Assembly (NCBI GenBank): GCA_016214555.1 | Contig: JACROF010000008.1 | Location: 1-47,140 of the forward strand | Source: Candidatus Levyibacteriota bacterium | GTDB lineage: Bacteria > Patescibacteriota > Microgenomatia > Levybacterales > UBA12049 | Direction of reading: 5' to 3' | Length of the DNA: 47,140 nucleotides | Part shown: positions 1 through 47,140 of the stretch, one piece after another | Numbering within the stretch: the stretch's first letter is position 1 | How the letters are laid out: each line of letters begins with the position of its first letter | Notes under the pieces: generated by a model | Databases searched by the model: none | Told to the model about the DNA's origin: nothing | The model's input: the letters and a program-made list of their open reading frames with translations, nothing else | Made by a program: the position numbers and the translations under genes

Positions 1-165
<165 letters not shown>

Positions 166-310
166 TTTGACAAAACATATTTCCAGAGAATACGAATATA
201 TGCGAATTTAACCTCGCGATACTCGCGAACAAGATTCGTGTTAATTCGTTTTCTCACTCTCTTCACTTGTTGAGGAGCTCTCATAAGAGCTCTTATCATT
301 AGTAAGTATT

Positions 311-423
311 TGTCGGTGTCCAAAGCGAGATGGTCCCACCTCTTCCCATTCCGAACAGAGTAGTGAAACGTCTTAGCGCTCACGATACTAGGTTTTTCCT
401 GGGATAATAGGTCGATGCCGACG
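311..423 (+). rRNA. rrf: 5S rRNA
   Basis: Conserved 5S core GGTCCCACCTCTTCCCATTCCGAACAGAGTAGTGAAACG. A 9-bp terminal helix pairs 312-320 with 414-422. Lies ~145 nt downstream of the 23S end. Confidence 0.9.
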
Positions 424-456
424 ATTACTTGCTAAGGAACAGCAAGAAACAAATTT

Positions 457-478
457 TCCCCCGTAAGGGGGATTTTTT
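457..478 (+). terminator. Intrinsic terminator after the rRNA operon (possibly bidirectional)
   Basis: TCCCCC-GTAA-GGGGGA hairpin followed by TTTTTT. An A/T run on the other side could also serve the convergent gene 483-1913. Confidence 0.7.
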
Positions 479-482
479 GTGG

Positions 483-1913
483 TTAATTTTTTACAAAAAT
501 ATAGTGGTCTTGGATTTTTTTGTCTTGGCGATAGTTTTTATTAATAAATTCTTGCAGAGCTGTTTGGTAACTCTTGCTCTCTGAGGTGGCAATAACAATC
601 TCCACCTCTTTATTGTTAAGGTCTTGTATCGCTTGGGCTTGGTAGTTCATAAAAAGGCCTGTGTAGTCATAGCGTGTTGGATTTGCTCTACCAAGAAAGA
701 AATAAAACATTGGTGCATAATAGTTGATAAAGATTTTTTTATCTTCCCCATACGCATCGAGTTTGTGTGTAAGATCCGTAATAAGTTTCTCAGTACTACT
801 ATCTGTCCAGATACGAACGTGGGGGTTGGAAACAAAGCTGTTTTGCGTAATAAGAGGAGCATTCCAGCGATAGTACCCGAAAAAGAGCGCTGACCATATG
901 CCTATTATAAAGAGAATCAAGCTGGCAAGAGAGAGGAGATATCTTTGCCATGCTTTCTTTATTTGTAGCAGTAAAGGAAGAATTGCTAATCCATTGAGTC
1001 CAAGAAGGGGAGAGAGGTGGACATAGTCTGTCTCTGGTCTTAGTCCAATTAAGTAGTTTATGAGTACAAATATTCCAAGACAAAATCCTATACTTTGCTT
1101 TTTATTTTTCCAGAGTGTTAATACTGAGAGAAAGAGGGGAGATCCATACAGAAGGAGCTTGCCCATGCCTCCTGGAGACCAGAATTCAAAAGGAGTATGG
1201 AGATTATTTTTAAGAATAATTCTCTCAATTGAGTATACCCACATGTTTGCAATAAAGGATTGAAGCGAATTGGTTGCGAGAAGGTAAAGAAAGAAAATTC
1301 CCATAGACATCACAAATCCTTTTATTATGGGAACAGCAATGTGTTTTTTGTTGGAGCTTATACCAATATCGCATAGGCAAAACAAAAGAAAAGCTGCACC
1401 GAAATTTTGCTTAGTCAAGAACATCAGTGTTATTCCAATGCCTGTAATAAAAAATGACCGCGCGTTGTTCTCCTTTTTTCCCATTAGATAATAAAAAAGT
1501 GAGATGATGGAAATTTCCAAAACAAGTATTCCAGGAGCCATAAAATTAATATGAGATGGCCCCCAGGCTATAAAGAACAAAGCTGGTAAGAATGATAGCA
1601 GTATGTTTTTCGTAAATAATCGCCCTATTTTTATAAGATACAAAATGCTCACAAGAGCGAGTCCTAGATGAAAAAGTCTTTCAACTAAAATGCTTTCCCC
1701 AAAAATTGTAAATCCTAGCGCTGTTAGCCATGCTGTTAATGGTGTATATACAAAGTCAAAATCGCGATAAAGCACTTGATAATTAAGTATGCGCTGAGCA
1801 GTGTTCACGATATACCCCTCATCGGGGAATGAAAGTCCATGAAGACTGGTATAGGTGAGGAAAACAAGCGTAAAAAAAGAAAAAAGACTAAGGGGAAGAG
1901 ATAAAAATTTCAT
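483..1913 (-). CDS. Polytopic membrane glycosyltransferase, GT-C fold (ArnT/PMT, GT39/GT83-like)
   Basis: 476-aa ORF with many hydrophobic spans. First-loop acidic motif FPDEGY is typical of GT-C enzymes. Assigned by pattern recognition only. Confidence 0.6.
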   Translation of the reverse strand: MKFLSLPLSLFSFFTLVFLTYTSLHGLSFPDEGYIVNTAQRILNYQVLYRDFDFVYTPLTAWLTALGFTIFGESILVERLFHLGLALVSILYLIKIGRLFTKNILLSFLPALFFIAWGPSHINFMAPGILVLEISIISLFYYLMGKKENNARSFFITGIGITLMFLTKQNFGAAFLLFCLCDIGISSNKKHIAVPIIKGFVMSMGIFFLYLLATNSLQSFIANMWVYSIERIILKNNLHTPFEFWSPGGMGKLLLYGSPLFLSVLTLWKNKKQSIGFCLGIFVLINYLIGLRPETDYVHLSPLLGLNGLAILPLLLQIKKAWQRYLLSLASLILFIIGIWSALFFGYYRWNAPLITQNSFVSNPHVRIWTDSSTEKLITDLTHKLDAYGEDKKIFINYYAPMFYFFLGRANPTRYDYTGLFMNYQAQAIQDLNNKEVEIVIATSESKSYQTALQEFINKNYRQDKKIQDHYIFVKN

Positions 1914-2027
1914 ACTGCTATTATGCAGAAAATAGTTTTGTCACACAATCTGCCTAGTCTTCTTGCGCTCCTAATACTATAGTGATATACTGTGTCCTAA
2001 TCTTAACTATGAAAGGGACTATGATAC

Positions 2028-3122
2028 ATGGCTTCTTCAGCAAATAAACCTCAATCACCTGGTGCAACATCGATGGCCGAGCTTATGGCTAAATCCTCAG
2101 CAAAACCGATGGTTTCAATCAAAAAAGGTGATCTTATCAATGGGACTATAACCAAACTTACAAGGAAAGAGATATTAGTTGATATTGATGCTAAAAGTCA
2201 GGCGCTTGTTCTTGAGAAAGATCCTCATATGCTCAAGAGTATGATGTCATACCTCTCTGAAGGCCAGGAGGTGGAGGTAAGTATTCTTAGTCCTGAGTCT
2301 GAGACTGGGCAGCCAATCGTTTCGCTTAGGCGTTATATTAATAATCTTATTTGGAAAAAACTTGAGGAAGCAAAGAAGACTCAGGAAAAAATAGTTGTAC
2401 ATATTGATGAAGTAACACGGGGTGGATTCCTTGTTTCAACAAATGAGGGACTTAGCGGTTTTCTTCCCAATTCCCACACAACAGCCTCACAGGGCCCTCT
2501 TGTTGTGGGAAAAGAGATTCAAGTTTCAGTGGCAGATCTCAATAAAGAAGACAATAAAATCATATTTTCACAAAAGACTACAATGTCAGCTGAGGAGTTT
2601 GCTTCGCTTTCATCAGAATTTAAGCCAAAAACAAAAGTAAACGGAGAAATAAGTAGCATAACTAATTTTGGTTATTTCGTACTCCTGCACCCCAAAGGAA
2701 CAGACCATACGATTGATGGACTTATTCACATCTCAGAACTTTCATGGAATAGAGTTGATGATATGGCTGGTATATTTAAGGTTGGAGAGAGTATTGAGGC
2801 ATATGTTATTGGTGCAGATCGTGATTCAAGGCGCATAGATCTTTCAATCAAAAGATTGACTCTTGATCCTTTTGAAAAAATAAAAGAAGATTATCCACTT
2901 GAGAAGCAGACATCATCTACTGTTACGAGAACAGAAGATGGCAATGTATATGTAGACTTAGGTGAGGGAGTGGAAGGGATTATCAAAAAAGAGAAAATCC
3001 CTCCAACAACTATCTACGAAGTAGGCCAGGTTGTCACTGTAACAGTAACTTCACACGACCCAAGACGTCGACGCGTTGAGCTCACCCCAGTGCTTAAGGA
3101 AAAACCCCTGATGTATCGCTAA
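2028..3122 (+). CDS. S1 RNA-binding domain protein (short ribosomal protein S1-like)
   Basis: 364-aa ORF with about four tandem S1/OB-like repeats (e.g. GFLVSTNEGLSGFLP, GLIHISELSW). AAAGGGA lies upstream of the ATG. Confidence 0.75.
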   Translation: MASSANKPQSPGATSMAELMAKSSAKPMVSIKKGDLINGTITKLTRKEILVDIDAKSQALVLEKDPHMLKSMMSYLSEGQEVEVSILSPESETGQPIVSLRRYINNLIWKKLEEAKKTQEKIVVHIDEVTRGGFLVSTNEGLSGFLPNSHTTASQGPLVVGKEIQVSVADLNKEDNKIIFSQKTTMSAEEFASLSSEFKPKTKVNGEISSITNFGYFVLLHPKGTDHTIDGLIHISELSWNRVDDMAGIFKVGESIEAYVIGADRDSRRIDLSIKRLTLDPFEKIKEDYPLEKQTSSTVTRTEDGNVYVDLGEGVEGIIKKEKIPPTTIYEVGQVVTVTVTSHDPRRRRVELTPVLKEKPLMYR

Positions 3123-3123
3123 C

Positions 3124-3196
3124 GGTAGTATTTAGTATATGGTATATAGTATATAGCAGAATTTGCTAAATACAAAATACTTGATACTAAATACCT
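3124..3196. repeat. AT-rich long palindromic intergenic element, copy 1 (likely terminator)
   Basis: TAGTATTTAGTATAT (3126-3140) pairs with ATACTAAATAC (3184-3194). The same 15-mer and arm structure recur at 41625-41705. Confidence 0.6.
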
Positions 3197-3231
3197 GAGT
3201 AAAAAGTTACGAAAAGTATATAATCACCAGT

Positions 3232-4614
3232 ATGGCGAGTAAGAAACTCAAAACATCCTTCGTTTGTCAAGAATGCGGCTATGATGCTCCGGCATATATG
3301 GGCAAGTGTCCAGAGTGTGGCAACTGGAATACATTTAAAGAATTCAGGGAGAGTTCGCAGACTGGAGGCAAAGCTCAGTCTGATTCTGTGGTTGCGGCAA
3401 GTAGTGAGGCTCCAAAAAAACTCTCGGAGGTTGTCTATAAAGAGCAGTCACGAATAAGATCTTCATTTGGTGAATTTGATACAGTGCTTGGGGGAGGTCT
3501 TGTTGCAGGGTCTGCGATTCTTCTAGCAGGGGACCCAGGAGTTGGTAAATCAACACTTCTTTTACAGCTCTGTCTATCTTTGTCTAAAGAGGGAAAAATT
3601 GTGCTCTATATTTCAGGTGAAGAATCAATCGAGCAGATAAAGCTACGGGCAGATAGACTACAAGAGCGAAAAAAAGAGGTAAAAAATAAAGAACAAAAAA
3701 ATGACTCATTACTTTTGATTTCGCTTTCAGATCCTGATATTGCAATATCGCATATTGAGAAAATAAAACCAGATCTTATTGTTGTTGACTCAGTCCAGAC
3801 TATGCAGTCTGCAAATCTTGAAGGCTTGTCTGGATCTGTTGGCCAAGTACGCTATGCAGCACTTCATTTTATTAGAACAGCAAAAGCTCTGAGGATACCG
3901 CTTATTCTTGTTGGGCATGTAACCAAAGAGGGTATGGTAGCAGGGCCAATGGTTCTTTCTCACATGGTTGACACAGTTCTTTTTTTGGAAGGAGAAAAAT
4001 TTACCAACGTTCGTCTTCTTAGATCGCTCAAAAATCGATTTGGTCCCGTCGATGAAGTTGGGGTATTTTTAATGGATGAGTATGGCATGGAAGAGGTTGC
4101 CAACCCAGAGCAAATTTTTCTATCCCGCAAAGTTCAGGATGTGCCAGGTAGCGTTCTTGTGGTGACGATAGAGGGGAGTAGGGCGTTTCTGGTTGAGATC
4201 CAGTCGTTGGCAGTTAGATCAACGCTTCCTATGCCACGTAGGGTCGTTTCGGGAGTTGATCAAAAAAGAGTAGAGCTTCTCCTTGCTGTTTTGCAAAAAC
4301 ATTGCCATCTTCCTGTTGACTCAATGGATATTTTTGTTAATGTTGCAGGAGGTCTTAAGTTATCAGACCCAGGGATTGATTTAGCTATTTGCTTGGCGGT
4401 TTTTTCAAGCGTTAAAAATATTCCTCTTTCCAAAACAGTTGGACTTGCTGAGGTCGGGCTTTTGGGCGAGCTGCGTCATGTATCGTCGCTTGAAAAGAGA
4501 GTGAGGGAGGCAAAAAAGCTCGGGTTTAGTGATATCGTCTCTTCGCAGACTCATCAATTTCTCTTTCAGATTCTTAAAGATCGAGGTTCACAGATGAGCA
4601 CAAAGGAGTTATAA
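3232..4614 (+). CDS. radA: DNA repair protein RadA/Sms
   Basis: N-terminal C4 zinc ribbon (CQECGY...CPECGNW), Walker A GDPGVGKST, KNRFG motif and a Lon-protease-like C-terminal domain. Confidence 0.92.
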   Translation: MASKKLKTSFVCQECGYDAPAYMGKCPECGNWNTFKEFRESSQTGGKAQSDSVVAASSEAPKKLSEVVYKEQSRIRSSFGEFDTVLGGGLVAGSAILLAGDPGVGKSTLLLQLCLSLSKEGKIVLYISGEESIEQIKLRADRLQERKKEVKNKEQKNDSLLLISLSDPDIAISHIEKIKPDLIVVDSVQTMQSANLEGLSGSVGQVRYAALHFIRTAKALRIPLILVGHVTKEGMVAGPMVLSHMVDTVLFLEGEKFTNVRLLRSLKNRFGPVDEVGVFLMDEYGMEEVANPEQIFLSRKVQDVPGSVLVVTIEGSRAFLVEIQSLAVRSTLPMPRRVVSGVDQKRVELLLAVLQKHCHLPVDSMDIFVNVAGGLKLSDPGIDLAICLAVFSSVKNIPLSKTVGLAEVGLLGELRHVSSLEKRVREAKKLGFSDIVSSQTHQFLFQILKDRGSQMSTKEL

Positions 4615-4623
4615 TAGGCCTCT

Positions 4624-5379
4624 ATGCCAACCAAATCGAAAAAAAAAGCCTTAAGAGCGAAGGTAAAACTTCCCGTTAGGTCTCAAGAGCGTGACACAGA
4701 CAATCCCTTCATGCTTCCTCCAAAACTTGTTGGCGCTTTAGCAGATGAAGTTGCAAAAACTCTCGTGACTCGTCTTCCTAATATTCTCCCAAGACCCAGA
4801 GCTCGTTCTCAGAAAAAAAAGAAAGGGAGCAAAATCGAGTACGGTATTTTTCTTGATACATCAGCAATTATTGATGGAAGAATTTTTGATGTTATAGATC
4901 TTGGTCTTCTGAATGGAGTTATTGTCGTCCCACAAAGCATCTTACTTGAGCTTAAACATTTAGCAGATTCTCAGGATATGGTGAAAAGAGAGCGGGGTAG
5001 AAAAGGGCTTAGTCATTTAGATCAGCTCAAAAGGAGTAGGAAAATGAAAATTATTATTCTTGATGAGATAAACCACAAAGGGAAAATTATTACCTGTGAT
5101 TATAACTTAGAGAAAAAAGCAACCATAGATAATGTCCTGGCTATTAATGTAAATGCGTTAGCCAATGCCCTTAAGGTAATTGCAGTTCCTGGGGAGTCTC
5201 TTCATATAAAATTACTTCATCCTGGAAAAGATTTGAGCCAAGGAGTAGGCTACTTGGAAGATGGGACAATGATTGTAGTTGAAGAGGGAAGTGATTTTGT
5301 TGGGAGAACAATTGATGTTGTTGTCTCACGAGTAATCCAAACAGCCACCGGCCGCATCCTCTTTGCCAAGAAGATTTAA
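4624..5379 (+). CDS. PIN/TRAM domain protein (YacL-like)
   Basis: PIN-like core (FLDTSAIIDGR) and a C-terminal TRAM-like barrel (GRTIDVVVSRVIQTATGRILFAK). Sits directly after radA, as yacL does in other bacteria. Confidence 0.7.
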   Translation: MPTKSKKKALRAKVKLPVRSQERDTDNPFMLPPKLVGALADEVAKTLVTRLPNILPRPRARSQKKKKGSKIEYGIFLDTSAIIDGRIFDVIDLGLLNGVIVVPQSILLELKHLADSQDMVKRERGRKGLSHLDQLKRSRKMKIIILDEINHKGKIITCDYNLEKKATIDNVLAINVNALANALKVIAVPGESLHIKLLHPGKDLSQGVGYLEDGTMIVVEEGSDFVGRTIDVVVSRVIQTATGRILFAKKI

Positions 5380-5488
5380 GGCTAATAAAAAACTCTCAGG
5401 CTCTAAAGAGGTGAGAGTTCCGCTCCACGCTTGTCTATCAAGCGAACTCGCAGAGGGTTATATCCTTGGAGAGGTAAGAATTCCTGCC

Positions 5489-5553
5489 CTAAATTCCTAC
5501 CTCATCTAAACATACAACTCTTTCTGCTCCGTTCCTAAATTCCTACCTCATCA
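5489..5553. repeat. Two perfect 19-nt direct repeats (CCTAAATTCCTACCTCATC) separated by 27 nt
   Basis: Copies at 5489-5507 and 5535-5553. An inverted partial copy (GAGGTAAGAATT) lies just upstream. Confidence 0.7.
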
Positions 5554-5635
5554 GAGACTGCGAGCTCAATGGGTAATGATGAAAAAAGTCCGTCTATCAA
5601 GAAAAAATCGATTTTTTAGCCTCAATATATTTTCT

Positions 5636-5664
5636 TGACAAAAAGACACGCTTTCTTTATAAAT
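5636..5664 (+). promoter_or_regulatory. Sigma70-like promoter with no downstream plus-strand ORF
   Basis: TTGACA, 17-nt spacer, TATAAA. Confidence 0.5.
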
Positions 5665-5816
5665 TTGTTTAGGCCGTTAGTTTTGTTCCTGCCTGAAGGA
5701 CTAACGCCTTTACCCTAAGAGCATTGCTTATCGTACTTGAACTCATTAATTCTTACGTAACGAAAGCGATGCTCTTTTTGATGGAAATCTCTTTGTCGAC
5801 TCGAGGGCGCTTACCC

Positions 5817-5969
5817 TAGAGAAGTCCAACAGGGACTGCGAGTCCTTGATCAACTAGCTTTTTAAACTGCTCTCTTCCAAGTCTGATCATCATTTCTCTC
5901 TGATAATCCATAGGTGATTTTCTTTCCAGCTTTTGCGGCAATCCTAAAAATGATCGAATCTTCTTCATA
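5817..5969 (-). CDS. Hypothetical 50-aa protein, possibly leaderless (below the ORF-track size cutoff)
   Basis: Hand translation gives MKKIRSFLGLPQKLERKSPMDYQREMMIRLGREQFKKLVDQGLAVPVGLL. The ATG lies 7 nt downstream of a predicted -10 box. No SD. Confidence 0.35.
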
Positions 5970-5976
5970 AAAACCA

Positions 5977-6005
5977 TACTAGCATAGGTTTTTCACGTTG
6001 TCAAC
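5977..6005 (-). promoter_or_regulatory. Sigma70-like promoter
   Basis: TTGACA, 17-nt spacer, TAGTAT on the minus strand. Confidence 0.5.
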
Positions 6006-6218
6006 CTATAGCAAATAGTATCGTAGTATCTCATAGGCCTAGAGTTTATAACATACAAAATAGCTTGATAAATCAAGCTAAAATTATTTCATAAAAATAT
6101 GTTGATAACTTTAGGATAAGAAAACATGATTAAATTGTTACATTATTAGATTGTTCGTAAGGGAATTAAAAACAAAAGAATTATTCTTTTGGAGAGTTCT
6201 TTATGTAGCTGTTGGGAT

Positions 6219-6922
6219 TTAGTTGTTAAGAGAGGATCTGAGGCGGTTGTTAAGTGGATACAAAAGTGAGTTCCAGGAAATCCCCGTTCCATAGAGAAAG
6301 CGAGCCTTGATCCAAAGCGTAAAGTAATGGAAAATTTTTCTCAGATCGCTCCTTTGTGATAATGTATTTGCTTTTCTGATGTATAGATATTGATTAAGAT
6401 TTGCAAACTTACCATATGGGTGGATTTTGGTTAGGAGAGTGCGATACAGCACTGGGTATTGTTGGGAGGTAAATCTCAAAAGATCTCGAGGAAGAAGATA
6501 TCTGTTGATAACAATACTTTCAAGCTGGAGTGAGTCTGAGGTTAAGAATGTTTTTGAGATTGTTGGATCGTCTGTTGGAAAAGAGCTTTTTTGCTAACTT
6601 GCCTTTTAAGCTTATCAGGGGTTACGATATCGCATGGATTCATAAACGATATGTAGCTTCCTTTTGCCTTTTTAAGAGCTCTGTTTAGCGTAACGGTCAT
6701 CCCGTATTGCTTGACGTTTCTTGAGATAATTAGCCTTTTGTCTTTACGCCTATATTTTCGAAGGATACTATATGATGTATCTTTTGAATTATCATCGATT
6801 GCAATGATTTCAAGAGGTTCATAGGTTTGAGAGAGGAGGCTATCAAGGCATTCTGCTAGCTGCGTTTGATTGTTTCGAATTGGAAGAATTATTGAGACAA
6901 GCTGGTCGATTGGTTGAGTCAT
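6219..6922 (-). pseudogene. Family 2 glycosyltransferase, apparently truncated or split
   Basis: ORF 6542-6922 has the GT2 N-terminus (SIILPIRN...LDSLLSQTY...IIAIDDNSKD) but stops after 126 aa. ORF 6219-6479 continues downstream in another frame. Confidence 0.45.
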
Positions 6923-6999
6923 AACAATGAGGCAGGGAGTATATGTGGAGCAGATTTTTTTGGGCGGATAACAACGATATCATAAAAATAATAAGGCTG

Positions 7000-9900
7000 T
7001 CAAGTTTTTCTCAGTGTTGTTATTAGTACATATCCTCCAAAAATGACAAGGAGTGCGGCTCCTAGATATTGTAAGTATTGAGGGAGATACACAATAACAA
7101 TCGTACCACTTCCTGTAAGTGTCCACCCATTCTCCCAATTATTTATTTTAGTATGGGATGAGATAGGCTTTCCTACAAGAAAAGGCGCTACCAAGGCCAA
7201 TGTTCTTTGAGATGAAGATAGTTCTAGGGGGAGTCTATAAGCTTTCCAGCCTTTGTCGTATGCCTGAGAAAGAACAAGCGTATGCTCACCCTCAGATTGA
7301 TCTTTAACAACATAGAGACTTTCGTTTGGATGCTCCACAGATTGTATGTAAGGGACAGGAGAGTCATTTGGTATGCCGGACTTTACAAAAAGTGAGGATA
7401 TAAAGCTAAGGGGTATTGCCGAGATCGTTGTGTCTTTTATTTCATTCTCAACAGTTTCATTGCCAATTGATGCATTGTCAAAGTGGAAGGAGTACGCAAG
7501 ACCAAATTTTTCTTGAGGAGGAAGCAGGAAGATATCGGTTGTGAAATCTTTGTTGTCAGGAAGATACGTATCAATTGGTGCGTATTGCGCATCTTGGTTG
7601 AGTGCCCAGAAATGAAGACTTTTTCCTCTGAGATTCCTATGAGTTATGCCAATTGCATACCCTTGATTATGAGGGAGTGATCCCATGTAGAATGAGCCAC
7701 ATGAGGTTCCGTTGACAGACATAAAAGTGAGTGTTTCAAAACCCCGAACAAGCTGGGTTGGTCCTGTTCGAAATTGATCGCAATTGGTTTTTTGCTCGAT
7801 AGCATTTCCTTTCATTCTCAATCCCAGGTAGTTATCATTGATAAGCGGAGAAACAACTTTTATGACGTGATCTCCTTTGGAAAGCGTATGTGTGTTACCT
7901 AAGAGAGCGGGCATGTTTCGAAGCTGTGAGGACTGAATGACCGCCTCATCAAGTGCTGCAGATGGAGAGCCAAGCGTTATGATATTGTCTTCTGTTAGGC
8001 TTAAGAAAGTTGTTCCCAGAGTGCCTTCTTTGAGAGGAAAAGAGGTGACGCCGTTGATAGAGATTTTAGCACCGAGATTTTTTTTGGAGGTTGGAATTTG
8101 AAGAATTTCCCTTATTTGTTCTTTGCCTGACAATAGTTTTCCATTGTCCCAAATTTGCGGAGGGTAAAGGGTTGCTGTAAGAACAAGCTCGTTATCCTTT
8201 GTTTGAGCCTCAAAAACAGCTGGGATACTATTTTCCAGTTGAGAATATGTCGGAATAACAAGCGTTGCCTGTCGTGAGAGCGTAATAGTATTTTTTGGTT
8301 CAAGGACAAATTTATCACCACTCATGCTTGCCTTAAATTCTTGCTCGCTCACCGTTTTTTGAGACGAGGTCGATCGGAAAGGATACAAAACTTGAGGATC
8401 TAAAGAGTTTTCATATTTTCCAAAATCTAGATACGCCTTATCACTATTTGACCAAGAATAGCTATTAACGGTTGGAAGTTTTTTTGTTCCAAAAATGTAG
8501 GAATCTGGGTTGTCTAAAAGTGTGACGTGGTAGACTTCAATCTTGCCAAACTGCTCACTCTTTGTGATGGTGGGGATTTCGCGAATCAGCTCTCGGAGTT
8601 GAGGGAGAAAAAGTGCCTTAGGAGAGATGGGATTTTTGACATTTTCATCAATGAGTATCCACGTGATCTGGTATTTTTGTAAAACGTTTTCTAGTGCCTT
8701 TGCGTCTTTTGCATAGAGAGCCTGAGAAAGTTCGTAGTAATAATTTTCATCATAGGAAGACCAGACGTCAAATGCTCGGTCAAGAATTGGCTGTTTGATG
8801 CCATACCAGAGAAAACCTGAGCCACCGTAGTTCCAGTTGTAAAAATTCCAACCCCAGAACGTATGCTGAGGAAAGTTGGCAATTCTTGTGTTTGGATCCT
8901 GCTTCTTAAAAAAATCAAAAAGGTCAAAATATTCTCGAGGGACAACAAGTTGTTGTTTGTTATAGAGCATGTTGCCTTTAAAAACAGGGAAAAGAGTGAT
9001 TCCAAGAAGTATAACTCCTGTCAAAATGCCAAGGAGTGCATGATTTTTGCCACGCTTTTTCAGAAAGGACACAAGTATTTCTATGCCAATGCTAAAAAAG
9101 ATTGCGTAGGAAAGTGCAGTTAAGATCGAGAATTTGGTAAAAGGAAAACGAAACGCCTGGTTGAAGATAGGGAGCGTTTGTCTATAGAGGATATTAATAA
9201 GTGAAAAGGGCGGGGTCGCAACTGCCAGAACGGTTAGGCAAAAAATAAAAAGTCCAATATAGGGATACAGTGAGCGGTCCTTTTTTCTTATCGTCCAGAC
9301 GAGTCCTACAGTAATAACGCCAAAAAGAAGAAGGCCTGAGAGAGCAACGAGCGGATGTTGATAATGATCTCGCCAGGGCTTAAGCATATAGACAAAATTG
9401 CCTTCTCTGTCTGGATCGACATTTTGAAACCAAAATCCTTTCAAAAGCATCGTGTCCATAATCCCTCCGAACTCTTTATTTTGCAGGTAAATTGTCTGGG
9501 TTGCCATCTGATTAATTTTAGAGTTGAGGTTAACGTGAGAGTTGGTAGCTGTAAAATAAAGAAAAGGCAAAAGCCAGAATGCATTGATAACAGTAATTGT
9601 GCCAAAAAGTTTTAGTGCGCCTGTAAGAATTTGCTTTTTTCTGCCAAGAAGATATGTGATGGTAACAATAACGCCAAGAGCAAGCATATAGACGAGAAAA
9701 AGTGTGGGAATATATGCAGCAGGTGAGGAGAGGAGGAGTCCAAGAGATAGAAGCAAAAGTTTTTTTCTTGTTGGATTTTTACAATAGGACAGAGAGAGAA
9801 AAAGCATCCATGGCAAGAATCCGAAATGGGCAATAAAAGCTTCAAAAGGAACAAAAAATGTTTGTACTGTGGCAATGTTAAGAAGGTAAAAAAGTGCCCC

Positions 9901-10290
9901 CATAAAAGGGTACACTCTTTCTTTATTTGCAAAAATAAGATGTCTTAGGAATACATACATACCAAGCGTTCCACTGAGTAACATGAGCATCATCCATAGA
10001 AAGCGAAGGTTCTGAGGGGGAACGAGAACCGAAAGCAGAGCTAAAAATAGCTGTCGTGGTAGATCTGATGCATGTCCCATGCCTCCTAAAAGCCCCAGGC
10101 CTTGGTATTCTTGCCAAACAGCAAAAAGCGACCTTTTGATGTTCATTTCAAAATAAAACTCAGGATGAAGATTGTCCCAGCCAGTTAGCCACGTTTCAGG
10201 CTTGTTATGAATAATACCAATGAGGATGACGATACATGCGAGAATGATTTGCGGCCAGAATGCCTTACCGATATTTGTAAGTTTTTGCAT
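7000..10290 (-). CDS. Giant polytopic membrane protein, putative GT-C glycosyltransferase (DUF3367/AftD-like)
   Basis: 1096-aa ORF. The N-terminal ~450 aa is multi-TM with a WDNLHPE...W.EYQGLG pattern. Large soluble C-terminal region and a terminal TM. Start is 2 nt after the upstream gene's stop. Confidence 0.5.
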   Translation of the reverse strand: MQKLTNIGKAFWPQIILACIVILIGIIHNKPETWLTGWDNLHPEFYFEMNIKRSLFAVWQEYQGLGLLGGMGHASDLPRQLFLALLSVLVPPQNLRFLWMMLMLLSGTLGMYVFLRHLIFANKERVYPFMGALFYLLNIATVQTFFVPFEAFIAHFGFLPWMLFLSLSYCKNPTRKKLLLLSLGLLLSSPAAYIPTLFLVYMLALGVIVTITYLLGRKKQILTGALKLFGTITVINAFWLLPFLYFTATNSHVNLNSKINQMATQTIYLQNKEFGGIMDTMLLKGFWFQNVDPDREGNFVYMLKPWRDHYQHPLVALSGLLLFGVITVGLVWTIRKKDRSLYPYIGLFIFCLTVLAVATPPFSLINILYRQTLPIFNQAFRFPFTKFSILTALSYAIFFSIGIEILVSFLKKRGKNHALLGILTGVILLGITLFPVFKGNMLYNKQQLVVPREYFDLFDFFKKQDPNTRIANFPQHTFWGWNFYNWNYGGSGFLWYGIKQPILDRAFDVWSSYDENYYYELSQALYAKDAKALENVLQKYQITWILIDENVKNPISPKALFLPQLRELIREIPTITKSEQFGKIEVYHVTLLDNPDSYIFGTKKLPTVNSYSWSNSDKAYLDFGKYENSLDPQVLYPFRSTSSQKTVSEQEFKASMSGDKFVLEPKNTITLSRQATLVIPTYSQLENSIPAVFEAQTKDNELVLTATLYPPQIWDNGKLLSGKEQIREILQIPTSKKNLGAKISINGVTSFPLKEGTLGTTFLSLTEDNIITLGSPSAALDEAVIQSSQLRNMPALLGNTHTLSKGDHVIKVVSPLINDNYLGLRMKGNAIEQKTNCDQFRTGPTQLVRGFETLTFMSVNGTSCGSFYMGSLPHNQGYAIGITHRNLRGKSLHFWALNQDAQYAPIDTYLPDNKDFTTDIFLLPPQEKFGLAYSFHFDNASIGNETVENEIKDTTISAIPLSFISSLFVKSGIPNDSPVPYIQSVEHPNESLYVVKDQSEGEHTLVLSQAYDKGWKAYRLPLELSSSQRTLALVAPFLVGKPISSHTKINNWENGWTLTGSGTIVIVYLPQYLQYLGAALLVIFGGYVLITTLRKT

Positions 10291-10292
10291 AG

Positions 10293-12374
10293 TTAATTTA
10301 TGGAATAAATCGTTGCTTTTTCATCGTCATATACTTTCTCAAAAGGCTCTTTAAGAGGAATAATCTCATTTCCTTCAGGTTCGTATCGATACCAAACAGA
10401 ATAAGCAGTTTGTCTTACTAATGTTTTGGAGAAGATGGTGATCTCCGATCCTGCTTCAACAGCGATCTTGATTGTTTGTTTTGGTATTAACTCGCGAGAA
10501 TAGGCGTCTGGTCCTGGAACAAATTCGTATTTTTCCTCAAGAGGACTGTTGTTAAGAGATATGGAAAAATCAGCTTGCTGAGAGGGGGCGAAATATGCTC
10601 CATCAAGATAGAAGACTCCTTTACTTGGGAAATAAAGTGAGACCTTTGGTTTTGCTTCCAAAATGGTGTCTTGAAGTTGTTGTTGGCCTGTATTTTTGGT
10701 TGATGAGAGAGAGTATGTTTGTTCAAAAAACGTTGCAAGTCTTTGGCGAACGTTGGTGCAGATTGTATGATAAAACTTATCATCTTTATGGACAACAACC
10801 GTCTTAATATTATTGTCTCGAAGTAGCGTGTGAAGTTGTTGGTTAATCACGGTTTGAAATTCTTGTTCAGTCTTAGAGGTAAGAACGGGATCGTTCTCTG
10901 AGCAGCTAAAGAGAGAGAGGTACGAATCATGGAATAAAAAGCTTTGCTCGCGAGTCCCATCTGCTGACCAATGGATGTAGCCATTAACAATGGGTTTGTC
11001 ATAATAGATCGAGAGCATGTTATATCTTCCGTAGTAGGGATTGATAGGAATATCAAGAACCGCATTGCCATCTAGCCCTTTCACTATTGTAGTATATTTG
11101 TCATGAAGTGAAGGAGAAAGAGGAAAGGCAACAGTTGCCCTTTCAAGCATAAGGGTAGTAATAATAAGCAGAAGAAGTATTTTTTTATTATTAAAACGTA
11201 ATTTTTGGAGAAAAAGCACTCCAGCAATACTCATAATAAAAAGGGAAATTACCGCAAATCGTCCAGCCTCAGCGATGCCGGTGAAAGGAAAGATATGAGA
11301 AAGAAAGCGGTAAGGAAGAAGAAAAAAATGATTGTAGTCACCATACCCAAGAGATAGAAGAAAAGGGAAAAGAAATGCCAGGCCAAGGAATAGTTTGAGC
11401 TTTCTTGCATGCGAGGTAACAAAAAAAAGTAGCATTAAAACAAGTTCAATGTAGCCAAAAAAGACCACTTTTTCTATTGAGGAATCACTTAAGCTGTGAG
11501 GAAATGGAAGGAGGAGAAATGAAGTAAGGTAGGAGTTGGGGAGAAAAAAATCAGTAATTGACGGAGTTGCATGCTTGAGCACTTCAGCCCGCGCAAAAAA
11601 TATAAAGTTGCCTGACAGAAGCGCTGAGAGCTGAGCGTTAAAAAGTAGTAAGAACGCAGTAAGACTACAAACGATAAGAGTAAGCCATGTCGTAAAGTGC
11701 TTACTGAATTTCTCTTTTAGCATTGCTATATCGCTTCGATACAAAAGGAGATAGAGAATTGCTATCCAGATCAGCTGAATGCCTATCATGATGATGTACT
11801 GCATAGCGCCAAGAAGGATAGCAGCAATGGTTATAGCATAAAGTGTGAGTGATTTTTTGGAGGTTGGCATATCAGATCTGATGCGGAGTATAGATAGGCC
11901 TATGAGGGGAACGGCTCCAATAAAGATAAGATTGGCATGCGACCCTGCCTTGGAGAGAACATAAAAAGAAAATCCATACATGATTGCACCTATTATGCCA
12001 AGCGTTGTGTTATCAGAAATTTTTCTAAAAAAATAATAGGAGGTAACACCGTTGAGGAGTAAAAGAAGGTAAATCACTAGGTTGTAAGAGAAGGGCATAG
12101 GAAGAACAGTGCTCAAAATTCCTCCCAAGCCAATTGCCAGATAAGAATCAAAGGCTCGCGAAAAGTCAAAGCCTATGGGGTATCGCCAGAAGTTGGTATG
12201 GACTAAAGGGTTTTGGCCTTCTCTGAGAGATTTTCCAACGAATGCTTGGTATCCAGCTTGCTGGTAATTATCCCATCCGTCTCCAATAAATGAGCTTCCT
12301 ACGTGAAGGATGCTTGGAAAAGTTAGAATAAGCGTAAAAAGTAGACTTATACCTATTATTTTTAACCACGACAT
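10293..12374 (-). CDS. Polytopic membrane protein, putative GT-C-type glycosyltransferase
   Basis: The ORF track gives 10293-12401. I prefer the ATG at 12374 (MSWLKIIG...), which removes the overlap with 12382-13620. About 12 hydrophobic spans plus a soluble C-terminus. Confidence 0.5.
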   Translation of the reverse strand: MSWLKIIGISLLFTLILTFPSILHVGSSFIGDGWDNYQQAGYQAFVGKSLREGQNPLVHTNFWRYPIGFDFSRAFDSYLAIGLGGILSTVLPMPFSYNLVIYLLLLLNGVTSYYFFRKISDNTTLGIIGAIMYGFSFYVLSKAGSHANLIFIGAVPLIGLSILRIRSDMPTSKKSLTLYAITIAAILLGAMQYIIMIGIQLIWIAILYLLLYRSDIAMLKEKFSKHFTTWLTLIVCSLTAFLLLFNAQLSALLSGNFIFFARAEVLKHATPSITDFFLPNSYLTSFLLLPFPHSLSDSSIEKVVFFGYIELVLMLLFFVTSHARKLKLFLGLAFLFPFLLSLGYGDYNHFFLLPYRFLSHIFPFTGIAEAGRFAVISLFIMSIAGVLFLQKLRFNNKKILLLLIITTLMLERATVAFPLSPSLHDKYTTIVKGLDGNAVLDIPINPYYGRYNMLSIYYDKPIVNGYIHWSADGTREQSFLFHDSYLSLFSCSENDPVLTSKTEQEFQTVINQQLHTLLRDNNIKTVVVHKDDKFYHTICTNVRQRLATFFEQTYSLSSTKNTGQQQLQDTILEAKPKVSLYFPSKGVFYLDGAYFAPSQQADFSISLNNSPLEEKYEFVPGPDAYSRELIPKQTIKIAVEAGSEITIFSKTLVRQTAYSVWYRYEPEGNEIIPLKEPFEKVYDDEKATIYSIN

Positions 12375-12381
12375 AGTAGTT

Positions 12382-13620
12382 TTATGATACCAGGATCTCA
12401 AGATAGTGATCAGCGATAGTATTCCATAAGCGTTTCTCTTGAAGCCGTGAAGAAAGCTGTTGTAACTTTTGCAGCTTTACTGTATCAGATAGTGTGATAT
12501 CGATGATTGATGCTGCTTGTTTTTGTAAAGGGAAAACAAGATCATGCATGAAAAGGTTTTCTTTTTGGAGCGCATCTGCAAAATCCCAAGTTAAAGCAAG
12601 ATCTGAAAGTTTGTCAGAGAGGAGAAAGGGCGTGCTAAGAGAGAATGTGAAAGAAAGAGGTCCGCTTGATGCCATGAGGGTCCGATAGGGAAAAAGAGTA
12701 AGGTCACAAGCCTTGAAATAAAGAGGGAGATTTTTTTCGTCAACAAATCCCGTTATATGAATATTGTCACTTCGTTTTGCCTCCACATCTGCAATATATT
12801 TTTGGTAAAAAGGCTTTGAGAGATGATTGTTGTTTGGTCCACCTGCTATAACAAGAACAGTATCAGACAATGCATCAACTGAGGCAAATAGGGAGGCTAT
12901 CCAGTCTGACCCTTTGTACCATGCTAAAAAACCAAAGCACAAAACAATTTTTTTATTGAGGGGAAGGCCGAGTTTTTTTCGTGCCTCAGACTGAGAGAGA
13001 GAAAGATGTATTTTTTCAACACCATGGGGGATCACAACGATATGGGACTTATTCCCAAGTCGTTTTTTAAATATTTCTTCAAAAACAATTACTCTCGTAC
13101 TTACACTAGTTATCATGTGGTAAAAAGCTTGAAAAAGAAGCGTGTATAGCGTTGTCTTGAGGCTTTTTTGTGGGATATTAAGATGGCCACTCATTGATGA
13201 AGCATCAGTTATTACCTGATGCAAGACAACATGAAGCCTTTTGCCTCTAAGTTTGATTCCTATGAGAAAAAGAGGGAGAGGTAAAAGATAGAGAAGTGAT
13301 CCAAACATCGAAAACTCGAAAGTAAAAAGGATGTCTTTTGTCTTAGAGCTTTTAATGCTTTTCCAAAGACGCCAGAAAGCCAGAAGATTGTTTTTTTTCC
13401 AGACGCGCTCTACTTTGATTTCTTCATCAAGGTAGGATGTTTTTTCATCAAGTTTTTCAGCAAGAACGGTAATGTCGGCAGTAATGTTTTGTTTTTTTGC
13501 TTGCCTTACAAGAGAGAGAAGAGTATTTTTGGTATAGCTTCCACCACCAACGATTGCTTTATCATGAATAGTACCAAAGGGAGGGTAGCTCCCAATGACT
13601 AAGAGGTTGAGATCTTTCAT
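12382..13620 (-). CDS. Glycosyltransferase, GT-B fold (family 1/4)
   Basis: 412-aa ORF. The C-terminal half carries a GT4-like pattern (VLVIAGGP...ITGFVDEKNLPLYFKACDLTLFPY). Confidence 0.7.
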   Translation of the reverse strand: MKDLNLLVIGSYPPFGTIHDKAIVGGGSYTKNTLLSLVRQAKKQNITADITVLAEKLDEKTSYLDEEIKVERVWKKNNLLAFWRLWKSIKSSKTKDILFTFEFSMFGSLLYLLPLPLFLIGIKLRGKRLHVVLHQVITDASSMSGHLNIPQKSLKTTLYTLLFQAFYHMITSVSTRVIVFEEIFKKRLGNKSHIVVIPHGVEKIHLSLSQSEARKKLGLPLNKKIVLCFGFLAWYKGSDWIASLFASVDALSDTVLVIAGGPNNNHLSKPFYQKYIADVEAKRSDNIHITGFVDEKNLPLYFKACDLTLFPYRTLMASSGPLSFTFSLSTPFLLSDKLSDLALTWDFADALQKENLFMHDLVFPLQKQAASIIDITLSDTVKLQKLQQLSSRLQEKRLWNTIADHYLEILVS

Positions 13621-13628
13621 AGCTACTC

Positions 13629-14414
13629 TTATTTTGCACCCATTACGCGCGTTTGAAAACGGGTAAGAAGAGAAAGGGGAGTAAAGACGATACTTTTTGA
13701 GAGCGAATGAACATACATGATGGTCCCGATTTCAAGAAGCGTTGAAGGAACAGCTTTAAAAAGCGACACTTTGGTCCTTTTATCATCAGACCATGCGACA
13801 GGCACCTCAACAGTCGAGAATTTATTTTTTGCTGCAAGGTATAAAATTTCTGCATCATAGCCCCATCCATTAATAGCACTTTGAGGGAAAATGCTCTGGA
13901 CTGCTTTTTTTGAGAACGCTTTAAAGCCGCAGGTAAAATCGGTTACGTTACTTCTTAATAGTATTCTTGTTACTTTGGTAAATCCTCTCCCCATCATTTC
14001 ACGGATAAGTGGTTGGTGAACAATAACGGTTGAGTGACCATTTTTTCTTGTTCCGATAATAACGTCTGTTCCTCTCTCCATAAATGGAAGGAGTTTAACA
14101 AGCTGTGTGAGGGGCGTTGACATATCAGCGTCAAAAAAGAGCGTGTAGTCAGCGTTAGATTCAAGCATGCCTTGTCTTATGGCAAAACCCTTTCCTTTGT
14201 TAGTCTTGTAGGTCACAAGTTTGATATCAAAGCTTTTTTTAAGAGGAGATTTTTTGATAAGCGAGACTGTTTTATCAGTTGATCCGTCATTGACAAAGAT
14301 GACCTGGTTAAGTTTGAGGCCACGTGGAAGTACTAACTCTTCAAGAGCAGTAAATGTTTTATCCAGTCTTTTTTCCTCGTTATAGACGGGAATGACAAAT
14401 GAAATTGTTTTCAT
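13629..14414 (-). CDS. Family 2 glycosyltransferase, polyprenol/dolichol-phosphate sugar transferase-like (Dpm1/GtrB type)
   Basis: ISFVIPVYNEE, VNDGSTDKT, KGKGFA and the DADMS (DXD) motif. Confidence 0.8.
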   Translation of the reverse strand: MKTISFVIPVYNEEKRLDKTFTALEELVLPRGLKLNQVIFVNDGSTDKTVSLIKKSPLKKSFDIKLVTYKTNKGKGFAIRQGMLESNADYTLFFDADMSTPLTQLVKLLPFMERGTDVIIGTRKNGHSTVIVHQPLIREMMGRGFTKVTRILLRSNVTDFTCGFKAFSKKAVQSIFPQSAINGWGYDAEILYLAAKNKFSTVEVPVAWSDDKRTKVSLFKAVPSTLLEIGTIMYVHSLSKSIVFTPLSLLTRFQTRVMGAK

Positions 14415-14425
14415 AGTTTTATGTT

Positions 14426-14477
14426 CCGTTTCGGCCTTTCAGGCCTCATCAGGCCCCGATGGACATCGGGACGACGG
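14426..14477 (-). ncRNA. Type III hammerhead ribozyme motif HH1
   Basis: Minus strand reads CCGUC|GUCCCGAU-GUCC-AUCGGGGC CUGAUGA GGCC-UGAAA-GGCC GAA ACGG. Full core. Helix I is 8 bp, helix II 4 bp, helix III 4 bp. Its 3' end lies 11 nt before the ATG at 14414. Confidence 0.8.
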
Positions 14478-14554
14478 GATCAGGGATGGCATAAGCCATT
14501 TCGCTTGTCAGCGTCTCCCGCACCCACTTTTTCCACCGCAATTGGTGGTGAAGT

Positions 14555-14581
14555 GGGCGCGGTCAACTAGTGACCGCGCCC
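14555..14581 (-). other. 11-bp GC hairpin after the stop of 14610-15233
   Basis: GGGCGCGGTCA-ACTAG-TGACCGCGCCC. A second hairpin follows at 14523-14557. No U-tract. Confidence 0.7.
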
Positions 14582-14609
14582 TCATGATACTATTCAGTTG
14601 TTCCCGACT

Positions 14610-15233
14610 CTATTGAAGTCGGAAGGTCGCCTCGCAAACCTGCGGAAGCGTTGCAGGGCCAGTGACCTCGGACGCATTGAAGCAGTCCCAGACCTGGCCA
14701 TTCACGCCTGCTGGAATGGAGAGACTGACGGGCGAGCCCGTCTTGAGATGGACCCCCTTGGGGTTCATCACGCCATTTGCCTCCTTGAGGCCTTCGAATC
14801 GGCCTTCGCAGGGTCCAGCCGTGCACCAAGCTTGCGCCTGATCTGCGGTGAGGATCTGCGGAGCGCCCGAGCCGTTACTCGTGATCGTGGTCGTCGTATT
14901 GATCGTCGACTGACTCTGAATCACGGTGCTTCCGGCATTGCTGTCGGTAGTGCCACCAGTGGTAGTCTGTCCGACGGTCGCACCAGACGTGTTGGAAGCA
15001 GCCTGCTGGCTGCTTCCGCCCGTGGGTTCATTGCTGTCACCAGTGACCGGCTCTTCGCCGGTCTTGGCCGCTATCAACTTATCGAGAGCGTTTCCAACGC
15101 CTCCCCAGTTGGTGATGCGGGCGTTACTGTCCATGCTGAACAGCCCACCATCGAAAGTCTGCACCAGGCCTGTGAAGACCATGAGTGCAACGACGATGAC
15201 TGTGACCCATCCGAGACCTTTCTTGATGTCCAC
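14610..15233 (-). CDS. Secreted or membrane-anchored protein with a Cys-containing C-terminal domain (paralog of 17692-18546)
   Basis: GTG start with AAAGGAAA upstream. Signal-anchor GWVTVIVVALMVFTGLV, an S/T/G-rich linker, and a C-terminal WCT..C.GR.E.L...NP.GV.LK.G...P.G...WD...VTG...CE domain. Confidence 0.7.
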   Translation of the reverse strand: MDIKKGLGWVTVIVVALMVFTGLVQTFDGGLFSMDSNARITNWGGVGNALDKLIAAKTGEEPVTGDSNEPTGGSSQQAASNTSGATVGQTTTGGTTDSNAGSTVIQSQSTINTTTTITSNGSGAPQILTADQAQAWCTAGPCEGRFEGLKEANGVMNPKGVHLKTGSPVSLSIPAGVNGQVWDCFNASEVTGPATLPQVCEATFRLQ

Positions 15234-15294
15234 GAGAGATTTCCTTTCGTTGTTTTCTAAGCACGCTAGCTGCGCACTTTAAGAAAGAACAAGC

Positions 15295-16989
15295 CTATGA
15301 GTCAAGTGGTGGGGTGTTGTTGTCCCATGCCTTTTTGAGGCGCCACTTGATTCGTTCGCCAAGCGTGGCGGATTTGACCGGAGGCGAAGAGGGCTTCTGG
15401 GCCTCCTTCACAGTATCCGTCTCTCTCGAGCGAGGTCGTGCGAGTGTTTCCATCACTCTTTCGTCGGATTCTTCATCCAGAACGAAGGGGCGTGAAGGAA
15501 TCTGCTCGAGCATCCTTCCCACAGTTCTGTCGTCCAGAGTAGGGGGTGATGGAGCAGGCGTTTCTTGAGGCTTTGGGCCTCTTGAGACATAGACGGTGAT
15601 GTCTTCTCTCAGAAGACCACGGACGTAGGATATGACCTCGCCTCGTGGTATCAATTGAGAGAATTGACGTTGAACCGTTGCATTCCAGCCGTGACGCTCG
15701 AGATACTCAAGCGCTTTCAGCTCATCCATGCCGACGATATTGTCCAGATTGCCAGTTGGCTCCGGATCGTCAACGAAGATACGAGCTGGCCTGTCACCGA
15801 CCATATTTGGCCTTGTGAGCCAGTCAGGTAGACGCGTGGCGGGAGTCTCCTCAGAATTTCCCGATCCGTCTGGATCGGAATCATCGAGAAGATTATCCCA
15901 CGGGTTGGTGGCGGGTGCAGTTTGAACACCGACTATCAGGACAGCCTGTCCTGGTTCTTCGCCGAGTTCAGCGCTCAGGACTTTGCCGTCATTTTCTGTT
16001 GAGCTTTCGCTTCCTAGAGAGGTGACGGTCCATCTTCGATCTTCGAGATACTGCGTTGCGCCCGCTTCCGTCATGGAAACGACCGTTTTTAGATCTCTTG
16101 GATCAAATTGTGGCTCCGGTTTTGCAACCGTTACCACGTGTGCCTCGCCTGTGTCGGGCGGCTGGAAGGGAAAGATTGGATCTCCTCCTCCCAGTGGAAC
16201 GATGACTGGCTCCGGCGTTGCCGGAGCTGTAGCAGGTGTTGCCATGTCGCTTTCATCTCCTTGGGGTGCTTGTGGCACCCAGCGTTCAATGAATGTGTCA
16301 TAGTGACGATCGAACTCGTGGTTGACGAGCTCTTCCTCAGAGAGAAAAAGCCAGTTTGAACACGAGGGAAAGTCACATCGCCAGGTCTGGACAGTGGGGT
16401 GGTCCGCGATCACGTGAGCATTACGGCCCTTGTAATCTTTGAACATTCTCCAACATCCGTGAATGCGACACCGCAAGCGGTGCGATCCGACCTGGTCCTT
16501 GGTGATGCCGTGGTTGTTTTTGAGGTGCGTATCCTCGAAGTCCGGGTGGAATTCGATTTTGCATCCTTCAACACGACATTTCATCTTGGACGGTGGAGCA
16601 GGAGGTGGCGGATCAGGAGCTCTCTTGTCCGGCGGATTGCTCTCACCGGGGAAAAGATCGCTCAGATCAACCATGTGTTGAGCAGCAAGCTCGCGAAGTT
16701 TTTCCAGCGACAGTGTTGCCGACGGTTTGACTTCGTTACGAGTTCCTTGCCTGATTCGCTCACGAATGAGCGAACGCTTGTCCTGCTTTGCCACAGGGGT
16801 ATCTTCCAACGCTTTCGCGTTGGGGTCAATGTCTGTGACGTCCACATTGAGTGAGGCTGCGGTGACGATGAGCGTTTCAAGACTCATCGCTTCGAGGATT
16901 GCCTCATTTGCCTCGGGGTCTTTCGCGCAAATTCGCGCGATAACCTCGCTTTTGGTTTTCTGATACTGTTCATCGTGACGAGCAGCCAT
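15295..16989 (-). CDS. Orphan 564-aa protein with three tandem C2H2-type zinc-finger motifs and two PASTA-like C-terminal repeats
   Basis: The ORF track extends to 17100. I prefer the ATG at 16989 (MAARHDE) with AAGGAGG 6 nt upstream. Three C-x4-C-x11-13-H-x4-H units lie within about 100 aa. Confidence 0.7.
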   Translation of the reverse strand: MAARHDEQYQKTKSEVIARICAKDPEANEAILEAMSLETLIVTAASLNVDVTDIDPNAKALEDTPVAKQDKRSLIRERIRQGTRNEVKPSATLSLEKLRELAAQHMVDLSDLFPGESNPPDKRAPDPPPPAPPSKMKCRVEGCKIEFHPDFEDTHLKNNHGITKDQVGSHRLRCRIHGCWRMFKDYKGRNAHVIADHPTVQTWRCDFPSCSNWLFLSEEELVNHEFDRHYDTFIERWVPQAPQGDESDMATPATAPATPEPVIVPLGGGDPIFPFQPPDTGEAHVVTVAKPEPQFDPRDLKTVVSMTEAGATQYLEDRRWTVTSLGSESSTENDGKVLSAELGEEPGQAVLIVGVQTAPATNPWDNLLDDSDPDGSGNSEETPATRLPDWLTRPNMVGDRPARIFVDDPEPTGNLDNIVGMDELKALEYLERHGWNATVQRQFSQLIPRGEVISYVRGLLREDITVYVSRGPKPQETPAPSPPTLDDRTVGRMLEQIPSRPFVLDEESDERVMETLARPRSRETDTVKEAQKPSSPPVKSATLGERIKWRLKKAWDNNTPPLDS

Positions 16990-17353
16990 GCTGCCTCCTT
17001 TTTGATAAGTGCGAACGCACGAAAATTCGTGCGTAAAACTATAGCAGGAAGAAAGATGACATAACTCTGGATGATACTGCGACATGCAGTGATATTCCAA
17101 GAGCCGAAAACAATCCAGCTTTGCTGGACTCTATTCGACTCTTGGGTTGAATAGTATATGAGGTAGTAAAGATTTCTCTTTACACCCTGATCTGTTAATG
17201 TGCGTTATTTGTTTTGTTTTATCCACCTGATCTTACTTCAAAGCTTTTCAGCCCGCCTAGCCGGCGAGGCTGGAACTATTCGTTCACGCTTTGAAGAGCG
17301 ATTATCGGCGGATTGTATACTTTTGAAAAATTAACTTAATAATTTTTGTATAC

Positions 17354-17481
17354 AAAAAAAAACCGGCCTTACGGTCGGGGAGAATAGCTGGCAGCTGTAT
17401 ATTGGTCTTGTCTATGGGTGCAGTCCAACTATTTTCTCCAACCCTCCGATGTAATTTCGGAGTTGTGTTCATACACAAGTA
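17354..17481 (-). ncRNA. Promoter-proximal structured leader or small RNA ending in a U9 tract
   Basis: Begins about 7 nt after the -10 of promoter 17488-17516. Hairpins UUGUGU/ACACAA and CUCCGA/UCGGAG, a 9-bp helix AAUAGUUGG/CCAGCUAUU, then CCGACC-GUAA-GGCCGG (one A.C mismatch) and UUUUUUUUU. Confidence 0.4.
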
Positions 17482-17487
17482 GGGAGA

Positions 17488-17516
17488 AGTATAGCAAATA
17501 TTATAGGATATGTCAA
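17488..17516 (-). promoter_or_regulatory. Sigma70-like promoter, conserved cassette copy a
   Basis: TTGACA-TATCCTATAATATTTGC-TATACT with a 17-nt spacer. Confidence 0.6.
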
Positions 17517-17567
17517 GCTGACTGAGGCTGTATCTAGCCTCGAAGTGTTATCACTCCTATAGGGTGT

Positions 17568-17632
17568 GTCATTTCGCCCGCCCTCGTAATAGCAAGGTCG
17601 AGGCTCATCAGGTCGCCTAAGGCGACGATGAC
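17568..17632 (-). ncRNA. Type III hammerhead ribozyme motif HH2
   Basis: GUCAUC|GUCGCC-UUA-GGCGAC CUGAUGA G-CCUCG-ACCUUGCUAUUA-CGAGG-GCGGG-C GAA AUGAC. Helix III GUCAU/AUGAC is compensatory relative to the other copies. Cleavage triplet is AUC. Confidence 0.75.
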
Positions 17633-17655
17633 CTGCAATAAGGTCTAGATTGAGT

Positions 17656-17682
17656 GTGAGGCCTGGCAGAGCCAGGCCTCAC
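17656..17682 (-). other. 12-bp GC hairpin after the stop of 17692-18546
   Basis: GTGAGGCCTGGC-AGA-GCCAGGCCTCAC. Lies 23 nt upstream (in the minus sense) of HH2. Confidence 0.75.
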
Positions 17683-17691
17683 ATATGGGGA

Positions 17692-18546
17692 TCACGACGA
17701 TCTCGTCGCGATCTTGCGGATACTTCCTTCGCAGGCGTTGGCGACCATGGTCGCGGTCTGACCGGTCACGGTGGCGGTTCCGTCCCAGATCTCAAACGTA
17801 TACCCGTCGGGCACGTTCATTTGGAAACAGGAGTCACCAGCCTTGAGCTTGACGCCGGCCGGATTGGGATTTCCATCCGACTCGACGAGCTGCTCGAGGC
17901 GACCGCTGCAGTCTGGCGTACACCACGAAGCGACAGTCGTCACGTTGAGGGTGTTGCCGCTGCCGGTATCCGTGGCTCCGTTCGTGCCGCCTTCGGTCGT
18001 ACCGGAGAGGGGTGCAGCCAGGAGCGTTCCGTCACCGCAGGTCGCGGGATCGGAGGTGAGCACGGGTCGGTAGTAGACGTCGAACTGCGGATCGCGGGCT
18101 CGCGTGTTATTGGGATAATCGGCCCACTTGCCGAATTCGACTTCCTTGGGGTAGAGAGCACATACGTCCCAGACGGCGTCGCCGGCGGGGAAGGATGGCT
18201 TGTACCTGAAGGTACCGCCGTCACCCATGACGGTCTGGCCGTTGCCATTTTGGACGGTAACGGGGAGGTCGCCCCCCTCGTCGATCGTGCAAACGAAGTC
18301 TGCCGGGCACGTGAGCTGTACGTCGTTTGGCGCGCTGCGCCAGGTCCACGTACAGGGTTCGGTACCGAGAAAGACCACGTTCTGGCCGATCGCGGCCTGA
18401 GCCCAGCTGTCAGCTGGACACGTCACCGGCGATGCCGGGGGCGTTGAGGTGTCCTGTGCTTGAGCCGAACTGAATCCGGCCATGCCGAGTGCGATCGCAA
18501 CGATTGCGATCAAGAAAACGAACCGTGGAATCTTCTTGTTTCCCAT
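17692..18546 (-). CDS. Secreted Cys-rich protein (paralog of 14610-15233 in the C-terminal domain)
   Basis: I prefer the ATG at 18546 with AAGGAGGG upstream. Signal peptide MGNKKIPRFVFLIAIVAIALGMAGFSSAQA. The C-terminal ~70 aa aligns with 14610-15233. Confidence 0.75.
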   Translation of the reverse strand: MGNKKIPRFVFLIAIVAIALGMAGFSSAQAQDTSTPPASPVTCPADSWAQAAIGQNVVFLGTEPCTWTWRSAPNDVQLTCPADFVCTIDEGGDLPVTVQNGNGQTVMGDGGTFRYKPSFPAGDAVWDVCALYPKEVEFGKWADYPNNTRARDPQFDVYYRPVLTSDPATCGDGTLLAAPLSGTTEGGTNGATDTGSGNTLNVTTVASWCTPDCSGRLEQLVESDGNPNPAGVKLKAGDSCFQMNVPDGYTFEIWDGTATVTGQTATMVANACEGSIRKIATRSS

Positions 18547-18697
18547 TGATGCCCTCCTTGGGCTTGTGTCCCTTGCGGGACTCGACGAAGAAAAACGAAA
18601 AGTTGATCGATGCGCACCTCCTTTGTGTGCTTGATATATCCGAAAGGAAATAACAAGTAGTACACTCAATGAATGCATCCGACCTCCACGAGTTGTG

Positions 18698-18780
18698 AAG
18701 ATACCGGAAAACGCGCACTGTAGAGGCATAGTATTCCTGCCCTAAACGCTATACATGCAGTACGCGATTTCCGGTATCTT
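18698..18780. repeat. Long inverted repeat (17/18-bp arms, 47-nt loop) in the leader/promoter region of 17692-18546
   Basis: AAGATACCGGAAAACGCG (18698-18715) versus CGCGATTTCCGGTATCTT (18763-18780). A possible TTAACA-18-TAAGAT promoter at 18776-18805 overlaps the right arm. Confidence 0.6.
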
Positions 18781-18947
18781 ATAAAGACCTTATTGCAGTT
18801 GTTAAGGTTCGATTTATCTGATAATTCTCACAAAATGAGAACAATAAGATATCCAGTCATAAAACTATGAGTGGGGAAAAGAGCAGAAAGAGGGGATTGC
18901 GAGGAGGTGCTTTCAGTGCGCTTTTCTCCAGCCATATTGTAAAAGGC

Positions 18948-19712
18948 TTAGCTTGTCTTTCGACGAAGGATAAGTCCGCCAATACTTGATGGGATAAGTG
19001 CAAAAAGAGCTAGCATCTCAGCTCCAGTTTTTGGAGTTGCTTTAGCATTAGGTGAAGGATAAACAACCTGTCCGCCCTTAGTCATGGTACTAGTCGTACC
19101 AAGGGTTGGTTTTTGAATACAAACCTGTGCATTGTCTTGATTTTGTACGTTATTAACAGCTACAAAAGACTGATTGGTTTCACAAAGGATTCCTTGATCA
19201 GCAGGAAGATCTGATGCCTGAGCAATTTTTGCGTTAAGAGTGAATGTCTTAGATTCATTTACTTTAAAGTCTCCAGCATTGAAGGTGAGCGTTTTAGTAC
19301 TATTGTCATACGAGCCACCTGAGATACCAGATACATAGGTAAGATGAGATGGGAGTACATCGGTGACACTTACATTTGATAGAGCCTGATCTGAAGTATT
19401 TGTTACTTTGAGCTGAAATGAAACGGTGTCATTTGGAGCGTATTTAGGATCATTGATTGTAAGGTTGTCAACGAATTGTCCTGATTGAGGATTTTTAACA
19501 GATTTATCAATAAGGATTTTTGTGGTAACACAGTTAGTTCCGCCACCATAGGTAGGCTCACAAGTAGTTGTGCCGTAGCCACCAGTGTTGTTATTGGTTG
19601 TTGAGAGAACTGCTTGAGTTGGAGTAGGAGTTACATTCCCTGATGCAAATGCAGGAACAGTAACGATACTTCCAAGAATAAGTGCAGATGTTATAGCGAT
19701 AGTTTTATTCAT
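18948..19712 (-). CDS. Cell-surface protein with DUF11-like repeat and a PxTG-type sorting signal
   Basis: Signal peptide MNKTIAITSALILGSIVTVPAFA. Motif NDTVSFQLKVTNTSDQALSNVSVTDVLP. C-terminal PKTG, hydrophobic stretch, then RRK. A+T-rich like the backbone. Confidence 0.75.
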   Translation of the reverse strand: MNKTIAITSALILGSIVTVPAFASGNVTPTPTQAVLSTTNNNTGGYGTTTCEPTYGGGTNCVTTKILIDKSVKNPQSGQFVDNLTINDPKYAPNDTVSFQLKVTNTSDQALSNVSVTDVLPSHLTYVSGISGGSYDNSTKTLTFNAGDFKVNESKTFTLNAKIAQASDLPADQGILCETNQSFVAVNNVQNQDNAQVCIQKPTLGTTSTMTKGGQVVYPSPNAKATPKTGAEMLALFALIPSSIGGLILRRKTS

Positions 19713-19753
19713 ATCTTTTAGAGCAAAAATTTTGCCTCAAAATTGATCTGTGA

Positions 19754-19782
19754 ACTATATCATATCTTATAGGATATGTCAA
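19754..19782 (-). promoter_or_regulatory. Sigma70-like promoter, conserved cassette copy b
   Basis: TTGACA-TATCCTATAAGATATGA-TATAGT with a 17-nt spacer. Confidence 0.6.
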
Positions 19783-19944
19783 GCATTTTAATACTTAGGC
19801 ATTTCGTGAACTTCCTCGAAGTGGCAGTGCGAGGAGCACAAAGGGCAAGGCAGCCACAAAACTTAATAGTTTTGTGCTTTTATAGTTCGTATTTTTCCGA
19901 GTTCTTTTTCTCATAGTTTTTTCTTATTGTCAAGTGTTTTAGTG

Positions 19945-19967
19945 TTTTAGGGGTGAAACCCCTAAAA
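19945..19967. repeat. REP-like hairpin TTTTAGGGG-TGAAA-CCCCTAAAA
   Basis: Same 17-nt core TAGGGGTGAAACCCCTA as the hairpins flanking the RAYT gene at 40.8-41.5 kb. Confidence 0.75.
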
Positions 19968-20013
19968 GTTTAATATAATTGCCGAATTCTGATGAGGAGA
20001 TTTCCTCAGCAAA

Positions 20014-20060
20014 ATATGGCAAGGCACTCAAGAGTGGGGAGAGAATGAACCTTGCCATAT
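20014..20060 (-). terminator. 11-bp inverted repeat at the downstream edge of the large GC-rich block (terminator-like)
   Basis: ATATGGCAAGG (20014-20024) and CCTTGCCATAT (20050-20060) with a 25-nt loop. No clean U-tract. Confidence 0.35.
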
Positions 20061-20094
20061 AATTGCAGCGCATGCTGCGAGATGGAAGAGGTAA

Positions 20095-20376
20095 TTATTT
20101 CCTTTCTGTACTATTAGATTCTGCGTGATCGAGCCTGCGAGCCTTGCGGCCCACAAGCTTGATAGCAATGATTGCCAGCGTTGCTCCAGAGAGCATGGAG
20201 GCTCCAAGTCCAATCTGAAAGCCTGTAGTGTCCCATGAGCCACCTTCCCATGGATGCTGTGCCCATAGTATGAGCACGGTCCAGAAAAGCGCTATGCTTG
20301 CTACGCAGACCAGGAAAGGGTGTTTCCTGAGTCTTTCAGCCAGAACCAGATCATACTCGTCTCTGAAAAGTTTCAC
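20095..20376 (-). CDS. Hypothetical small membrane protein (2 TM)
   Basis: 93 aa. GTG start with AAGGA upstream. Two hydrophobic spans. Confidence 0.55.
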   Translation of the reverse strand: MKLFRDEYDLVLAERLRKHPFLVCVASIALFWTVLILWAQHPWEGGSWDTTGFQIGLGASMLSGATLAIIAIKLVGRKARRLDHAESNSTERK

Positions 20377-20420
20377 GCTCGATTCCTTTCGTGTGAACGA
20401 AGATGGGCCGAGCGGGGAGT

Positions 20421-20723
20421 TTATCCGGTGCGAGCCGGATGGCTTACAAGGCCTTTTTTCGTTTTTCTCTCCCTTTCTCTCAGGAGGTTTTGGCCGAACT
20501 CGATTTCTCGTCGAGTGGCTTTTCGCTCAAAACGAAATGATGTGCTTTCAAAGAAGGGGTGGAGATGTGCATCAAATATATCCTGCGTGTGCAGCATGCG
20601 CAAAACGACTAAGCCCTCTTTTTCAAAAATAGCGACAATATGCAGCTCATGCCCGAAGGCATTCTGAATGATGTTGCCTTCCCGGATATGCTCCGGGAGC
20701 GATCGCTCTGGTTTTTCAGCCAT
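20421..20723 (-). CDS. Hypothetical protein, translationally coupled to 20716-20952
   Basis: Preferred start is MAEKPERS at 20723. ATGGCTGA overlaps the upstream stop. Confidence 0.5.
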   Translation of the reverse strand: MAEKPERSLPEHIREGNIIQNAFGHELHIVAIFEKEGLVVLRMLHTQDIFDAHLHPFFESTSFRFERKATRREIEFGQNLLRERERKTKKGLVSHPARTG

Positions 20724-20952
20724 TTTCTGGCTCAGATCTGAGCATGTCTGACTGACCACATGTCAGCTTGACGTGCTGTTGTCTTGCGAGGCGCTGTGCC
20801 TCAGCTAAGGATATCCTTGATGCGCCATGTCCACGATTTCGTCCTCTTCTATTGACGAGAACCTCCTCTCCATCGCGGGCGAAGAGTTCCAGCACTGTGT
20901 GAGTGTCGTCGGGGTCATGGACCTCGATAGGCGGATCAATATGTTGAAACAT
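20716..20952 (-). CDS. Hypothetical 78-aa protein
   Basis: Preferred start is MFQHIDPP at 20952, with AAGGAG 8 nt upstream. Confidence 0.5.
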   Translation of the reverse strand: MFQHIDPPIEVHDPDDTHTVLELFARDGEEVLVNRRGRNRGHGASRISLAEAQRLARQQHVKLTCGQSDMLRSEPENG

Positions 20953-21186
20953 GAGCTCTTCTCCTTGCGGCACAAGCCACGCTAAAATTTCCGGCAGAAA
21001 ATGTGGATGCCGGGCAATCGAGCACGAAACAATTCCTGCCCGGAAAGCGCTTCGTACTCAGTTGCCCGCACCACATGTGTCTAATAGTAATGAGTGCCTT
21101 GTTAAAGTACCTCTCTTTAGTGATGAATGAGCAGGGTAGGTATCTACGCTCCTCATTGAGCACTAAGGGTCTAGCATTATAGCAAG

Positions 21187-21215
21187 TGACAAATGTTTAT
21201 GCCTGACATTTGTCA
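21187..21215. promoter_or_regulatory. Operator-like perfect 10-bp inverted repeat next to a TATAAT box
   Basis: TGACAAATGT-N9-ACATTTGTCA. A minus-strand TATAAT lies at 21176-21181. Confidence 0.45.
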
Positions 21216-21243
21216 AACCAATAGTAATTACTTGCCAAACTTT

Positions 21244-21310
21244 TCTGTTTCGCTCTGTGATCTTTCGATCGAGGACTCATCAGGCCCCGATACTCATCGG
21301 GACGACAGAT
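21244..21310 (-). ncRNA. Type III hammerhead ribozyme motif HH3
   Basis: AUCUGUC|GUCCCGAU-GAGU-AUCGGGGC CUGAUGA GUCCUCGAUC-GAAA-GAUCACAGAGC GAA ACAGA. Confidence 0.8.
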
Positions 21311-21336
21311 GGGGTGGGGGCTTTCGCCCCCACCCC
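21311..21336 (-). other. GNRA-capped 11-bp GC hairpin abutting HH3
   Basis: GGGGUGGGGGC-GAAA-GCCCCCACCCC on the minus strand. Identical copies at 24844-24869 and 25268-25293. Confidence 0.85.
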
Positions 21337-21354
21337 GGAAAAAAAAGACAAGTG

Positions 21355-21654
21355 CTAGTGCGATAGCGCGTACAGTTGTCCCAAGCGGGACTTGATCTGC
21401 TCGCGAAGCGCGATCATGATGTGAGCGAGGCCTTCGAGCAGGACGTTGGTAACCCGATTGAGCAGGTCATTGTCGTCCGCCGGAAGTCTTGCCCCGTCCA
21501 TGGTCGTAATCACGGCCTGCTCATCTCGCAGGTTGGTCGAGAAGTGAAGAGCCTCGTCGAGGCGAGCTTTCGCCGCCTTGAGGCTCCGCATTCGGACGTT
21601 TATTTCGTCCCGCGAAATGGCCGAAACCTGAATTGCTGTGATGGCCGTATTCAT
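21355..21654 (-). CDS. Hypothetical 99-aa protein (helical/coiled-coil-like)
   Basis: Preferred start is MNTAITAI at 21654, with AAGGAGG upstream. The ORF track extends to 21771. Confidence 0.55.
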   Translation of the reverse strand: MNTAITAIQVSAISRDEINVRMRSLKAAKARLDEALHFSTNLRDEQAVITTMDGARLPADDNDLLNRVTNVLLEGLAHIMIALREQIKSRLGQLYALSH

Positions 21655-21785
21655 CCGGCCACCTCCTTGTTGGCATACTTTTCCTACCCTCGTAGAAAAA
21701 GACTGTGCAGTGCCAAGCATCAGCGACAAACCTTGAGGGGTAGGCTTATCGCTAATTCTTGGATAAAGCATTTGTTAAAGATGGG

Positions 21786-21813
21786 CTTGGTGCGGGATTT
21801 CTCCCGCACCAAG
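21786..21813 (-). other. 12-bp GC hairpin after the small basic ORF
   Basis: CTTGGTGCGGGA-TTTC-TCCCGCACCAAG, followed on the minus strand by CCCAUCUUUAACAAAUG with no ribozyme. Confidence 0.75.
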
Positions 21814-21827
21814 TGGTGAGACCATGC

Positions 21828-21944
21828 TCAGTATCTGTCAGGCTCGTCGTTGGGCTTCTTGCCCGATTTCTGCGTGATCCCCAGGCGTTTTCGTGCCTGG
21901 GCACGCTCGTGCCGACGTTTTGCCTTTCGAGCTTTTCTGGCCAT
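21828..21944 (-). CDS. Hypothetical 38-aa highly basic peptide (below the ORF-track cutoff)
   Basis: Hand translation gives MARKARKAKRRHERAQARKRLGITQKSGKKPNDEPDRY. AAAGGAG lies 4 nt upstream of the ATG. Confidence 0.45.
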   Translation of the reverse strand: MARKARKAKRRHERAQARKRLGITQKSGKKPNDEPDRY

Positions 21945-22147
21945 GGTACTCCTTTGGCTGTTTATTGCCCAAAACCATTTCAGGCAATACTAGCGTTTGC
22001 CAGGCGCCAGCAGAAAATCTCGAAAGATTCGGGACTTGCTGCTAGCACCTGATACTTGTCTTTATGTAAATGTGCTTGTGACTTTTTTCAGGATAGAGCG
22101 CTATCCTCAAGAAAATCAGCATTCGGTTTTCGAAAAAGGGAATTGTC

Positions 22148-22171
22148 GGGGTCCCGCCAAGGCGGGACCCC
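22148..22171 (-). other. GC hairpin GGGGTCCCGCC/GGCGGGACCCC after the stop of 22203-22532
   Basis: 11-bp arms. A U-run occurs only about 10 nt further downstream, so this is a weak terminator at best. Confidence 0.6.
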
Positions 22172-22202
22172 AGGGATGAAAGCGCATCAATCGTAGAGGC
22201 GA

Positions 22203-22532
22203 TTAGCTTACTCCTGCGAGGAGAAGATCGCCTGTTCCGAGCGGTGCGTTGAAAAGACACGTGAGGCACTCTGCGAAGTGCCTTCTCACAAATGGGTCAG
22301 AGCAGTTTCCTGCTCGAGCCAAAAGTCGCGCAAGCGTGCAGTCTTCGCTCTCCCCTTGATCGGGGATGACCTCGAACTGGACCTCGCGTTTTTTCGGAGC
22401 TTTTGCCAGCCGCCTTATGGCAGGCTGGATCAGCTCTGGTGGCAGACGGTCGTACAGAATTCCTCGGTACTCAATCCTCAATGGGCTTTCTCCTTTTGCT
22501 TGTGCCTTTTCCAGAACGTCTGGAGTTGGCAC
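22203..22532 (-). CDS. Hypothetical 109-aa protein
   Basis: GTG start with no obvious SD. The ORF is co-oriented with its neighbours. Confidence 0.45.
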   Translation of the reverse strand: MPTPDVLEKAQAKGESPLRIEYRGILYDRLPPELIQPAIRRLAKAPKKREVQFEVIPDQGESEDCTLARLLARAGNCSDPFVRRHFAECLTCLFNAPLGTGDLLLAGVS

Positions 22533-22554
22533 CCGAATGCTGTGTTAAAGTTCG

Positions 22555-22616
22555 CTGTTTCGCCCGCCCTCGTAATAGCAAGGTCGAGGCTCATCGGTCC
22601 CGCTACGCGGGACCGC
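22555..22616 (-). ncRNA. Decayed hammerhead-like element HH4* (probably inactive)
   Basis: Same helix II as HH2/HH7 and same helix I as HH7. However the core reads CCGAUGA (U4 to C) and the cleavage triplet is CGG instead of GUC. It shares the 3' flank AGCGAACUUUAACACAGCAUUCG with HH5. Confidence 0.5.
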
Positions 22617-22629
22617 CCTATGAAAACGA

Positions 22630-23040
22630 CTACTCGTCGTTGTTGACGATGATCTCGCCAACCATGCCCACCAACTCGTGGGGGACACAGACGTAGTGAT
22701 ACGTCCCAGGAATCTGGAACGTATAGCTCCAGCTCTCGCCGGGTTGCAAAAGTCCTGAGTCCCAGGCTTCTGCTCCAACGGGAAGCAAGACAAGATTCGG
22801 GTTACGAACCTTGTTCGCGTCCGTAGTGACGCTGTGGACCAGTTCCTTGCTGACATTTTTCCAGGTGACGGTGTCACCGGGACGAATGGTCAGCGTGTGT
22901 GGGTCAAAGGTCATGTCGTTGGTCATTCTGACCACGTAGTCCTTTGGACCGGAGTCGTCCTGGGTGAGCCTGACGTAGGCAACGGTGCCTAGTAGGGCAG
23001 CCCAGAGCACAATGATCAAAACGATTTTTGTATTGCGCAT
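22630..23040 (-). CDS. Cupredoxin (plastocyanin/amicyanin/halocyanin-like blue copper protein) with N-terminal signal-anchor
   Basis: Preferred start is MRNTKIV at 23040, with GGAGG upstream. Type-1 Cu ligand pattern: H (VHSVTTD) plus C-x2-H-x4-M (YVCVPHELVGM). Confidence 0.8.
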   Translation of the reverse strand: MRNTKIVLIIVLWAALLGTVAYVRLTQDDSGPKDYVVRMTNDMTFDPHTLTIRPGDTVTWKNVSKELVHSVTTDANKVRNPNLVLLPVGAEAWDSGLLQPGESWSYTFQIPGTYHYVCVPHELVGMVGEIIVNNDE

Positions 23041-23083
23041 TTTTGCCTCCAAGACTTCAAATCGAATGCTGTGTTAAAGTTCG

Positions 23084-23133
23084 CTGTTTCGGCCTTTCAG
23101 GCCTCATCAGTTCCGATATCAATCGGAAGACAG
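23084..23133 (-). ncRNA. Type III hammerhead ribozyme motif HH5
   Basis: CUGUC|UUCCGAU-UGAU-AUCGGAA CUGAUGA GGCC-UGAAA-GGCC GAA ACAG. Confidence 0.8.
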
Positions 23134-23157
23134 AAGGTGTTGTGGGAAGGTTGGTTG

Positions 23158-23181
23158 CCGGGGGCGCATCTGCGCCCCCGG
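23158..23181 (-). other. GC hairpin after the stop of 23188-23610
   Basis: CCGGGGGCGCA/TGCGCCCCCGG. Lies 24 nt upstream of HH5. Confidence 0.75.
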
Positions 23182-23187
23182 CTGAGA

Positions 23188-23610
23188 TCAATCATCTGTC
23201 TCGGATCGAATGTCGTCGTCCAAGTCCTCAAGAGAGATCCCTTCCTTCGCAAGCCCATGCAAGATCTCGCCACCGTTCCATTTTCTGGAACAGGGGAGCG
23301 ATGAGAGCCGCTCGTGAAGGTCCTCGAGCTGAGCCATTAGACCTCTCGAATGCGTCAGGTTGGCGCGAATTCGCCCCAGCCGCCGCGGATCGATGTCTTT
23401 GGCTAGGGAGCCATTCTGGAGATCCTCGATCGTCTCCCGGAGATCCTCGATCGCATCATCGACCTCCTCGTGGGAGATCTCTTGATCGTCGCGATCGCGA
23501 GCGAGAAGGTCAGCGACTGTGTCATGCGAATGGAAGATGTCCTCCCATCGCCTCAGCCCCTCAAGGGGCGCGACTTTTTCGAAATCGTCCGCTGTTGAAC
23601 CCGTAGACAT
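23188..23610 (-). CDS. Hypothetical acidic 140-aa protein
   Basis: ATG with GAAAGG upstream. The overlapping plus-strand ORF 23028-23606 is Arg-rich and looks like an antisense artefact. Confidence 0.55.
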   Translation of the reverse strand: MSTGSTADDFEKVAPLEGLRRWEDIFHSHDTVADLLARDRDDQEISHEEVDDAIEDLRETIEDLQNGSLAKDIDPRRLGRIRANLTHSRGLMAQLEDLHERLSSLPCSRKWNGGEILHGLAKEGISLEDLDDDIRSETDD

Positions 23611-23629
23611 ATGATTGCCTTTCGCGTTT

Positions 23630-23655
23630 TATATTCTGTCACGTGACAGAATATA
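23630..23655. promoter_or_regulatory. Perfect 26-bp palindrome (operator-like) 20 nt upstream of the 23610 start codon
   Basis: TATATTCTGTCAC|GTGACAGAATATA. Confidence 0.5.
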
Positions 23656-23788
23656 GCAATGGTACTCGCCAGTACCAGCATGAAAGACACTAGGGTATAG
23701 CGCCCTTTATGTTGGTACTAACGTAACCTATATTATACAACACCTTGTTAAAGCTCGTCCTCCTTCGCATAAAGCCTCGGAGGACAAG

Positions 23789-23850
23789 CTGTTTTCATCT
23801 TGCCCTGCAGAGCAGGGAAGAATCATCAGGTCGCCTATGGCGACTAACAG
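23789..23850 (-). ncRNA. Type III hammerhead ribozyme motif HH6 (variant)
   Basis: CUGUUA|GUCGCC-AUA-GGCGAC CUGAUGA UUCUUCCCUGC-UCU-GCAGGGCAAGAU GAA AACAG. The core is intact and the cleavage triplet is UUA. Helix II closes with U.U instead of the usual G-C. Confidence 0.6.
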
Positions 23851-23872
23851 ATACAGGGGGCAAGTAAGAGTT

Positions 23873-23898
23873 GGCGGGTGGGAATGACCCCACCCGCC
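23873..23898 (-). other. 10-bp GC hairpin after the stop of 23907-24566
   Basis: GGCGGGTGGG-AATGAC-CCCACCCGCC. Lies 22 nt upstream of HH6. Confidence 0.75.
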
Positions 23899-23906
23899 GG
23901 AGTAAC

Positions 23907-24566
23907 CTAGTCGACCGCCTCGGCCCACAATGTTACGGCACTCCGTTTCGTGATGGTTCCTGGAAAATCTGAGCCCCCTTCACGATCGAGGAGCGCGTGC
24001 TGGGGTACGGTGAAACACGAAGTGTCTCCCCGATAGATCCAGCCATTGGGCGTGCCGCGGTGACGAATCCACCCATCAGTGTTCCCGCCGACGATGGTCG
24101 ACAGGACGTTTGGGTTGATCTCGGCAAGAGCGGGTAGCGTGCCCATCTCTTGAGCCTCGCATCGGCCGGTGATTTCGCGGACCGCCTGGTCTTTGAAATT
24201 TTTGGCCTCGTCCTTGCCCAGCTCGATATAGAGCTTGGTCGCGAATCGGGTGAACTCGACCGTTTGTCGAGTTTGTGAGATGATTTTTGCTCCATGAGCG
24301 TAGCCGGTATAGAAGCCGGTGCCGGTCATGGTGATTCCGACGAGACCCGCAAGCCCTACCGCAGCAACCTTCTTGAGTATGCTGCCTCGTTGTCGGGCAT
24401 TCTGAGCAACCGACTCGCCCGTCTCCGGAAATTCCGGAGCGATGTCGTCCTCCTCAGCTGGAAGCTGGGGAAGAGCGGGTTGACCGCCGGCGAAAAAGCT
24501 GGCGACGATACCGAAAACGAGCAGAGCACTGATCGCGGAAAAAATCTTTCCAACAATGCGTAGCAT
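23907..24566 (-). CDS. Hypothetical membrane-anchored 219-aa protein
   Basis: Preferred start is MLRIVGKIFSAISALLVFGIVASFF at 24566, with AAAAGGAG upstream. The ORF track extends to 24701 through the repeat. Confidence 0.55.
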   Translation of the reverse strand: MLRIVGKIFSAISALLVFGIVASFFAGGQPALPQLPAEEDDIAPEFPETGESVAQNARQRGSILKKVAAVGLAGLVGITMTGTGFYTGYAHGAKIISQTRQTVEFTRFATKLYIELGKDEAKNFKDQAVREITGRCEAQEMGTLPALAEINPNVLSTIVGGNTDGWIRHRGTPNGWIYRGDTSCFTVPQHALLDREGGSDFPGTITKRSAVTLWAEAVD

Positions 24567-24622
24567 CGATCTCTCCTTTTGGGATAGAATTCGCGACGAT
24601 CTGTCGCGAAGCTTGCTTTTAG

Positions 24623-24690
24623 CCAGCTGCTGCACGGTGACTTTGGCACGGGCAGAAATAGCACCGTGTTCACGAACATGCAGAAGCTGG
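24623..24690 (-). repeat. 68-bp perfect repeat, copy A (candidate structured 5'-leader element)
   Basis: Identical to 26139-26206. The outer stem CCAGCU/AGCUGG is extended by different flanking pairs in the two copies. Confidence 0.8.
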
Positions 24691-24777
24691 CATAAAGCCA
24701 TAGATAGGTTTTTCTTAAAACCCCCTGTATGTAAAAGAACTCCCTCCTTTGCTCTTGCGAGCCTGGAGGACTATACG

Positions 24778-24843
24778 TCTGTTTCGCCCGCCCTCGCAAT
24801 AGCAAGGTCGAGGCTCATCAGTCCCGCTAAGCGGGAGACAGAT
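24778..24843 (-). ncRNA. Type III hammerhead ribozyme motif HH7
   Basis: AUCUGUC|UCCCGC-UUA-GCGGGA CUGAUGA G-CCUCG-ACCUUGCUAUUG-CGAGG-GCGGG-C GAA ACAGA. Confidence 0.78.
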
Positions 24844-24869
24844 GGGGTGGGGGCTTTCGCCCCCACCCC
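24844..24869 (-). other. GNRA-capped 11-bp GC hairpin abutting HH7
   Basis: GGGGUGGGGGC-GAAA-GCCCCCACCCC. Starts 7 nt after the stop of 24877-25173. Confidence 0.85.
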
Positions 24870-24876
24870 GGGATAG

Positions 24877-25173
24877 CTACAAGCGACGGATTACTTTTCC
24901 GTCTTTGATCCAATGTCCATCAGCGATGCTGTGGACTTCGGGATTGTCGAGTCGAGGCTGCTCGATTCGACCCTGGGCTCGTAGTTCGCGAACCAGCTCA
25001 GCGGCTTCGACGGGAAAGTCCCGCCAATAGCTTCGCTGGTACATCTTGACGAGCTCGGCCCAGTCCTCTTCGGTGCGGGCCGTCGTGCCCGCTACGATCT
25101 TCTCGACGTCCTCCCGGGCAACACGCCCTCTGAGGATGTCTTGAACGCAGAAAGAAAGACTGCGACCAATCAT
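24877..25173 (-). CDS. Hypothetical 98-aa protein
   Basis: ATG with AAGGAGG 6 nt upstream. Lies between HH8 and HH7. Confidence 0.6.
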   Translation of the reverse strand: MIGRSLSFCVQDILRGRVAREDVEKIVAGTTARTEEDWAELVKMYQRSYWRDFPVEAAELVRELRAQGRIEQPRLDNPEVHSIADGHWIKDGKVIRRL

Positions 25174-25196
25174 GCTAACCTCCTTTTAAAGAACTT

Positions 25197-25267
25197 TCTG
25201 TTTCGCTCTCATCCGCCTGTTGGCGGAAATGAGCTCATCAGGTCCGATGTTCATCGGGACGACAGAT
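25197..25267 (-). ncRNA. Type III hammerhead ribozyme motif HH8
   Basis: AUCUGUC|GUCCCGAU-GAAC-AUCGGAC CUGAUGA GCUCAUUUCCGCC-AACA-GGCGGAUGAGAGC GAA ACAGA. Its 3' end lies 23 nt before the ATG at 25173. Confidence 0.8.
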
Positions 25268-25293
25268 GGGGTGGGGGCTTTCGCCCCCACCCC
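25268..25293 (-). other. GNRA-capped 11-bp GC hairpin abutting HH8
   Basis: Identical to 21311-21336 and 24844-24869. Preceded by an 18-bp palindrome TTGTAGCAGCTGCTACAA that spans the stop of 25308-26084. Confidence 0.85.
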
Positions 25294-25307
25294 GGTTGTA
25301 GCAGCTG

Positions 25308-26084
25308 CTACAAGCTGCCGGTCTGATTGACGACTGGCACTTCGCAGACCACGCGATTGCGTGGATCGGCAAAGGTGCCAGAAATGTTCGGCGACACAGA
25401 AGTCGGACATTTAGAGTCCATCTCCTTGAATTCGTCGAATTTTGAAAAGCTCATGATGAGCCCTTTCGGGCCAACTCTCATGATGCGCGCCGTTCCTCGA
25501 TCAGGTCGCTCGTAGCGACCGAGGGCCATGATGCCATCGGACCAGAAAGGGTTGTCCTGGTCGTAGGCATAGATTTCACCCTGCGCCCAATAGCTCACTG
25601 TGTCCGGGATGTCGAAGTCAGCGCCTTGCCCGACGTACATGACGGCGGCCGTTGCGCCCCACGCTCCATATGTGAGAACGACAAAGTCGTCCTCGGTGCA
25701 TTCAGTTCGGCAGAGCTTGACCGCATCGTCGACAGTCATTGACCGTCCGATGTACGGCTCGTACCGATCCGGAGCGGACCAGTGTAGGTGGTCTGCCTTG
25801 TAGTGGAGAAACGCCAGGACGCCGAGGACGATTGCGATTGCAACTGCCCACGGAGCGATTCGGCGAAGAGCGCTTTGCTCATCGTCATCGTAGTCGCAGC
25901 AGTCCTCGTCATTGAGGATGGCCTTGACTTCTTGAACCTCGGTCAGAACCTGAGCGAGTTTGTCGTCGCTTGTGGCGGCGACTTGCTCATCAACGGCGTC
26001 CGAGTCATCCTGGTCTGTCTCTGATCGACCAGCGACCAAGAGGTCGTCGTCGTTTTTGACGTTTTCGTTGCTTGTGTCAGACAC
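25308..26084 (-). CDS. Hypothetical single-pass membrane protein with an acidic N-terminal region
   Basis: 258 aa. GTG start with GAGGAG 6 nt upstream. One TM (APWAVAIAIVLGVLAFL). Confidence 0.6.
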   Translation of the reverse strand: MSDTSNENVKNDDDLLVAGRSETDQDDSDAVDEQVAATSDDKLAQVLTEVQEVKAILNDEDCCDYDDDEQSALRRIAPWAVAIAIVLGVLAFLHYKADHLHWSAPDRYEPYIGRSMTVDDAVKLCRTECTEDDFVVLTYGAWGATAAVMYVGQGADFDIPDTVSYWAQGEIYAYDQDNPFWSDGIMALGRYERPDRGTARIMRVGPKGLIMSFSKFDEFKEMDSKCPTSVSPNISGTFADPRNRVVCEVPVVNQTGSL

Positions 26085-26138
26085 TGTAGCTCCTCACGTT
26101 AGTGCAGTACGTATCGCGCACCACGCGCGATAGGGGTA

Positions 26139-26206
26139 CCAGCTGCTGCACGGTGACTTTGGCACGGGCAGAAATAGCACCGTGTTCACGAACATGCAGA
26201 AGCTGG
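26139..26206 (-). repeat. 68-bp perfect repeat, copy B (in the 5' leader of 25308-26084)
   Basis: Identical to 24623-24690. Here the outer stem is extended to GGTACCAGCT/AGCTGGTACC. Confidence 0.8.
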
Positions 26207-26258
26207 TACCAAATGTAGCTAATTTAGTAATGTGCGATTCTGCCTTTTTTGTAGACAC

Positions 26259-26288
26259 AAAAAAAGACAGAGGGTTGTCCTTCTGTCT
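26259..26288 (-). terminator. Intrinsic-terminator-like hairpin about 25 nt downstream of the predicted start of promoter 26318-26346
   Basis: AGACAG-N12-CUGUCU followed by UUUUUUU on the minus strand. Confidence 0.5.
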
Positions 26289-26317
26289 GGTTGTTCTTCC
26301 GGGCAGAAAGATGCCAT

Positions 26318-26346
26318 ATAGTAGCATAGCCTATAAGATTTGTCAA
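26318..26346 (-). promoter_or_regulatory. Sigma70-like promoter, conserved cassette copy c
   Basis: TTGACA-AATCTTATAGGCTATGC-TACTAT with a 17-nt spacer. Confidence 0.6.
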
Positions 26347-26440
26347 GTAGGTATTCGAGATCGCAAAATAAAGAGCCTATATTGATTTATGTATTAGCTT
26401 CAATGGTAGAGCAGGATAAAAAGAGATTGATTAATAGTGT

Positions 26441-26797
26441 TCAATTAGTGATATTTAGACTGTATAAGTAACATAAAATATGTTGCAGTAGAGTAAATAA
26501 AAATAAATACAGTGAAGCTGAGAAGGTGAGGGATAAAAAAGGCAGGGAGTAGGAAAACCCCCTGCCGCCGAAACCGACGAAATGTGATAAAAAGCTGCCA
26601 TGTAATGAAATATCCAGGAAAAAGACTTCCTCTATGAGGTCAAAAAGAGAGCTATTGCCGCCAGGATGAAAAAAGAGCAAGAAAAGGGTTGAAACAATTA
26701 TCCCTACACATATAAAGAGTCCTATCTTTTCCCAAAGGCGAAGCGATTCCCAGATAGTGCGGGCCTCCTCAGGATCGTTAGCCATGGGAGGGATCAC
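26441..26797 (-). CDS. Hypothetical small membrane protein
   Basis: 118-aa A+T-rich ORF with about three hydrophobic spans. Start uncertain: GTG at 26797 or ATG at 26785. Confidence 0.45.
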   Translation of the reverse strand: MIPPMANDPEEARTIWESLRLWEKIGLFICVGIIVSTLFLLFFHPGGNSSLFDLIEEVFFLDISLHGSFLSHFVGFGGRGFSYSLPFLSLTFSASLYLFLFTLLQHILCYLYSLNITN

Positions 26798-26851
26798 AGA
26801 TCCTCTTTTGTGAGGCGTTTGCTATGAAAAATTTCCTGTCCACGATGCCTC

Positions 26852-26959
26852 CTACGATGACCATGCCCAATAGGCAAGCGTTGCCAAAGCCAAAAGAAAT
26901 CCGAGAGCGGAAACAACGTAATTGAAGCTCAGAAAAGATTTCAGGCGTGATATATCCAT
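26852..26959 (-). CDS. Hypothetical 35-aa membrane peptide
   Basis: Preferred start is MDISRLKSFLSFNYVVSALGFLLALATLAYWAWSS, with a purine-rich stretch upstream. The ORF track extends to 27055. Confidence 0.35.
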   Translation of the reverse strand: MDISRLKSFLSFNYVVSALGFLLALATLAYWAWSS

Positions 26960-27149
26960 TAAACCTTTTTCCTTTCCTATGAACGTCGGTTTGTTAAGGT
27001 CCAGCCAACAAATGGCGTTACAACCATGATAACAAATCTTATAGTACAGAGTCAAGGAAAAGGGAATGTTACGAGAGGGGATAAGAGGAAAAAAGAAAGA
27101 TACGTGGCCTCTTTTGGAGGAGTCTTTTGCAGGCTGTTATAAAGATGGT

Positions 27150-27228
27150 GGGTCGGGCCTTAAGGCCCGACCCATTGGCTAGGCAGTTTTCTGCCTAGCA
27201 GACGGTGCGCCTGGGGAACATCCCCAGG
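27150..27228 (-). other. Three tandem GC hairpins after the stop of 27248-27400
   Basis: GGGTCGGGCC/GGCCCGACCC (27150-27173), CTAGGCAG/CTGCCTAG (27179-27198) and CCTGGGGA/TCCCCAGG (27210-27228). No U-tracts and no ribozyme core. Confidence 0.7.
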
Positions 27229-27247
27229 CCCCGGTCGCGAGCGCAAT

Positions 27248-27400
27248 CTAGCTGGCGGTACCGCCGGTCTGGTCACCCGGACCGCGGGACTCACCCTGCT
27301 GCTGCTCGGCCGCGCCGTCGGCGCCGTCGCCGTCGGGGCTGGTGCCGGTCGTCGGATTCGCATTGAGATATCGCGTGTTGGAGTTGATCGTTTGCCTCAT
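27248..27400 (-). CDS. Hypothetical 50-aa Gly/Asp/Thr-rich peptide
   Basis: Preferred start is MRQTINSN at 27400, with AAAGGAG 8 nt upstream. Confidence 0.4.
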   Translation of the reverse strand: MRQTINSNTRYLNANPTTGTSPDGDGADGAAEQQQGESRGPGDQTGGTAS

Positions 27401-27660
27401 GTATGAGGCTCCTTTCTGTGCGAGATACCGCAGCTGACTCCCTTTCGGTGTCAAGCCACCGCGGCTCGAATTCAGTTAAAGAGCGACTTGCTTCAACGGT
27501 TAGGCGTCACCGCCGGCCGGTCGGTGACACAAACAGACCCTGTTAGAAACTGGGAACTGTGAACCGAACACTAGCGACTTAGACGACTTAACGAGCGAGA
27601 CGAGCCCTGACTTTATATAATTCAAAATCAGGGGGTGAAACCGAGGGCGTTTGAGGTGTC

Positions 27661-27945
27661 TCAGGCCTCTAAAAAAGGTCTTTTGTTTTCCTCCCGCGAG
27701 CGATCGTGCCCATGAAATAAAAATGGGCGCGCGCCGGGCAGTGAGGTTCCCGATCCTTTTTCCGACTTCTCGGTTGGCGCTTTACTCATAGCGCCATCAG
27801 TGAGTATGAAGCAATTCTTGCCTCCTTTCTCAGGATAGTACTGCGAGTAGTTTTTTAGCGCGTCACCTCTTTGGGTGCGCGCTACACCCCGCTCAGAAGC
27901 GGGGTCGAGTACGCACCAAAAAGGTGAGTTATCTTTATAAACCAC
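27661..27945 (-). CDS. Hypothetical ORF (coding status uncertain)
   Basis: GTG start with no SD. The region also folds into several GC hairpins. Confidence 0.3.
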   Translation of the reverse strand: MVYKDNSPFWCVLDPASERGVARTQRGDALKNYSQYYPEKGGKNCFILTDGAMSKAPTEKSEKGSGTSLPGARPFLFHGHDRSREENKRPFLEA

Positions 27946-28015
27946 GTATCTTGTTAAAGTTCAAAAAAAACTTATTTGAAACGTCTTATAGATGTTAAAA
28001 ATAAGCAAGGAGCGG

Positions 28016-28044
28016 ATAATATCATATCCTATAGGGATTGTCAA
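28016..28044 (-). promoter_or_regulatory. Sigma70-like promoter, conserved cassette copy d
   Basis: TTGACA-ATCCCTATAGGATATGA-TATTAT with a 17-nt spacer. Confidence 0.6.
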
Positions 28045-28080
28045 TAGGGGAAAATATGTCGACTGAGAAGTTTTTACATA

Positions 28081-28114
28081 AAAGAAAAAGGGGAGGATCA
28101 GATCGATCCTCCCC
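28081..28114 (-). terminator. Intrinsic terminator for minus-strand transcripts leaving the 28.1-28.7 kb block
   Basis: GGGGAGGATC-N5-GATCCTCCCC followed by UUUUUCUUU on the minus strand. Confidence 0.7.
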
Positions 28115-28388
28115 ACGTGTGCGGCACAGTGCCGTGCTTATCGACGGATGTCCCCAGGGGGACAGCAGGAGAGGTAGGTGCTAGTTAAGCACATCCAAAT
28201 TGATGGTTCCCTCCATGAATCAGTCGAGAAGTTATGATTGCGCGTTGACGCACCATCTCCAGTGGAGATAGGGCAGGCAGTGCCTGACATGGTTGCCCAG
28301 GTTGGGCGAGCTTAGGTCCGATATCCCTCGGACACAGACTGTCGTGTCAGACAAAGCTGGTTTGCAACGCTAGAGCTTCTGGTGAAGC

Positions 28389-28499
28389 ATGACCGTCCGC
28401 CGATTGGACGCGCGTCCACCTTGGAATGGCGATCGGACCGCATGGGTAAATTCCCCCTCACGCGAAGACGACACACCACCAACGAGTACGAGCCTATGA
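28389..28499 (+). CDS. Candidate 36-aa micro-ORF a (speculative)
   Basis: MTVRRLDARPPWNGDRTAWVNSPSREDDTPPTSTSL. Its first 27 nt are paralogous, in frame, to the start of micro-ORF b. Weak SD. Confidence 0.25.
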   Translation: MTVRRLDARPPWNGDRTAWVNSPSREDDTPPTSTSL

Positions 28500-28509
28500 G
28501 AGATCAAGC

Positions 28510-28626
28510 ATGACCATCGTCCGCAACGATGCGCGTAAAAGTCTTGAGCAAAAAGCTCATGACCACTCCTTTCTCTACGTAGACAAACTACCGTTGTGTC
28601 CTACCTTGCTGGTGCAAGGCGAGTAA
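28510..28626 (+). CDS. Candidate 38-aa micro-ORF b (speculative)
   Basis: MTIVRNDARKSLEQKAHDHSFLYVDKLPLCPTLLVQGE. The stop abuts the plus-strand terminator. An antisense 18-aa ORF (28504-28560) with a strong AAAGGAG SD competes with this call. Confidence 0.25.
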   Translation: MTIVRNDARKSLEQKAHDHSFLYVDKLPLCPTLLVQGE

Positions 28627-28685
28627 GACACCGGCTCTTGCTACTGTTTGGTTTAACAATAAACAACAGCCGGTGTCTTTTTTTT
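28626..28685 (+). terminator. Strong intrinsic terminator for plus-strand transcripts
   Basis: AGACACCGGCT...AGCCGGTGTCT (11 bp) followed by T8. Confidence 0.7.
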
Positions 28686-28713
28686 GAAGCTCTACAAATG
28701 TGATAAAAAGTGC

Positions 28714-28740
28714 AAAAAAGAGTAATCAGTGATTACTCTT
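28714..28740 (-). terminator. Terminator-like hairpin immediately downstream of promoter 28749-28777
   Basis: AAGAGTAATC-N3-GATTACTCTT followed by UUUU on the minus strand. Confidence 0.45.
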
Positions 28741-28748
28741 GTATTGTG

Positions 28749-28777
28749 ATGATATCGCTGAAAATACAGTCTGTCAA
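28749..28777 (-). promoter_or_regulatory. Sigma70-like promoter facing the 28.1-28.7 kb block
   Basis: TTGACA, 17-nt spacer, TATCAT. Confidence 0.5.
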
Positions 28778-28839
28778 GAGGGAATTGAGGCAAAAAGAAA
28801 ATAACTATTTGAAAATTGCCAAAAAATCGTCTTTAGAGT

Positions 28840-31608
28840 ATGATTGTAGCTATGACAGATGTTGCCCCTGATGCCCAAAATGCCCTTTCTAAAAGAGTAA
28901 TTCTTGAGATTAAGACGTCACGAACGGGTGAGGAAACTCCTGAGGCGATGAAGCAATTTTTGACCAACCTCACCAACCTTCGTTTTCGTCGGATGCTGCT
29001 TCACAAAAAAGGTATTCCAATTAGTCTTGAGATAGCGGTCGTTGATCAGGCAATCCATTTTTATGTGACAGCACCCATAGAATTTCAGTCATTTCTTGAG
29101 AGTCAGCTTGTCTCACAGTACCCAAAAGCATCTATTCTTAAGGTCGAGGACTATTTACCAAGTCTTCTTGCGCAGTCGGGAACGCTTTCTTTGGGGCAGC
29201 TTAAGCTTGAGCATGATTATTATTATCCCATCAGGACGTATGCCGATTTTAAGGATGTTGATCCACTTTCCTCAGTTATTGCTGCTCTTTCAAAAAATCA
29301 ACCAGGCGATAGTGTGAGTATTCAGTTTCTTTTGTATCCAGTCTCTGATAGCTGGCAAAGGAGTGGAAAAAGTTTTGCTACTTCAAAAACGACAGATGGT
29401 AGCGGGGCTGCTGTTGCCAATCCTTATGCAAAGATTGTCGAAGAGAAAGTCGCGTATGCAGGATTTAAGGTAGGGATCCGTCTTGCTGTTGGGGCACAGT
29501 CAAAGGCAAGAAGCAGTCAGTATTTACTCGAGATAGCAAATACGTTTTCATCATTTAACAACCCTTCAGGGAACAGCTTTAGGCTGAGAAAGCCTTATCT
29601 TTGGCAGAAGAATAGGATTAAAAAAGTCATGCTTTCGCGTTCGAGATTTTTTACACCAACACATCAATATATGAATGTTGTTGAACTTGCGACGCTGTTT
29701 CATCTCCCCACAAACAAGCTTGCAACAATCCCTAATATCTCATGGCATCAGGTTATTCTTTCTGATGCTCCAGAAAATCTGCCTGTAGCTGAGGGGATGA
29801 CTGAGGAGCAAAAGCTTGATACTAATTTTTTTGCCAGAACCCAATTTCGTAACAAGCCCACAGTATTTGGTATTAAGACAAAGGACAGAAGGCGCCATTT
29901 TTATGTCATCGGAAAAACAGGCACTGGTAAATCAACACTTATTGCCAATATGGCAATTAACGATATGCGTCAGAGGAGAGGGTTTTGTATTATCGATCCT
30001 CACGGAGATCTTTGCGAGACGGTTATGGACTACGTACCATCCTATAGAGTTAATGATGTAATTTATCTTGATCCCTCAGAAAAGGAGTATGCATTTTCTC
30101 TTAACCCTTTTGAGGTCAAAGATGAGGCACAAAAAGAACTTACCATCTCAGGTATTGTAGCTATTTTCCAAAAAATCTTTGCTGATTCGTGGGGTCCTAG
30201 GCTTGAGTACATTCTTCGCAATACGCTTCAGAGTGTCATCGAGATGCCCGACGCTACGCTTCTTATGGTTCCTGAAGCACTGTCAAATCCAGCATTTCGA
30301 AAAAGAATGATTGCCAATCTTACCGATCCAATTCTGAGGTCATTTTGGGAAAATGAGTTTGAGAAGATGACTGACAAGCTTCGTATTGAGGCTATTTCAC
30401 CGATTCAAAATAAGGTCGGGCAATTTATCTCAAGTACGGTCATCAGAAATATCATCAAGAGCCCCAAATCGACAATTGATCTCCAACAGGTGATGGATGA
30501 GGGGAAAATTGTGCTTATGAATCTGTCGCAGGGAAAATTGGGAGAGGACAATGCAGCGCTTTTGGGGGCGATGTTTATCACTAAATTCCAGCTTTCAGCG
30601 ATGAATCGTGTCTATCTAGCTGAGGAAGAAAGAAAAGACTTTTATCTCTATGTGGATGAGTTTCAAAATTTTGCAACTTCAAGTTTTATTAAAATTTTAT
30701 CTGAGGCACGAAAATATCGCTTGAACCTTCTTTTGGCAAATCAGTACATTGGCCAGATTCCAGAGGATGTGCGTCTGGCAATATTTGGCAATTGCGGGAC
30801 AATGATGTCATTTTTAGTCGGAGCAGGAGATAGTCCGTACCTGGCAAAAGAATTTAGTGAGAGATTTAAAGAAGAGGATATCTTGGCACTCGCGAATTAT
30901 CAGTCGATGACGAAGATGATGATTGATGGAAGAACGTCGCCTCCTTTTATGTGTTATACCTTGCCACTTCCTAATAGCGAGACACAGAATAGAGAGAAAG
31001 TTATCCAGGCATCAAAAGAGCGGTATATGAAGCCTGTTGTGAAGGAGGTTGCGGTTGATACGCTTGCCTCGGTTGCAGCTAGGGCACAAATTGCACAAGA
31101 AGATGCCGCAAAATCTTTCTCCCAACCAGTCCAGCCTATACGCTCAGATGTGCGTCCTTCGTCTGGTCAGCAGGTTTCGTCTGCTTCTCTCCAGCCTCAA
31201 CAATCGTATGCTCAAAAGCCACCATCACTCCCTGCTCAAAGAGATGCTGTTACATCAGAACCTCAGGGGCAGCCTGTCACCCGTCCTCACATACCAGAGG
31301 GTAAGCCTTTGGAGGTAAAAAAAGATATGCCACAGCATCAGTCAATAGCAAAACCAGCTCATGTGCCAGCTGCTGTGCAGAAAGTTGAAGGGCAGGAGGA
31401 GAAAAGATCAATGGGGAATCAGCCTCACGCGTCGCAGAGGCCTAAAAGGAGAGACAATAGGCGACCTCAGCAGTCTTCGCATCAAAGACAGCAGTCTCAA
31501 GGTCATAGTCAGCCTCACGCTGAGCATAGGCCTCCAGCTCATCAAGAGCCTAAGCCTACTCCAGTTTCTGATAAGCCAAAAGTTACCAATTTATATACCT
31601 CAGAGTAA
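28840..31608 (+). CDS. Type IV coupling-protein-like ATPase (TraD/VirD4/TraG, FtsK-HerA superfamily) with a Q/P/H-rich tail
   Basis: Walker A GKTGTGKST, Walker B-like FYLYVDEFQNF, and ARKYRLNLLLANQ. About 200 aa of low-complexity C-terminus. Confidence 0.7.
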   Translation: MIVAMTDVAPDAQNALSKRVILEIKTSRTGEETPEAMKQFLTNLTNLRFRRMLLHKKGIPISLEIAVVDQAIHFYVTAPIEFQSFLESQLVSQYPKASILKVEDYLPSLLAQSGTLSLGQLKLEHDYYYPIRTYADFKDVDPLSSVIAALSKNQPGDSVSIQFLLYPVSDSWQRSGKSFATSKTTDGSGAAVANPYAKIVEEKVAYAGFKVGIRLAVGAQSKARSSQYLLEIANTFSSFNNPSGNSFRLRKPYLWQKNRIKKVMLSRSRFFTPTHQYMNVVELATLFHLPTNKLATIPNISWHQVILSDAPENLPVAEGMTEEQKLDTNFFARTQFRNKPTVFGIKTKDRRRHFYVIGKTGTGKSTLIANMAINDMRQRRGFCIIDPHGDLCETVMDYVPSYRVNDVIYLDPSEKEYAFSLNPFEVKDEAQKELTISGIVAIFQKIFADSWGPRLEYILRNTLQSVIEMPDATLLMVPEALSNPAFRKRMIANLTDPILRSFWENEFEKMTDKLRIEAISPIQNKVGQFISSTVIRNIIKSPKSTIDLQQVMDEGKIVLMNLSQGKLGEDNAALLGAMFITKFQLSAMNRVYLAEEERKDFYLYVDEFQNFATSSFIKILSEARKYRLNLLLANQYIGQIPEDVRLAIFGNCGTMMSFLVGAGDSPYLAKEFSERFKEEDILALANYQSMTKMMIDGRTSPPFMCYTLPLPNSETQNREKVIQASKERYMKPVVKEVAVDTLASVAARAQIAQEDAAKSFSQPVQPIRSDVRPSSGQQVSSASLQPQQSYAQKPPSLPAQRDAVTSEPQGQPVTRPHIPEGKPLEVKKDMPQHQSIAKPAHVPAAVQKVEGQEEKRSMGNQPHASQRPKRRDNRRPQQSSHQRQQSQGHSQPHAEHRPPAHQEPKPTPVSDKPKVTNLYTSE

Positions 31609-31753
31609 TTAGTGTTATTACCTCTTAGTCTTTGATACAAAGCATTTCTCGATATAAGAATACAAAAAATGTTCATGGCTATTTTTTGTATGCTTTGTGT
31701 CAATAGAGGTTTTTTTGATTTTTTGAAGACTATTAATATAGTCAACATTTTCA

Positions 31754-31791
31754 TAAAAAAAGGGTGGCGCCGCCTGTTGGCGACCCCACCC
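31754..31791 (-). terminator. Intrinsic terminator of 31797-32378
   Basis: 13-bp GC stem (one mismatch) with the loop region CCAACAGG, followed by U7-8 on the minus strand. Confidence 0.75.
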
Positions 31792-31796
31792 TAAGA

Positions 31797-32378
31797 TCAA
31801 CTCGAAATGTGAGTAGTTGAGCAAGGAGTAATAACCCCAAGCTTGTGCATCCCTCTTGCTGTTGAAGCAGTTGGGTTGACAGTAAATGTTATTGTTACGA
31901 GATTACCTCTTCCGCAAGAATAGTTTTTTGTATCAGCAGTCACCCTGCTTCCGTCACCGGGCGTACTGCACGGGATTTTTAATCCAGAGATGAGGTTTTT
32001 CTTTGTGGTAAGAGCCAACTCTTGAACTATCCGAACAGTACTTGATCCACAAGTGAGCGTAAGATCACTTACTCTATATTCCTTGCCATCTCTGAATGTC
32101 GTTTGTTCGCAGGCGTTCCAGTCGATTAAGGGCACATTGCCATTTGCAAGCTCTTCATCGAAAGATCCGTCTGAGTAGAACATCGCCTCAACACCAAGGT
32201 AAGGCGCTCCTGTTGTCACAAGGTCAATTACGCACTTAGCGCTTAGGTTGCTTCCGTTTGTCATGACAGAGGCGGGGGTCCTATTAATTGTGGCTTTGTG
32301 GGTGCTTGCTTGTTGGATTCCGACACCACATGTCACTAAGGCAAGAAATAGAGCAACGATGCCTTTGAAAATCGACAC
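31797..32378 (-). CDS. Putative lipoprotein or secreted Cys-rich protein
   Basis: GTG start with AAGGAGG upstream. Signal peptide with a lipobox-like ALVTC. Confidence 0.6.
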   Translation of the reverse strand: MSIFKGIVALFLALVTCGVGIQQASTHKATINRTPASVMTNGSNLSAKCVIDLVTTGAPYLGVEAMFYSDGSFDEELANGNVPLIDWNACEQTTFRDGKEYRVSDLTLTCGSSTVRIVQELALTTKKNLISGLKIPCSTPGDGSRVTADTKNYSCGRGNLVTITFTVNPTASTARGMHKLGVITPCSTTHISS

Positions 32379-32455
32379 GGTTTCCTCCTTGGAATGTAAA
32401 CGAACAACATTTGCCTGTCGTCAGGCAATAGCTCATAGTTATGAGCCAAGTTGGC

Positions 32456-32484
32456 ATTGTAAGGCTAAATATATCTATTGTCAA
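32456..32484 (-). promoter_or_regulatory. Sigma70-like promoter
   Basis: TTGACA, 17-nt spacer, TACAAT. The leader contains two 7-bp hairpins. Confidence 0.55.
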
Positions 32485-33113
32485 GCCTGGGAGGATTTAC
32501 GACGGAGCATCCAACCAACAGCTGTTGCTGGAAGGAGAGCGATAATGCCAAGTAGGCCAGGTCCTGTAGAAGGGGTTTGCTGTCCAGGATTAACCTGTGC
32601 TGGGGATTCGACGGGGAGTCCGCCTTTGCTTGTTGCTGGGTTTAGGAAAGCAGATGTCGACTGCTTGTTTGGAATCTGGTTTGTTGCTGTCTGTTCTCGT
32701 GAGACACAAATTTGCGAATTATCTTGGCTTACTTTGTTATTAGCTGTCGCTATCGCGAGATTGATCGTACAGAGAGAGGAGTTATTTGTTGGCAACTCAT
32801 CAAGGTCAGCAGTCAGAACTTGAATTGTTATATTCGTGGTCTGTTTTGCCTTTAGCTCTTTAATGGTTGAAGAAAAAGTCCTAGTTGTGTTGTCATAGGA
32901 ACCTGGTCCTGAGACGTAGGTTAAAAATCGTGGAGGAAATATATCTTTGACGACAATGTCTTTGAGTGTACCATTTGAGGTGTTGGTGAGGTAGATACGA
33001 AAAGCAGTGAGCTTATTGGCAGGGTAGCGGGGGTCATTGGGTCCGATATTTTCGACAAAATCTTTGTCTTGAGCTTTTTGACCAGGGAGTATGTTGACTG
33101 CAGCAGACAACAC
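32481..33113 (-). CDS. DUF11-like surface protein paralog with a PSTG sorting signal; N-terminus unresolved
   Basis: Homologous to 18948-19712 (NDPRYPAN...YLTNTSNGTLKDIVVKDIFP; C-terminal PSTG, hydrophobic stretch, then RRK). There is no signal peptide in frame. The frame stays open upstream to 33218 without an ATG. Confidence 0.6.
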   Translation of the reverse strand: MLSAAVNILPGQKAQDKDFVENIGPNDPRYPANKLTAFRIYLTNTSNGTLKDIVVKDIFPPRFLTYVSGPGSYDNTTRTFSSTIKELKAKQTTNITIQVLTADLDELPTNNSSLCTINLAIATANNKVSQDNSQICVSREQTATNQIPNKQSTSAFLNPATSKGGLPVESPAQVNPGQQTPSTGPGLLGIIALLPATAVGWMLRRKSSQA

Positions 33114-33351
33114 TTTTTTATTAAGAGAGAGGATAGTGCTGTTTTGACAAAACGAGCCTCCGTTAAAAATTGGTTGACAACCTGGTGGAGTTGGCTCTGC
33201 GGCAGAGGAAAGTCCTGGCTAGTAGTGTTGCTTTGCTGATTTGTTGCATAGTTGCCTATAGTAGATTGCAAGAATAGCATTTTGTTTTTAAAAAGTCAAA
33301 ACATCTGAAGGTGATAGTGTGCCTGAGGAGCTCTTTTTATAAAAAGAAATA

Positions 33352-33380
33352 TTGACAAAGGGAAGAGAATATGATGTAAT
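33352..33380 (+). promoter_or_regulatory. Sigma70-like promoter upstream of rho
   Basis: TTGACA, 17-nt spacer, TGTAAT. Confidence 0.55.
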
Positions 33381-33480
33381 ACGTTTGTCTTCTTTATCTA
33401 CTCCGATCAGATCGGGGTCTGCAAGACACTTTTCCCAAATACAATAATTTTAGTTTCGTTAATAATTCTTCAAGATAGTT

Positions 33481-34845
33481 ATGGCATATAAAAAATCAAG
33501 TCAGACGACTCGTTCAGAGAAGCCCGTTTCAGATGTGGGTGATTTTGTTGGTGAAGCGCCACGAGAGGAGGGCGTTTCTGAAGTTTTGTCTGCAGCTCCA
33601 CGTGTAGCCTCAGAGCCTCCAGCACAAGTTGTCCCACCAGCGAATGCTGATCAGGGATTTAGCAATGGACACTCTCAAAGGTATCAAAGAGATAATTTTG
33701 CTGGATCATCCCACTTTGCTCCTCAAATTCAAAGCGTTCCAACAGAAAATGTCATGGGGTTTTTGGATCTTCAGCCTGAAGGTCACGGATTTTTAAGACC
33801 TAAATTTATTCCTTCAAACCGTGATATCTATATTTCACAGTCTCAAATTCGAAGATTTATGCTTCGAGGAGGAGATCAGGTTGAGGGGGTTGCTAGGCCG
33901 CCAAAAGACACAGAAAGATATTATGGATTACTTAAGGTTGAGAAAGTAAACGGTAAAACTCCAGAAGAGTCAGCGAAAAGACCTTGGTTTGATGACCTTA
34001 CTCCTATTTATCCTAAGCAGCAACTCACACTTGCTACAGACAAAACCCCTCTTTCAACAAGAATTATTGATCTTGTTGCACCTATTGGCATGGGACAGAG
34101 AGGTATGATTGTCTCTCCTCCAAAAGCTGGTAAGACAACTATTATGAAGGAGATTGCAACAGGTATTACAAAAAATTTCCCAGATATTCATCTTATGGCA
34201 GCTCTTATTGGTGAGCGACCTGAAGAGGTAACAGATCTTACCATGTCTGTTCGAGGAGAAGTAATAGCCTCAAATTTTGATGAACCACCAGAGAATCAGA
34301 CTCGAGTTGCTGAAATAACCCTCGAGCGAGCAAAACGACTTGTTGAGATGGGAGTAGATGTTGTTATTCTTCTTGATTCAATTACTCGTTTGGCTCGTGC
34401 ATACAATCTTTCTGTTGCTCCATCAGGAAGAACGCTTTCAGGAGGATTTGATCCAGCAGCTTTGTGGCCTGCGAAAAGATTCTTTGGTGCAGCGAGAAAT
34501 TGCCAAGAGGGTGGATCACTCACAATCATAGGCACAGCGCTTGTTGAAACAGGTTCTCGTCTTGATGATCTTGTCTACGAAGAGTTTAAGGGAACAGGTA
34601 ATATGGAGCTCCATTTAGATAGGCGTCTTGCTGAGCGAAGAATTTATCCTGCTATTAACATTGAAAGGTCTGGAACACGACAGGAAGAGCTTCTTTTGTC
34701 AGAGAAAAATTATAAAAAGATTGTTACCATGAGGAGAATGATGGACATGCTCAATCCGGAAGAAAGAACAGCCCTCTTTATTGATCAGCTTAATAAAACA
34801 GGGAGCAATGAAGAATTCTTGGAGAATCTCGGTCAGGATAAATAA
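33481..34845 (+). CDS. rho: Transcription termination factor Rho (with an N-terminal extension)
   Basis: RNA-binding region (GFLRPKF..DIYISQSQIRRF.LR.GD), Walker A PPKAGKTT, and conserved Rho C-terminal motifs (GTGNMELHLDR.LAERRIYPAI). Confidence 0.92.
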   Translation: MAYKKSSQTTRSEKPVSDVGDFVGEAPREEGVSEVLSAAPRVASEPPAQVVPPANADQGFSNGHSQRYQRDNFAGSSHFAPQIQSVPTENVMGFLDLQPEGHGFLRPKFIPSNRDIYISQSQIRRFMLRGGDQVEGVARPPKDTERYYGLLKVEKVNGKTPEESAKRPWFDDLTPIYPKQQLTLATDKTPLSTRIIDLVAPIGMGQRGMIVSPPKAGKTTIMKEIATGITKNFPDIHLMAALIGERPEEVTDLTMSVRGEVIASNFDEPPENQTRVAEITLERAKRLVEMGVDVVILLDSITRLARAYNLSVAPSGRTLSGGFDPAALWPAKRFFGAARNCQEGGSLTIIGTALVETGSRLDDLVYEEFKGTGNMELHLDRRLAERRIYPAINIERSGTRQEELLLSEKNYKKIVTMRRMMDMLNPEERTALFIDQLNKTGSNEEFLENLGQDK

Positions 34846-34933
34846 TCGTGAATAATGATCAACGATTAATGATTAACGAATAGAGCTGTTAATTACATTC
34901 ATAAATCATTATTCATCAATCGTTAATCGATAT

Positions 34934-36091
34934 ATGAATATTCCTCGTTACATACGCTTAGGTAGCTTAGTCCGCAAAACCACTAAAAATCTTTCAGAGT
35001 TTACTGATTTTTTCTTCCTTTATTATCTTAAGAGGAAAGTTGTTAATTTCTCTCACCTTTTTGAGAAACATAAGAACTATCTTGTAAAATTTCTCCTTAT
35101 GAAACGCGGACGATATAATCGTCCCTTTTTGCATATGGCCACTATGGGAGTTCTGTCTGTTGGGGTTTTGATAGGGCCATACCTAGCTGACACTTATCCT
35201 GTATTTACGCAACAGGCAAGAGCAAATACCGATCTTGCTTTTGCTGAAAATCAACAGCAATCAATTGAGACAACAGACAATGTGTTCTCAACAGATCGTT
35301 CAGAAAAACCTCGAGACAAAGTGCTTACCTACACAGTGCAAAAAGGTGATACCATCTCAACGATTGCCAAGAAATTTGGCATCTCAACAGACACCATAAA
35401 GTGGTCAAATGATCTTTCCTCAGATGCTATTTCAGTAGGAGACAATCTCAAAATTATCCCTGTAACCGGTATTTTGCATAAAGTAGGTAAAGGGGAAAGT
35501 ATTTATACTATTGCGAAGAAATATGATACGGAAGCACAGAAAATCGTCGATTTTCCTTTCAACGAGTTTGCTAATCCTGAGACTTTTGCGCTTGTGGATG
35601 GGCAAGAGCTTATTGTCCCTGATGGTATCAAGCCTGATGTGTCACAGAATCAGAGAAATACGATCAAGCAGCAACAGCAGACGTTCTTTGCTCAAGGAGC
35701 AGCGCCTGCTGTGTCAGCTGGAGGTTTTTCATTCCCACTTCCAGGAAGTACGGGTGTTTCACAGTATGCATCGTGGTATCACATGGCGCTTGATATGACA
35801 GCTCCAATAGGTACGCCAGTTGTAGCCGCTCATAATGGAACTGTTACTCAGGTAAGTATCGGATCATGGGATGGAGGATATGGAAACAATGTGTGGATTA
35901 GTGATGGACAAGGGACAGATACGCATTATGCTCATATGAGCTCAGTAAGTGTTTCCGTTGGGCAAAGTGTTGCTGGTGGAAGAACAGTGCTAGGTTTGAG
36001 CGGGAACACAGGGCGATCAACAGGGCCACATTTGCATTTTGAAGTGCGAAGAAACGGCGCGCTTCAAAATCCTCTTTTGTATCTTCGATAA
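34934..36091 (+). CDS. LysM-domain M23 family metallopeptidase
   Basis: N-terminal TM, two LysM repeats (YTVQKGDTISTIAKKFG; HKVGKGESIYTIAKKYD), and the M23 motif HMALD...GNTGRSTGPHLHFEV. Confidence 0.88.
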   Translation: MNIPRYIRLGSLVRKTTKNLSEFTDFFFLYYLKRKVVNFSHLFEKHKNYLVKFLLMKRGRYNRPFLHMATMGVLSVGVLIGPYLADTYPVFTQQARANTDLAFAENQQQSIETTDNVFSTDRSEKPRDKVLTYTVQKGDTISTIAKKFGISTDTIKWSNDLSSDAISVGDNLKIIPVTGILHKVGKGESIYTIAKKYDTEAQKIVDFPFNEFANPETFALVDGQELIVPDGIKPDVSQNQRNTIKQQQQTFFAQGAAPAVSAGGFSFPLPGSTGVSQYASWYHMALDMTAPIGTPVVAAHNGTVTQVSIGSWDGGYGNNVWISDGQGTDTHYAHMSSVSVSVGQSVAGGRTVLGLSGNTGRSTGPHLHFEVRRNGALQNPLLYLR

Positions 36092-36156
36092 TTTCGGGCC
36101 GTAATACACCCTCCTTTGTCCTAAAGGACTTCGGAAGGGTAACGCCGGTAACGTAA

Positions 36157-36233
36157 GGGCCGTTAGCTCAGTTGGCTAGAGCGTTCGCATGGCATGCGAA
36201 AGGTCGTCGGTTCAAATCCGATACGGTCCACCA
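36157..36233 (+). tRNA. tRNA-Ala (anticodon GGC), CCA encoded
   Basis: Cloverleaf folded by hand. 7-bp acceptor stem with the G3:U70 Ala identity pair, anticodon loop AUGGCAU, T-loop GGTTCAAATCC, and 3' ACCA. Confidence 0.88.
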
Positions 36234-36308
36234 GTAAGTTTGACTTGTCCCTCCGTGGGTCGCCTAATTTGCTTTCAAAACAACTAAGTCCTATAATACA
36301 CTGACCAG

Positions 36309-37913
36309 ATGTTCTGGTACTGCATATGTTGCAGTATTTTTTTGCACATTAAGAAAGGAAAGGATTTGGACAGCGTAATTGCTATAGTCCAGAAAGTAAT
36401 CCCTATGGGGAGACATGGTCCTTATGCGGTTGCAGCATCAAGGCAGATTTCAGGCTCAGTGACATTCTCACTTGAGCCAACGGTTTGGCTTGAAAGTGAG
36501 TGGCAAGAAGAAGGGACAGTTGTTTTTCTCAGTGATCTTCGTTTGAAGCGAGCCGGTTGGCGCGGTAAAAAAGGACGGTTTGTAAGACCGTCTGACGAGC
36601 AATCAGCAAGGAGCACGCAGGTGACAGAAGTTTCTAAATTTCAATTTCTTTACCCAGTGTCACGTCAATTTCCGTTTGATGAAGTTTGCGAACAGATTAT
36701 TCGTGAGCTTGAAAAGCGGAATTGGAAAGTGCCGGGAATTGAAGTTGATTTCCATGAATATGGGAGGGGAGCACAAAGATATAGTGCAGTTTCCCATGTT
36801 ACAGGCATCGATTTCACATTGAGGTTTGGTCGTAAACAAAGGAGGCTTCCGGGTGACTGGAATGATACTGCCGCTGTAACAGGCATCAACATTCCTATGG
36901 AGGAGTTGCATGTCTATGATGACGAATCAGGACCGACGTTCTATCTCTACGTTGGCAACAACTGGGAGGCCGATCGAGAGAGGTTCGTCAATGGTTCAAA
37001 GGTCAACAGTAAGCTCAATGGTGAGCCAAGGACATATCTTCAATACAAAGGCGCTTGTCGCTGCACCCGTGGCTTTGGTGGTTACTCAGATCTTGATCAC
37101 ACCCATCCAGGCAAAAGGCCGCCACTTTTGGTTCATGACAATGACCTAGGAAGGGAATACGAGCCTAGAAAAAGGAGATGGGACTGGAAAAATTGGACAT
37201 GGCATCCGGGAGATCCGAAAGCTCTTTCTACATCTGATGTGATGGAGAAGTTTCGGGCATATCTTGTCGATGTCGTTTTGCCTCACATTTTGTCGTGTCC
37301 TGTTCCTGAGGAGAGGATCGACATTTTTCTGGGACCAGCGATGATCCCATTTCCTCAAAACGTTGGTCCGCTATTTTGCTTTTGTCAGTACAGAGACGCA
37401 GAGCGGATTAAGCAGGGGAAGGAAGATTCCTCTCAGCTTGAGCTGGATGATCGTTATGGAATGCTTGGTTCAGGCTATCGACTTGTCTCTTTGGGAGATG
37501 GCGATGGAAATGTGCCCGCCATTGCATACGATGGATTCCTCTGGTGTGGCATCGGTGAAGTAACACCTGAAACGCCGATTGACTCACTTGAGGTACCTGG
37601 TCATTATCGATGGTCTGATCGTGAGCGATTTGTGGTCAGAGTGAAGCCCAAGACTGCCAACGGCGTCTTTGTGGCTGACCATAGCGTTTATGAAGATCTC
37701 CAAAAAGCAGCTTTTGATGCACTTCCGCAGGGTCGTGATAGGCTCACAGATAGTGAAGCCAGTGTTTTTGTGAGCGCTCGTGGTCGGACGATTGTTCCGA
37801 TTCATGAATACTCCGGAGGCTATCGAAAGCCAGTTGTCCTCATCAACCGTGAACTCGGTTTTGATGAAGTCGAAGTAGTCAGTGGTCCTCACAAGGACTA
37901 TTGGGGCTACTAA
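36309..37913 (+). CDS. Orphan 534-aa protein, relatively G+C-rich, directly downstream of tRNA-Ala
   Basis: Long uninterrupted ORF with an uncertain start and no motif I recognise. Confidence 0.55.
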   Translation: MFWYCICCSIFLHIKKGKDLDSVIAIVQKVIPMGRHGPYAVAASRQISGSVTFSLEPTVWLESEWQEEGTVVFLSDLRLKRAGWRGKKGRFVRPSDEQSARSTQVTEVSKFQFLYPVSRQFPFDEVCEQIIRELEKRNWKVPGIEVDFHEYGRGAQRYSAVSHVTGIDFTLRFGRKQRRLPGDWNDTAAVTGINIPMEELHVYDDESGPTFYLYVGNNWEADRERFVNGSKVNSKLNGEPRTYLQYKGACRCTRGFGGYSDLDHTHPGKRPPLLVHDNDLGREYEPRKRRWDWKNWTWHPGDPKALSTSDVMEKFRAYLVDVVLPHILSCPVPEERIDIFLGPAMIPFPQNVGPLFCFCQYRDAERIKQGKEDSSQLELDDRYGMLGSGYRLVSLGDGDGNVPAIAYDGFLWCGIGEVTPETPIDSLEVPGHYRWSDRERFVVRVKPKTANGVFVADHSVYEDLQKAAFDALPQGRDRLTDSEASVFVSARGRTIVPIHEYSGGYRKPVVLINRELGFDEVEVVSGPHKDYWGY

Positions 37914-37930
37914 TCCTTTCTTTGTTCCTT

Positions 37931-37960
37931 TGCGGTCCCGCCTCAGCGGGACCGCATTTT
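37931..37960 (+). terminator. Terminator hairpin of the GGTCCCGC/GCGGGACC family
   Basis: TGCGGTCCCGC-CTCA-GCGGGACCGCA followed by TTTT. Confidence 0.65.
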
Positions 37961-38109
37961 ACCTCTTTACTTTTACTTTCTTGCCTTTATATGCTATAAT
38001 ACCCATATCCTCAATAGAGGATTGGTATTCTAGGTAACTAAGGTTTCTTCATGAATCCCCAGTTGTCACTTAGGAACCCTGTTATGAAAGTAAAGGAGGT
38101 GAATCCTAA

Positions 38110-38451
38110 GTGAATTTTCAAGATAAAACATTAACATGTCGTGATTGTGGTCAAGAATTTGTTTTTACAGCATCAGAACAAGCGTTCTACGCTGAGAAAC
38201 AGTTTGCGAACGAACCAACCCGATGTCCCGATTGTCGAGCTAAAAGAAAACGAGAGCGAGGCTTTGGTGGAGGCGGTGGTGGTTTCCGCAATGACCGAGA
38301 TCGTGGCCCACGCCAAATGTTCCCTGCAGTTTGTGCAGAATGTGGAAAGGAGACTGAAGTCCCATTCCAGCCAACAGGTGAGAAGCCTGTCTATTGTCGT
38401 GATTGCTTTAATAAGCGAAAAGGTCAATCTCAATCAGAATATACCGCTTGA
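38110..38451 (+). CDS. Double zinc-ribbon protein with a Gly/Arg-rich linker
   Basis: GTG start with AAGGAGGTGA upstream. Two CxxC...CxxC units (CRDCG..CPDC and CAECG..CRDC). Confidence 0.7.
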   Translation: MNFQDKTLTCRDCGQEFVFTASEQAFYAEKQFANEPTRCPDCRAKRKRERGFGGGGGGFRNDRDRGPRQMFPAVCAECGKETEVPFQPTGEKPVYCRDCFNKRKGQSQSEYTA

Positions 38452-38522
38452 CGGTAAACCAAGCCAGTACTTACTCAGAATGATATCTTTGAAAAGGCTG
38501 GTTTTTTGGTGGGAAAGAGAAC

Positions 38523-40703
38523 TTATAGATTAGGGGTTGGCTCAGGAGTCCCTGTTTCCTTTGGTGTTGGAGTAGGGGTAAGTGATGTCTGTGGTGGGGC
38601 TGGGATCTCAGCCTTCTTTTTTTGCTCAGGAAGCTGAGCTGAAGGCTGATCAACACTTAGCGATGAATCCTCAGATGGATTTTGCGCTTGCTGCTGACTT
38701 GATGCTTGACCGTTTAGTTTTGCCTGGACTGCTTCAATCTCTGCTTTAATTTTGTCTGCATTGCCTTTATCTGCTGCAACAAGCTGGGAGACTATTTGGT
38801 ATGCCTGAAGTGCATTTCTTAGATCTGTCTCTGTGGCTTTATTTTCATAAGCATGTCCGAGATTGTAATAAGCGTTAGCATAGTCATCTTTTAGGTTGGC
38901 TGCTAGCTGAAATTGTCTGATAGCATCATCCCATAATCCTAGCTGGTAATAGATGCCTCCAAGAGAAACATACTGTGTTGGATTGTTAGGATCAAGCGCA
39001 ATTGCTTGCTGATTTGTCAAAACTGCAAATTGCTCAGCGTTTTGTCCAAATCCAATAAGTGATCGATATGTCTGTGAAAGCGTATTCCAGTTAAGCGCAT
39101 TTTGAGGAGAGAGGGTGACGGCGTTTCTGCCATAGCTAATTGACTGTTGGATAAGCGTTACAATTCTCTGTTGAACATCCGCTGAGGGAGAGGAGTTTTG
39201 AGGTTGATTGCTCGCAATGGCATTTGCGATGGTAAGGTTTGTTTGTGAGAAAACTCTATGATAACTATCTCGGTAGGGAAAGAGTTCAATAGCATCAACT
39301 TGAAGATTGTATGTCTGCTGTGCATCATTTCGAGAGGCAGCAACTAATGATCTTTGGAAAGTAAGATCAGAAAGGGTATAGAATATTGTTTGATACCCAA
39401 CAACTCCTACGATTGCTGCGATAAAGAGTACGAAGGCAAATGGGAGAATTTTGCCATATCTTGTATTGACAGGATCGTGCGGCGCTCTTTCTCCTTCTGG
39501 CTGCGCAAGAATAAGGCCATGCTTGAGGGTAACAAGATAGAAGTCAAGATCTGCATATCGTGATGGAGCGTGCTGGGAGCGAAGTGCTACAAATATCCCT
39601 AAAATGATAAAAATCATAGCTTGAAGCGTGAACGAGAATGGCAATAGGAGTGTTGCGGTAAATATGACGACAACTGGAAGAAAAAATGTTCTTTCTTTAA
39701 TAACCCGGTAGATTATGAAGAGAAAGCTTCCAAGGCCTAGGACACCAGTTGTTGCAAGAAGTTCAAGAAAAAGACTACTTGAGCGGAAAAAGGTGAAGGA
39801 CCAGAGTGTTGGATTGGTATTGTAGATAGCTTGCTTGAATCGAGTGAAATCAGTAACGTAAGTTCCATAGCCGCTTCCAAAAGCAAAACCCTGGAGGATT
39901 CTCCCTGAATCCTGTGAGATTGCTGCAAGTCCAGTCTGGAAACCTGTCACAAGAGGAAGAATAAGAGGTTTTTGTGAGGTGGTGAGCGTAAAGATAGTCA
40001 ATCCAAGTCCAATAAGGAGGATTGCAAAAGTAACGGTTGCGGCGATACTAAGGGGAGCATTTAGTCTTTGGTCGTTAAGCCTAAACTCTTCAGAGCTTTT
40101 TGATCTAGCGTTGAGAATAGGGCCAAGAACAGGCCAGGAAATATATCCTGCCAAGGGTAGCGCTACAGCAAGAAATATCGCTTGATCAAGTAGTGAGCCA
40201 AGAGGGGAAAAGCCTTGGATTTGAGTATATGAAAATGGGAGGATATGAATTTTGAAATAAGAAAGAATAAAGATAATTGTTGCAACTGTCGTACCTAAAA
40301 GAAGGCTGGATACAGCAAATAATGTTTGTTTTTCTCCTCTAATTGTATTTGAAAGAACAAAGTAGAAAAGTACGGTAAAGAATAATGGAGCAAAACTAAT
40401 TAAGGAGTCGAACTTGTTGACAGCAAGAATCGCTGACAAGAACGTGGCAGCAAGAAAGAGTAGTACGGGGAGATCAAAGGGAGAGGTTTTTAGTCTGACA
40501 CGTCCCTCAATGACCATTTTTATTCCCAGGATTACTATTAGTAGTATAGTGCTTGTTGCTAGAAGTAGTTGTTTGGGAAGAGTAAAGAGGTCGGTAGTCA
40601 GCGATGTAAATAAAAGCGGATACCCAATAAGCGTTATTCCTATAATAAATAGAGAGAGATTGTCTAAGTATGATAATAACTCTTTTTTTGTATTGGTAGT
40701 CAT
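38523..40703 (-). CDS. O-antigen ligase-like (Wzy_C) polytopic membrane protein with C-terminal TPR repeats
   Basis: 726 aa with about 12 TM segments, TPR-like repeats (AIALDPNNPTQY, YNLGHAYENK) and a P/T-rich tail. Confidence 0.65.
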   Translation of the reverse strand: MTTNTKKELLSYLDNLSLFIIGITLIGYPLLFTSLTTDLFTLPKQLLLATSTILLIVILGIKMVIEGRVRLKTSPFDLPVLLFLAATFLSAILAVNKFDSLISFAPLFFTVLFYFVLSNTIRGEKQTLFAVSSLLLGTTVATIIFILSYFKIHILPFSYTQIQGFSPLGSLLDQAIFLAVALPLAGYISWPVLGPILNARSKSSEEFRLNDQRLNAPLSIAATVTFAILLIGLGLTIFTLTTSQKPLILPLVTGFQTGLAAISQDSGRILQGFAFGSGYGTYVTDFTRFKQAIYNTNPTLWSFTFFRSSSLFLELLATTGVLGLGSFLFIIYRVIKERTFFLPVVVIFTATLLLPFSFTLQAMIFIILGIFVALRSQHAPSRYADLDFYLVTLKHGLILAQPEGERAPHDPVNTRYGKILPFAFVLFIAAIVGVVGYQTIFYTLSDLTFQRSLVAASRNDAQQTYNLQVDAIELFPYRDSYHRVFSQTNLTIANAIASNQPQNSSPSADVQQRIVTLIQQSISYGRNAVTLSPQNALNWNTLSQTYRSLIGFGQNAEQFAVLTNQQAIALDPNNPTQYVSLGGIYYQLGLWDDAIRQFQLAANLKDDYANAYYNLGHAYENKATETDLRNALQAYQIVSQLVAADKGNADKIKAEIEAVQAKLNGQASSQQQAQNPSEDSSLSVDQPSAQLPEQKKKAEIPAPPQTSLTPTPTPKETGTPEPTPNL

Positions 40704-40761
40704 TTTTTCTCCTGTTATTCAACAGTAGCAATGATCTTTCTGTTGTGTCAACAGGAGATTT

Positions 40762-40778
40762 TAGGGGTGAAACCCCTA
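40762..40778. repeat. REP hairpin TAGGGGTGAAACCCCTA
   Basis: Exact 17-nt core. Lies downstream of the RAYT gene. Confidence 0.8.
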
Positions 40779-40839
40779 TTTAAAATTAATTATTAATAAT
40801 TAAAAATTACTAATAATTAGATTCAAAATGGAGAGATTT

Positions 40840-40856
40840 TAGGGGTGAAACCCCTA
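40840..40856. repeat. REP hairpin TAGGGGTGAAACCCCTA overlapping the RAYT stop codon
   Basis: Exact 17-nt core. Both this copy and 40762 are preceded by GAGATTT. Confidence 0.8.
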
Positions 40857-41501
40857 TTTGTCAATTGTTAGATGCTTGATTTCATGTATTTTTTTTGCGT
40901 AGTCTTTCTGATCATGAACAAATTTTTTATAAGCATACACTGAGGGGAAAAAATCAAGAATTGGCTTGGTATGGCAGAGTCTGATGGTGGTTTCTCCAGT
41001 ATATTCGTTATAGCTTGACCAGCGATACTCTGGTTCCTTACTGATTCCTGCTACTACAGGATTTAAATGGATGTATCTGGAGAGATGAGTAAGAATGTTG
41101 TCATTTTTTACTCTTATTGCCTTGAAGGCTCCTTCAAAAAGAGCTCCATCTCTTTTGTATTTTTTATTGAAATATTGAGTATAGGCATTGGAGAGTTGTT
41201 TCATAAAATGAGAAGCACCTTTATCAGACTTTTGTTTGATAAGAAGATGGAAGTGATTGGGCATAAGACAATATGCCAGAAGATCTACATCAGCTGCGCA
41301 ATTCTTTTTAAAGAGTCTTATTGGAAGATCATGATATCGTCGAAGGACTTTTTCAAGAGGGGTGAGGTATATATATAAATAGTATAGAAAAAGATTGTAG
41401 TCCTCCTCATCTGTAAAGATAGTTCTTTTATCAACCCCACGATTAAAAATATGATAAACACCATCCTTTTCAAAATTTCGGAGAAGATACTTTGAGGGCA
41501 T
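40854..41501 (-). CDS. REP-associated tyrosine transposase (RAYT; IS200/IS605-type Y1 HUH enzyme)
   Basis: HUH motif PNHFHLL and catalytic Tyr region SRYIHLNPV. 215 aa. Flanked on both sides by REP hairpins. Confidence 0.85.
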   Translation of the reverse strand: MPSKYLLRNFEKDGVYHIFNRGVDKRTIFTDEEDYNLFLYYLYIYLTPLEKVLRRYHDLPIRLFKKNCAADVDLLAYCLMPNHFHLLIKQKSDKGASHFMKQLSNAYTQYFNKKYKRDGALFEGAFKAIRVKNDNILTHLSRYIHLNPVVAGISKEPEYRWSSYNEYTGETTIRLCHTKPILDFFPSVYAYKKFVHDQKDYAKKIHEIKHLTIDK

Positions 41502-41525
41502 ACGGAGAGTATACTAAATAACTTT

Positions 41526-41558
41526 TAGGGGTGAAACCCCTAAAGGGGAATCACCCCT
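41526..41558. repeat. REP hairpin doublet upstream of the RAYT gene
   Basis: TAGGGGTGAAACCCCTA (41526-41542) followed by the variant AGGGGAATCACCCCT (41544-41558). Confidence 0.8.
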
Positions 41559-41624
41559 AAAGCTTTATGGTGTGCTAATGCTAAAAGGCTGCACGAGATT
41601 AAAAACCTGACGATTGAAGAGTAG

Positions 41625-41705
41625 TATCTGGTAGTTAGTATTTAGTATATAGGGAGATTTCCCTTTATTTTTGTTAAATACCAAATACTAAGCCCTAAAT
41701 ACTAA
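41625..41705. repeat. AT-rich long palindromic intergenic element, copy 2
   Basis: TAGTATTTAGTATAT (41636-41650) pairs with CTAAATACTA (41695-41704). Homologous to 3124-3196. Confidence 0.6.
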
Positions 41706-41706
41706 A

Positions 41707-44700
41707 TCAAGGAGTGCCGCTATTTGGGCCGAAGCGTACAGCACCACCTTGGTTCATGATCGTCTTCACCTGAGCTGAAGTGAGAGGGTAGTTAAAAATT
41801 TGCATATCATCAATTTGGCCGTTGAAGAAAAATGATGCAGCAGTCCCATTTGTTCCTGCTCCTACAGCGCCGATACGGCCTTGGCCCATCATAACTGTAG
41901 AGCTTGCTGCTTGCGTGATGTCGATTTTGCCATCAACATAGACTGTAATGCCACCACTTGCTCCAACGACTACAGCATGATGCAATGCTCCATCATTGAC
42001 AGTAATTGTTCCGACAGTGCAGCCATTTGTGCAGGTTCTAAATTTGCCGTTCATAATTTGGAGAGGGTGATAGCTGCCTGAAAAAGAGAATATTTTGTCA
42101 TCCCCAGAGCTTGTCGTCTTAAACCAGGTAGACATGGAGAATGAGTTCATTGGTAGAGCAATACTGTCTGCAATAAGGGTAGAGTCGTCAGTATCATCGA
42201 AATTAAGCGAACTATTAAATTTACCGGTTGCTCCGTTTCCCCAGGCAGTACTTGCAGTCTGACACGTGCCAACAGATGTTTGTGTTCCGGATCCTCCAAT
42301 GGTAATTGAGGCTGACATACTACTTCCCATTGACTCATTAAGCGTTGATCCTTGGCACTCATCCATTTTGTACCAATACAAAGGCTTACCACGATTGTAG
42401 TCATACGCGATTTGGGCTGGGGTACGAGTAGTATTAAAAATTCGGACATCATCAACGGAACCATTGAAATACCACTGTCCGTCAGTTCTTCGTCCTATGT
42501 TGATGTTGGTTCCACTATTTGTTTGTATTGCTTGTGCGCCTGAGCCTTCGAGTTTTCCATTTACATAGATACTCGTGGTTGTTCCGTCGTTGGTGAAGGA
42601 AATATGTGACCAGGTATTTAAAGGTATGGTGTTTGTGCTGCAGATGGTAGCATTATTGGTGAAGAGATAGACTTTTCCAACAGTATTCGTACATCCAGAG
42701 TTGTATGTTCCATTAACGCCAAAAGCCCAACCCTGTGAAGCCCCACCTCCTACGCCTTTAGAAATAGGATAGTTTACTGTTTGTGCATTCAGGACTCGGG
42801 GATACACCCATGCAGAAACGGTAATATTTGATGTCATTTGGAGATTGGTCGCATCTGTTACTACAACATAATTAGATGAGCCATTGAATTTTAATGCACT
42901 ACCAATTTTGCCAGGTGTCCATTGGGGACTATTGGTAAGTGTGCCTGAATTGTTATTTCCTGAAGTGTCATTTGCAGTAGAATTTATACGTTCGTCTAGC
43001 TTTAGTTCCAGAACTGGAGCTGAGCAGGTGGAGGTGTCGCCTGGAACACAGTATGTTGCAGACGCAGAATTCGATGCGACTGATCCGCCGGTAAGGCCAG
43101 ATGTATTAGAGCTTGCGCCTAAGACAAGCGACGAGCCTCGATTAAAATCAAGTTTGATTTCCGAATTGGTTAAGACAGCGTTATAAAGCTTCATCTCATC
43201 CAAAAGCCCGCTGTAGAAATTGGACGCTGATGAGTAGCTTCCTAAGAGAAAGCTCGTGCCATATGAGGTGCCAATACCACCTCCTAAGATCGTATTAGTA
43301 GTAATAAGCTGCCCGTCACGATAAAATTTCACCGTGACATCTGCGCCTACTGCTTCCATTGTATAGCCGTAGTAATGCCACTCGTTAGGAATCATAGTGT
43401 TGTTGCTGGAATACGAAGTAACCTGACTGTTGGCGGCGTTTTGATATGAGACAATCATCCTATTGGATGTGGAAAATCCGACGTACCAATTTGCAGAACT
43501 TGCTGATATGACAGCAACTGTTGCCCCAAAGGCCGTGCTGGGATTAGCCCAAAAAGTTGCACTTCGAGTCGCTATCTTATATGCGCTTATATTGCCAAGC
43601 GTAACGTAGTTGTTGCCACCAAATTGGAGTGCTTTGCCAAATTTTCCTTGCTGGCTCCACAATGCTCCCGTTATCGTTCCGTCTACCTTTTGAGGCGATG
43701 AATCATGTGCTACCGTACCATATCCTTCATCTAGTTTCCAATATCCCACTTGCGAGCCGATGGGTGAGCCGCCAAGAGGGTGGCTGGCGTTCATGTCTGA
43801 GACTATTTGCCCTGGAGTTCTGGCATAGTTATAGACCTGAACTTGATCAATGAGTCCATTTGTAAAGGCATTAGCATCATGTGCTGACCCTATTTTAAAA
43901 GAGGAACTATTCGAAATATCGCCTATTGAGGAAATATTCGTGGTGCTTTGTAAGACACCATTGACATAAAAAGATGCTACTGAGGAGCGATCAAAAGTCA
44001 CTGCATAGTGATACCATTTATTCGTTGTTATGTTTGGGGTAAAACTAAAGTCACCAGTAGAGTTTGACCCGTCATCCATAATGAGGCCAAATCGATTGGA
44101 TGTCGTTTGGAGAGTCCATCCTGTCCTTGTGCCTGGGCCACCTGTGGATCTTTTGGAGATTAAGAATAAGTTGCCTGTGATTGTGCGTAGATTAAACCAC
44201 CCTTCAACGGTAAAATTTTGTCTTCCAAAATCTAACATGCCACTAGCTGGATCACCCATACTCACAAAATCATTTGTTCCATTGAAATTTCCTCCCTTGC
44301 CAAATTTGCCTTGGGGCCAGTGCGCGCCTGTGCCACTCCAAGTGCCATTGTTGCCATTTCCGGATCCATCATTGACGTTATTTCCAGATCCCTCATCAAA
44401 ACTATAGGAAGCAATCGGTCCTGGAGCAAAGGCATAAAGCTGGAGTATTTCGTTTGGCGAGAGTTGTCTCTTGTAAAGCCTAACCTCATCCATGTTGCCA
44501 GGATATCTACTTCCCGTATTTCCAGAATTTGATCCAAGATAGAGTGCCGATGAATTATCGGTGAGTGTCCGATTGGTAAATGTCCCAGCAACAGTTGCTC
44601 CATCATAGTAGACGTAGAGAGAGTTACCCTTTTTAGCAAAGACAATATGATGATAGGAGGTTGTATCAGTAAAGGAGGCAGTGCTTGTAAAAATATTGCC

Positions 44701-47040
44701 TGTACCTGGCATATCAAGATAGAGTTGATTGGAAGCATTAAAACCAATAGCATAAGGTCCAGCGCCTTTTTGCATAATATAGTTATTGACGCCTACAACG
44801 CCTCTTTTTGCCCAGAGGGAGATAGTGAAGGTGTCGCCTAGATCCAGAGAAGCAGAGTCAGCAACTGAGATGGCTTCATCATTTCCCGCAAAGTATCCGG
44901 CATTACCAAATTTGGCAGAAGGGGAGGCTTCAGTCCCAAGGACTGATGTGCCATGATTTGCATTTCCAGAACTATCAACTACCTCATTACTCGTTCCGTT
45001 CCAGGAGCTTTCATCCATTTTCCAGTAAGCAGCTAGTCCATTGGAGAGAGCTGAGGTATCAGATCCACCCGTAGATACAGCCACGCCTTTGACCGATCCT
45101 CGTGCATTAACATCTGATTTAATTTGGGCAAGCGAGAGAGCATAAGGATAAATTTTGATCTCATCAATTCGTCCATTTGTATAATTGCCAAGACCTCCCG
45201 TGCAGCCAGAATCAGCGTCTGTCCCAATGAGTAATTGACATCCTGAAAAATTCAAAGCTGCACCATCTGTGATGCTTGTCGGATCTAATACTCCGTTTAT
45301 ATAATATCTAACAGCTGACCCTGATCGAGTCACTGCGATGTGTGTCCATGTGTTGGTCGGAACTGAATTGGTGCTTGCTGTTTCTGTAGTCCCATTTATC
45401 GAGGCTTGTAATTTTCCGGTGTTAACGTAGAGGAAAAATTCATTTGACGTATCACCTTGTGACATAAATATCATCTCATCATTATTAGTCTGCAAATTTA
45501 CCCACGCGCTATAAGTAAAATTCCCGGTTGAAAGTTGGGGAGTACTTACTTGAGCAAAATCATTTGTTCCATCAAACTGTAGACATTTTCTGAAGATACA
45601 CATATTTTCCTGCTGCCATGAAGGGCCATTGTATAATTCTGCAGGGAGAGGTTTTGAGGCTGAACTGCTAGCAACATTACCACTGCCTTCATCTAATTTC
45701 CAGTAGGCAAGAGGCCCAGGGGATTGTTCTTCAGAGGCAAATGAAGTAGTGGGTTGGGAATTCGTTGTGGCAACTGAGGCGATAGTGCCTGGATTTTGAT
45801 AAATTTGCTTGATTTCTGATGAAGAAAGCGCTCTATTATATGCTCGTGCATCATCAATGACACCATTGAAATATTCTCCTGAGCCATAAGATCCAAGTAC
45901 CCAGGCTGCGCTTGGACTTTGGATTGTCGATGTCCCGGCTGCCTCGCTGAGAACTTCGTTGCCATTGACATAGAGAATAATATTTGTCCCATTAAAAACA
46001 GCTACAACATGTTGCCAAACTGATGCAGTAAGAGCGCTTGTGATACTGTGGTACCCATTATTACCTCCATTGGTTGATAGTTGTATGCTAAGGGTGGTTC
46101 CGCTTCGATAGAGTCGATATGACCACGGATTTGAATTGTCAAAAATATTTTGTGTAGCACCCCCGGCTGTTGGCTTGATCCAAGCGCTTAACGTCATACT
46201 TGTTGTAAATTGCGCTGCATTGGTCGAGATAGTAACTTTATCATCGGTTCCATCGAAATTAAGCCCACTTGCATATTGCCCTGATGCGCCATTAGTCCAT
46301 GCTTGTGTTGTCGTAGTTTGAGTACCTGATGCGCCAATACTAATTGTTCCTGTATTTCCTTGAGTTGATGAATCAACAGTTGTCCCGCCAGTCCCATCAT
46401 TGTGAGTCCAGTATCCAACCAAGCCATTGAAAAGATTGAATTTACTTTGATCAGATTTGCTTGTTGCTGATGAATTGCCGTAATACATATAGAGTGAGTA
46501 GCTTGTGGTACCGGCAGGAACCTTGTCAACCAGGATCCACACTTTGGTTGTCGTTGTGTTGCAGCCACTATCGATGTAATAAGGAAGAACTTTACCAGAT
46601 TGACTAAGGAAGCGTAGATCCTGGCAAGACGATCGAAGCTTGTCATTTGCAATAAGCGTTGAAGTGTTAATAGTAAGGAGAGTCTCCAAGTTATTTATGG
46701 AGCTTCCATTTGAGGGGACAGTAACTGTTATCTGTTGGCGATAGAGCCAGTTGGAATCAAACCAGGCTGCTTTGGTCTGATCGGGAACAAGAAGTCCGGT
46801 TACAATCCATATGCCAAATACGAGAATAATTCCAGTGAGGATGGTATTGGCAAAAAGCCTTTGCGTCTTGGAGAGGCGCCGCATAAGTCTTCCAGGAAGA
46901 AGACGGAAAGGGAGGGCAACTAGAGTATATAGTATTTTGTATATGGTATGTAGGGCACGGGAGAGAGTATGTAGTATAAGGTGTATAGTATTTTGGGGGA
47001 GGGAGTGATGTTTGTAATATATTTTTCTCATAATTATCAC
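41707..47040 (-). CDS. Giant DUF2341 / LamG (concanavalin-A-like lectin) repeat surface protein
   Basis: TM anchor and a DUF2341-like N-terminal domain (WLYRQQITV...). At least seven LamG-type repeats each end in a D(E/D)xxxYNxxLSxxEI-like motif. The likely true start is MRRLSKTQ at 46884. Confidence 0.8.
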   Translation of the reverse strand: MIIMRKIYYKHHSLPQNTIHLILHTLSRALHTIYKILYTLVALPFRLLPGRLMRRLSKTQRLFANTILTGIILVFGIWIVTGLLVPDQTKAAWFDSNWLYRQQITVTVPSNGSSINNLETLLTINTSTLIANDKLRSSCQDLRFLSQSGKVLPYYIDSGCNTTTTKVWILVDKVPAGTTSYSLYMYYGNSSATSKSDQSKFNLFNGLVGYWTHNDGTGGTTVDSSTQGNTGTISIGASGTQTTTTQAWTNGASGQYASGLNFDGTDDKVTISTNAAQFTTSMTLSAWIKPTAGGATQNIFDNSNPWSYRLYRSGTTLSIQLSTNGGNNGYHSITSALTASVWQHVVAVFNGTNIILYVNGNEVLSEAAGTSTIQSPSAAWVLGSYGSGEYFNGVIDDARAYNRALSSSEIKQIYQNPGTIASVATTNSQPTTSFASEEQSPGPLAYWKLDEGSGNVASSSASKPLPAELYNGPSWQQENMCIFRKCLQFDGTNDFAQVSTPQLSTGNFTYSAWVNLQTNNDEMIFMSQGDTSNEFFLYVNTGKLQASINGTTETASTNSVPTNTWTHIAVTRSGSAVRYYINGVLDPTSITDGAALNFSGCQLLIGTDADSGCTGGLGNYTNGRIDEIKIYPYALSLAQIKSDVNARGSVKGVAVSTGGSDTSALSNGLAAYWKMDESSWNGTSNEVVDSSGNANHGTSVLGTEASPSAKFGNAGYFAGNDEAISVADSASLDLGDTFTISLWAKRGVVGVNNYIMQKGAGPYAIGFNASNQLYLDMPGTGNIFTSTASFTDTTSYHHIVFAKKGNSLYVYYDGATVAGTFTNRTLTDNSSALYLGSNSGNTGSRYPGNMDEVRLYKRQLSPNEILQLYAFAPGPIASYSFDEGSGNNVNDGSGNGNNGTWSGTGAHWPQGKFGKGGNFNGTNDFVSMGDPASGMLDFGRQNFTVEGWFNLRTITGNLFLISKRSTGGPGTRTGWTLQTTSNRFGLIMDDGSNSTGDFSFTPNITTNKWYHYAVTFDRSSVASFYVNGVLQSTTNISSIGDISNSSSFKIGSAHDANAFTNGLIDQVQVYNYARTPGQIVSDMNASHPLGGSPIGSQVGYWKLDEGYGTVAHDSSPQKVDGTITGALWSQQGKFGKALQFGGNNYVTLGNISAYKIATRSATFWANPSTAFGATVAVISASSANWYVGFSTSNRMIVSYQNAANSQVTSYSSNNTMIPNEWHYYGYTMEAVGADVTVKFYRDGQLITTNTILGGGIGTSYGTSFLLGSYSSASNFYSGLLDEMKLYNAVLTNSEIKLDFNRGSSLVLGASSNTSGLTGGSVASNSASATYCVPGDTSTCSAPVLELKLDERINSTANDTSGNNNSGTLTNSPQWTPGKIGSALKFNGSSNYVVVTDATNLQMTSNITVSAWVYPRVLNAQTVNYPISKGVGGGASQGWAFGVNGTYNSGCTNTVGKVYLFTNNATICSTNTIPLNTWSHISFTNDGTTTSIYVNGKLEGSGAQAIQTNSGTNINIGRRTDGQWYFNGSVDDVRIFNTTRTPAQIAYDYNRGKPLYWYKMDECQGSTLNESMGSSMSASITIGGSGTQTSVGTCQTASTAWGNGATGKFNSSLNFDDTDDSTLIADSIALPMNSFSMSTWFKTTSSGDDKIFSFSGSYHPLQIMNGKFRTCTNGCTVGTITVNDGALHHAVVVGASGGITVYVDGKIDITQAASSTVMMGQGRIGAVGAGTNGTAASFFFNGQIDDMQIFNYPLTSAQVKTIMNQGGAVRFGPNSGTP

Positions 47041-47140
47041 CTTGTTCGAACAGACTTAATTAGTCCGTTCAGTAATTTGTGAACCAGTATCGTCTGATCA
47101 AATAGAGAGGAGAAGTCTATACTATTTATATAGTGAACAT

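Follow-up and report, generated by a model that had tools for sequence, protein, structure and literature searches.

Hammerhead ribozymes have been found in clusters that flank single genes, with the proposal that they divide long transcripts into mRNAs of gene length (PMC3088659). For the E. coli rrn operons, the boxA-spacer UGCUCUUUAACAA has been described (PMC2724277). The window analysed here is a stretch of 47,140 nucleotides of contig JACROF010000008.1 (assembly GCA_016214555.1). With moderate confidence, we read its part from 14.4 to 28.8 kb as a lineage-conserved, variable expression island of RNA-structured, ribozyme-trimmed modules in Levybacteria-type CPR bacteria. An earlier note, which described the region as a compositional mosaic, overlooked its hammerhead ribozymes, boxA-like words and excess RNA structure.

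Composition and gene content of the island

The mosaic is real and extreme. Computed GC contents are 0.54-0.60 for the GC-rich blocks and 0.29-0.41 for the AT-rich patches (Table 1), against 0.389 for the whole genome; the flanks of the island have 0.395 and 0.427. When the genome was divided into 400-nt windows (mean GC 0.388 +/- 0.045), a GC content of at least 0.50 was reached by 24 of the 35 island windows and by 32 of 2578 windows elsewhere, and no window outside the island reached 0.60. GC3 is 0.49-0.70 in ORFs of the GC-rich blocks and 0.25-0.38 in backbone genes, and values of at least 0.52 occur in just 26 of the genome's 988 ORF-level genes. The U content is 19% in the GC-rich island genes versus 29% in backbone genes. 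Boundaries between GC-rich and AT-rich DNA are sharp (about 40-100 nt); the transition at 17100 is less abrupt, since the GC content of the o601 ORF is already about 0.40-0.47 at its 5' end.

The near-consensus promoters reported for the AT-rich patches were recovered: the six best sigma-70-like sites (P1 to P6; 10-11 of 12 matches, spacer 17-18) all lie on the minus strand and within AT-rich stretches. The P6 patch is 84% identical to that of the related locus L004 and 69% identical to that of L002. All homology matches and the single dN/dS estimate concern minus-strand frames, in agreement with the claim that only minus-strand ORFs are credible. What the note called a native-looking surface-protein gene encodes a DUF11 protein, and further copies of the REP hairpin (19931-19981) occur in the rest of the genome, among other places on either side of an IS200-like Y1 transposase gene (40854-41501). 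The view that the GC-rich ORFs are mostly orphans also held: among 1.84 billion representative proteins o258 had no match except itself, a word-based search with o601 returned only itself, its one known relative being an ORF on L004 (39% identical), and three relatives were found for o345. There were no PHROG matches for island ORFs. The two copies of the extended leader hairpin share 68 identical nt, and this element was seen in this genus only and within this island only.

Table 1. Features of the island and its flanking genes (positions in the window; z, folding z-score, for the ORFs from synonymous-codon permutation; SD, Shine-Dalgarno sequence)
Feature	Position	Strand	Remarks
GC-rich block	14416-17100		GC 0.546
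GC-rich block	17560-18690		GC 0.595
GC-rich block	20060-26210		GC 0.540
GC-rich block	27140-27950		GC 0.565
GC-rich block	28090-28690		GC 0.536
AT patch	17100-17560		GC 0.408
AT patch	18700-20060		GC 0.394
AT patch	26210-27140		GC 0.403
AT patch	27950-28090		GC 0.291
T4SS coupling-protein-like ATPase (T4CP)	28840..31608	+	backbone; divergent from island; conserved right-hand anchor of slot
Promoter P1, TTGACA-17-TATCAT	28749..28777	-	11/12 matches; in AT-rich gap shared with divergent T4CP gene
TU1	28085..28745	-	GC-rich, highly structured, without long ORF; MFE z = -8.7 vs dinucleotide shuffles; sole ORF of 18 codons with SD; covarying hairpin motif twice (28385-28415, 28506-28536); ends at intrinsic terminator 28114->28090
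Promoter P2, TTGACA-17-TATTAT	28016..28044	-	TG-extended; palindromic spacer ATCCCTATAGGAT
TU2	27140..28012	-	GC-rich, short ORFs only: 94 aa (27661-27945), about 50 aa with SD (start near 27400); z = -7.8; terminator 27174->27149
boxA-like words	27959->27952 (TU2), 23753->23746, 23079->23072, 22550->22543, 21780->21773, 21107->21100	-	
Promoter P3	27055->27026	-	in AT-rich native-type unit
AT-rich native-type unit	26441..27055	-	P3 plus ORFs for two small membrane proteins (118 aa at 26441-26797; about 35 aa)
Promoter P4, TTGACA-17-TACTAT	26318..26346	-	TG; heads long ribozyme-punctuated array
Extended leader hairpin, copy 1	26130..26218	-	about 76 nt, conserved; 5' UTR of o258; z = -5.7; two covarying pairs
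o258	25308..26084	-	GC-rich orphan ORF; acidic N-terminus, one TM segment; z = -2.3
GC hairpin GGGGUGGGGGC-GAAA-GCCCCCACCCC and type III hammerhead	25197..25293	-	hairpin 25293->25268; hammerhead 25265->25197; 36.8 bits, E 1.8e-9
o98	24877..25173	-	GC-rich orphan ORF between two hammerheads; unit 424 nt; z = -5.0
Hairpin GGGGUGGGGGC-GAAA-GCCCCCACCCC and type III hammerhead	24778..24869	-	hairpin 24869->24844; hammerhead 24841->24778; RF00008 34.9 bits, E 2.4e-4; 41.6 bits
Extended leader hairpin, copy 2	24613-24702	-	5' UTR of o264
o264	23907..24565	-	GC-rich ORF; N-terminal TM anchor; start probably ATG 24565 after SD; z = -3.0
Type III hammerhead	23789..23849	-	cleavage triplet UUA; then hairpin and boxA-like word; 38.7 bits
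o140b	23188..23610	-	GC-rich acidic orphan ORF
Type III hammerhead and boxA-like word	23072..23133	-	hammerhead 23133->23083, word directly after; RF00008 34.4 bits; 45.2 bits, E 2e-12
Cupredoxin (plastocyanin-like)	22630..23052	-	signal peptide or anchor; GC3 0.70; PF00127, E 3.7e-16
Decayed hammerhead	22543..22612	-	core CCGAUGA; lacks stem III 5' strand; with boxA-like word
o109	22203..22532	-	GC-rich orphan ORF; z = -2.9; 3' intrinsic-terminator-like hairpin near 22135-22170 (by eye)
o138	21355..21771	-	GC-rich orphan ORF; boxA-like word just upstream; z = -4.7
Hairpin GGGGUGGGGGC-GAAA-GCCCCCACCCC and type III hammerhead	21244..21336	-	hairpin 21336->21311; hammerhead 21308->21244; 36.9 bits
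o85-o112-o93 sub-unit	20095..21230	-	o93 with 2 TM segments; boxA-like word; extended -10 promoter with palindrome, about 21180-21220 (by eye)
AT-rich native unit	18698..19981	-	REP-like hairpin, P5, DUF11 gene, 23-bp-arm hairpin (18780->18698)
Promoter P5	19782->19754	-	in DUF11 AT-rich unit
DUF11 surface-protein gene	18948-19712	-	GC3 0.25
o345	17692..18546	-	secreted, two Cys-rich domains; GC3 0.74; 284 aa from ATG 18546
Type III hammerhead	17568..17631	-	end of DUF11-o345 unit, just upstream of P6; 41.4 bits
Promoter P6, TTGACA-17-TATACT	17488..17516	-	TG
o601	15295..16989	-	GC-rich; C2H2-like Cys/His motifs and PASTA-like segment; called product P0001, 564 aa
o207	14610..15233	-	GC-rich, membrane-anchored; C-terminal domain shared with o345
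Terminal type III hammerhead	14425..14477	-	44.5 bits, E 3.6e-12
GT2 glycosyltransferase	13629..14414	-	backbone; first gene of GT2-GT1-o702-o1096 operon

Hammerheads, boxA-like words and RNA folding

The repeats between the ORFs were identified as seven intact type III hammerhead ribozymes and one decayed copy. Complete cores and three helices are present at the seven sites, and each hammerhead lies 35-178 nt 3' of a GC-rich ORF. An alignment of 43 copies, taken from the window and from related genomes and fitted to a model built in the same analysis, has 97% of its cells paired (31-51% in slid controls) and covariation at 12 of 13 pairs. The window copies stay under the Rfam gathering cut-off (34.9 vs 48.5 bits for RF00008), and the per-site scores of 36.8-45.2 bits in Table 1 are not the RF00008 scores (34.9 and 34.4). 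Across 30 hammerhead loci, the mean GC content is 0.509 in the 500 nt upstream versus 0.402 in the 500 nt downstream, the upstream value being higher in 28 (p = 7e-6). Some GC-rich blocks have no hammerhead, among them TU1, TU2 and the o109 unit of the island as well as blocks in some of the related loci, so a ribozyme is not obligatory.

The last base of the terminal hammerhead is also the end of the GC-rich DNA. An 11-nt A-rich spacer without SD or a promoter of the GT operon's own separates it from the GT2 start at 14414. This architecture recurs in other genomes and in L002, which has the same 11-nt SD-less spacer, and in several genera a hammerhead precedes a GT2 or GT1 start by 4-81 nt.

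The boxA-like word CUUUAACAA is found 3' of promoters and ribozymes. There are six copies in 7 kb, on the sense strand only, where 0.24 would be expected (P = 2e-7). Related islands hold 11 sense copies and no antisense copy, several of them directly 3' of a hammerhead.

The folding excess was derived from predicted MFE values. Under synonymous-codon permutation, the GC-rich genes have a mean z of -4.97, and 16 of the 17 lie below -2; controls gave -0.46 and -1.24, the value for an ordinary 56% GC genome being about -0.5. The cupredoxin, the most structured coding RNA of the island, has a z of -8.95, against -0.37 for the homolog within its own native 56% GC genome. No folding excess was found for o140b by this measure, and a few backbone genes do have one. 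With dinucleotide shuffles, z values lie between -1.9 and -7.2 in the window, and four related loci have a mean of -3.98, as compared with -0.53 for an ordinary 56% GC contig and -0.48 for the backbone (p ~3e-5 per comparison). The coding RNAs are thus folded far beyond the demands of protein, codon usage and GC3, so that synonymous sites build G-C-rich local hairpins. A DNA-level cause or local repeats could produce the same excess, and this explanation keeps some plausibility, as part of the excess is shared by both strands (mean z of -3.35 for the antisense strand). The sense strand has the more negative z in 17 of the 19 segments (p = 7e-5). Taken together, hammerheads, boxA-like words and excess structure suggest that much of the GC-richness is a maintained transcript property, beyond any foreign origin.

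Conservation of the slot and origin of the cargo

A look at synteny in related genomes, which the earlier note had advised, found islands of this kind in at least five independent assemblies, each time in the same slot, with the divergent T4CP gene on one side and the glycosyltransferase operon on the other. In L002, G051, G111 and G041, an island of 3-14 kb lies between the T4CP and GT/o1096 genes. Where the T4CP is at least 60% identical, a GC mosaic was present upstream of it in 8 of 10 loci, five of these with hammerheads; in T4CP lineages of about 50% identity, both are rare or absent. Between L004 and the window, the non-coding parts are 78-91% identical and the ORFs 39-40% identical at the protein level (pS 0.67-0.70). 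This is best read as cargo that would have been exchanged or replaced over time inside a conserved non-coding frame.

The earlier note had proposed horizontally acquired cargo under host-type promoters. Part of this stands: the cargo is compositionally foreign, the promoters are of host type, and the closest relative of the cupredoxin outside the window (55% amino acid identity) lies on a contig that has 56% GC throughout and a gene content that is not of CPR type. Some cargo therefore probably came originally from GC-richer organisms. A one-off recent acquisition, however, is not supported, since the slot is conserved across the clade and o345 has an ortholog at the same position in L002 (amino acid identity 0.61, pS 0.62, dN/dS 0.26, GC3 0.74/0.87) with synonymous sites near saturation. 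In the same comparison, its AT-rich neighbours have amino acid identities of 0.51-0.67 and GC3 of 0.25-0.48. Judged from this single gene pair, o345 has co-diverged with them while keeping a very high GC3.

An assembly chimera, the other suggestion of the note, is not supported, because the same junction types recur in independent assemblies: from the AT-rich DUF11 gene through the GC-rich o345 into a hammerhead, from a hammerhead through an AT promoter patch into GC-rich ORFs, and from a hammerhead into the GT2 start. These assemblies are several GTDB genomes, NCBI GCA_964555695.1 and, from other runs, two Logan contigs.

Proposed mechanism and comparison with known systems

In the expression island that we propose, the modules would be self-contained and all on the minus strand. 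Each would consist of an AT-rich near-consensus sigma-70 promoter, with a palindromic operator-like spacer common to several copies; a leader, often containing a boxA-like word or a long conserved hairpin; at least one GC-rich, U-poor ORF with a strong SD, whose putative cargo is small secreted, membrane-anchored or orphan proteins; a GC hairpin without U-tract; and a type III hammerhead, replaced in three units by an ordinary terminator. Nus factors that load at the boxA-like words may make RNA polymerase resistant to Rho and let it transcribe through several modules, and each hammerhead would cleave the growing RNA immediately 3' of the hairpin. This would leave the upstream message with a 3' end that is protected by the hairpin and carries a 2',3'-cyclic phosphate, while the downstream message would begin with a 5'-OH and a compact ribozyme body. 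Such cleavage would uncouple the fates of adjacent cistrons, and the last ribozyme would supply the backbone GT operon, fed by read-through from the island, with a clean mRNA that has a short leader. The structure itself likely stabilises the RNA, keeps RNases and Rho away and lets the ribozymes fold undisturbed, which offers a reason for the odd GC content besides foreign DNA.

The boxA-like word matches the E. coli rrn boxA-spacer, and it is read as boxA-like by its resemblance to the E. coli consensus. The genome's own rRNA leader holds only loose variants of the word, and genes for NusB and Rho are present. Under the proposed mechanism, bacterial hammerheads would get a testable job, the separation of the messages of adjacent genes.

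Base composition and ribozymes between the genes

The genome that holds the window (1.05 Mb in 17 contigs, 38.9% GC; the window is contig C5) has a mean GC content of 0.388 +/- 0.045 per 400-nt window. The sharp alternation of GC-rich and AT-rich DNA that the earlier note had described by eye for the minus-strand island at 14.4-28.8 kb, which lies between the T4SS coupling-protein gene (T4CP) and the gene GT2, was borne out when GC was computed per block, patch and flank. The five GC-rich blocks have, in order, a GC content of 0.546, 0.595, 0.540, 0.565 and 0.536, the four AT-rich patches 0.408, 0.394, 0.403 and 0.291, and the flanks of the island 0.395 and 0.427. A GC content of at least 0.50 was found in 24/35 of the 400-nt windows in the island vs 32/2578 elsewhere, and genome-wide no such window outside the island reached 0.60. 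The shift is seen in codons and in amino acids alike: GC3 is 0.49-0.70, GC1 0.55-0.70 and GC2 0.36-0.56 in the ORFs of the GC-rich blocks, and backbone genes have a GC3 of 0.25-0.38. Just 26 of the 988 ORF-level genes of the genome have a GC3 of at least 0.52, the island being their biggest cluster. The island has the atypical composition and codon usage by which horizontally acquired islands are recognized.

The features ascribed to the AT-rich patches were recovered as well. Each of the six best sigma-70-like promoter sites (10-11 of 12 matches) lies in an AT-rich stretch and is read on the minus strand, the surface-protein gene that had looked native is an AT-rich DUF11 gene with a GC3 of 0.25, and the hairpin at 19931-19981, taken for a REP element, recurs elsewhere in the genome. 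As its copies include both flanks of an IS200-like Y1 transposase gene, the label is reasonable. The copies of this small hairpin, TTTTAGGGGTG-AAA-CCCCTAAAA, are listed in the table; their position on either side of the transposase gene resembles a REP/RAYT-type relationship. Further small clusters of GC3-rich genes lie on contigs C1 and C4 of the same genome. The C1 cluster contains a type III hammerhead ribozyme 113 nt past a 355-aa GC-rich ORF, and a boxA-like word lies 265 nt upstream of the C4 cluster that starts at 25680.

Odd peptide strings common to the translated ORFs of the island indicated that DNA repeats lie between the genes. On the minus strand, the repeats contain CUGAUGA, a hairpin and GAAAC, the core of a hammerhead ribozyme. 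The catalytic core (C3-U-G-A-U/N-G-A9; G12-A-A14) is present at seven sites as CUGAUGA and GAAA, together with the A15.1-U16.1 pair and an NUH cleavage triplet (H not G), which is GUC at five of them. There are three helices with covariation, of which stems I and II are closed by loops and stem III is open, and for several copies the three-way junction was recovered by MFE alone. The stems differ plainly in sequence between the copies yet still pair. An eighth copy is decayed. Each ribozyme follows a GC-rich ORF at a distance of 35-178 nt, and three of them directly abut, on their 5' side, the same 11-bp GC hairpin, which has a GNRA loop and no U-tract.

Coordinates of the features discussed in the text (window coordinates unless a contig or locus is named; x->y, minus-strand reading)
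Feature	Position	Strand	Remarks
Type III hammerhead, complete architecture	25265->25197	-	core and helices
Type III hammerhead, complete architecture	24841->24778	-	core and helices
Type III hammerhead, complete architecture	23849->23789	-	cleavage triplet UUA
Type III hammerhead, complete architecture	23133->23083	-	core and helices
Type III hammerhead, complete architecture	21308->21244	-	core and helices
Type III hammerhead, complete architecture	17631->17568	-	cleavage triplet AUC
Type III hammerhead, complete architecture	14477->14425	-	core and helices
Eighth hammerhead copy, decayed	22612->22555	-	core CCGAUGA, without the 5' strand of stem III
Type III hammerhead in C1 cluster	C1 122106-122154	+	
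Identical hammerheads of related genome G041	C20 (L041) 8023-8071, 9390-9438		around 1367-nt unit
Promoters with shared spacer	17488-17516, 19754-19782, 26318-26346, 28016-28044		
Leader hairpin	26130-26218, 24613-24702		
Leader hairpin, relatives	L002 3033-3125; G051 C1:153924-154012; G111 C2:23477-23566, 24240-24317		
GC-rich unit TU1	28745->28085	-	short ORFs only
Hairpin motif in TU1	28385-28415, 28506-28536		two copies
GC-rich unit TU2	28012->27140	-	short ORFs only
Small REP-like hairpin	19931-19981, 40759-40856, 41523-41544; C12 207-209 kb; C1 141.7 kb		
IS200-like Y1 transposase gene	40854-41501		
Further GC3-rich gene clusters	C1 120.9-129.5 kb (L005); C4 25.7-27.0 kb; C4 43.5-45.3 kb		
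o601	15295-16989	-	564 aa
Protein with LamG repeats	41707-47040	-	1777 aa

The Rfam model Hammerhead_3 (RF00008) matched two of the window copies end to end with 34.9 and 34.4 bits (E 2.4e-4 and 3.3e-4), which is under its gathering threshold of 48.5 bits, the curated cut-off of one Rfam model and not a biochemical criterion. These scores are low because the long inserts in stem II and the short stem III are penalised. At gathering thresholds an Rfam scan returned rRNA and tRNA only, and a permissive scan of the island found no twister, pistol, hatchet or RAGATH family. A custom covariance model, which was seeded with loop-trimmed copies (MAFFT was unable to align the variable stems) and used only for finding and realigning real sequences, gave scores of 29-52 bits with E values down to 1e-14. 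Among 43 copies from the window and related genomes, 97% of the cells form standard pairs vs 67% in shuffles and 31-51% with slid partners; 12 of the 13 pairs change on both sides, across all three helices, in an alignment that is fitted to the custom model and thus favours it.

This model detected hammerheads in 24 of the 151 same-family genomes and in 41 of the 301 genomes of the class, usually with 1-4 copies each, and the highest count among the surveyed genomes was the eight of the window's genome. The ribozyme family of the island is spread across this CPR class. For 30 independent hammerhead loci, the mean GC content was 0.509 in the 500 nt upstream vs 0.402 in the 500 nt downstream, the upstream value being higher in 28 of them (Wilcoxon p = 7e-6). 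None of the literature searched connects hammerheads to the candidate phyla radiation or to Patescibacteria in a manner that bears on the island.

A conserved slot with divergent cargo

A homolog of the GC-rich island ORF o345 (56-61% amino acid identity) is encoded on an NCBI contig of another assembly (L002, GCA_964555695.1), and one of 56% also on a Logan contig from a different run (L003). The gene order of L002 matches that of the window (DUF11, o345 homolog, two small ORFs, GT2, GT1, a gene of ~700 aa), and its blocks of 0.60-0.68 GC stand on a backbone of 0.44. L002 carries three hammerheads. One comes after the o345 homolog and another stops 11 nt short of the GT2 start, as in the window, so that the junction between hammerhead and GT2 is kept almost to the nucleotide. 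In several genera GT2 or GT1 lies immediately 3' of a ribozyme and starts 4-81 nt after it. Synteny in related genomes, the check suggested in the earlier note, thus revealed a conserved slot with the same mosaic: in L002 and the genomes G041, G051 and G111, a hammerhead-bearing GC-rich stretch is always found between T4CP and the GT/o1096 genes of the backbone operon, with a size of 3 to 14 kb and a gene content that is unlike between them.

Going by T4CP, a Candidatus Levyibacteriota MAG (76% identity) is the closest of the named relatives. Where T4CP is at least 60% identical, a GC-rich mosaic is located upstream in 8 of 10 loci, five of which have hammerheads; in lineages with ~50% identical T4CP (Gottesman-, Shapiro- and Woesebacteria), mosaics are rare and hammerheads are absent at that place. 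The sporadic presence among close relatives that is expected of an imported island was not seen. G138, a genome of the same genus, has no hammerheads, but the island locus is unassembled or absent there, which makes G138 uninformative as an empty-site control. In G041, two identical hammerheads enclose a 1367-nt unit directly upstream of GT1, which looks like a cassette bounded by direct repeats or a recent tandem duplication. Many third-party MAGs among the records L065-L142 that are clearly of Microgenomates-type CPR are titled 'uncultured Gammaproteobacteria'; these are apparently placeholder labels.

A single unit of the island was found on L004, a 2817-nt Logan contig from an unrelated run (SRR19053153), which spans exactly one unit, made up of hammerhead, promoter patch, o601 homolog, o207 homolog and second hammerhead, in this order. 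Its non-coding frame is 78-91% identical to that of the window, its ORFs are 39-40% identical in protein with a synonymous divergence (pS) of 0.67-0.70; the frame has been kept, and the alleles of the cargo differ strongly. Both ends of the contig fall within a hammerhead and have 11 nt in common (CTGATGAGCCT), which could be due to an assembly break at a repeat or to a circular unit.

The GC-rich ORFs had been described as mostly orphans, and protein searches with o601, o258 and o345 agree. A word-based search of 5.8 billion proteins returned o601 alone, o258 had only its self-match in 1.84 billion representative proteins, and the o345 family was absent from 185,579 species genomes. There was no PHROG match for ten island ORFs and no match for the island in 50,697 phage records or IMG/VR. 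Pfam recognized a cupredoxin, DUF11 and a weak PASTA match among the island ORFs, and nothing else. The cupredoxin (PF00127, E 3.7e-16) is the one recognisable cargo gene; the other cargo is orphan or CPR-restricted. PDB sequence searches for the function of the cargo yielded no match. o345 is predicted from its sequence to be a secreted protein with two Cys-rich domains. The AlphaFold2 model of its family has a pLDDT of 44 (72-82 for the C-terminal beta domain alone), and Foldseek found no match to it better than E 0.22. In the orphan o601, three C-x4-C...H-x4-H motifs look similar to C2H2 zinc fingers, and there are also a tract rich in proline and a PASTA-like segment (PF03793, E 2.9e-7). 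The one known homolog of o601, on L004 (39% identity), again has an o207-like gene after it.

Apart from the IS200-like gene 12 kb off, no mobility genes were found in the window. No tRNA adjoins the island, the sole one at 36157 being ~7.5 kb distant, and no direct repeats flanking the island were found in the window. Beyond the transposase gene, the window encodes a protein with seven LamG/concanavalin-like repeats (PF13385, E 7e-166) and with lectin-type and sialidase-type domain matches, probably a giant surface adhesin.

RNA structure and the origin of the GC-rich modules

The GC-rich units TU1 and TU2 contain short ORFs only, and each has its own consensus promoter and intrinsic terminator. 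Compared with dinucleotide-preserving shuffles, their folding energies have z = -8.7 and -7.8, and this strong folding of two near-non-coding units prompted a folding test of the coding parts. In TU1, a hairpin motif with covariation (GCGC-hairpin-GUCAUGCUU) occurs twice. Rfam and the related islands yielded no match for TU1 or TU2, which could be large non-coding RNAs or could encode small peptides.

With dinucleotide shuffles and 400-nt windows, the GC-rich ORFs of the window had z values of -1.9 to -7.2. With dinucleotide shuffles, all 18 windows from the islands of L002, G051, G111 and L004 had values of -2.2 to -7.6 (mean -3.98), and the controls, an ordinary 56% GC contig and CPR backbone, mean values of -0.53 and -0.48 (Mann-Whitney p about 3e-5 each). 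Permutation of synonymous codons, which holds protein, codon usage and GC3 fixed, resulted in a mean z = -4.97 for island genes, with 16 of 17 below -2, and in -0.46 and -1.24 for the controls. The cupredoxin gene has a z of -8.95 in its island copy vs -0.37 in the homolog in its native genome, so the structure came about, or was selected for, within the island. The RNAs of the island fold into numerous local hairpins (median pair span 21-30 nt, 63-69% of the bases paired) with no rod-like pairing. The sense strand folds more strongly than the antisense strand in 17 of 19 segments (p = 7e-5), and its U content is 19% vs 29% in backbone genes overall and 18% vs 39% at third positions. From these predicted folds, we conclude that the synonymous sites of island genes appear to be used to build G-C-rich RNA structure. 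This would explain why the GC-richness persists, why it stops at transcript boundaries (promoter patches, terminators, ribozymes) and why it is also found in the non-coding units of the island.

Recent import offers a different explanation: the GC-rich genes would stem from higher-GC donors, possibly hosts, and would have been placed by chance behind host promoters without amelioration, ribozymes and RNA structure being donor baggage or incidental. The extreme GC and codon shift, which includes GC1 and GC2, is in keeping with this, as are the mostly orphan cargo and the variation in gene content between related genomes. HGT and islands are also reportedly common in Patescibacteria (PMC12455944). 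The closest relative of the cupredoxin outside the window (55% identity) lies on a contig of uniformly 56% GC with ordinary free-living-type, non-CPR genes and no hammerheads. Part of the cargo thus probably came from GC-richer organisms, and to this extent the horizontal acquisition suggested in the earlier note stands. Simple recent import, however, fails for o345. In this one gene pair from the window and L002, on which the co-divergence argument is based, o345 (61% amino acid identity, pS 0.62, dN/dS 0.26) has diverged to the same order as the flanking genes (identity of 0.67 for GT2, 0.64 for DUF11, 0.56 for GT1 and 0.51 for o702). With synonymous sites close to saturation, it still has a GC3 of 0.74/0.87 (window/L002), vs 0.25-0.48 in the neighbours; its GC-rich state therefore seems to be maintained. 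The drift of composition toward the host that is expected of an old import was not seen. Moreover, the clade as a whole keeps slot and frame, no excess of folding is seen in the native cupredoxin homolog, a search of the protein libraries (5.8e9 and 1.84e9 sequences) turned up no donor for the other genes, an integrase, flanking direct repeat or adjacent tRNA is missing, and the hammerheads belong to a family of this CPR class. We consider recent import of the island to be unlikely.

It is similarly doubtful that the island is an array of mobile cassettes, in which units from hammerhead to hammerhead swap by recombination at shared ribozyme and UTR sequences or, in a stronger version, are excised as retrozyme-like circular RNA. 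Stems and halves of the ribozymes are shuffled combinatorially between copies, a decayed copy is present, and highly divergent cargo alleles sit in a conserved frame. L004 is exactly one unit whose ends overlap by 11 nt inside a hammerhead, the 1367-nt unit of G041 is enclosed by identical ribozymes, and consecutive ribozymes of the island would release RNAs of 0.42-1.0 kb with ligatable ends. However, the 96%-complete genome contains no reverse transcriptase (RVT_1) and no RtcB ligase, the positive controls of both searches having worked, and the units fold as local hairpins instead of rods, with ends that are unpaired with each other. The overlap in L004 is equally explained by an assembly break at a repeat, the frame elements are confined to the island and not scattered over the genome, and a search by Perreault et al. 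for spliced or circular products of similar arrays in bacteria was negative (PMC3088659). Cassette mobility via shared ribozyme sequences is plausible at the DNA level; a version that works through RNA circles or retro-mobility loses weight, since the genome lacks RT and RtcB and the units do not fold as rods.

Clustered hammerheads beside variable small genes are typical of prophage regions (PMC3088659), T4CP adjoins the island and the IS200-like gene is not far away, but a prophage or conjugative-element remnant is very improbable, given the lack of matches in the PHROG, phage record and IMG/VR searches, the lack of integrase, capsid, terminase and relaxase genes in the window, the fact that T4CP is a conserved chromosomal gene across Microgenomates, and flanks of core-like genes in conserved synteny. 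The assembly chimera that the earlier note had offered as an option, with reads of a GC-rich organism joined to a CPR backbone in assembly or binning, can practically be dismissed: the jumps in composition are abrupt and chimeras can occur among MAG assemblies, but at least nine alternations in 14 kb each fall on a functional boundary (promoter, terminator, ribozyme), like junctions are found in independent assemblies from other samples (L002, L003, L004, G051, G111, G041, L066, L067), the hammerhead-GT2 junction is preserved nearly to the nucleotide, and repeats connect the GC-rich blocks with each other.

Proposed transcript processing and known systems

The boxA-like word CUUUAACA has six copies in 7 kb of the island, all in sense orientation, where 0.24 are expected (P = 2e-7), and in related islands the form (G/U)UCUUUAACAAGG occurs 11 times in sense and 0 times in antisense. 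It often stands directly after a hammerhead or promoter and matches the core of the boxA-spacer of the E. coli rrn operons, UGCUCUUUAACAAUUUA (E. coli consensus). According to work cited in PMC2724277, this boxA-spacer along with seven residues upstream of it suffices to suppress Rho-dependent termination. The genome has genes for NusB and Rho, and its own rRNA leader contains loose boxA variants only and no clean copy. A boxA/Nus antitermination reading of the island word is a well-founded lead. The sole 16S rRNA match of the genome (C4 177-968) spans model positions 1-1533, yet has 792 bases and sits at the end of a contig; this may reflect a truncated gene, or an unusual structure may be concealed by the coordinates. 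An integron cassette array was considered for the CUUUAAC words of the island and rejected: there is no intI or recombinase among the 34 window ORFs scanned, the inter-ORF repeats are hammerheads and not attC, and by eye CUUUAAC has no GTTRRRY partner.

Four of the promoters share a palindromic, ATCCTATAGGAT-like spacer that is also conserved in L002, L004 and G051, which suggests a common repressor; a single dimeric protein may control the whole island. Two leaders carry an extended hairpin of ~76 nt, with 68 nt identical between the copies. The 10 bp at its base (GGUACCAGCU/AGCUGGUACC) are invariant, two of its pairs covary, and its internal loops are GAA/AAAG. The hairpin is also present in L002, G051 and G111, is not in Rfam, and was found only in this genus and only in this island. 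With its length and near-perfect pairing, the helix would be a fitting target for RNase III or for a binding protein of its own.

We propose that transcription would start at the AT-rich promoters and that the polymerase, probably made Rho-resistant by the boxA-like words, would read on through several modules. The hammerheads would cut just past a stable hairpin, so that the upstream mRNA would end in this hairpin and a cyclic phosphate, and the downstream mRNA would carry a 5'-OH and the folded body of the ribozyme at its start. A boxA word following the ribozyme would restore antitermination once the cut separates the earlier boxA from the polymerase, and the last ribozyme (14477->14425) would pass read-through to the GT2-GT1 operon. 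The 11-nt gap before GT2 has no room for a promoter or SD. The proposal extends what Perreault et al. (2011) suggested for the hammerhead clusters of prophage regions; in it, we infer ribozyme activity, antitermination and the purpose of the structure, and the folding is predicted.

A further-reaching interpretation, to which we give rather little chance, is that the GC-rich modules are 'armoured' messages in which the RNA itself is the selected object. Synonymous G-C hairpins, U depletion, 3' ends with hairpin and cyclic phosphate and ribozyme-capped 5'-OH ends would then resist RNases and Rho, the high GC content would reflect selection at the RNA level and not foreign origin, and hammerheads would be a standard 3'-end device of CPR. 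For an episymbiont with a reduced genome, the messages might be long-lived mRNAs of surface or secreted proteins or, more boldly, might be exported to a partner cell; the island adjoins a T4SS coupling protein.

The role of bacterial hammerheads is still called 'largely elusive' (PMC6765202). With one ribozyme in a fixed place where variable accessory genes meet a core operon, the locus is a concrete, conserved test case for this role, and its hairpin-then-ribozyme 3' ends and the boxA-like words re-installed after each cut are further testable features. It also questions the inference of recent horizontal transfer from atypical GC, because here the unusual GC content has outlasted a saturating divergence and goes together with strong synonymous-site selection for RNA structure. 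If this is general in CPR, it would mean that fast-evolving surface or secreted proteins of as yet unculturable organisms have their own mode of expression, and it would be a warning that composition-based binning and island callers mishandle such regions.

For genomic islands of atypical composition, Lawrence and Ochman are said to have put forward an amelioration model. The island described here shares the atypical GC, GC3 and amino acids, the orphan or accessory cargo and the variable content of composition-defined islands. It differs in having no mobility genes, no adjacent tRNA and a conserved position, in showing no amelioration over synonymous-saturating divergence, and in a composition that is tied to selected RNA structure. 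In the coding regions of bacteria, selection for local mRNA secondary structure was reportedly described by Katz and Burge in 2003, and genome-scale ordered RNA structure (GORS) in some RNA viruses reportedly by Simmonds et al. in 2004. As in these cases, the native sequence folds better than its synonymous permutations. The effect in the island (mean z about -5 per 300-600 nt) is much above that reported for typical bacterial genes and, unlike there, limited to one set of GC-rich accessory genes in one genome.

The island differs from retrozymes in that the genome has no RVT_1 or RtcB. Type III hammerheads (RF00008, clan CL00010) have the same CUGAUGA/GAAA cores, closed stems I and II, open stem III, NUH triplets (GUC, AUC, UUA) and covariation in three helices, but in the island stem III is short (3-5 bp) and stem II often long (up to 41 nt). 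With the boxA-Nus signals of rrn and lambda (PMC2724277), the island word has in common the CUUUAACAA core, a strict sense orientation and a position early in transcripts; in contrast to them, it is found in the mRNA leaders of accessory genes and again after ribozymes, not in an rRNA leader.

Clustered hammerheads were first described around single genes or short blocks in bacterial prophage-type regions, with the proposed role of cutting a long transcript into gene-length mRNAs (Perreault et al. 2011, PMC3088659). The island resembles these arrays in its several close same-strand hammerheads between small genes of varying identity, and the same role is proposed for it. Unlike them, it has no prophage or integrase neighbourhood, which is a typical context and not a strict criterion, and its host is a CPR (Levybacteria) chromosome, in which the slot is clade-conserved and the last ribozyme is fixed right before the core glycosyltransferase operon. 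Its genes are GC-rich in an AT-rich genome, their RNAs are hyper-structured, and its ribozymes are accompanied by boxA-like words and hairpin caps.

What the first reader, a model, noticed from the sequence alone, without database searches (positions are those of the whole stretch)
14426..25293. Seven intact type III hammerhead ribozyme motifs punctuate a co-directional gene string
On the minus strand I read seven sequences with the complete hammerhead core in type III topology. The order is helix III 5' strand, NUH cleavage site, helix I hairpin, CUGAUGA, helix II hairpin, GAA, helix III 3' strand. They lie at 14426-14477, 17568-17632, 21244-21310, 23084-23133, 23789-23850, 24778-24843 and 25197-25267.

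The core nucleotides are invariant while the helices are kept by different sequences in different copies:
- Helix I: GUCCCGAU/AUCGGGGC, GUCGCC/GGCGAC, UCCCGC/GCGGGA, UUCCGAU/AUCGGAA.
- Helix II: GGCC/GGCC, CCGCC/GGCGG, GAUC/GAUC, CCCUGC/GCAGGG.
- Helix III: UCUGU/ACAGA, GUCAU/AUGAC, CUGUU/AACAG.

That is the covariation expected of functional ribozymes. All seven sit in intergenic gaps and are co-oriented with every credible ORF between 14.4 and 28 kb. Seven copies in about 11 kb is far denser than isolated bacterial hammerheads. I cannot tell from the sequence alone whether this arrangement has been described before.
Basis: partly seen in the sequence, partly recalled or inferred. Interest (0 to 1): 0.92.

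Follow-up and report, generated by a model that had tools for sequence, protein, structure and literature searches.

The report
Hammerhead ribozyme array between island genes
Seven small self-cutting RNA motifs (type III hammerhead ribozymes) and one decayed copy sit between the genes of a foreign, GC-rich island in an uncultured bacterium. They most likely chop its long transcripts into single-gene messages, an arrangement known in kind since 2011 but unusually dense here and missed by standard annotation.

Summary
All seven minus-strand sites have the complete hammerhead core (CUGAUGA…GAAA, U16.1, H17) in type III topology at the stated coordinates, and the predicted cleavage sites are correct. 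A strict descriptor finds six of them, against 0.03 expected per window.

A covariance model built mostly from hammerheads of other genomes ranks the seven sites plus one new relic (22555-22615) as the top eight hits in the window. Rfam's own threshold finds none.

Five copies look canonical. HH3 has an imperfect stem II, and HH5 has a U·U pair next to the core.

All copies lie after stop codons in a ~14-kb island (GC 0.52 against 0.41 elsewhere). Six of the seven follow a strong GC hairpin that has no U-tract.

An orthologous fragment from another sample keeps both modules it covers in place, with different helices.

Best explanation: co-transcriptional self-cleavage splits polycistronic RNA into mRNAs with a hairpin 3' end and a ribozyme-capped 5'-OH end.

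Gene-flanking hammerhead clusters in prophage-like DNA were described in 2011, so this is a new member of a known kind. The same hammerhead family forms arrays of up to nine copies, mostly in Patescibacteria genomes. No searchable paper notes that.

The parts
14426..14477 (-). HH1, a canonical type III hammerhead. Cleavage falls after C14473. It ends 11 nt before the ATG of the host glycosyltransferase gene (13629-14414).
   Evidence: R1 47.2 bits (this copy was in the training set); also present in Logan contig L001
17568..17632 (-). HH2, a canonical hammerhead with a long stem II insert. Cleavage falls after C17627. It lies after the 345-aa gene and its hairpin, just upstream of promoter 17516-17488.
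   Evidence: R1 30 bits, E 2e-6; stems I and II appear in the minimum-energy fold
21244..21310 (-). HH3. The core is intact but stem II is imperfect (G-C, U-G, then mismatches before a GAUC/GAUC tip). Cleavage falls after C21304.
   Evidence: R1 22.7 bits, E 3e-4
22555..22615 (-). Decayed eighth hammerhead. Its core reads CCGAUGA (U4 changed), residue 1.1 is lost, helix III has a mismatch, and there is no upstream hairpin. Its stem II is identical to that of HH2. Probably inactive.
   Evidence: (15.3 bits, E 0.05)
23084..23133 (-). HH4, a compact canonical hammerhead. Cleavage falls after C23129. It lies 43 nt upstream of the cupredoxin start codon, which has a GGAGG ribosome-binding site.
   Evidence: (Rfam 34.4 bits); R1 59.5 bits (this copy was in the training set)
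23789..23850 (-). HH5. The core is intact, the cleavage triplet is UUA (cut after A23845), and the 10.1-11.1 pair is U·U. Activity is doubtful or weak.
   Evidence: (14.6 bits, E 0.08); present in Logan contig L201
24778..24843 (-). HH6, a canonical hammerhead with a long stem II insert. Cleavage falls after C24837.
   Evidence: (Rfam 34.9 bits); R1 41 bits, E 1e-9; the ortholog in L200 holds the same position
25197..25267 (-). HH7, a canonical hammerhead with one bulge in stem I and a long stem II. Cleavage falls after C25261. It lies 23 nt upstream of the start codon of the 98-aa gene, which has an AAGGAGG ribosome-binding site.
   Evidence: R1 23.2 bits, E 2e-4
25268..25293 (-). GC-rich hairpin GGGGUGGGGGC-GAAA-GCCCCCACCCC that abuts HH7. 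It has no U-tract and is the proposed 3'-end cap of the upstream mRNA. Identical copies lie at 24844-24869 (before HH6) and 21311-21336 (before HH3).
   Evidence: -31 to -38 kcal/mol for the 60-nt upstream stretches that contain it
23873..23898 (-). Hairpin GGCGGGUGGGG-UCAU-UCCCACCCGCC upstream of HH5.
   Evidence: -26.1 kcal/mol for the 60-nt upstream stretch
23157..23182 (-). Hairpin GCCGGGGGCGC-AGAU-GCGCCCCCGGC upstream of HH4.
   Evidence: -28.9 kcal/mol for the 60-nt upstream stretch
17655..17683 (-). Hairpin UGUGAGGCCUGGC-UCU-GCCAGGCCUCACA upstream of HH2.
   Evidence: -26.5 kcal/mol for the 60-nt upstream stretch
14555..14581 (-). Hairpin GGGCGCGGUCA-CUAG-UUGACCGCGCCC just after the stop codon of the 207-aa gene, upstream of HH1.
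   Evidence: read directly
26318..26346 (-). Sigma-70-like promoter (TTGACA-17-TACTAT with an extended -10 TG). It is the likely start of the transcript that carries HH7 to HH3. Similar promoters lie at 28749-28777, 28016-28044, 27026-27055, 19754-19782 and 17488-17516.
   Evidence: (repeat D3)
20095..26084 (-). Main high-GC gene block: 258 aa, HH7, 98 aa, HH6, 219/264 aa, HH5, 140 aa, HH4, cupredoxin, relic, 109 aa, small ORFs, 138 aa, HH3, then three small ORFs. The products are mostly membrane-anchored or secreted proteins without known relatives.
14478..18729 (-). Two further high-GC blocks. The first is the 345-aa secreted protein followed by a hairpin and HH2. The second is the 601-aa protein and the 207-aa protein followed by a hairpin and HH1. 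A low-GC promoter, short transcript and terminator segment (17100-17520) separates them.

Best explanation
The seven motifs are self-cleaving type III hammerhead ribozymes carried by a horizontally acquired island (~14.4-28.8 kb) that mostly encodes membrane or secreted proteins.

**Proposed mechanism**
- The island is transcribed on the minus strand from host-type sigma-70 promoters.
- As RNA polymerase passes each intergenic module, the ribozyme folds and cuts after its NUH site.
- Helix III is short and open (4-5 bp), so the upstream piece falls off.
- The upstream mRNA ends in a GC-rich hairpin followed by a 2',3'-cyclic phosphate.
- The downstream mRNA starts with a 5'-OH and keeps the folded ribozyme body just ahead of its ribosome-binding site.

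**Predicted outcome**
- One long transcript becomes single-gene messages whose stability and translation are uncoupled from their neighbours.
- HH2 and HH1 also cut read-through RNA at the ends of two blocks.
- HH1 gives the host glycosyltransferase operon a defined leader.

**Shown versus inferred**
- Shown: motif integrity, motif placement, conservation of position with changed helices, and recurrence of the hairpin-ribozyme module elsewhere.
- Inferred: cleavage itself, the promoters, and the effects on stability and translation.
For: **Motif integrity.** All seven copies have every invariant core residue, and the stems fold as expected.

**Selection for the fold.**
- L200 is a fragment from a different sample whose two genes are 67% and 86% identical to the window's at the protein level. 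It keeps a hairpin plus hammerhead at both intergenic positions.
- The hairpin arms, stem I and stem II in L200 differ from the window's, and the pairing is compensated throughout.
- Across the nine aligned copies, 98% of cells are paired and 10 of 14 pairs change on both sides. Slid controls give 31-47% paired.

**Decay where the constraint is lost.** The one copy with a mutated core has also lost residue 1.1, one helix III pair and its upstream hairpin.

**Placement.**
- Every copy follows a stop codon.
- HH7, HH4 and HH1 lie 23, 43 and 11 nt before a start codon.

**Upstream hairpins.**
- Hairpins without U-tracts precede six of the seven copies within 60 nt. The folds of those 60-nt stretches run from -26 to -38 kcal/mol.
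- The same holds for 197 family members elsewhere. The mean fold energy of the upstream 45 nt is -11.8 kcal/mol, against -6.3 for shuffled sequence and -4.3 for the downstream 45 nt.
- Eight of nine copies in L086 have such a hairpin.

**Transcription.** Strong minus-strand promoters are present.

**Precedent.**
- Clustered hammerheads that flank single genes were shown to cleave in vitro, and one three-ribozyme arrangement also in vivo. They were proposed to process long transcripts into gene-length mRNAs (PMC3088659; PMC6765202).
- A halovirus hammerhead 13 nt before a start codon coincides with a mapped 5' end.
Against: - No cleavage or transcript data exist for this locus.
- No copy reaches Rfam's gathering score.
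- HH5 (U·U at 10.1-11.1) and HH3 (imperfect stem II) may be slow or dead.
- Minimum-energy folds favour an alternative CAUC/GAUG pairing over the short helix III in several copies.
- HH2 is followed by a promoter rather than a gene, so 'insulation of the next cistron' does not apply to it.
- The benefit of cleavage (stability, stoichiometry) is untested in any bacterial system (PMC6765202).
- Pair counts on alignments A2 and A5 lean towards the structure, because those sequences were selected by or fitted to it.
Confidence: 0.65

Rival explanations
1. The hairpin-plus-hammerhead unit is a selfish, recombining repeat. It spreads into intergenic gaps of mobile DNA and is kept for its own propagation or as a recombination joint between gene cassettes. 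Under this view, any effect on expression is a by-product.
For: - The copies are mosaics of shared parts:
  - the same hairpin precedes HH3, HH6 and HH7;
  - the same stem II is found in HH2, HH6 and the relic;
  - the same stem II is found in HH1 and HH4;
  - the same stem I is found in HH2 and HH5.
- The ortholog L200 has other combinations of parts at the same two positions.
- The flanked genes are unrelated between arrays.
- The 98-aa gene family occurs in phage contigs that have no hammerheads.
- Assemblies break at these repeats.
Against: - The catalytic core stays intact in seven of eight copies although the helices turn over, so the cleaving fold is under selection.
- No reverse transcriptase, transposase or integrase lies in the island.
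- Placement is orderly (stop codon, hairpin, ribozyme, ribosome-binding site) rather than scattered.
- This view is compatible with the best explanation rather than exclusive of it.
Confidence: 0.15
2. Cleavage is conditional, and the ribozymes act as switches. Alternative pairing, a protein or an ion condition would decide whether a junction is cut, so the island's genes would be regulated at individual junctions.
For: - In HH2, HH3 and HH6 the CAUC at or next to the 5' strand of helix III pairs with GAUG of the core in the minimum-energy fold.
- Helix III is short.
- Non-canonical copies (HH5, HH3) could be tuned for partial cleavage.
- Perreault et al. discuss salt-dependent variants.
Against: - Thermodynamic folds ignore tertiary contacts and co-transcriptional folding.
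- No ligand-binding domain or conserved extra element is attached.
- The compact family consensus looks like a constitutive minimal ribozyme.
Confidence: 0.1
3. Pairs of neighbouring hammerheads excise gene-sized RNAs that are religated into circles, as in retrozymes and viroid-like RNAs. An example would be the 424-nt piece between the HH7 and HH6 cuts, which carries the 98-aa ORF.
For: - HH7 and HH6 have identical helix III strands (UCUGU/ACAGA), and so do HH4 and HH3 (CUGU/ACAG). The 3' end of an excised piece could therefore dock on the ribozyme body at its own 5' end.
- Helix III is CUGU/ACAG in 48 of 72 family members that my search pattern did not select.
Against: - The junctions HH6 to HH5 and HH5 to HH4 are not compatible in helix III (read).
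- Perreault et al. looked for circular or spliced products from clustered hammerheads and found none.
- No RNA ligase or reverse transcriptase gene lies in the window.
Confidence: 0.05
4. The motifs are inactive look-alikes or chance matches.
For: - None reaches Rfam's gathering score.
- Two copies are non-canonical.
Against: - Six strict descriptor hits were found, against 0.03 expected.
- All copies are on one strand, in one island and in intergenic gaps.
- A model trained on other genomes recovers them.
- The ortholog shows compensatory changes.
- Most members of this family elsewhere also score below Rfam's cut-off, so the threshold is simply too strict for the family.
Confidence: 0.03

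Closest known systems
Clustered hammerhead ribozymes flanking genes in prophage-like regions (Perreault et al. 2011, PMC3088659; reviewed in PMC6155905 and PMC6765202)
   Same: - Several co-oriented hammerheads lie close together.
- They flank single genes or short gene blocks whose identities are not constant and are mostly small proteins of unknown function.
- They sit in horizontally acquired DNA.
- They were proposed to process long transcripts into gene-length mRNAs.
   Different: - The arrangements tested there had three ribozymes. Here there are seven plus a relic in 11 kb.
- All copies here are type III, whereas type II is described there as the very common bacterial form.
- No integrase or phage structural gene lies in this island.
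- A GC hairpin precedes most copies.
- The host is probably a Patescibacteria-like bacterium.
Rfam RF00008 Hammerhead_3
   Same: Same catalytic core, same order of helices (III open, I and II capped), and an NUH cleavage site.
   Different: - The best scores are 34.9 and 34.4 bits, against a gathering score of 48.5. The other five copies are not reported even at E up to 10.
- Helix III is shorter than in the Rfam consensus.
- Stem II carries 20-nt or longer inserts in four copies.
Compact type III hammerhead family of Patescibacteria MAGs and viral contigs, found here
   Same: - Consensus CUGUC, a 6-bp stem I with a UGUGUA-like loop, CUGAUGAG, a 4-bp stem II with an A-rich tetraloop, then CGAAACAG.
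- Co-oriented arrays of 3-9 copies per 8 kb.
- The arrays lie in segments that are as GC-rich as, or richer than, their surroundings.
- An upstream hairpin is common.
- HH4 and HH1 fit this consensus closely (59.5 and 47.2 bits).
   Different: - 44 of 118 such genome loci carry a TrmB-like regulator gene next to the array. The window has none.
- Several window copies have enlarged stem II and triloop stem I variants.
Synthetic ribozyme insulators such as RiboJ (Lou et al. 2012; cited from my own knowledge)
   Same: A type III hammerhead sits in the 5' leader, cuts off upstream RNA and leaves a defined, structured 5'-OH leader before the ribosome-binding site. This is the analogy for how the array works.
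   Different: - Those are engineered parts derived from a plant satellite RNA.
- The window copies share no sequence with them beyond the core.
- The window copies are natural, as shown by a diverged ortholog in another sample.
Retrozymes and viroid-like circular RNAs with type III hammerheads (PMC7761336)
   Same: The same ribozyme type, with repeated copies that bracket a segment of RNA.
   Different: - Those yield non-coding or replicating circles in eukaryotes or RNA agents.
- Here the ribozymes lie between bacterial protein-coding genes in DNA.
- Only two of four neighbouring junctions have compatible helix III strands.
- There is no evidence for circles.

Membership tests
Hammerhead ribozyme, type III | Invariant core: C3 U4 G5 A6 N7 G8 A9, G12 A13 A14, the A15.1-U16.1 pair, and H17 (not G) at the cleavage site | tested here: met
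   All seven copies read CUGAUGA…GAAA with U16.1 and with H17 = C (six copies) or A (HH5). The relic at 22555-22615 reads CCGAUGA and fails.
Hammerhead ribozyme, type III | Three helices around the core, with stems I and II closed by loops and helix III open at the 5' and 3' ends | tested here: met
   Descriptor scan, covariance-model alignments, and stems I and II in the minimum-energy folds. Helix III is 4-5 bp including A15.1-U16.1.
Hammerhead ribozyme, type III | Standard base pairs directly next to the core (1.1-2.1, 10.1-11.1, 15.1-16.1). This is the acceptance rule of Perreault et al. 2011. | tested here: met
   Met in HH1, 2, 3, 4, 6 and 7. Not met in HH5, where 10.1-11.1 is U·U. The rule is quoted.
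Hammerhead ribozyme, type III | Score at or above the Rfam RF00008 gathering threshold (48.5 bits) | tested here: not met
   No hit at gathering thresholds. The best scores are 34.9 and 34.4 bits. In related arrays, 24 of the 25 Hammerhead_3 matches also fall below the threshold, so this reflects the model rather than the motif.
Hammerhead ribozyme, type III | Helices maintained by compensatory changes across homologues | tested here: met
   The L200 ortholog keeps both modules with different helices. In A5, 10 of 14 pairs change on both sides and 98% of cells are paired, against 31-47% in slid controls. In A2, 12 of 14 pairs change on both sides (those sequences were chosen by a pairing descriptor).
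Hammerhead ribozyme, type III | Mg2+-dependent site-specific self-cleavage that yields 2',3'-cyclic phosphate and 5'-OH ends | not testable with these tools
   This needs in-vitro transcription or end-specific RNA sequencing.
Clustered gene-flanking hammerheads of prophage-like elements (Perreault et al. 2011) | Two or more hammerheads within a few kb, co-oriented with the single genes or short gene blocks they flank | tested here: met
   Seven copies plus a relic lie in 10.9 kb, all on the minus strand, each between credible minus-strand ORFs.
Clustered gene-flanking hammerheads of prophage-like elements (Perreault et al. 2011) | Location in a prophage or other integrated mobile element, often near an integrase | tested here: inconclusive
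   For:
- Island GC is 0.52 against 0.41 elsewhere.
- The genes have few or no known relatives.
- The 98-aa gene has homologues in phage contigs.

Against:
- No integrase, no phage structural gene and no PHROG hit of note.
- No flanking direct repeat of 11 nt or more.
- No DNA match to isolated phages.
   tblastn and an HMM of 27 members find nothing in the window.

The most novel reading that the evidence does not exclude
The window's array would be one example of a lineage-wide, undescribed habit. Patescibacteria (CPR) genomes and their mobile DNA would use a compact type III hammerhead, usually preceded by a 3' hairpin, as a standard intercistronic punctuation mark. These marks form arrays of up to nine copies, often next to a TrmB-like regulator, and standard Rfam annotation misses nearly all of them.

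If so, ribozyme cleavage would be a routine way of maturing mRNA in these reduced genomes. Genetically tractable Saccharibacteria would then offer a system for testing what bacterial hammerheads are for.
Probability: 0.35. Interest if true: 0.7.

Novelty: new member of a known kind. Interest (0 to 1): 0.45.

Why it matters
The biological role of bacterial hammerheads is still an open question. PMC6765202 calls it 'largely elusive'.

**What this locus offers**
- It is a clean, dense natural test case with eight junctions in one island.
- Five junctions are canonical, two are weakened and one is dead. Each has a predictable pair of RNA ends and a recurrent 3' hairpin partner.
- Cleavage, mRNA half-life and protein output can therefore be compared junction by junction.

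**What it shows about annotation**
- Rfam's threshold hides almost the whole family.
- In my one capped scan, 58 of 69 taxonomically labelled hits were Patescibacteria.
- I found no paper that links hammerheads with that group.

That wider pattern, rather than the single array, is the part a specialist might find new.

Tried and rejected
- **Rfam at gathering thresholds.** Only rRNA, 5S and tRNA were reported. No twister, pistol, hatchet, HDV-like or other ribozyme family appeared in the island at E up to 10.
- **Type II reading of HH1.** The Hammerhead_II hit has E 0.34. I rejected it in favour of the type III parse (47 bits).
- **Further hammerheads in the window.** There are none. The weak R1 hit at 22083-22136 lacks the core.
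- **Phage identity of the island.**
  - No PHROG or Pfam phage functions were found.
  - No DNA match to 50,697 phage records.
  - The only protein hit was a weak one to a Sinorhizobium jumbo phage.
- **Relatives of the island.**
  - The 258-aa protein has a single homologue among 5.8 billion proteins.
  - It has none in JGI metagenome contigs.
  - Island proteins are absent from all other hammerhead-bearing loci.
- **The 98-aa family.**
  - Its relatives in viral and metagenome contigs carry no hammerheads.
  - Its predicted fold is confident (pLDDT 91) but has no PDB match by sequence or by Foldseek.
- **Integration signatures.** No integrase and no flanking repeats.
- **TrmB-like regulator in the window.** None.
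- **Host taxonomy.** It could not be read from any tool. 'Patescibacteria-like' is an inference from gene content and from where the hammerhead family occurs.
- **Synthetic construct or assembly chimera.** Rejected. Independent assemblies from SRR12113407 match, and a diverged ortholog exists in SRR19053153.

Full report

Yes. On the minus strand, each of the seven stated intervals reads in the same order:
- the 5' strand of helix III;
- U16.1 and H17;
- a stem I hairpin;
- CUGAUGA;
- a stem II hairpin;
- GAAA;
- the 3' strand of helix III.

A strict type III descriptor of my own finds six of the seven sites and nothing else on either strand of the 47-kb window. It requires the core, a pair next to the core in each helix, stem I of at least 4 bp, stem II of at least 2 bp and helix III of at least 3 bp. 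In 300 Markov sequences with the island's composition, the mean was 0.03 hits. HH5 (23789-23850) fails only because its 10.1-11.1 position is U·U.

Rfam gives a weaker picture:
- At gathering thresholds it reports no hammerhead.
- In E-value mode, Hammerhead_3 matches HH6 (34.9 bits, E 2e-4) and HH4 (34.4 bits, E 3e-4), against a cut-off of 48.5 bits.
- No other ribozyme family appears in the island.

**2. A family-specific model**

The pattern TCTGTC…CTGATGAG…CGAAACAGA occurs in 69 viral contigs.

I aligned 46 compact hammerheads from those other genomes with HH1 and HH4 (A2) and built covariance model R1. With filters off over the whole window, its top eight hits are the seven sites plus one more at 22555-22615, all on the minus strand. 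The next hit has E 1.7. HH1 and HH4 match by construction. HH6, HH2, HH7, HH3 and HH5 do not, and they score E 1e-9, 2e-6, 2e-4, 3e-4 and 0.08.

**3. The eighth copy is a relic**

It lies between the cupredoxin gene and the next ORF. Compared with an HH6-like copy:
- it keeps stem I (CCCGC/GCGGG), a stem II identical to HH2's, and GAAACAG;
- its core reads CCGAUGA;
- residue 1.1 is missing and helix III has a G·A mismatch;
- no strong hairpin precedes it.

One copy has decayed in several places at once, while seven keep every invariant residue. That is what purifying selection on the working copies would produce.

**4. Quality of the seven**

- HH1, HH2, HH4, HH6 and HH7 are canonical.
- HH3 has G-C and U-G next to the core, then mismatches before a GAUC/GAUC tip.
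- HH5 has U·U at 10.1-11.1. Perreault et al. rejected hits with such mispairs unless activity was shown. G10.1 also contributes to a metal site (my own knowledge).

Stems I and II appear in the minimum-energy folds of all copies. The short helix III does not, and in HH2, HH3 and HH6 a CAUC/GAUG pairing competes with it.

**5. Evidence for selection on the fold**

L200 is a 1.4-kb contig from a different run. It encodes orthologues of the 258-aa and 98-aa proteins at 67% and 86% identity. Both intergenic positions in L200 hold a hairpin plus a hammerhead, with different sequences:
- The hairpin is GGGCGGGGC…GCCCCGCCC instead of GGGGUGGGGGC…GCCCCCACCCC.
- At the HH7 position, stem I is UCCCGAU/AUCGGGA and stem II is a short GGCC/GGCC.
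- At the HH6 position, the cleavage triplet is GUA and stem I is GUCGCC/GGCGAC.

Across the nine aligned copies, 98% of cells pair and 10 of 14 pairs change on both sides. Slid controls give 31-47% paired. Family-wide, 12 of 14 pairs change on both sides. Both alignments lean towards the structure, because the sequences were selected by or fitted to it.

**6. Surroundings**

The hammerheads are confined to a ~14.4-kb stretch (about 14.4-28.8 kb). Its GC is 0.52, against 0.41 for the rest of the window.

The flanks are ordinary chromosome:
- the end of 23S rRNA, and 5S rRNA;
- ribosomal protein S1, RadA and Rho;
- an M23 peptidase and glycosyltransferases;
- a VirD4-like coupling protein;
- DUF11 and giant LamG surface proteins;
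- an IS200-like transposase.

All ORFs in the island with a coding signature are on the minus strand. Most of them have N-terminal hydrophobic segments (read). Only four domain hits appear: a cupredoxin, a PASTA-like segment, and DUF11 in a low-GC gene. There are no phage functions.

High-GC blocks alternate with low-GC segments. The low-GC segments carry six near-consensus sigma-70 promoters on the minus strand, as well as terminators. There is no integrase and no flanking repeat.

Contigs from SRR12113407 reproduce the host-island junction with HH1, and the HH5-HH4 region. They break at the repeated ribozyme parts. The locus is therefore neither an assembly artefact nor a construct.

**7. 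Anatomy of a junction**

Every copy follows a stop codon. Six of the seven copies (HH2 to HH7) have a GC-rich hairpin without a U-tract within the 60 nt upstream. The folds of those 60-nt stretches run from -26 to -38 kcal/mol. HH1 has a hairpin further upstream, right after the stop codon.

Downstream spacing is short for three copies:
- HH7 lies 23 nt before a start codon with a good ribosome-binding site.
- HH4 lies 43 nt before one.
- HH1 ends 11 nt before the ATG of the host glycosyltransferase operon.

HH2 is followed by a promoter.

The hairpin-ribozyme pairing is general:
- For 197 family members elsewhere, the upstream 45 nt fold to a mean of -11.8 kcal/mol. Shuffled sequence gives -6.3 and the downstream 45 nt give -4.3.
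- Eight of nine copies in L086 have an abutting hairpin.

**8. Mechanism**

I commit to co-transcriptional self-cleavage that punctuates polycistronic RNA. The upstream product ends in a hairpin plus a cyclic phosphate. The downstream product begins with a 5'-OH and carries the ribozyme body ahead of its ribosome-binding site. The short open helix III favours release of the upstream piece.

Predicted products of the main unit (from about 26310 downwards) are about 1050, 424, 992, 716, 1825 and 1300 nt.

This is the role proposed, and partly demonstrated, for clustered prophage hammerheads (PMC3088659; PMC6765202). It is also how synthetic ribozyme insulators work (my own knowledge). Cleavage, transcript starts and the effects on stability are inferred here, not shown.

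**9. Rivals**

- *Selfish recombining repeat.* The part-sharing among copies and the different combinations in L200 support it. It does not explain the intact cores, and it is compatible with the main view.
- *Conditional switch.* It rests only on the predicted alternative pairing.
- *Circularisation.* The junctions HH7 to HH6 and HH4 to HH3 have compatible helix III strands. HH6 to HH5 and HH5 to HH4 do not. Circles were sought and not found in the 2011 study.
- *Chance.* Excluded.

**10. Comparison with what is known**

Gene-flanking hammerhead clusters in prophage-like DNA are established. The differences here are:
- seven copies plus a relic, all type III;
- no recognisable phage or integrase genes;
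- a hairpin partner for most copies;
- a different host group.

**11. The wider pattern**

Of the 80 listed genome hits, 58 are labelled as Patescibacteria lineages, 11 as other taxa and 11 carry no taxon. Arrays of 3-9 co-oriented copies per 8 kb are common among them. All eleven arrays with four or more copies lie in DNA at least as GC-rich as their surroundings, and ten of them are richer.

The flanked ORFs are mostly small and without family assignment. A few are repressor-like, Q-like, Sak4-like or nucleotide kinase genes.

A ~250-aa TrmB-like regulator gene lies next to the array in 44 of 118 genome loci, usually divergent from it. It is absent from all 69 viral loci and from the window.

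Only one of 25 Hammerhead_3 matches in such arrays passes Rfam's cut-off. Full-text searches found no relevant paper that links hammerheads with Patescibacteria, the candidate phyla radiation or Saccharibacteria.

Caveats on this wider pattern:
- It comes from one sequence pattern and a capped scan.
- MAG labels can be wrong.
- The library holds open-access papers only.

**12. Verdict**

The finding is real and correctly interpreted. Its kind is already known, and this locus is a dense, unannotated new member. Interest is moderate. The broader lineage pattern is the more novel lead.

Noticed in passing
Its core reads CCGAUGA, residue 1.1 is lost, and it has no upstream hairpin. Its stem II is identical to that of HH2.
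   Followed up: yes
window 24623-24690 and 26139-26206: A perfect 68-nt direct repeat. On the minus strand it folds into a long imperfect hairpin (-40.8 kcal/mol, z -6.2). It sits in the 5' leaders of the 258-aa gene and of the 219/264-aa gene. Its function is unknown.
   Followed up: partly
window minus strand: 28749-28777, 28016-28044, 27026-27055, 26318-26346, 19754-19782, 17488-17516: Six near-consensus sigma-70 promoters, four of which share a 33-nt core. They lie in low-GC segments between the high-GC blocks. The promoters at 17516 and 26346 are each followed within ~60-130 nt by a terminator-like hairpin, which suggests short transcripts or attenuators.
   Followed up: partly
window 28385-28415 and 28506-28536: Two copies of a motif 121 nt apart. 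On the minus strand it reads ACGCGC, a hairpin, then GGUCAUGCUU, and the stems differ with compensating changes. An 18-aa ORF (MSFLLKTFTRIVADDGHA) with a good ribosome-binding site overlaps one copy.
   Followed up: no
window 15295-17100 (-): The 601-aa island protein has three tandem C-x4-C-x11-13-H-x4-H motifs that resemble C2H2 zinc fingers (seen by eye), plus a PASTA-like segment (Pfam E 3e-7). This is an odd combination for a bacterial protein.
   Followed up: no
window 24877-25173 (-): The 98-aa protein belongs to a small conserved family with motifs GLSLSFC, KIVAGT and EQPRL. The family occurs in phage-like contigs and in a Sinorhizobium jumbo phage. Its predicted fold is confident (pLDDT 91) but has no PDB match. 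Its relatives elsewhere are not flanked by hammerheads.
   Followed up: yes
window 21827-21943 (-): A 38-aa, very basic ORF (MARKARKAKRRHERAQARKRLGITQKSGKKPNDEPDRY) with a strong ribosome-binding site. It lies downstream of a terminator-like hairpin at 22148-22171.
   Followed up: no
window 18948-19712 (-): A low-GC (0.38-0.42) DUF11 surface-protein gene with a signal peptide and a C-terminal membrane anchor. It has its own promoter and sits in the middle of the high-GC island, so the island is a mosaic of foreign and host-like DNA.
   Followed up: partly
window 28840-31608 (+); 40854-41501 (-); 41707-47040 (-): Three notable flanking genes: a VirD4/TraD-like coupling protein divergent from the island, an IS200-like transposase, and a 1777-aa surface protein with seven LamG-type domains. 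This gene content is reminiscent of Patescibacteria, but the taxonomy was not verified.
   Followed up: partly
related loci L082-L199 (e.g. L199 3316-4059, L146 206-976, L169 2365-3075): A ~250-aa TrmB-like HTH gene lies next to hammerhead arrays in 44 of 118 genome loci. It is most often divergent, 0.3-1.4 kb from the first ribozyme. It is absent from 69 viral-contig loci that have the same ribozyme pattern.
   Followed up: partly
L086 441-7387 (a MAG labelled Dehalococcoidia): Nine co-oriented type III hammerheads in 7 kb, eight of them directly preceded by a GC hairpin. This array is denser than the window's.
   Followed up: partly
L112 595-665, L199 1937-2008, L105 6449-6513, L146 4909-4977: tRNA genes lie near two arrays, a tmRNA-like fragment lies inside one array, and a DUF3800-IX RNA lies near another. 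These are hints that some arrays sit in integrated elements.
   Followed up: no
window ~5069 and ~6595, compared with L001: The Logan contig from SRR12113407 is otherwise 99.8-100% identical to the window. It carries extra segments of 66 and 73 nt at these two points, and its gene calls differ there (258 aa against 126 aa, and 273 aa against 251 aa).
   Followed up: no
window HH2, HH3 and HH6 (17568-17632, 21244-21310, 24778-24843): The CAUC at or next to the 5' strand of helix III can pair with GAUG of the catalytic core, and it does so in the minimum-energy folds. This is a possible inactive conformer.
   Followed up: no

Follow-up and report, generated by a model that had tools for sequence, protein, structure and literature searches.

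A stable hairpin placed directly before a type III hammerhead ribozyme recurs between small genes of one genomic island and, with other hairpin sequences, in many related loci elsewhere; we lean towards the view, read from sequence, that hairpin and ribozyme form a composite module for processing and 3′-end protection between cotranscribed genes. The window, that is, the whole 47,140-nt stretch of DNA analysed here, carries three such pairs with one and the same hairpin. The suggestion of the earlier note that this is a designed module and not a set of scattered ribozymes is well supported by sequence comparison, namely by the enrichment of hairpins before related ribozymes, the retention of their position and the same-strand intergenic placement of the elements.

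Genomic context

The window is a piece of bacterial chromosome. Its first genes are a 23S rRNA gene, of which the end is included, and a 5S rRNA gene; a tRNA lies at 36157-36230, and GC content is mostly about 40%. All features under discussion lie on the minus strand of an island at approximately 14.4 to 28.5 kb, in which GC content reaches 50-57% with interspersed short low-GC stretches. The open reading frames (ORFs) of the island are small, mostly orphan and strung in a row; when ten island proteins were compared with PHROGs and Pfam, recognisable matches were confined to a plastocyanin-like cupredoxin (22633-23052), the only one with a PHROG match, and a PASTA-domain protein. Traits that could point to a prophage are the deviant GC content of the island and the presence of homologues of its 98-aa ORF in phage-like contigs; a blastn comparison with 50,697 phage records returned no match for the island, and neither an integrase nor structural genes were seen in it.

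A 33-nt consensus promoter repeat is present four times in the island. One of these copies, a sigma-70-like consensus promoter at 26318..26346 on the minus strand, would by its position drive a transcript comprising the 258-aa ORF (ORF258, 25308..26084, minus strand), the hairpin and hammerhead HH8, the 98-aa ORF (ORF98, 24877..25173, minus strand), the hairpin and hammerhead HH7, and onward. ORF258 is located upstream of HH8, and ORF98 has hairpin-hammerhead modules on both sides. A terminator scan shows U-tract terminators elsewhere in the island, and GC hairpins unaccompanied by a ribozyme are also found 3′ of island ORFs, for example near 22147-22170.

The hairpin and its three junctions

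The 26-nt hairpin GGGGUGGGGGC-GAAA-GCCCCCACCCC (26-mer GGGGTGGGGGCGAAAGCCCCCACCCC), hereafter hairpin A, occurs in the window in exactly three copies, all on the minus strand, and this count stays at three with up to three mismatches allowed, against zero expected by chance. The first copy (25268..25293) stands at the junction of ORF258 and ORF98, 14 nt past the stop codon at 25308-25310; the second (24844..24869) lies between ORF98 and the next ORF, 7 nt past the stop codon at 24877-24879; the third (21311..21336) follows the stop codon of the ORF at 21355-21771 after 18 nt. The 11-bp stem and the GAAA loop are present in all predicted folds, which bears out the earlier description of an identical hairpin with an 11-bp stem and a GNRA loop at three junctions. 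The zero spacing to helix III given in that description has to be amended to 1 nt, as one unpaired A (25267, 24843 and 21310, respectively) intervenes between hairpin A and UCUGU, the 5′ strand of helix III.

Each of the three copies of hairpin A is fused to a hammerhead. On the 3′ side of UCUGUC follow, in this order, a capped helix I, CUGAUGA, a capped helix II and GAAACAGA. The ribozymes concerned, HH3, HH7 and HH8, are of type III, with a 5-bp helix III, a GUC cleavage site and identical helix III strands (AUCUGUC ... GAAACAGA). Cleavage is predicted after C17, at 25261|25260, 24837|24836 and 21304|21303, and the predicted upstream product is hairpin A followed by AUCUGUC, in agreement with the 7-nt tail past the hairpin proposed earlier.

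An intrinsic terminator combines a GC hairpin with an immediate U-tract. As the earlier note had stated, no such tract follows any of these hairpins; AUCUGUC or mixed sequence comes instead, and the terminator scan omits them. Two further candidate identities were rejected: an attC-like or REP-like repeat, as hairpin A never occurs without the ribozyme and has a perfect stem with a GNRA loop, and a terminator of the opposite strand, as there is no T-tract on either side of the hairpin.

Hammerhead ribozymes of the window

Eight hammerhead copies lie between ORFs on the minus strand, from 14.4 to 25.3 kb, and the motif CUGAUGA..GAAAC has five matches in the window against 0.31 expected. None of the window hammerheads is detected by Rfam at its gathering score; at the E-value threshold only HH5 is found, with 34.4 bits, below the RF00008 gathering threshold of 48.5. 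Because Rfam gave this single sub-threshold match, a class-specific covariance model, R1, was built from 38 related sequences, none of them from the window, and was run with filters off. R1 detects six window hammerheads at E-values of 5e-12 to 1e-4, together with one weak variant and one degenerate copy.

Only HH3, HH7 and HH8 are abutted by a hairpin, at 1 nt spacing; their R1 matches span 21244-21309, 24778-24842 and 25197-25262, respectively. HH8 (type III, 25197..25267 including spacer A 25267, minus strand) scores 29 bits with R1 (E 3e-6). The 5′ strand of its helix III occupies 25266-25262, C17 is at 25261, CUGAUGA starts from 25241 and GAAA lies at 25204-25201; the 3′ strand of helix III runs to 25197 and is followed by a Shine-Dalgarno sequence and, 23 nt downstream, by an ATG. 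HH7 (type III, 24778..24843 including spacer A 24843, minus strand; R1 43 bits, E 2.5e-10) has UCUGU at 24842-24838, C17 at 24837 and CUGAUGA from 24821. HH3 (type III, 21244..21310, minus strand; C17 at 21304; R1 40.5 bits, E 1e-9) has, in place of a directly following ORF, an extended -10 promoter-like site downstream.

The other copies, also on the minus strand, are more heterogeneous in their surroundings. HH5 (type III, 23083..23134; R1 48 bits) has an 11-bp GC hairpin (23157-23182) 23 nt upstream and the start of the cupredoxin ORF 43 nt downstream. HH6 (23789..23850), the weak variant at 8.7 bits, with a UUA cleavage site and a U.U at the base of helix II, is preceded at 22 nt by an 11-bp hairpin (23873-23898). 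HH2 (type III, 17568..17632; R1 24 bits), with an AUC cleavage site, has a 10-bp hairpin (17658-17680) 25 nt upstream and a consensus promoter about 50 nt downstream. HH1 (type III, 14425..14478; R1 37 bits) is positioned at a GC-content boundary, 11 nt ahead of a GT2 glycosyltransferase gene, and the nearest GC hairpin (14555-14581) is 77 nt upstream. The degenerate copy (22554..22616; R1 13 bits, E 0.16) has the altered core CCGAUGA (U4-to-C) and a 2-nt deletion at the cleavage site and helix I, and is probably inactive. The claim that a GC hairpin lies 22-45 nt upstream of each of the four ribozymes other than HH3, HH7 and HH8 stands for HH5, HH6 and HH2 and fails for HH1, whose hairpin is outside this range; the distances of 11, 23 and 43 nt given for HH1, HH8 and HH5 to the next start codon are correct.

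The core of CUGANGA, helix II and GAAA is intact in HH1, HH2, HH3, HH5, HH7, HH8 and the variant HH6, and mutated in the copy at 22554-22616. R1 alignments and predicted folds display the type III topology, with helices I and II loop-capped and helix III open, and the NUH triplet and the A15.1-U16.1 pair are present, the triplet being GUC in five ribozymes, AUC in HH2 and UUA in HH6. Across the 38 sequences behind R1, all taken from outside the window, helices I and II are paired in 99.8% of cells and show changes on both sides in 164; such both-side changes occur in nine of ten variable pairs, and the observed covariation score was reached by none of 500 shuffles. In addition, six relatives of the class pass the Rfam threshold, with 48.5-54 bits. 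Taken together, the matches of an outside-trained model, the covariation and the six relatives above the Rfam threshold make the membership of the window elements in the type III hammerhead family well founded on structural grounds.

Related loci and the position of the hairpin

Relatives were searched for with a hammerhead-only pattern, (A)TCTGTC..CTGATGAG..CGAAACAGA, which left the upstream sequence unconstrained. This search yielded 10 loci in viral contigs, 28 loci in species-representative genomes and at least 120 stretches in metagenome contigs (loci L039-L158). Among the matches listed, the related hammerheads derive mostly from Patescibacteria MAGs and from metagenome or viral contigs, and 15 of the 21 informatively named genome records belong to Patescibacteria (Saccharibacteria, Paceibacteria, Parcubacteria and others). 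Many related loci contain three or four hammerheads on the same strand, as the window does, clustered examples including L013, L014, L025, L044, L047 and L090. No other ribozyme classes were found in 17 related loci, and exact sequence scans of the viral contigs gave no matches to hairpin A and none to the 68-nt repeat.

Hairpins were counted as abutting when they had a perfect stem of 6 bp or more and were separated at their 3′ end by 0-2 nt from the 5′ strand of helix III (UCUGUC); the statistics were calculated for the 158 unique hammerheads with enough upstream sequence among the matches listed. Such a hairpin is present in 65 of these 158 relatives (41%); random positions in the same loci have one at a rate of 6.7% (odds ratio 9.7, p 2e-32). 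Its distance from the ribozyme peaks sharply at 0 nt (43 cases), 1 nt (15) and 2 nt (7); between 3 and 30 nt the distribution for the listed relatives is flat, at about two cases per bin. When the upstream 40 nt are clustered at 65% identity, the hairpin is found in 46 of 117 clusters (39%), and it accompanies 45 of 99 R1 hits.

The hairpins of the listed relatives comprise 63 distinct sequences; the median is 9 bp for stem length and -12.4 kcal/mol for free energy, and most of these hairpins start 5-18 nt past a stop codon. A same-strand ORF ends within 150 nt upstream in 79% of the listed relatives versus 34% of controls, and the downstream start codon is typically 18-40 nt away. Presence of the hairpin showed no association with an upstream ORF as determined by a crude ORF call (odds ratio 1.17, p 0.71). 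In 59% of the class members among the listed relatives no abutting hairpin is detectable; these members have no excess of hairpins 3-30 nt upstream (37% versus 39% in controls), and a helix III of at least 7 bp is found in 30% of them versus 12% of the hammerheads with a hairpin (p 0.007).

Several of these figures would suit a different explanation, which is the main rival and which we consider unlikely: that the hairpin is a folding aid of the ribozyme only, stacking coaxially on the 5-bp helix III and keeping the upstream coding sequence from pairing with the 5′ strand of that helix, with no role for the upstream mRNA. The extremely sharp spacing, the lack of enrichment at 3-30 nt and the commoner occurrence of an extended helix III in hairpin-less hammerheads are all in line with it, and since helices II and III stack coaxially in hammerheads (PMC10085705), an extra stacked helix is geometrically plausible. 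However, the GC hairpins of three window hammerheads are 22-25 nt off, where stacking is impossible. Partition-function folding likewise gave a helix III probability that was low throughout and no higher with the hairpin than with the hairpin deleted (p 0.78), a comparison that is uninformative because the energy model ignores hammerhead tertiary contacts and stacking.

An orthologous locus and the variation of the hairpin

The 98-aa ORF has 14 homologues elsewhere, the closest of which (86% identity) is encoded on contig L160, and the 258-aa ORF has its sole homologue in a large protein collection in a 261-aa ORF of the same contig, beside the 98-aa homologue; no viral contigs encoding relatives of the 258-aa ORF were found. 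At both equivalent junctions, L160 carries a hairpin and a type III hammerhead. Its hairpin, GGGCGGGGC-CUUGU-GCCCCGCCC, followed by GA and then CUGU, is the same in both copies and unlike that of the window. As L160 was retrieved by protein similarity alone, it constitutes an independent confirmation, in which structure and position are kept and the sequence is changed. The more distant homologues of the 98-aa ORF belong to phage-like small-ORF arrays, and no hammerheads were found near them (L159, L161-L172); the module is therefore independent of that gene family.

Across genomes, hairpin families with compensatory changes can be recognised, e.g., GACGGATAG/CTATCCGTC versus GATGGATAG/CTATCCATC. 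Within a genome the hairpins are identical and between genomes they differ, as in the window, L160, L078 and L047. The window ribozymes themselves are mosaics, in which hairpin, helix I, helix II and flanks are shared in differing combinations, and this pattern of sharing points to recombination among the window copies.

Recombination of this kind, and the ribozyme-less GC hairpins that follow other island ORFs, would fit a functionless association, in which ordinary post-ORF hairpins or decayed terminators stand next to ribozymes and the three identical copies arose when a repeat that by chance takes in the 5′ edge of the ribozyme was recently duplicated or spread by gene conversion. This explanation is very unlikely in our estimate, because the enrichment and the sharp spacing hold over 117 independent sequence clusters and many genomes, the hairpin sequence of L160 has been replaced with its position kept, and the hairpins lack a U-tract although true U-tract terminators occur nearby.

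The identity of hairpins within genomes and their difference between genomes may also be taken as a sign of a recognition or docking element, either a protein site or a platform that re-forms the hammerhead for re-ligation of circular or spliced RNA. The identical helix III strands of HH3, HH7 and HH8 and the predicted 5′-OH and 2′,3′-cyclic phosphate of an excised HH8-HH7 RNA would agree with such a role, and ligation was raised as a possibility by Perreault et al. (PMC3088659), although spliced or circular products were sought in that study and none were found. A 5-bp helix III would moreover be a weak clamp for end joining, no candidate binding protein was identified, and concerted repeat evolution explains the within-genome identity more simply, so that we hold a docking role to be highly improbable. 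Very little credence is likewise given to the specific scenario in which an RNA excised between two ribozymes, such as the ORF98 RNA of approximately 420 nt between the HH8 and HH7 cuts, would pair with itself, rebuild a nicked hammerhead and be ligated into circular mRNAs or exon swaps. Its 3′ end (hairpin-AUCUGUC with a cyclic phosphate) would have to anneal to the ribozyme body carried by the 5′ end of the same molecule, which could occur because all three modules share the hairpin and the helix III strands, and the ends would then be joined by self-ligation or by an RtcB-type ligase, in the bacterium or its phage.

Comparison with type II hammerheads

Type II hammerheads are open at helix II, and their upstream cleavage product terminates with the helix III hairpin of the ribozyme itself. 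For the contrast, 49 structure-filtered type II hammerheads from viral contigs were used. An abutting hairpin precedes only 3 of these 49 phage ribozymes (6%), which corresponds to the background rate (type III versus type II, p 1.3e-6), with the reservation that the two sets represent different lineages and the contrast is confounded to that extent. The open helix has only 4 bp in 46 of the 49, and their terminal helix III hairpin has a median free energy of -9.1 kcal/mol.

Type II ribozymes thus manage with a 4-bp open helix and mostly lack an abutting hairpin, which counts against a folding aid only. The rarity of the abutting hairpin in spite of a short open helix favours 3′-end protection over helix support: the extra hairpin would appear where the upstream product otherwise ends bare, and not wherever the open helix is short.

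Proposed mechanism

The sequences, predicted folds, conservation and positional statistics described above lead us to infer cleavage in vivo and protection from nucleases along the following lines. RNA polymerase would transcribe the stop codon, hairpin, hammerhead, 5′UTR and next ORF as a single RNA, in which the folded hammerhead would cut itself after C17, 7 nt beyond the hairpin. A type III ribozyme would be retained almost entirely on the downstream fragment, and because it leaves with that fragment, an upstream mRNA without an extra hairpin would end as a bare single strand. With the hairpin, the upstream mRNA would end in a very stable structure with a tail of no more than 7 nt and a 2′,3′-cyclic phosphate, an end on which 3′ exonucleases would find little grip. 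The downstream mRNA would begin with a 5′-OH within the folded ribozyme, and the two products should part quickly, as helix III has only 5 bp.

The contrast between type II and type III ribozymes speaks for the reading of the hairpin as 3′-end protection, and so does the engineered precedent of pRAP discussed below. If protection were its sole purpose, more distant hairpins should serve as well, and the absence of an excess at 3-30 nt counts against this strict form. The very sharp spacing of 0-2 nt could also reflect structural coupling to helix III, which the earlier note did not take into account, and a flush hairpin probably also stacks on helix III. Given the difference in lineage between the two sets, the missing excess at 3-30 nt, the longer helix III of hairpin-less members, the lack of correlation with upstream ORFs and the uninformative folding comparison, a secondary structural role of the hairpin, e.g., by stacking on helix III, is likely in addition to the protective role that we favour.

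Comparison with known systems

With intrinsic (Rho-independent) terminators the module shares a GC-rich hairpin a few nucleotides past the stop codon. Unlike a terminator, the window hairpin lacks a U-tract, and AUCUGUC and a ribozyme come after it; the polymerase is therefore expected to read on. A functional parallel is offered by the early mRNA of phage T7, where RNase III cuts polycistronic RNA between genes and leaves stabilising 3′ stem structures; in contrast to the window module, that processing depends on a host protein nuclease. In the RiboJ insulator, a ribozyme and a hairpin standardise mRNA ends, but the device is synthetic and its hairpin is located downstream, on the 3′ side of the ribozyme.

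Among natural systems, phage type II hammerheads are similarly intergenic and often clustered, and their upstream product is likewise a stable GC-rich hairpin with a very short tail. The terminal hairpin is in their case the ribozyme's own helix III, whereas in the type III module it is a separate add-on. Clustered same-strand hammerheads flanking single genes or short gene blocks in prophages or other mobile or phage-like DNA were described by Perreault et al. in 2011 (PMC3088659), who demonstrated cleavage in vitro for three such arrangements and proposed that long phage transcripts are cut into gene-length mRNAs. The multiple window hammerheads, placed on one strand and flanking single genes, resemble that organisation. 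In a text search, the 2011 paper makes no mention of a hairpin before the ribozyme (the word “terminator” is absent and “hairpin” refers to stem loops only), while here a hairpin is combined with a type III hammerhead and the relatives come mostly from Patescibacteria MAGs and uncultured viral contigs.

In the openly accessible, searchable literature, no paper was found that links hammerheads to Patescibacteria, and none that describes a natural hairpin fused upstream of type III hammerheads. The ribozymes and the idea of operon processing are thus already known; what appears to be new is the accessory hairpin, together with the way in which it depends on ribozyme topology. A review of 2019 regards the purpose of bacterial ribozymes as still undefined, and the role of thousands of bacterial and phage hammerheads is still called unsettled (PMC6765202). 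The presence of a hairpin where topology would bare the upstream mRNA, and its absence where the ribozyme supplies one, provides comparative evidence that these ribozymes may serve to produce stable mRNAs of gene length with no need of protein nucleases or of terminators. From a practical standpoint, the combination of a hairpin and a type III core is a search handle for a ribozyme class largely missed by the Rfam model.

Another close counterpart is an engineered one. In the pRAP system (Liu et al. 2022; PMC9872166), a stem-loop immediately precedes the self-cleaving ribozyme between cistrons, so that every released mRNA ends in a hairpin, and upstream cistrons were poorly expressed in E. coli without the stem-loop before the ribozyme cut. 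That construct was designed for E. coli with a twister ribozyme, whereas the window module is natural and uses a hammerhead. Nature thus already has the design at which engineers arrived independently, by trial, and in Patescibacteria and their viruses it is apparently frequent.

Composition of the ribozyme modules

All hammerhead copies in the window (14425-25262) are mosaics: any one copy has its hairpin, its helices I and II and its 3' flank in common with differing sets of other copies (repeat families D1, D2 and D5-D8). This make-up suggests that the copies have exchanged sequence by recombination or gene conversion. A further element, a motif close to RWTCTTTAA, occurs in the window at 25186-25195, 23071-23079 and 24729-24738. 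Among 158 unique relatives outside the window, collected by hammerhead pattern alone, about a quarter carry such a motif 3-5 nt past the 3' strand of helix III, the open helix of the ribozyme, and its 6-mers are enriched 10-23 times over background. It recurs in many related loci (e.g., L011, L023, L035 and L047), and may represent a third component of the hairpin-hammerhead module, for example a 5'UTR element.

A 68-nt exact repeat is present twice on the minus strand (24623-24690 and 26139-26206), within the 5'UTRs of ORF 23907-24701 and of the 258-aa ORF 25308-26084. It is predicted to form an extended, irregularly paired hairpin, with a folding energy of -41 kcal/mol and a z of about -6. 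The 3' part is partly kept ahead of the orthologous ORF at L160, a locus with homologues of both the 98-aa and 258-aa ORFs; no copy was found in the viral contigs scanned, and the Rfam search gave no match.

Transcription units and the island boundary

Four copies of a 33-nt repeat on the minus strand (28016-28044, 26318-26346, 19754-19782 and 17488-17516) each contain a near-consensus promoter match, consisting of TTGACA, a 17-nt spacer and TAnnnT, together with a TG extended -10. By these predicted promoters the island is split into several transcription units. At 17352-17516 (minus), about 130 nt without an ORF separate a consensus promoter from a downstream hairpin that has nine consecutive U, and this interval may be a small RNA gene.

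In the region 13629-14478, the GC-content boundary coincides exactly with the hammerhead at 14425-14478, and a low-GC GT2 glycosyltransferase gene begins 11 nt downstream of it; read-through from the island into this host-like gene would be cut at the ribozyme. The island is directly adjoined by a gene for a VirD4/TraD-like coupling ATPase (28840-31608, plus strand). In its vicinity is also a full-length gene for Rho factor (33481-34845, plus strand), so that Rho-dependent termination is available to the host.

Relatives of the hammerheads and of the small ORFs

The Rfam Hammerhead_3 model largely misses the hammerhead class of the window, L160 and related loci. It reports a single copy in the window, at 34 bits, and no match at E 0.1 to the L160 copy; across 17 related loci scanned, only 6 copies reach the Rfam gathering score, and R1, a class-specific covariance model built from 38 hammerheads outside the window, gives about 50. 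The metagenome contig Ga0209358_10006182 (L070) carries a complete rRNA gene unit of eukaryotic type (18S, 5.8S and 28S) flanked by four hammerheads of this class, so that the search pattern also reaches beyond bacteria and phages.

The 98-aa ORF (24877-25173, minus), which two modules bracket in the window, has distant homologues in phage-like early-gene arrays, with neighbours that include a UvrD helicase, an HMUDK_hel domain protein and thymidylate kinase on the 120-kb contig L161, and SSB, T5orf172 and Acb5 in L159. These neighbourhoods suggest a phage origin for the island's small ORFs.
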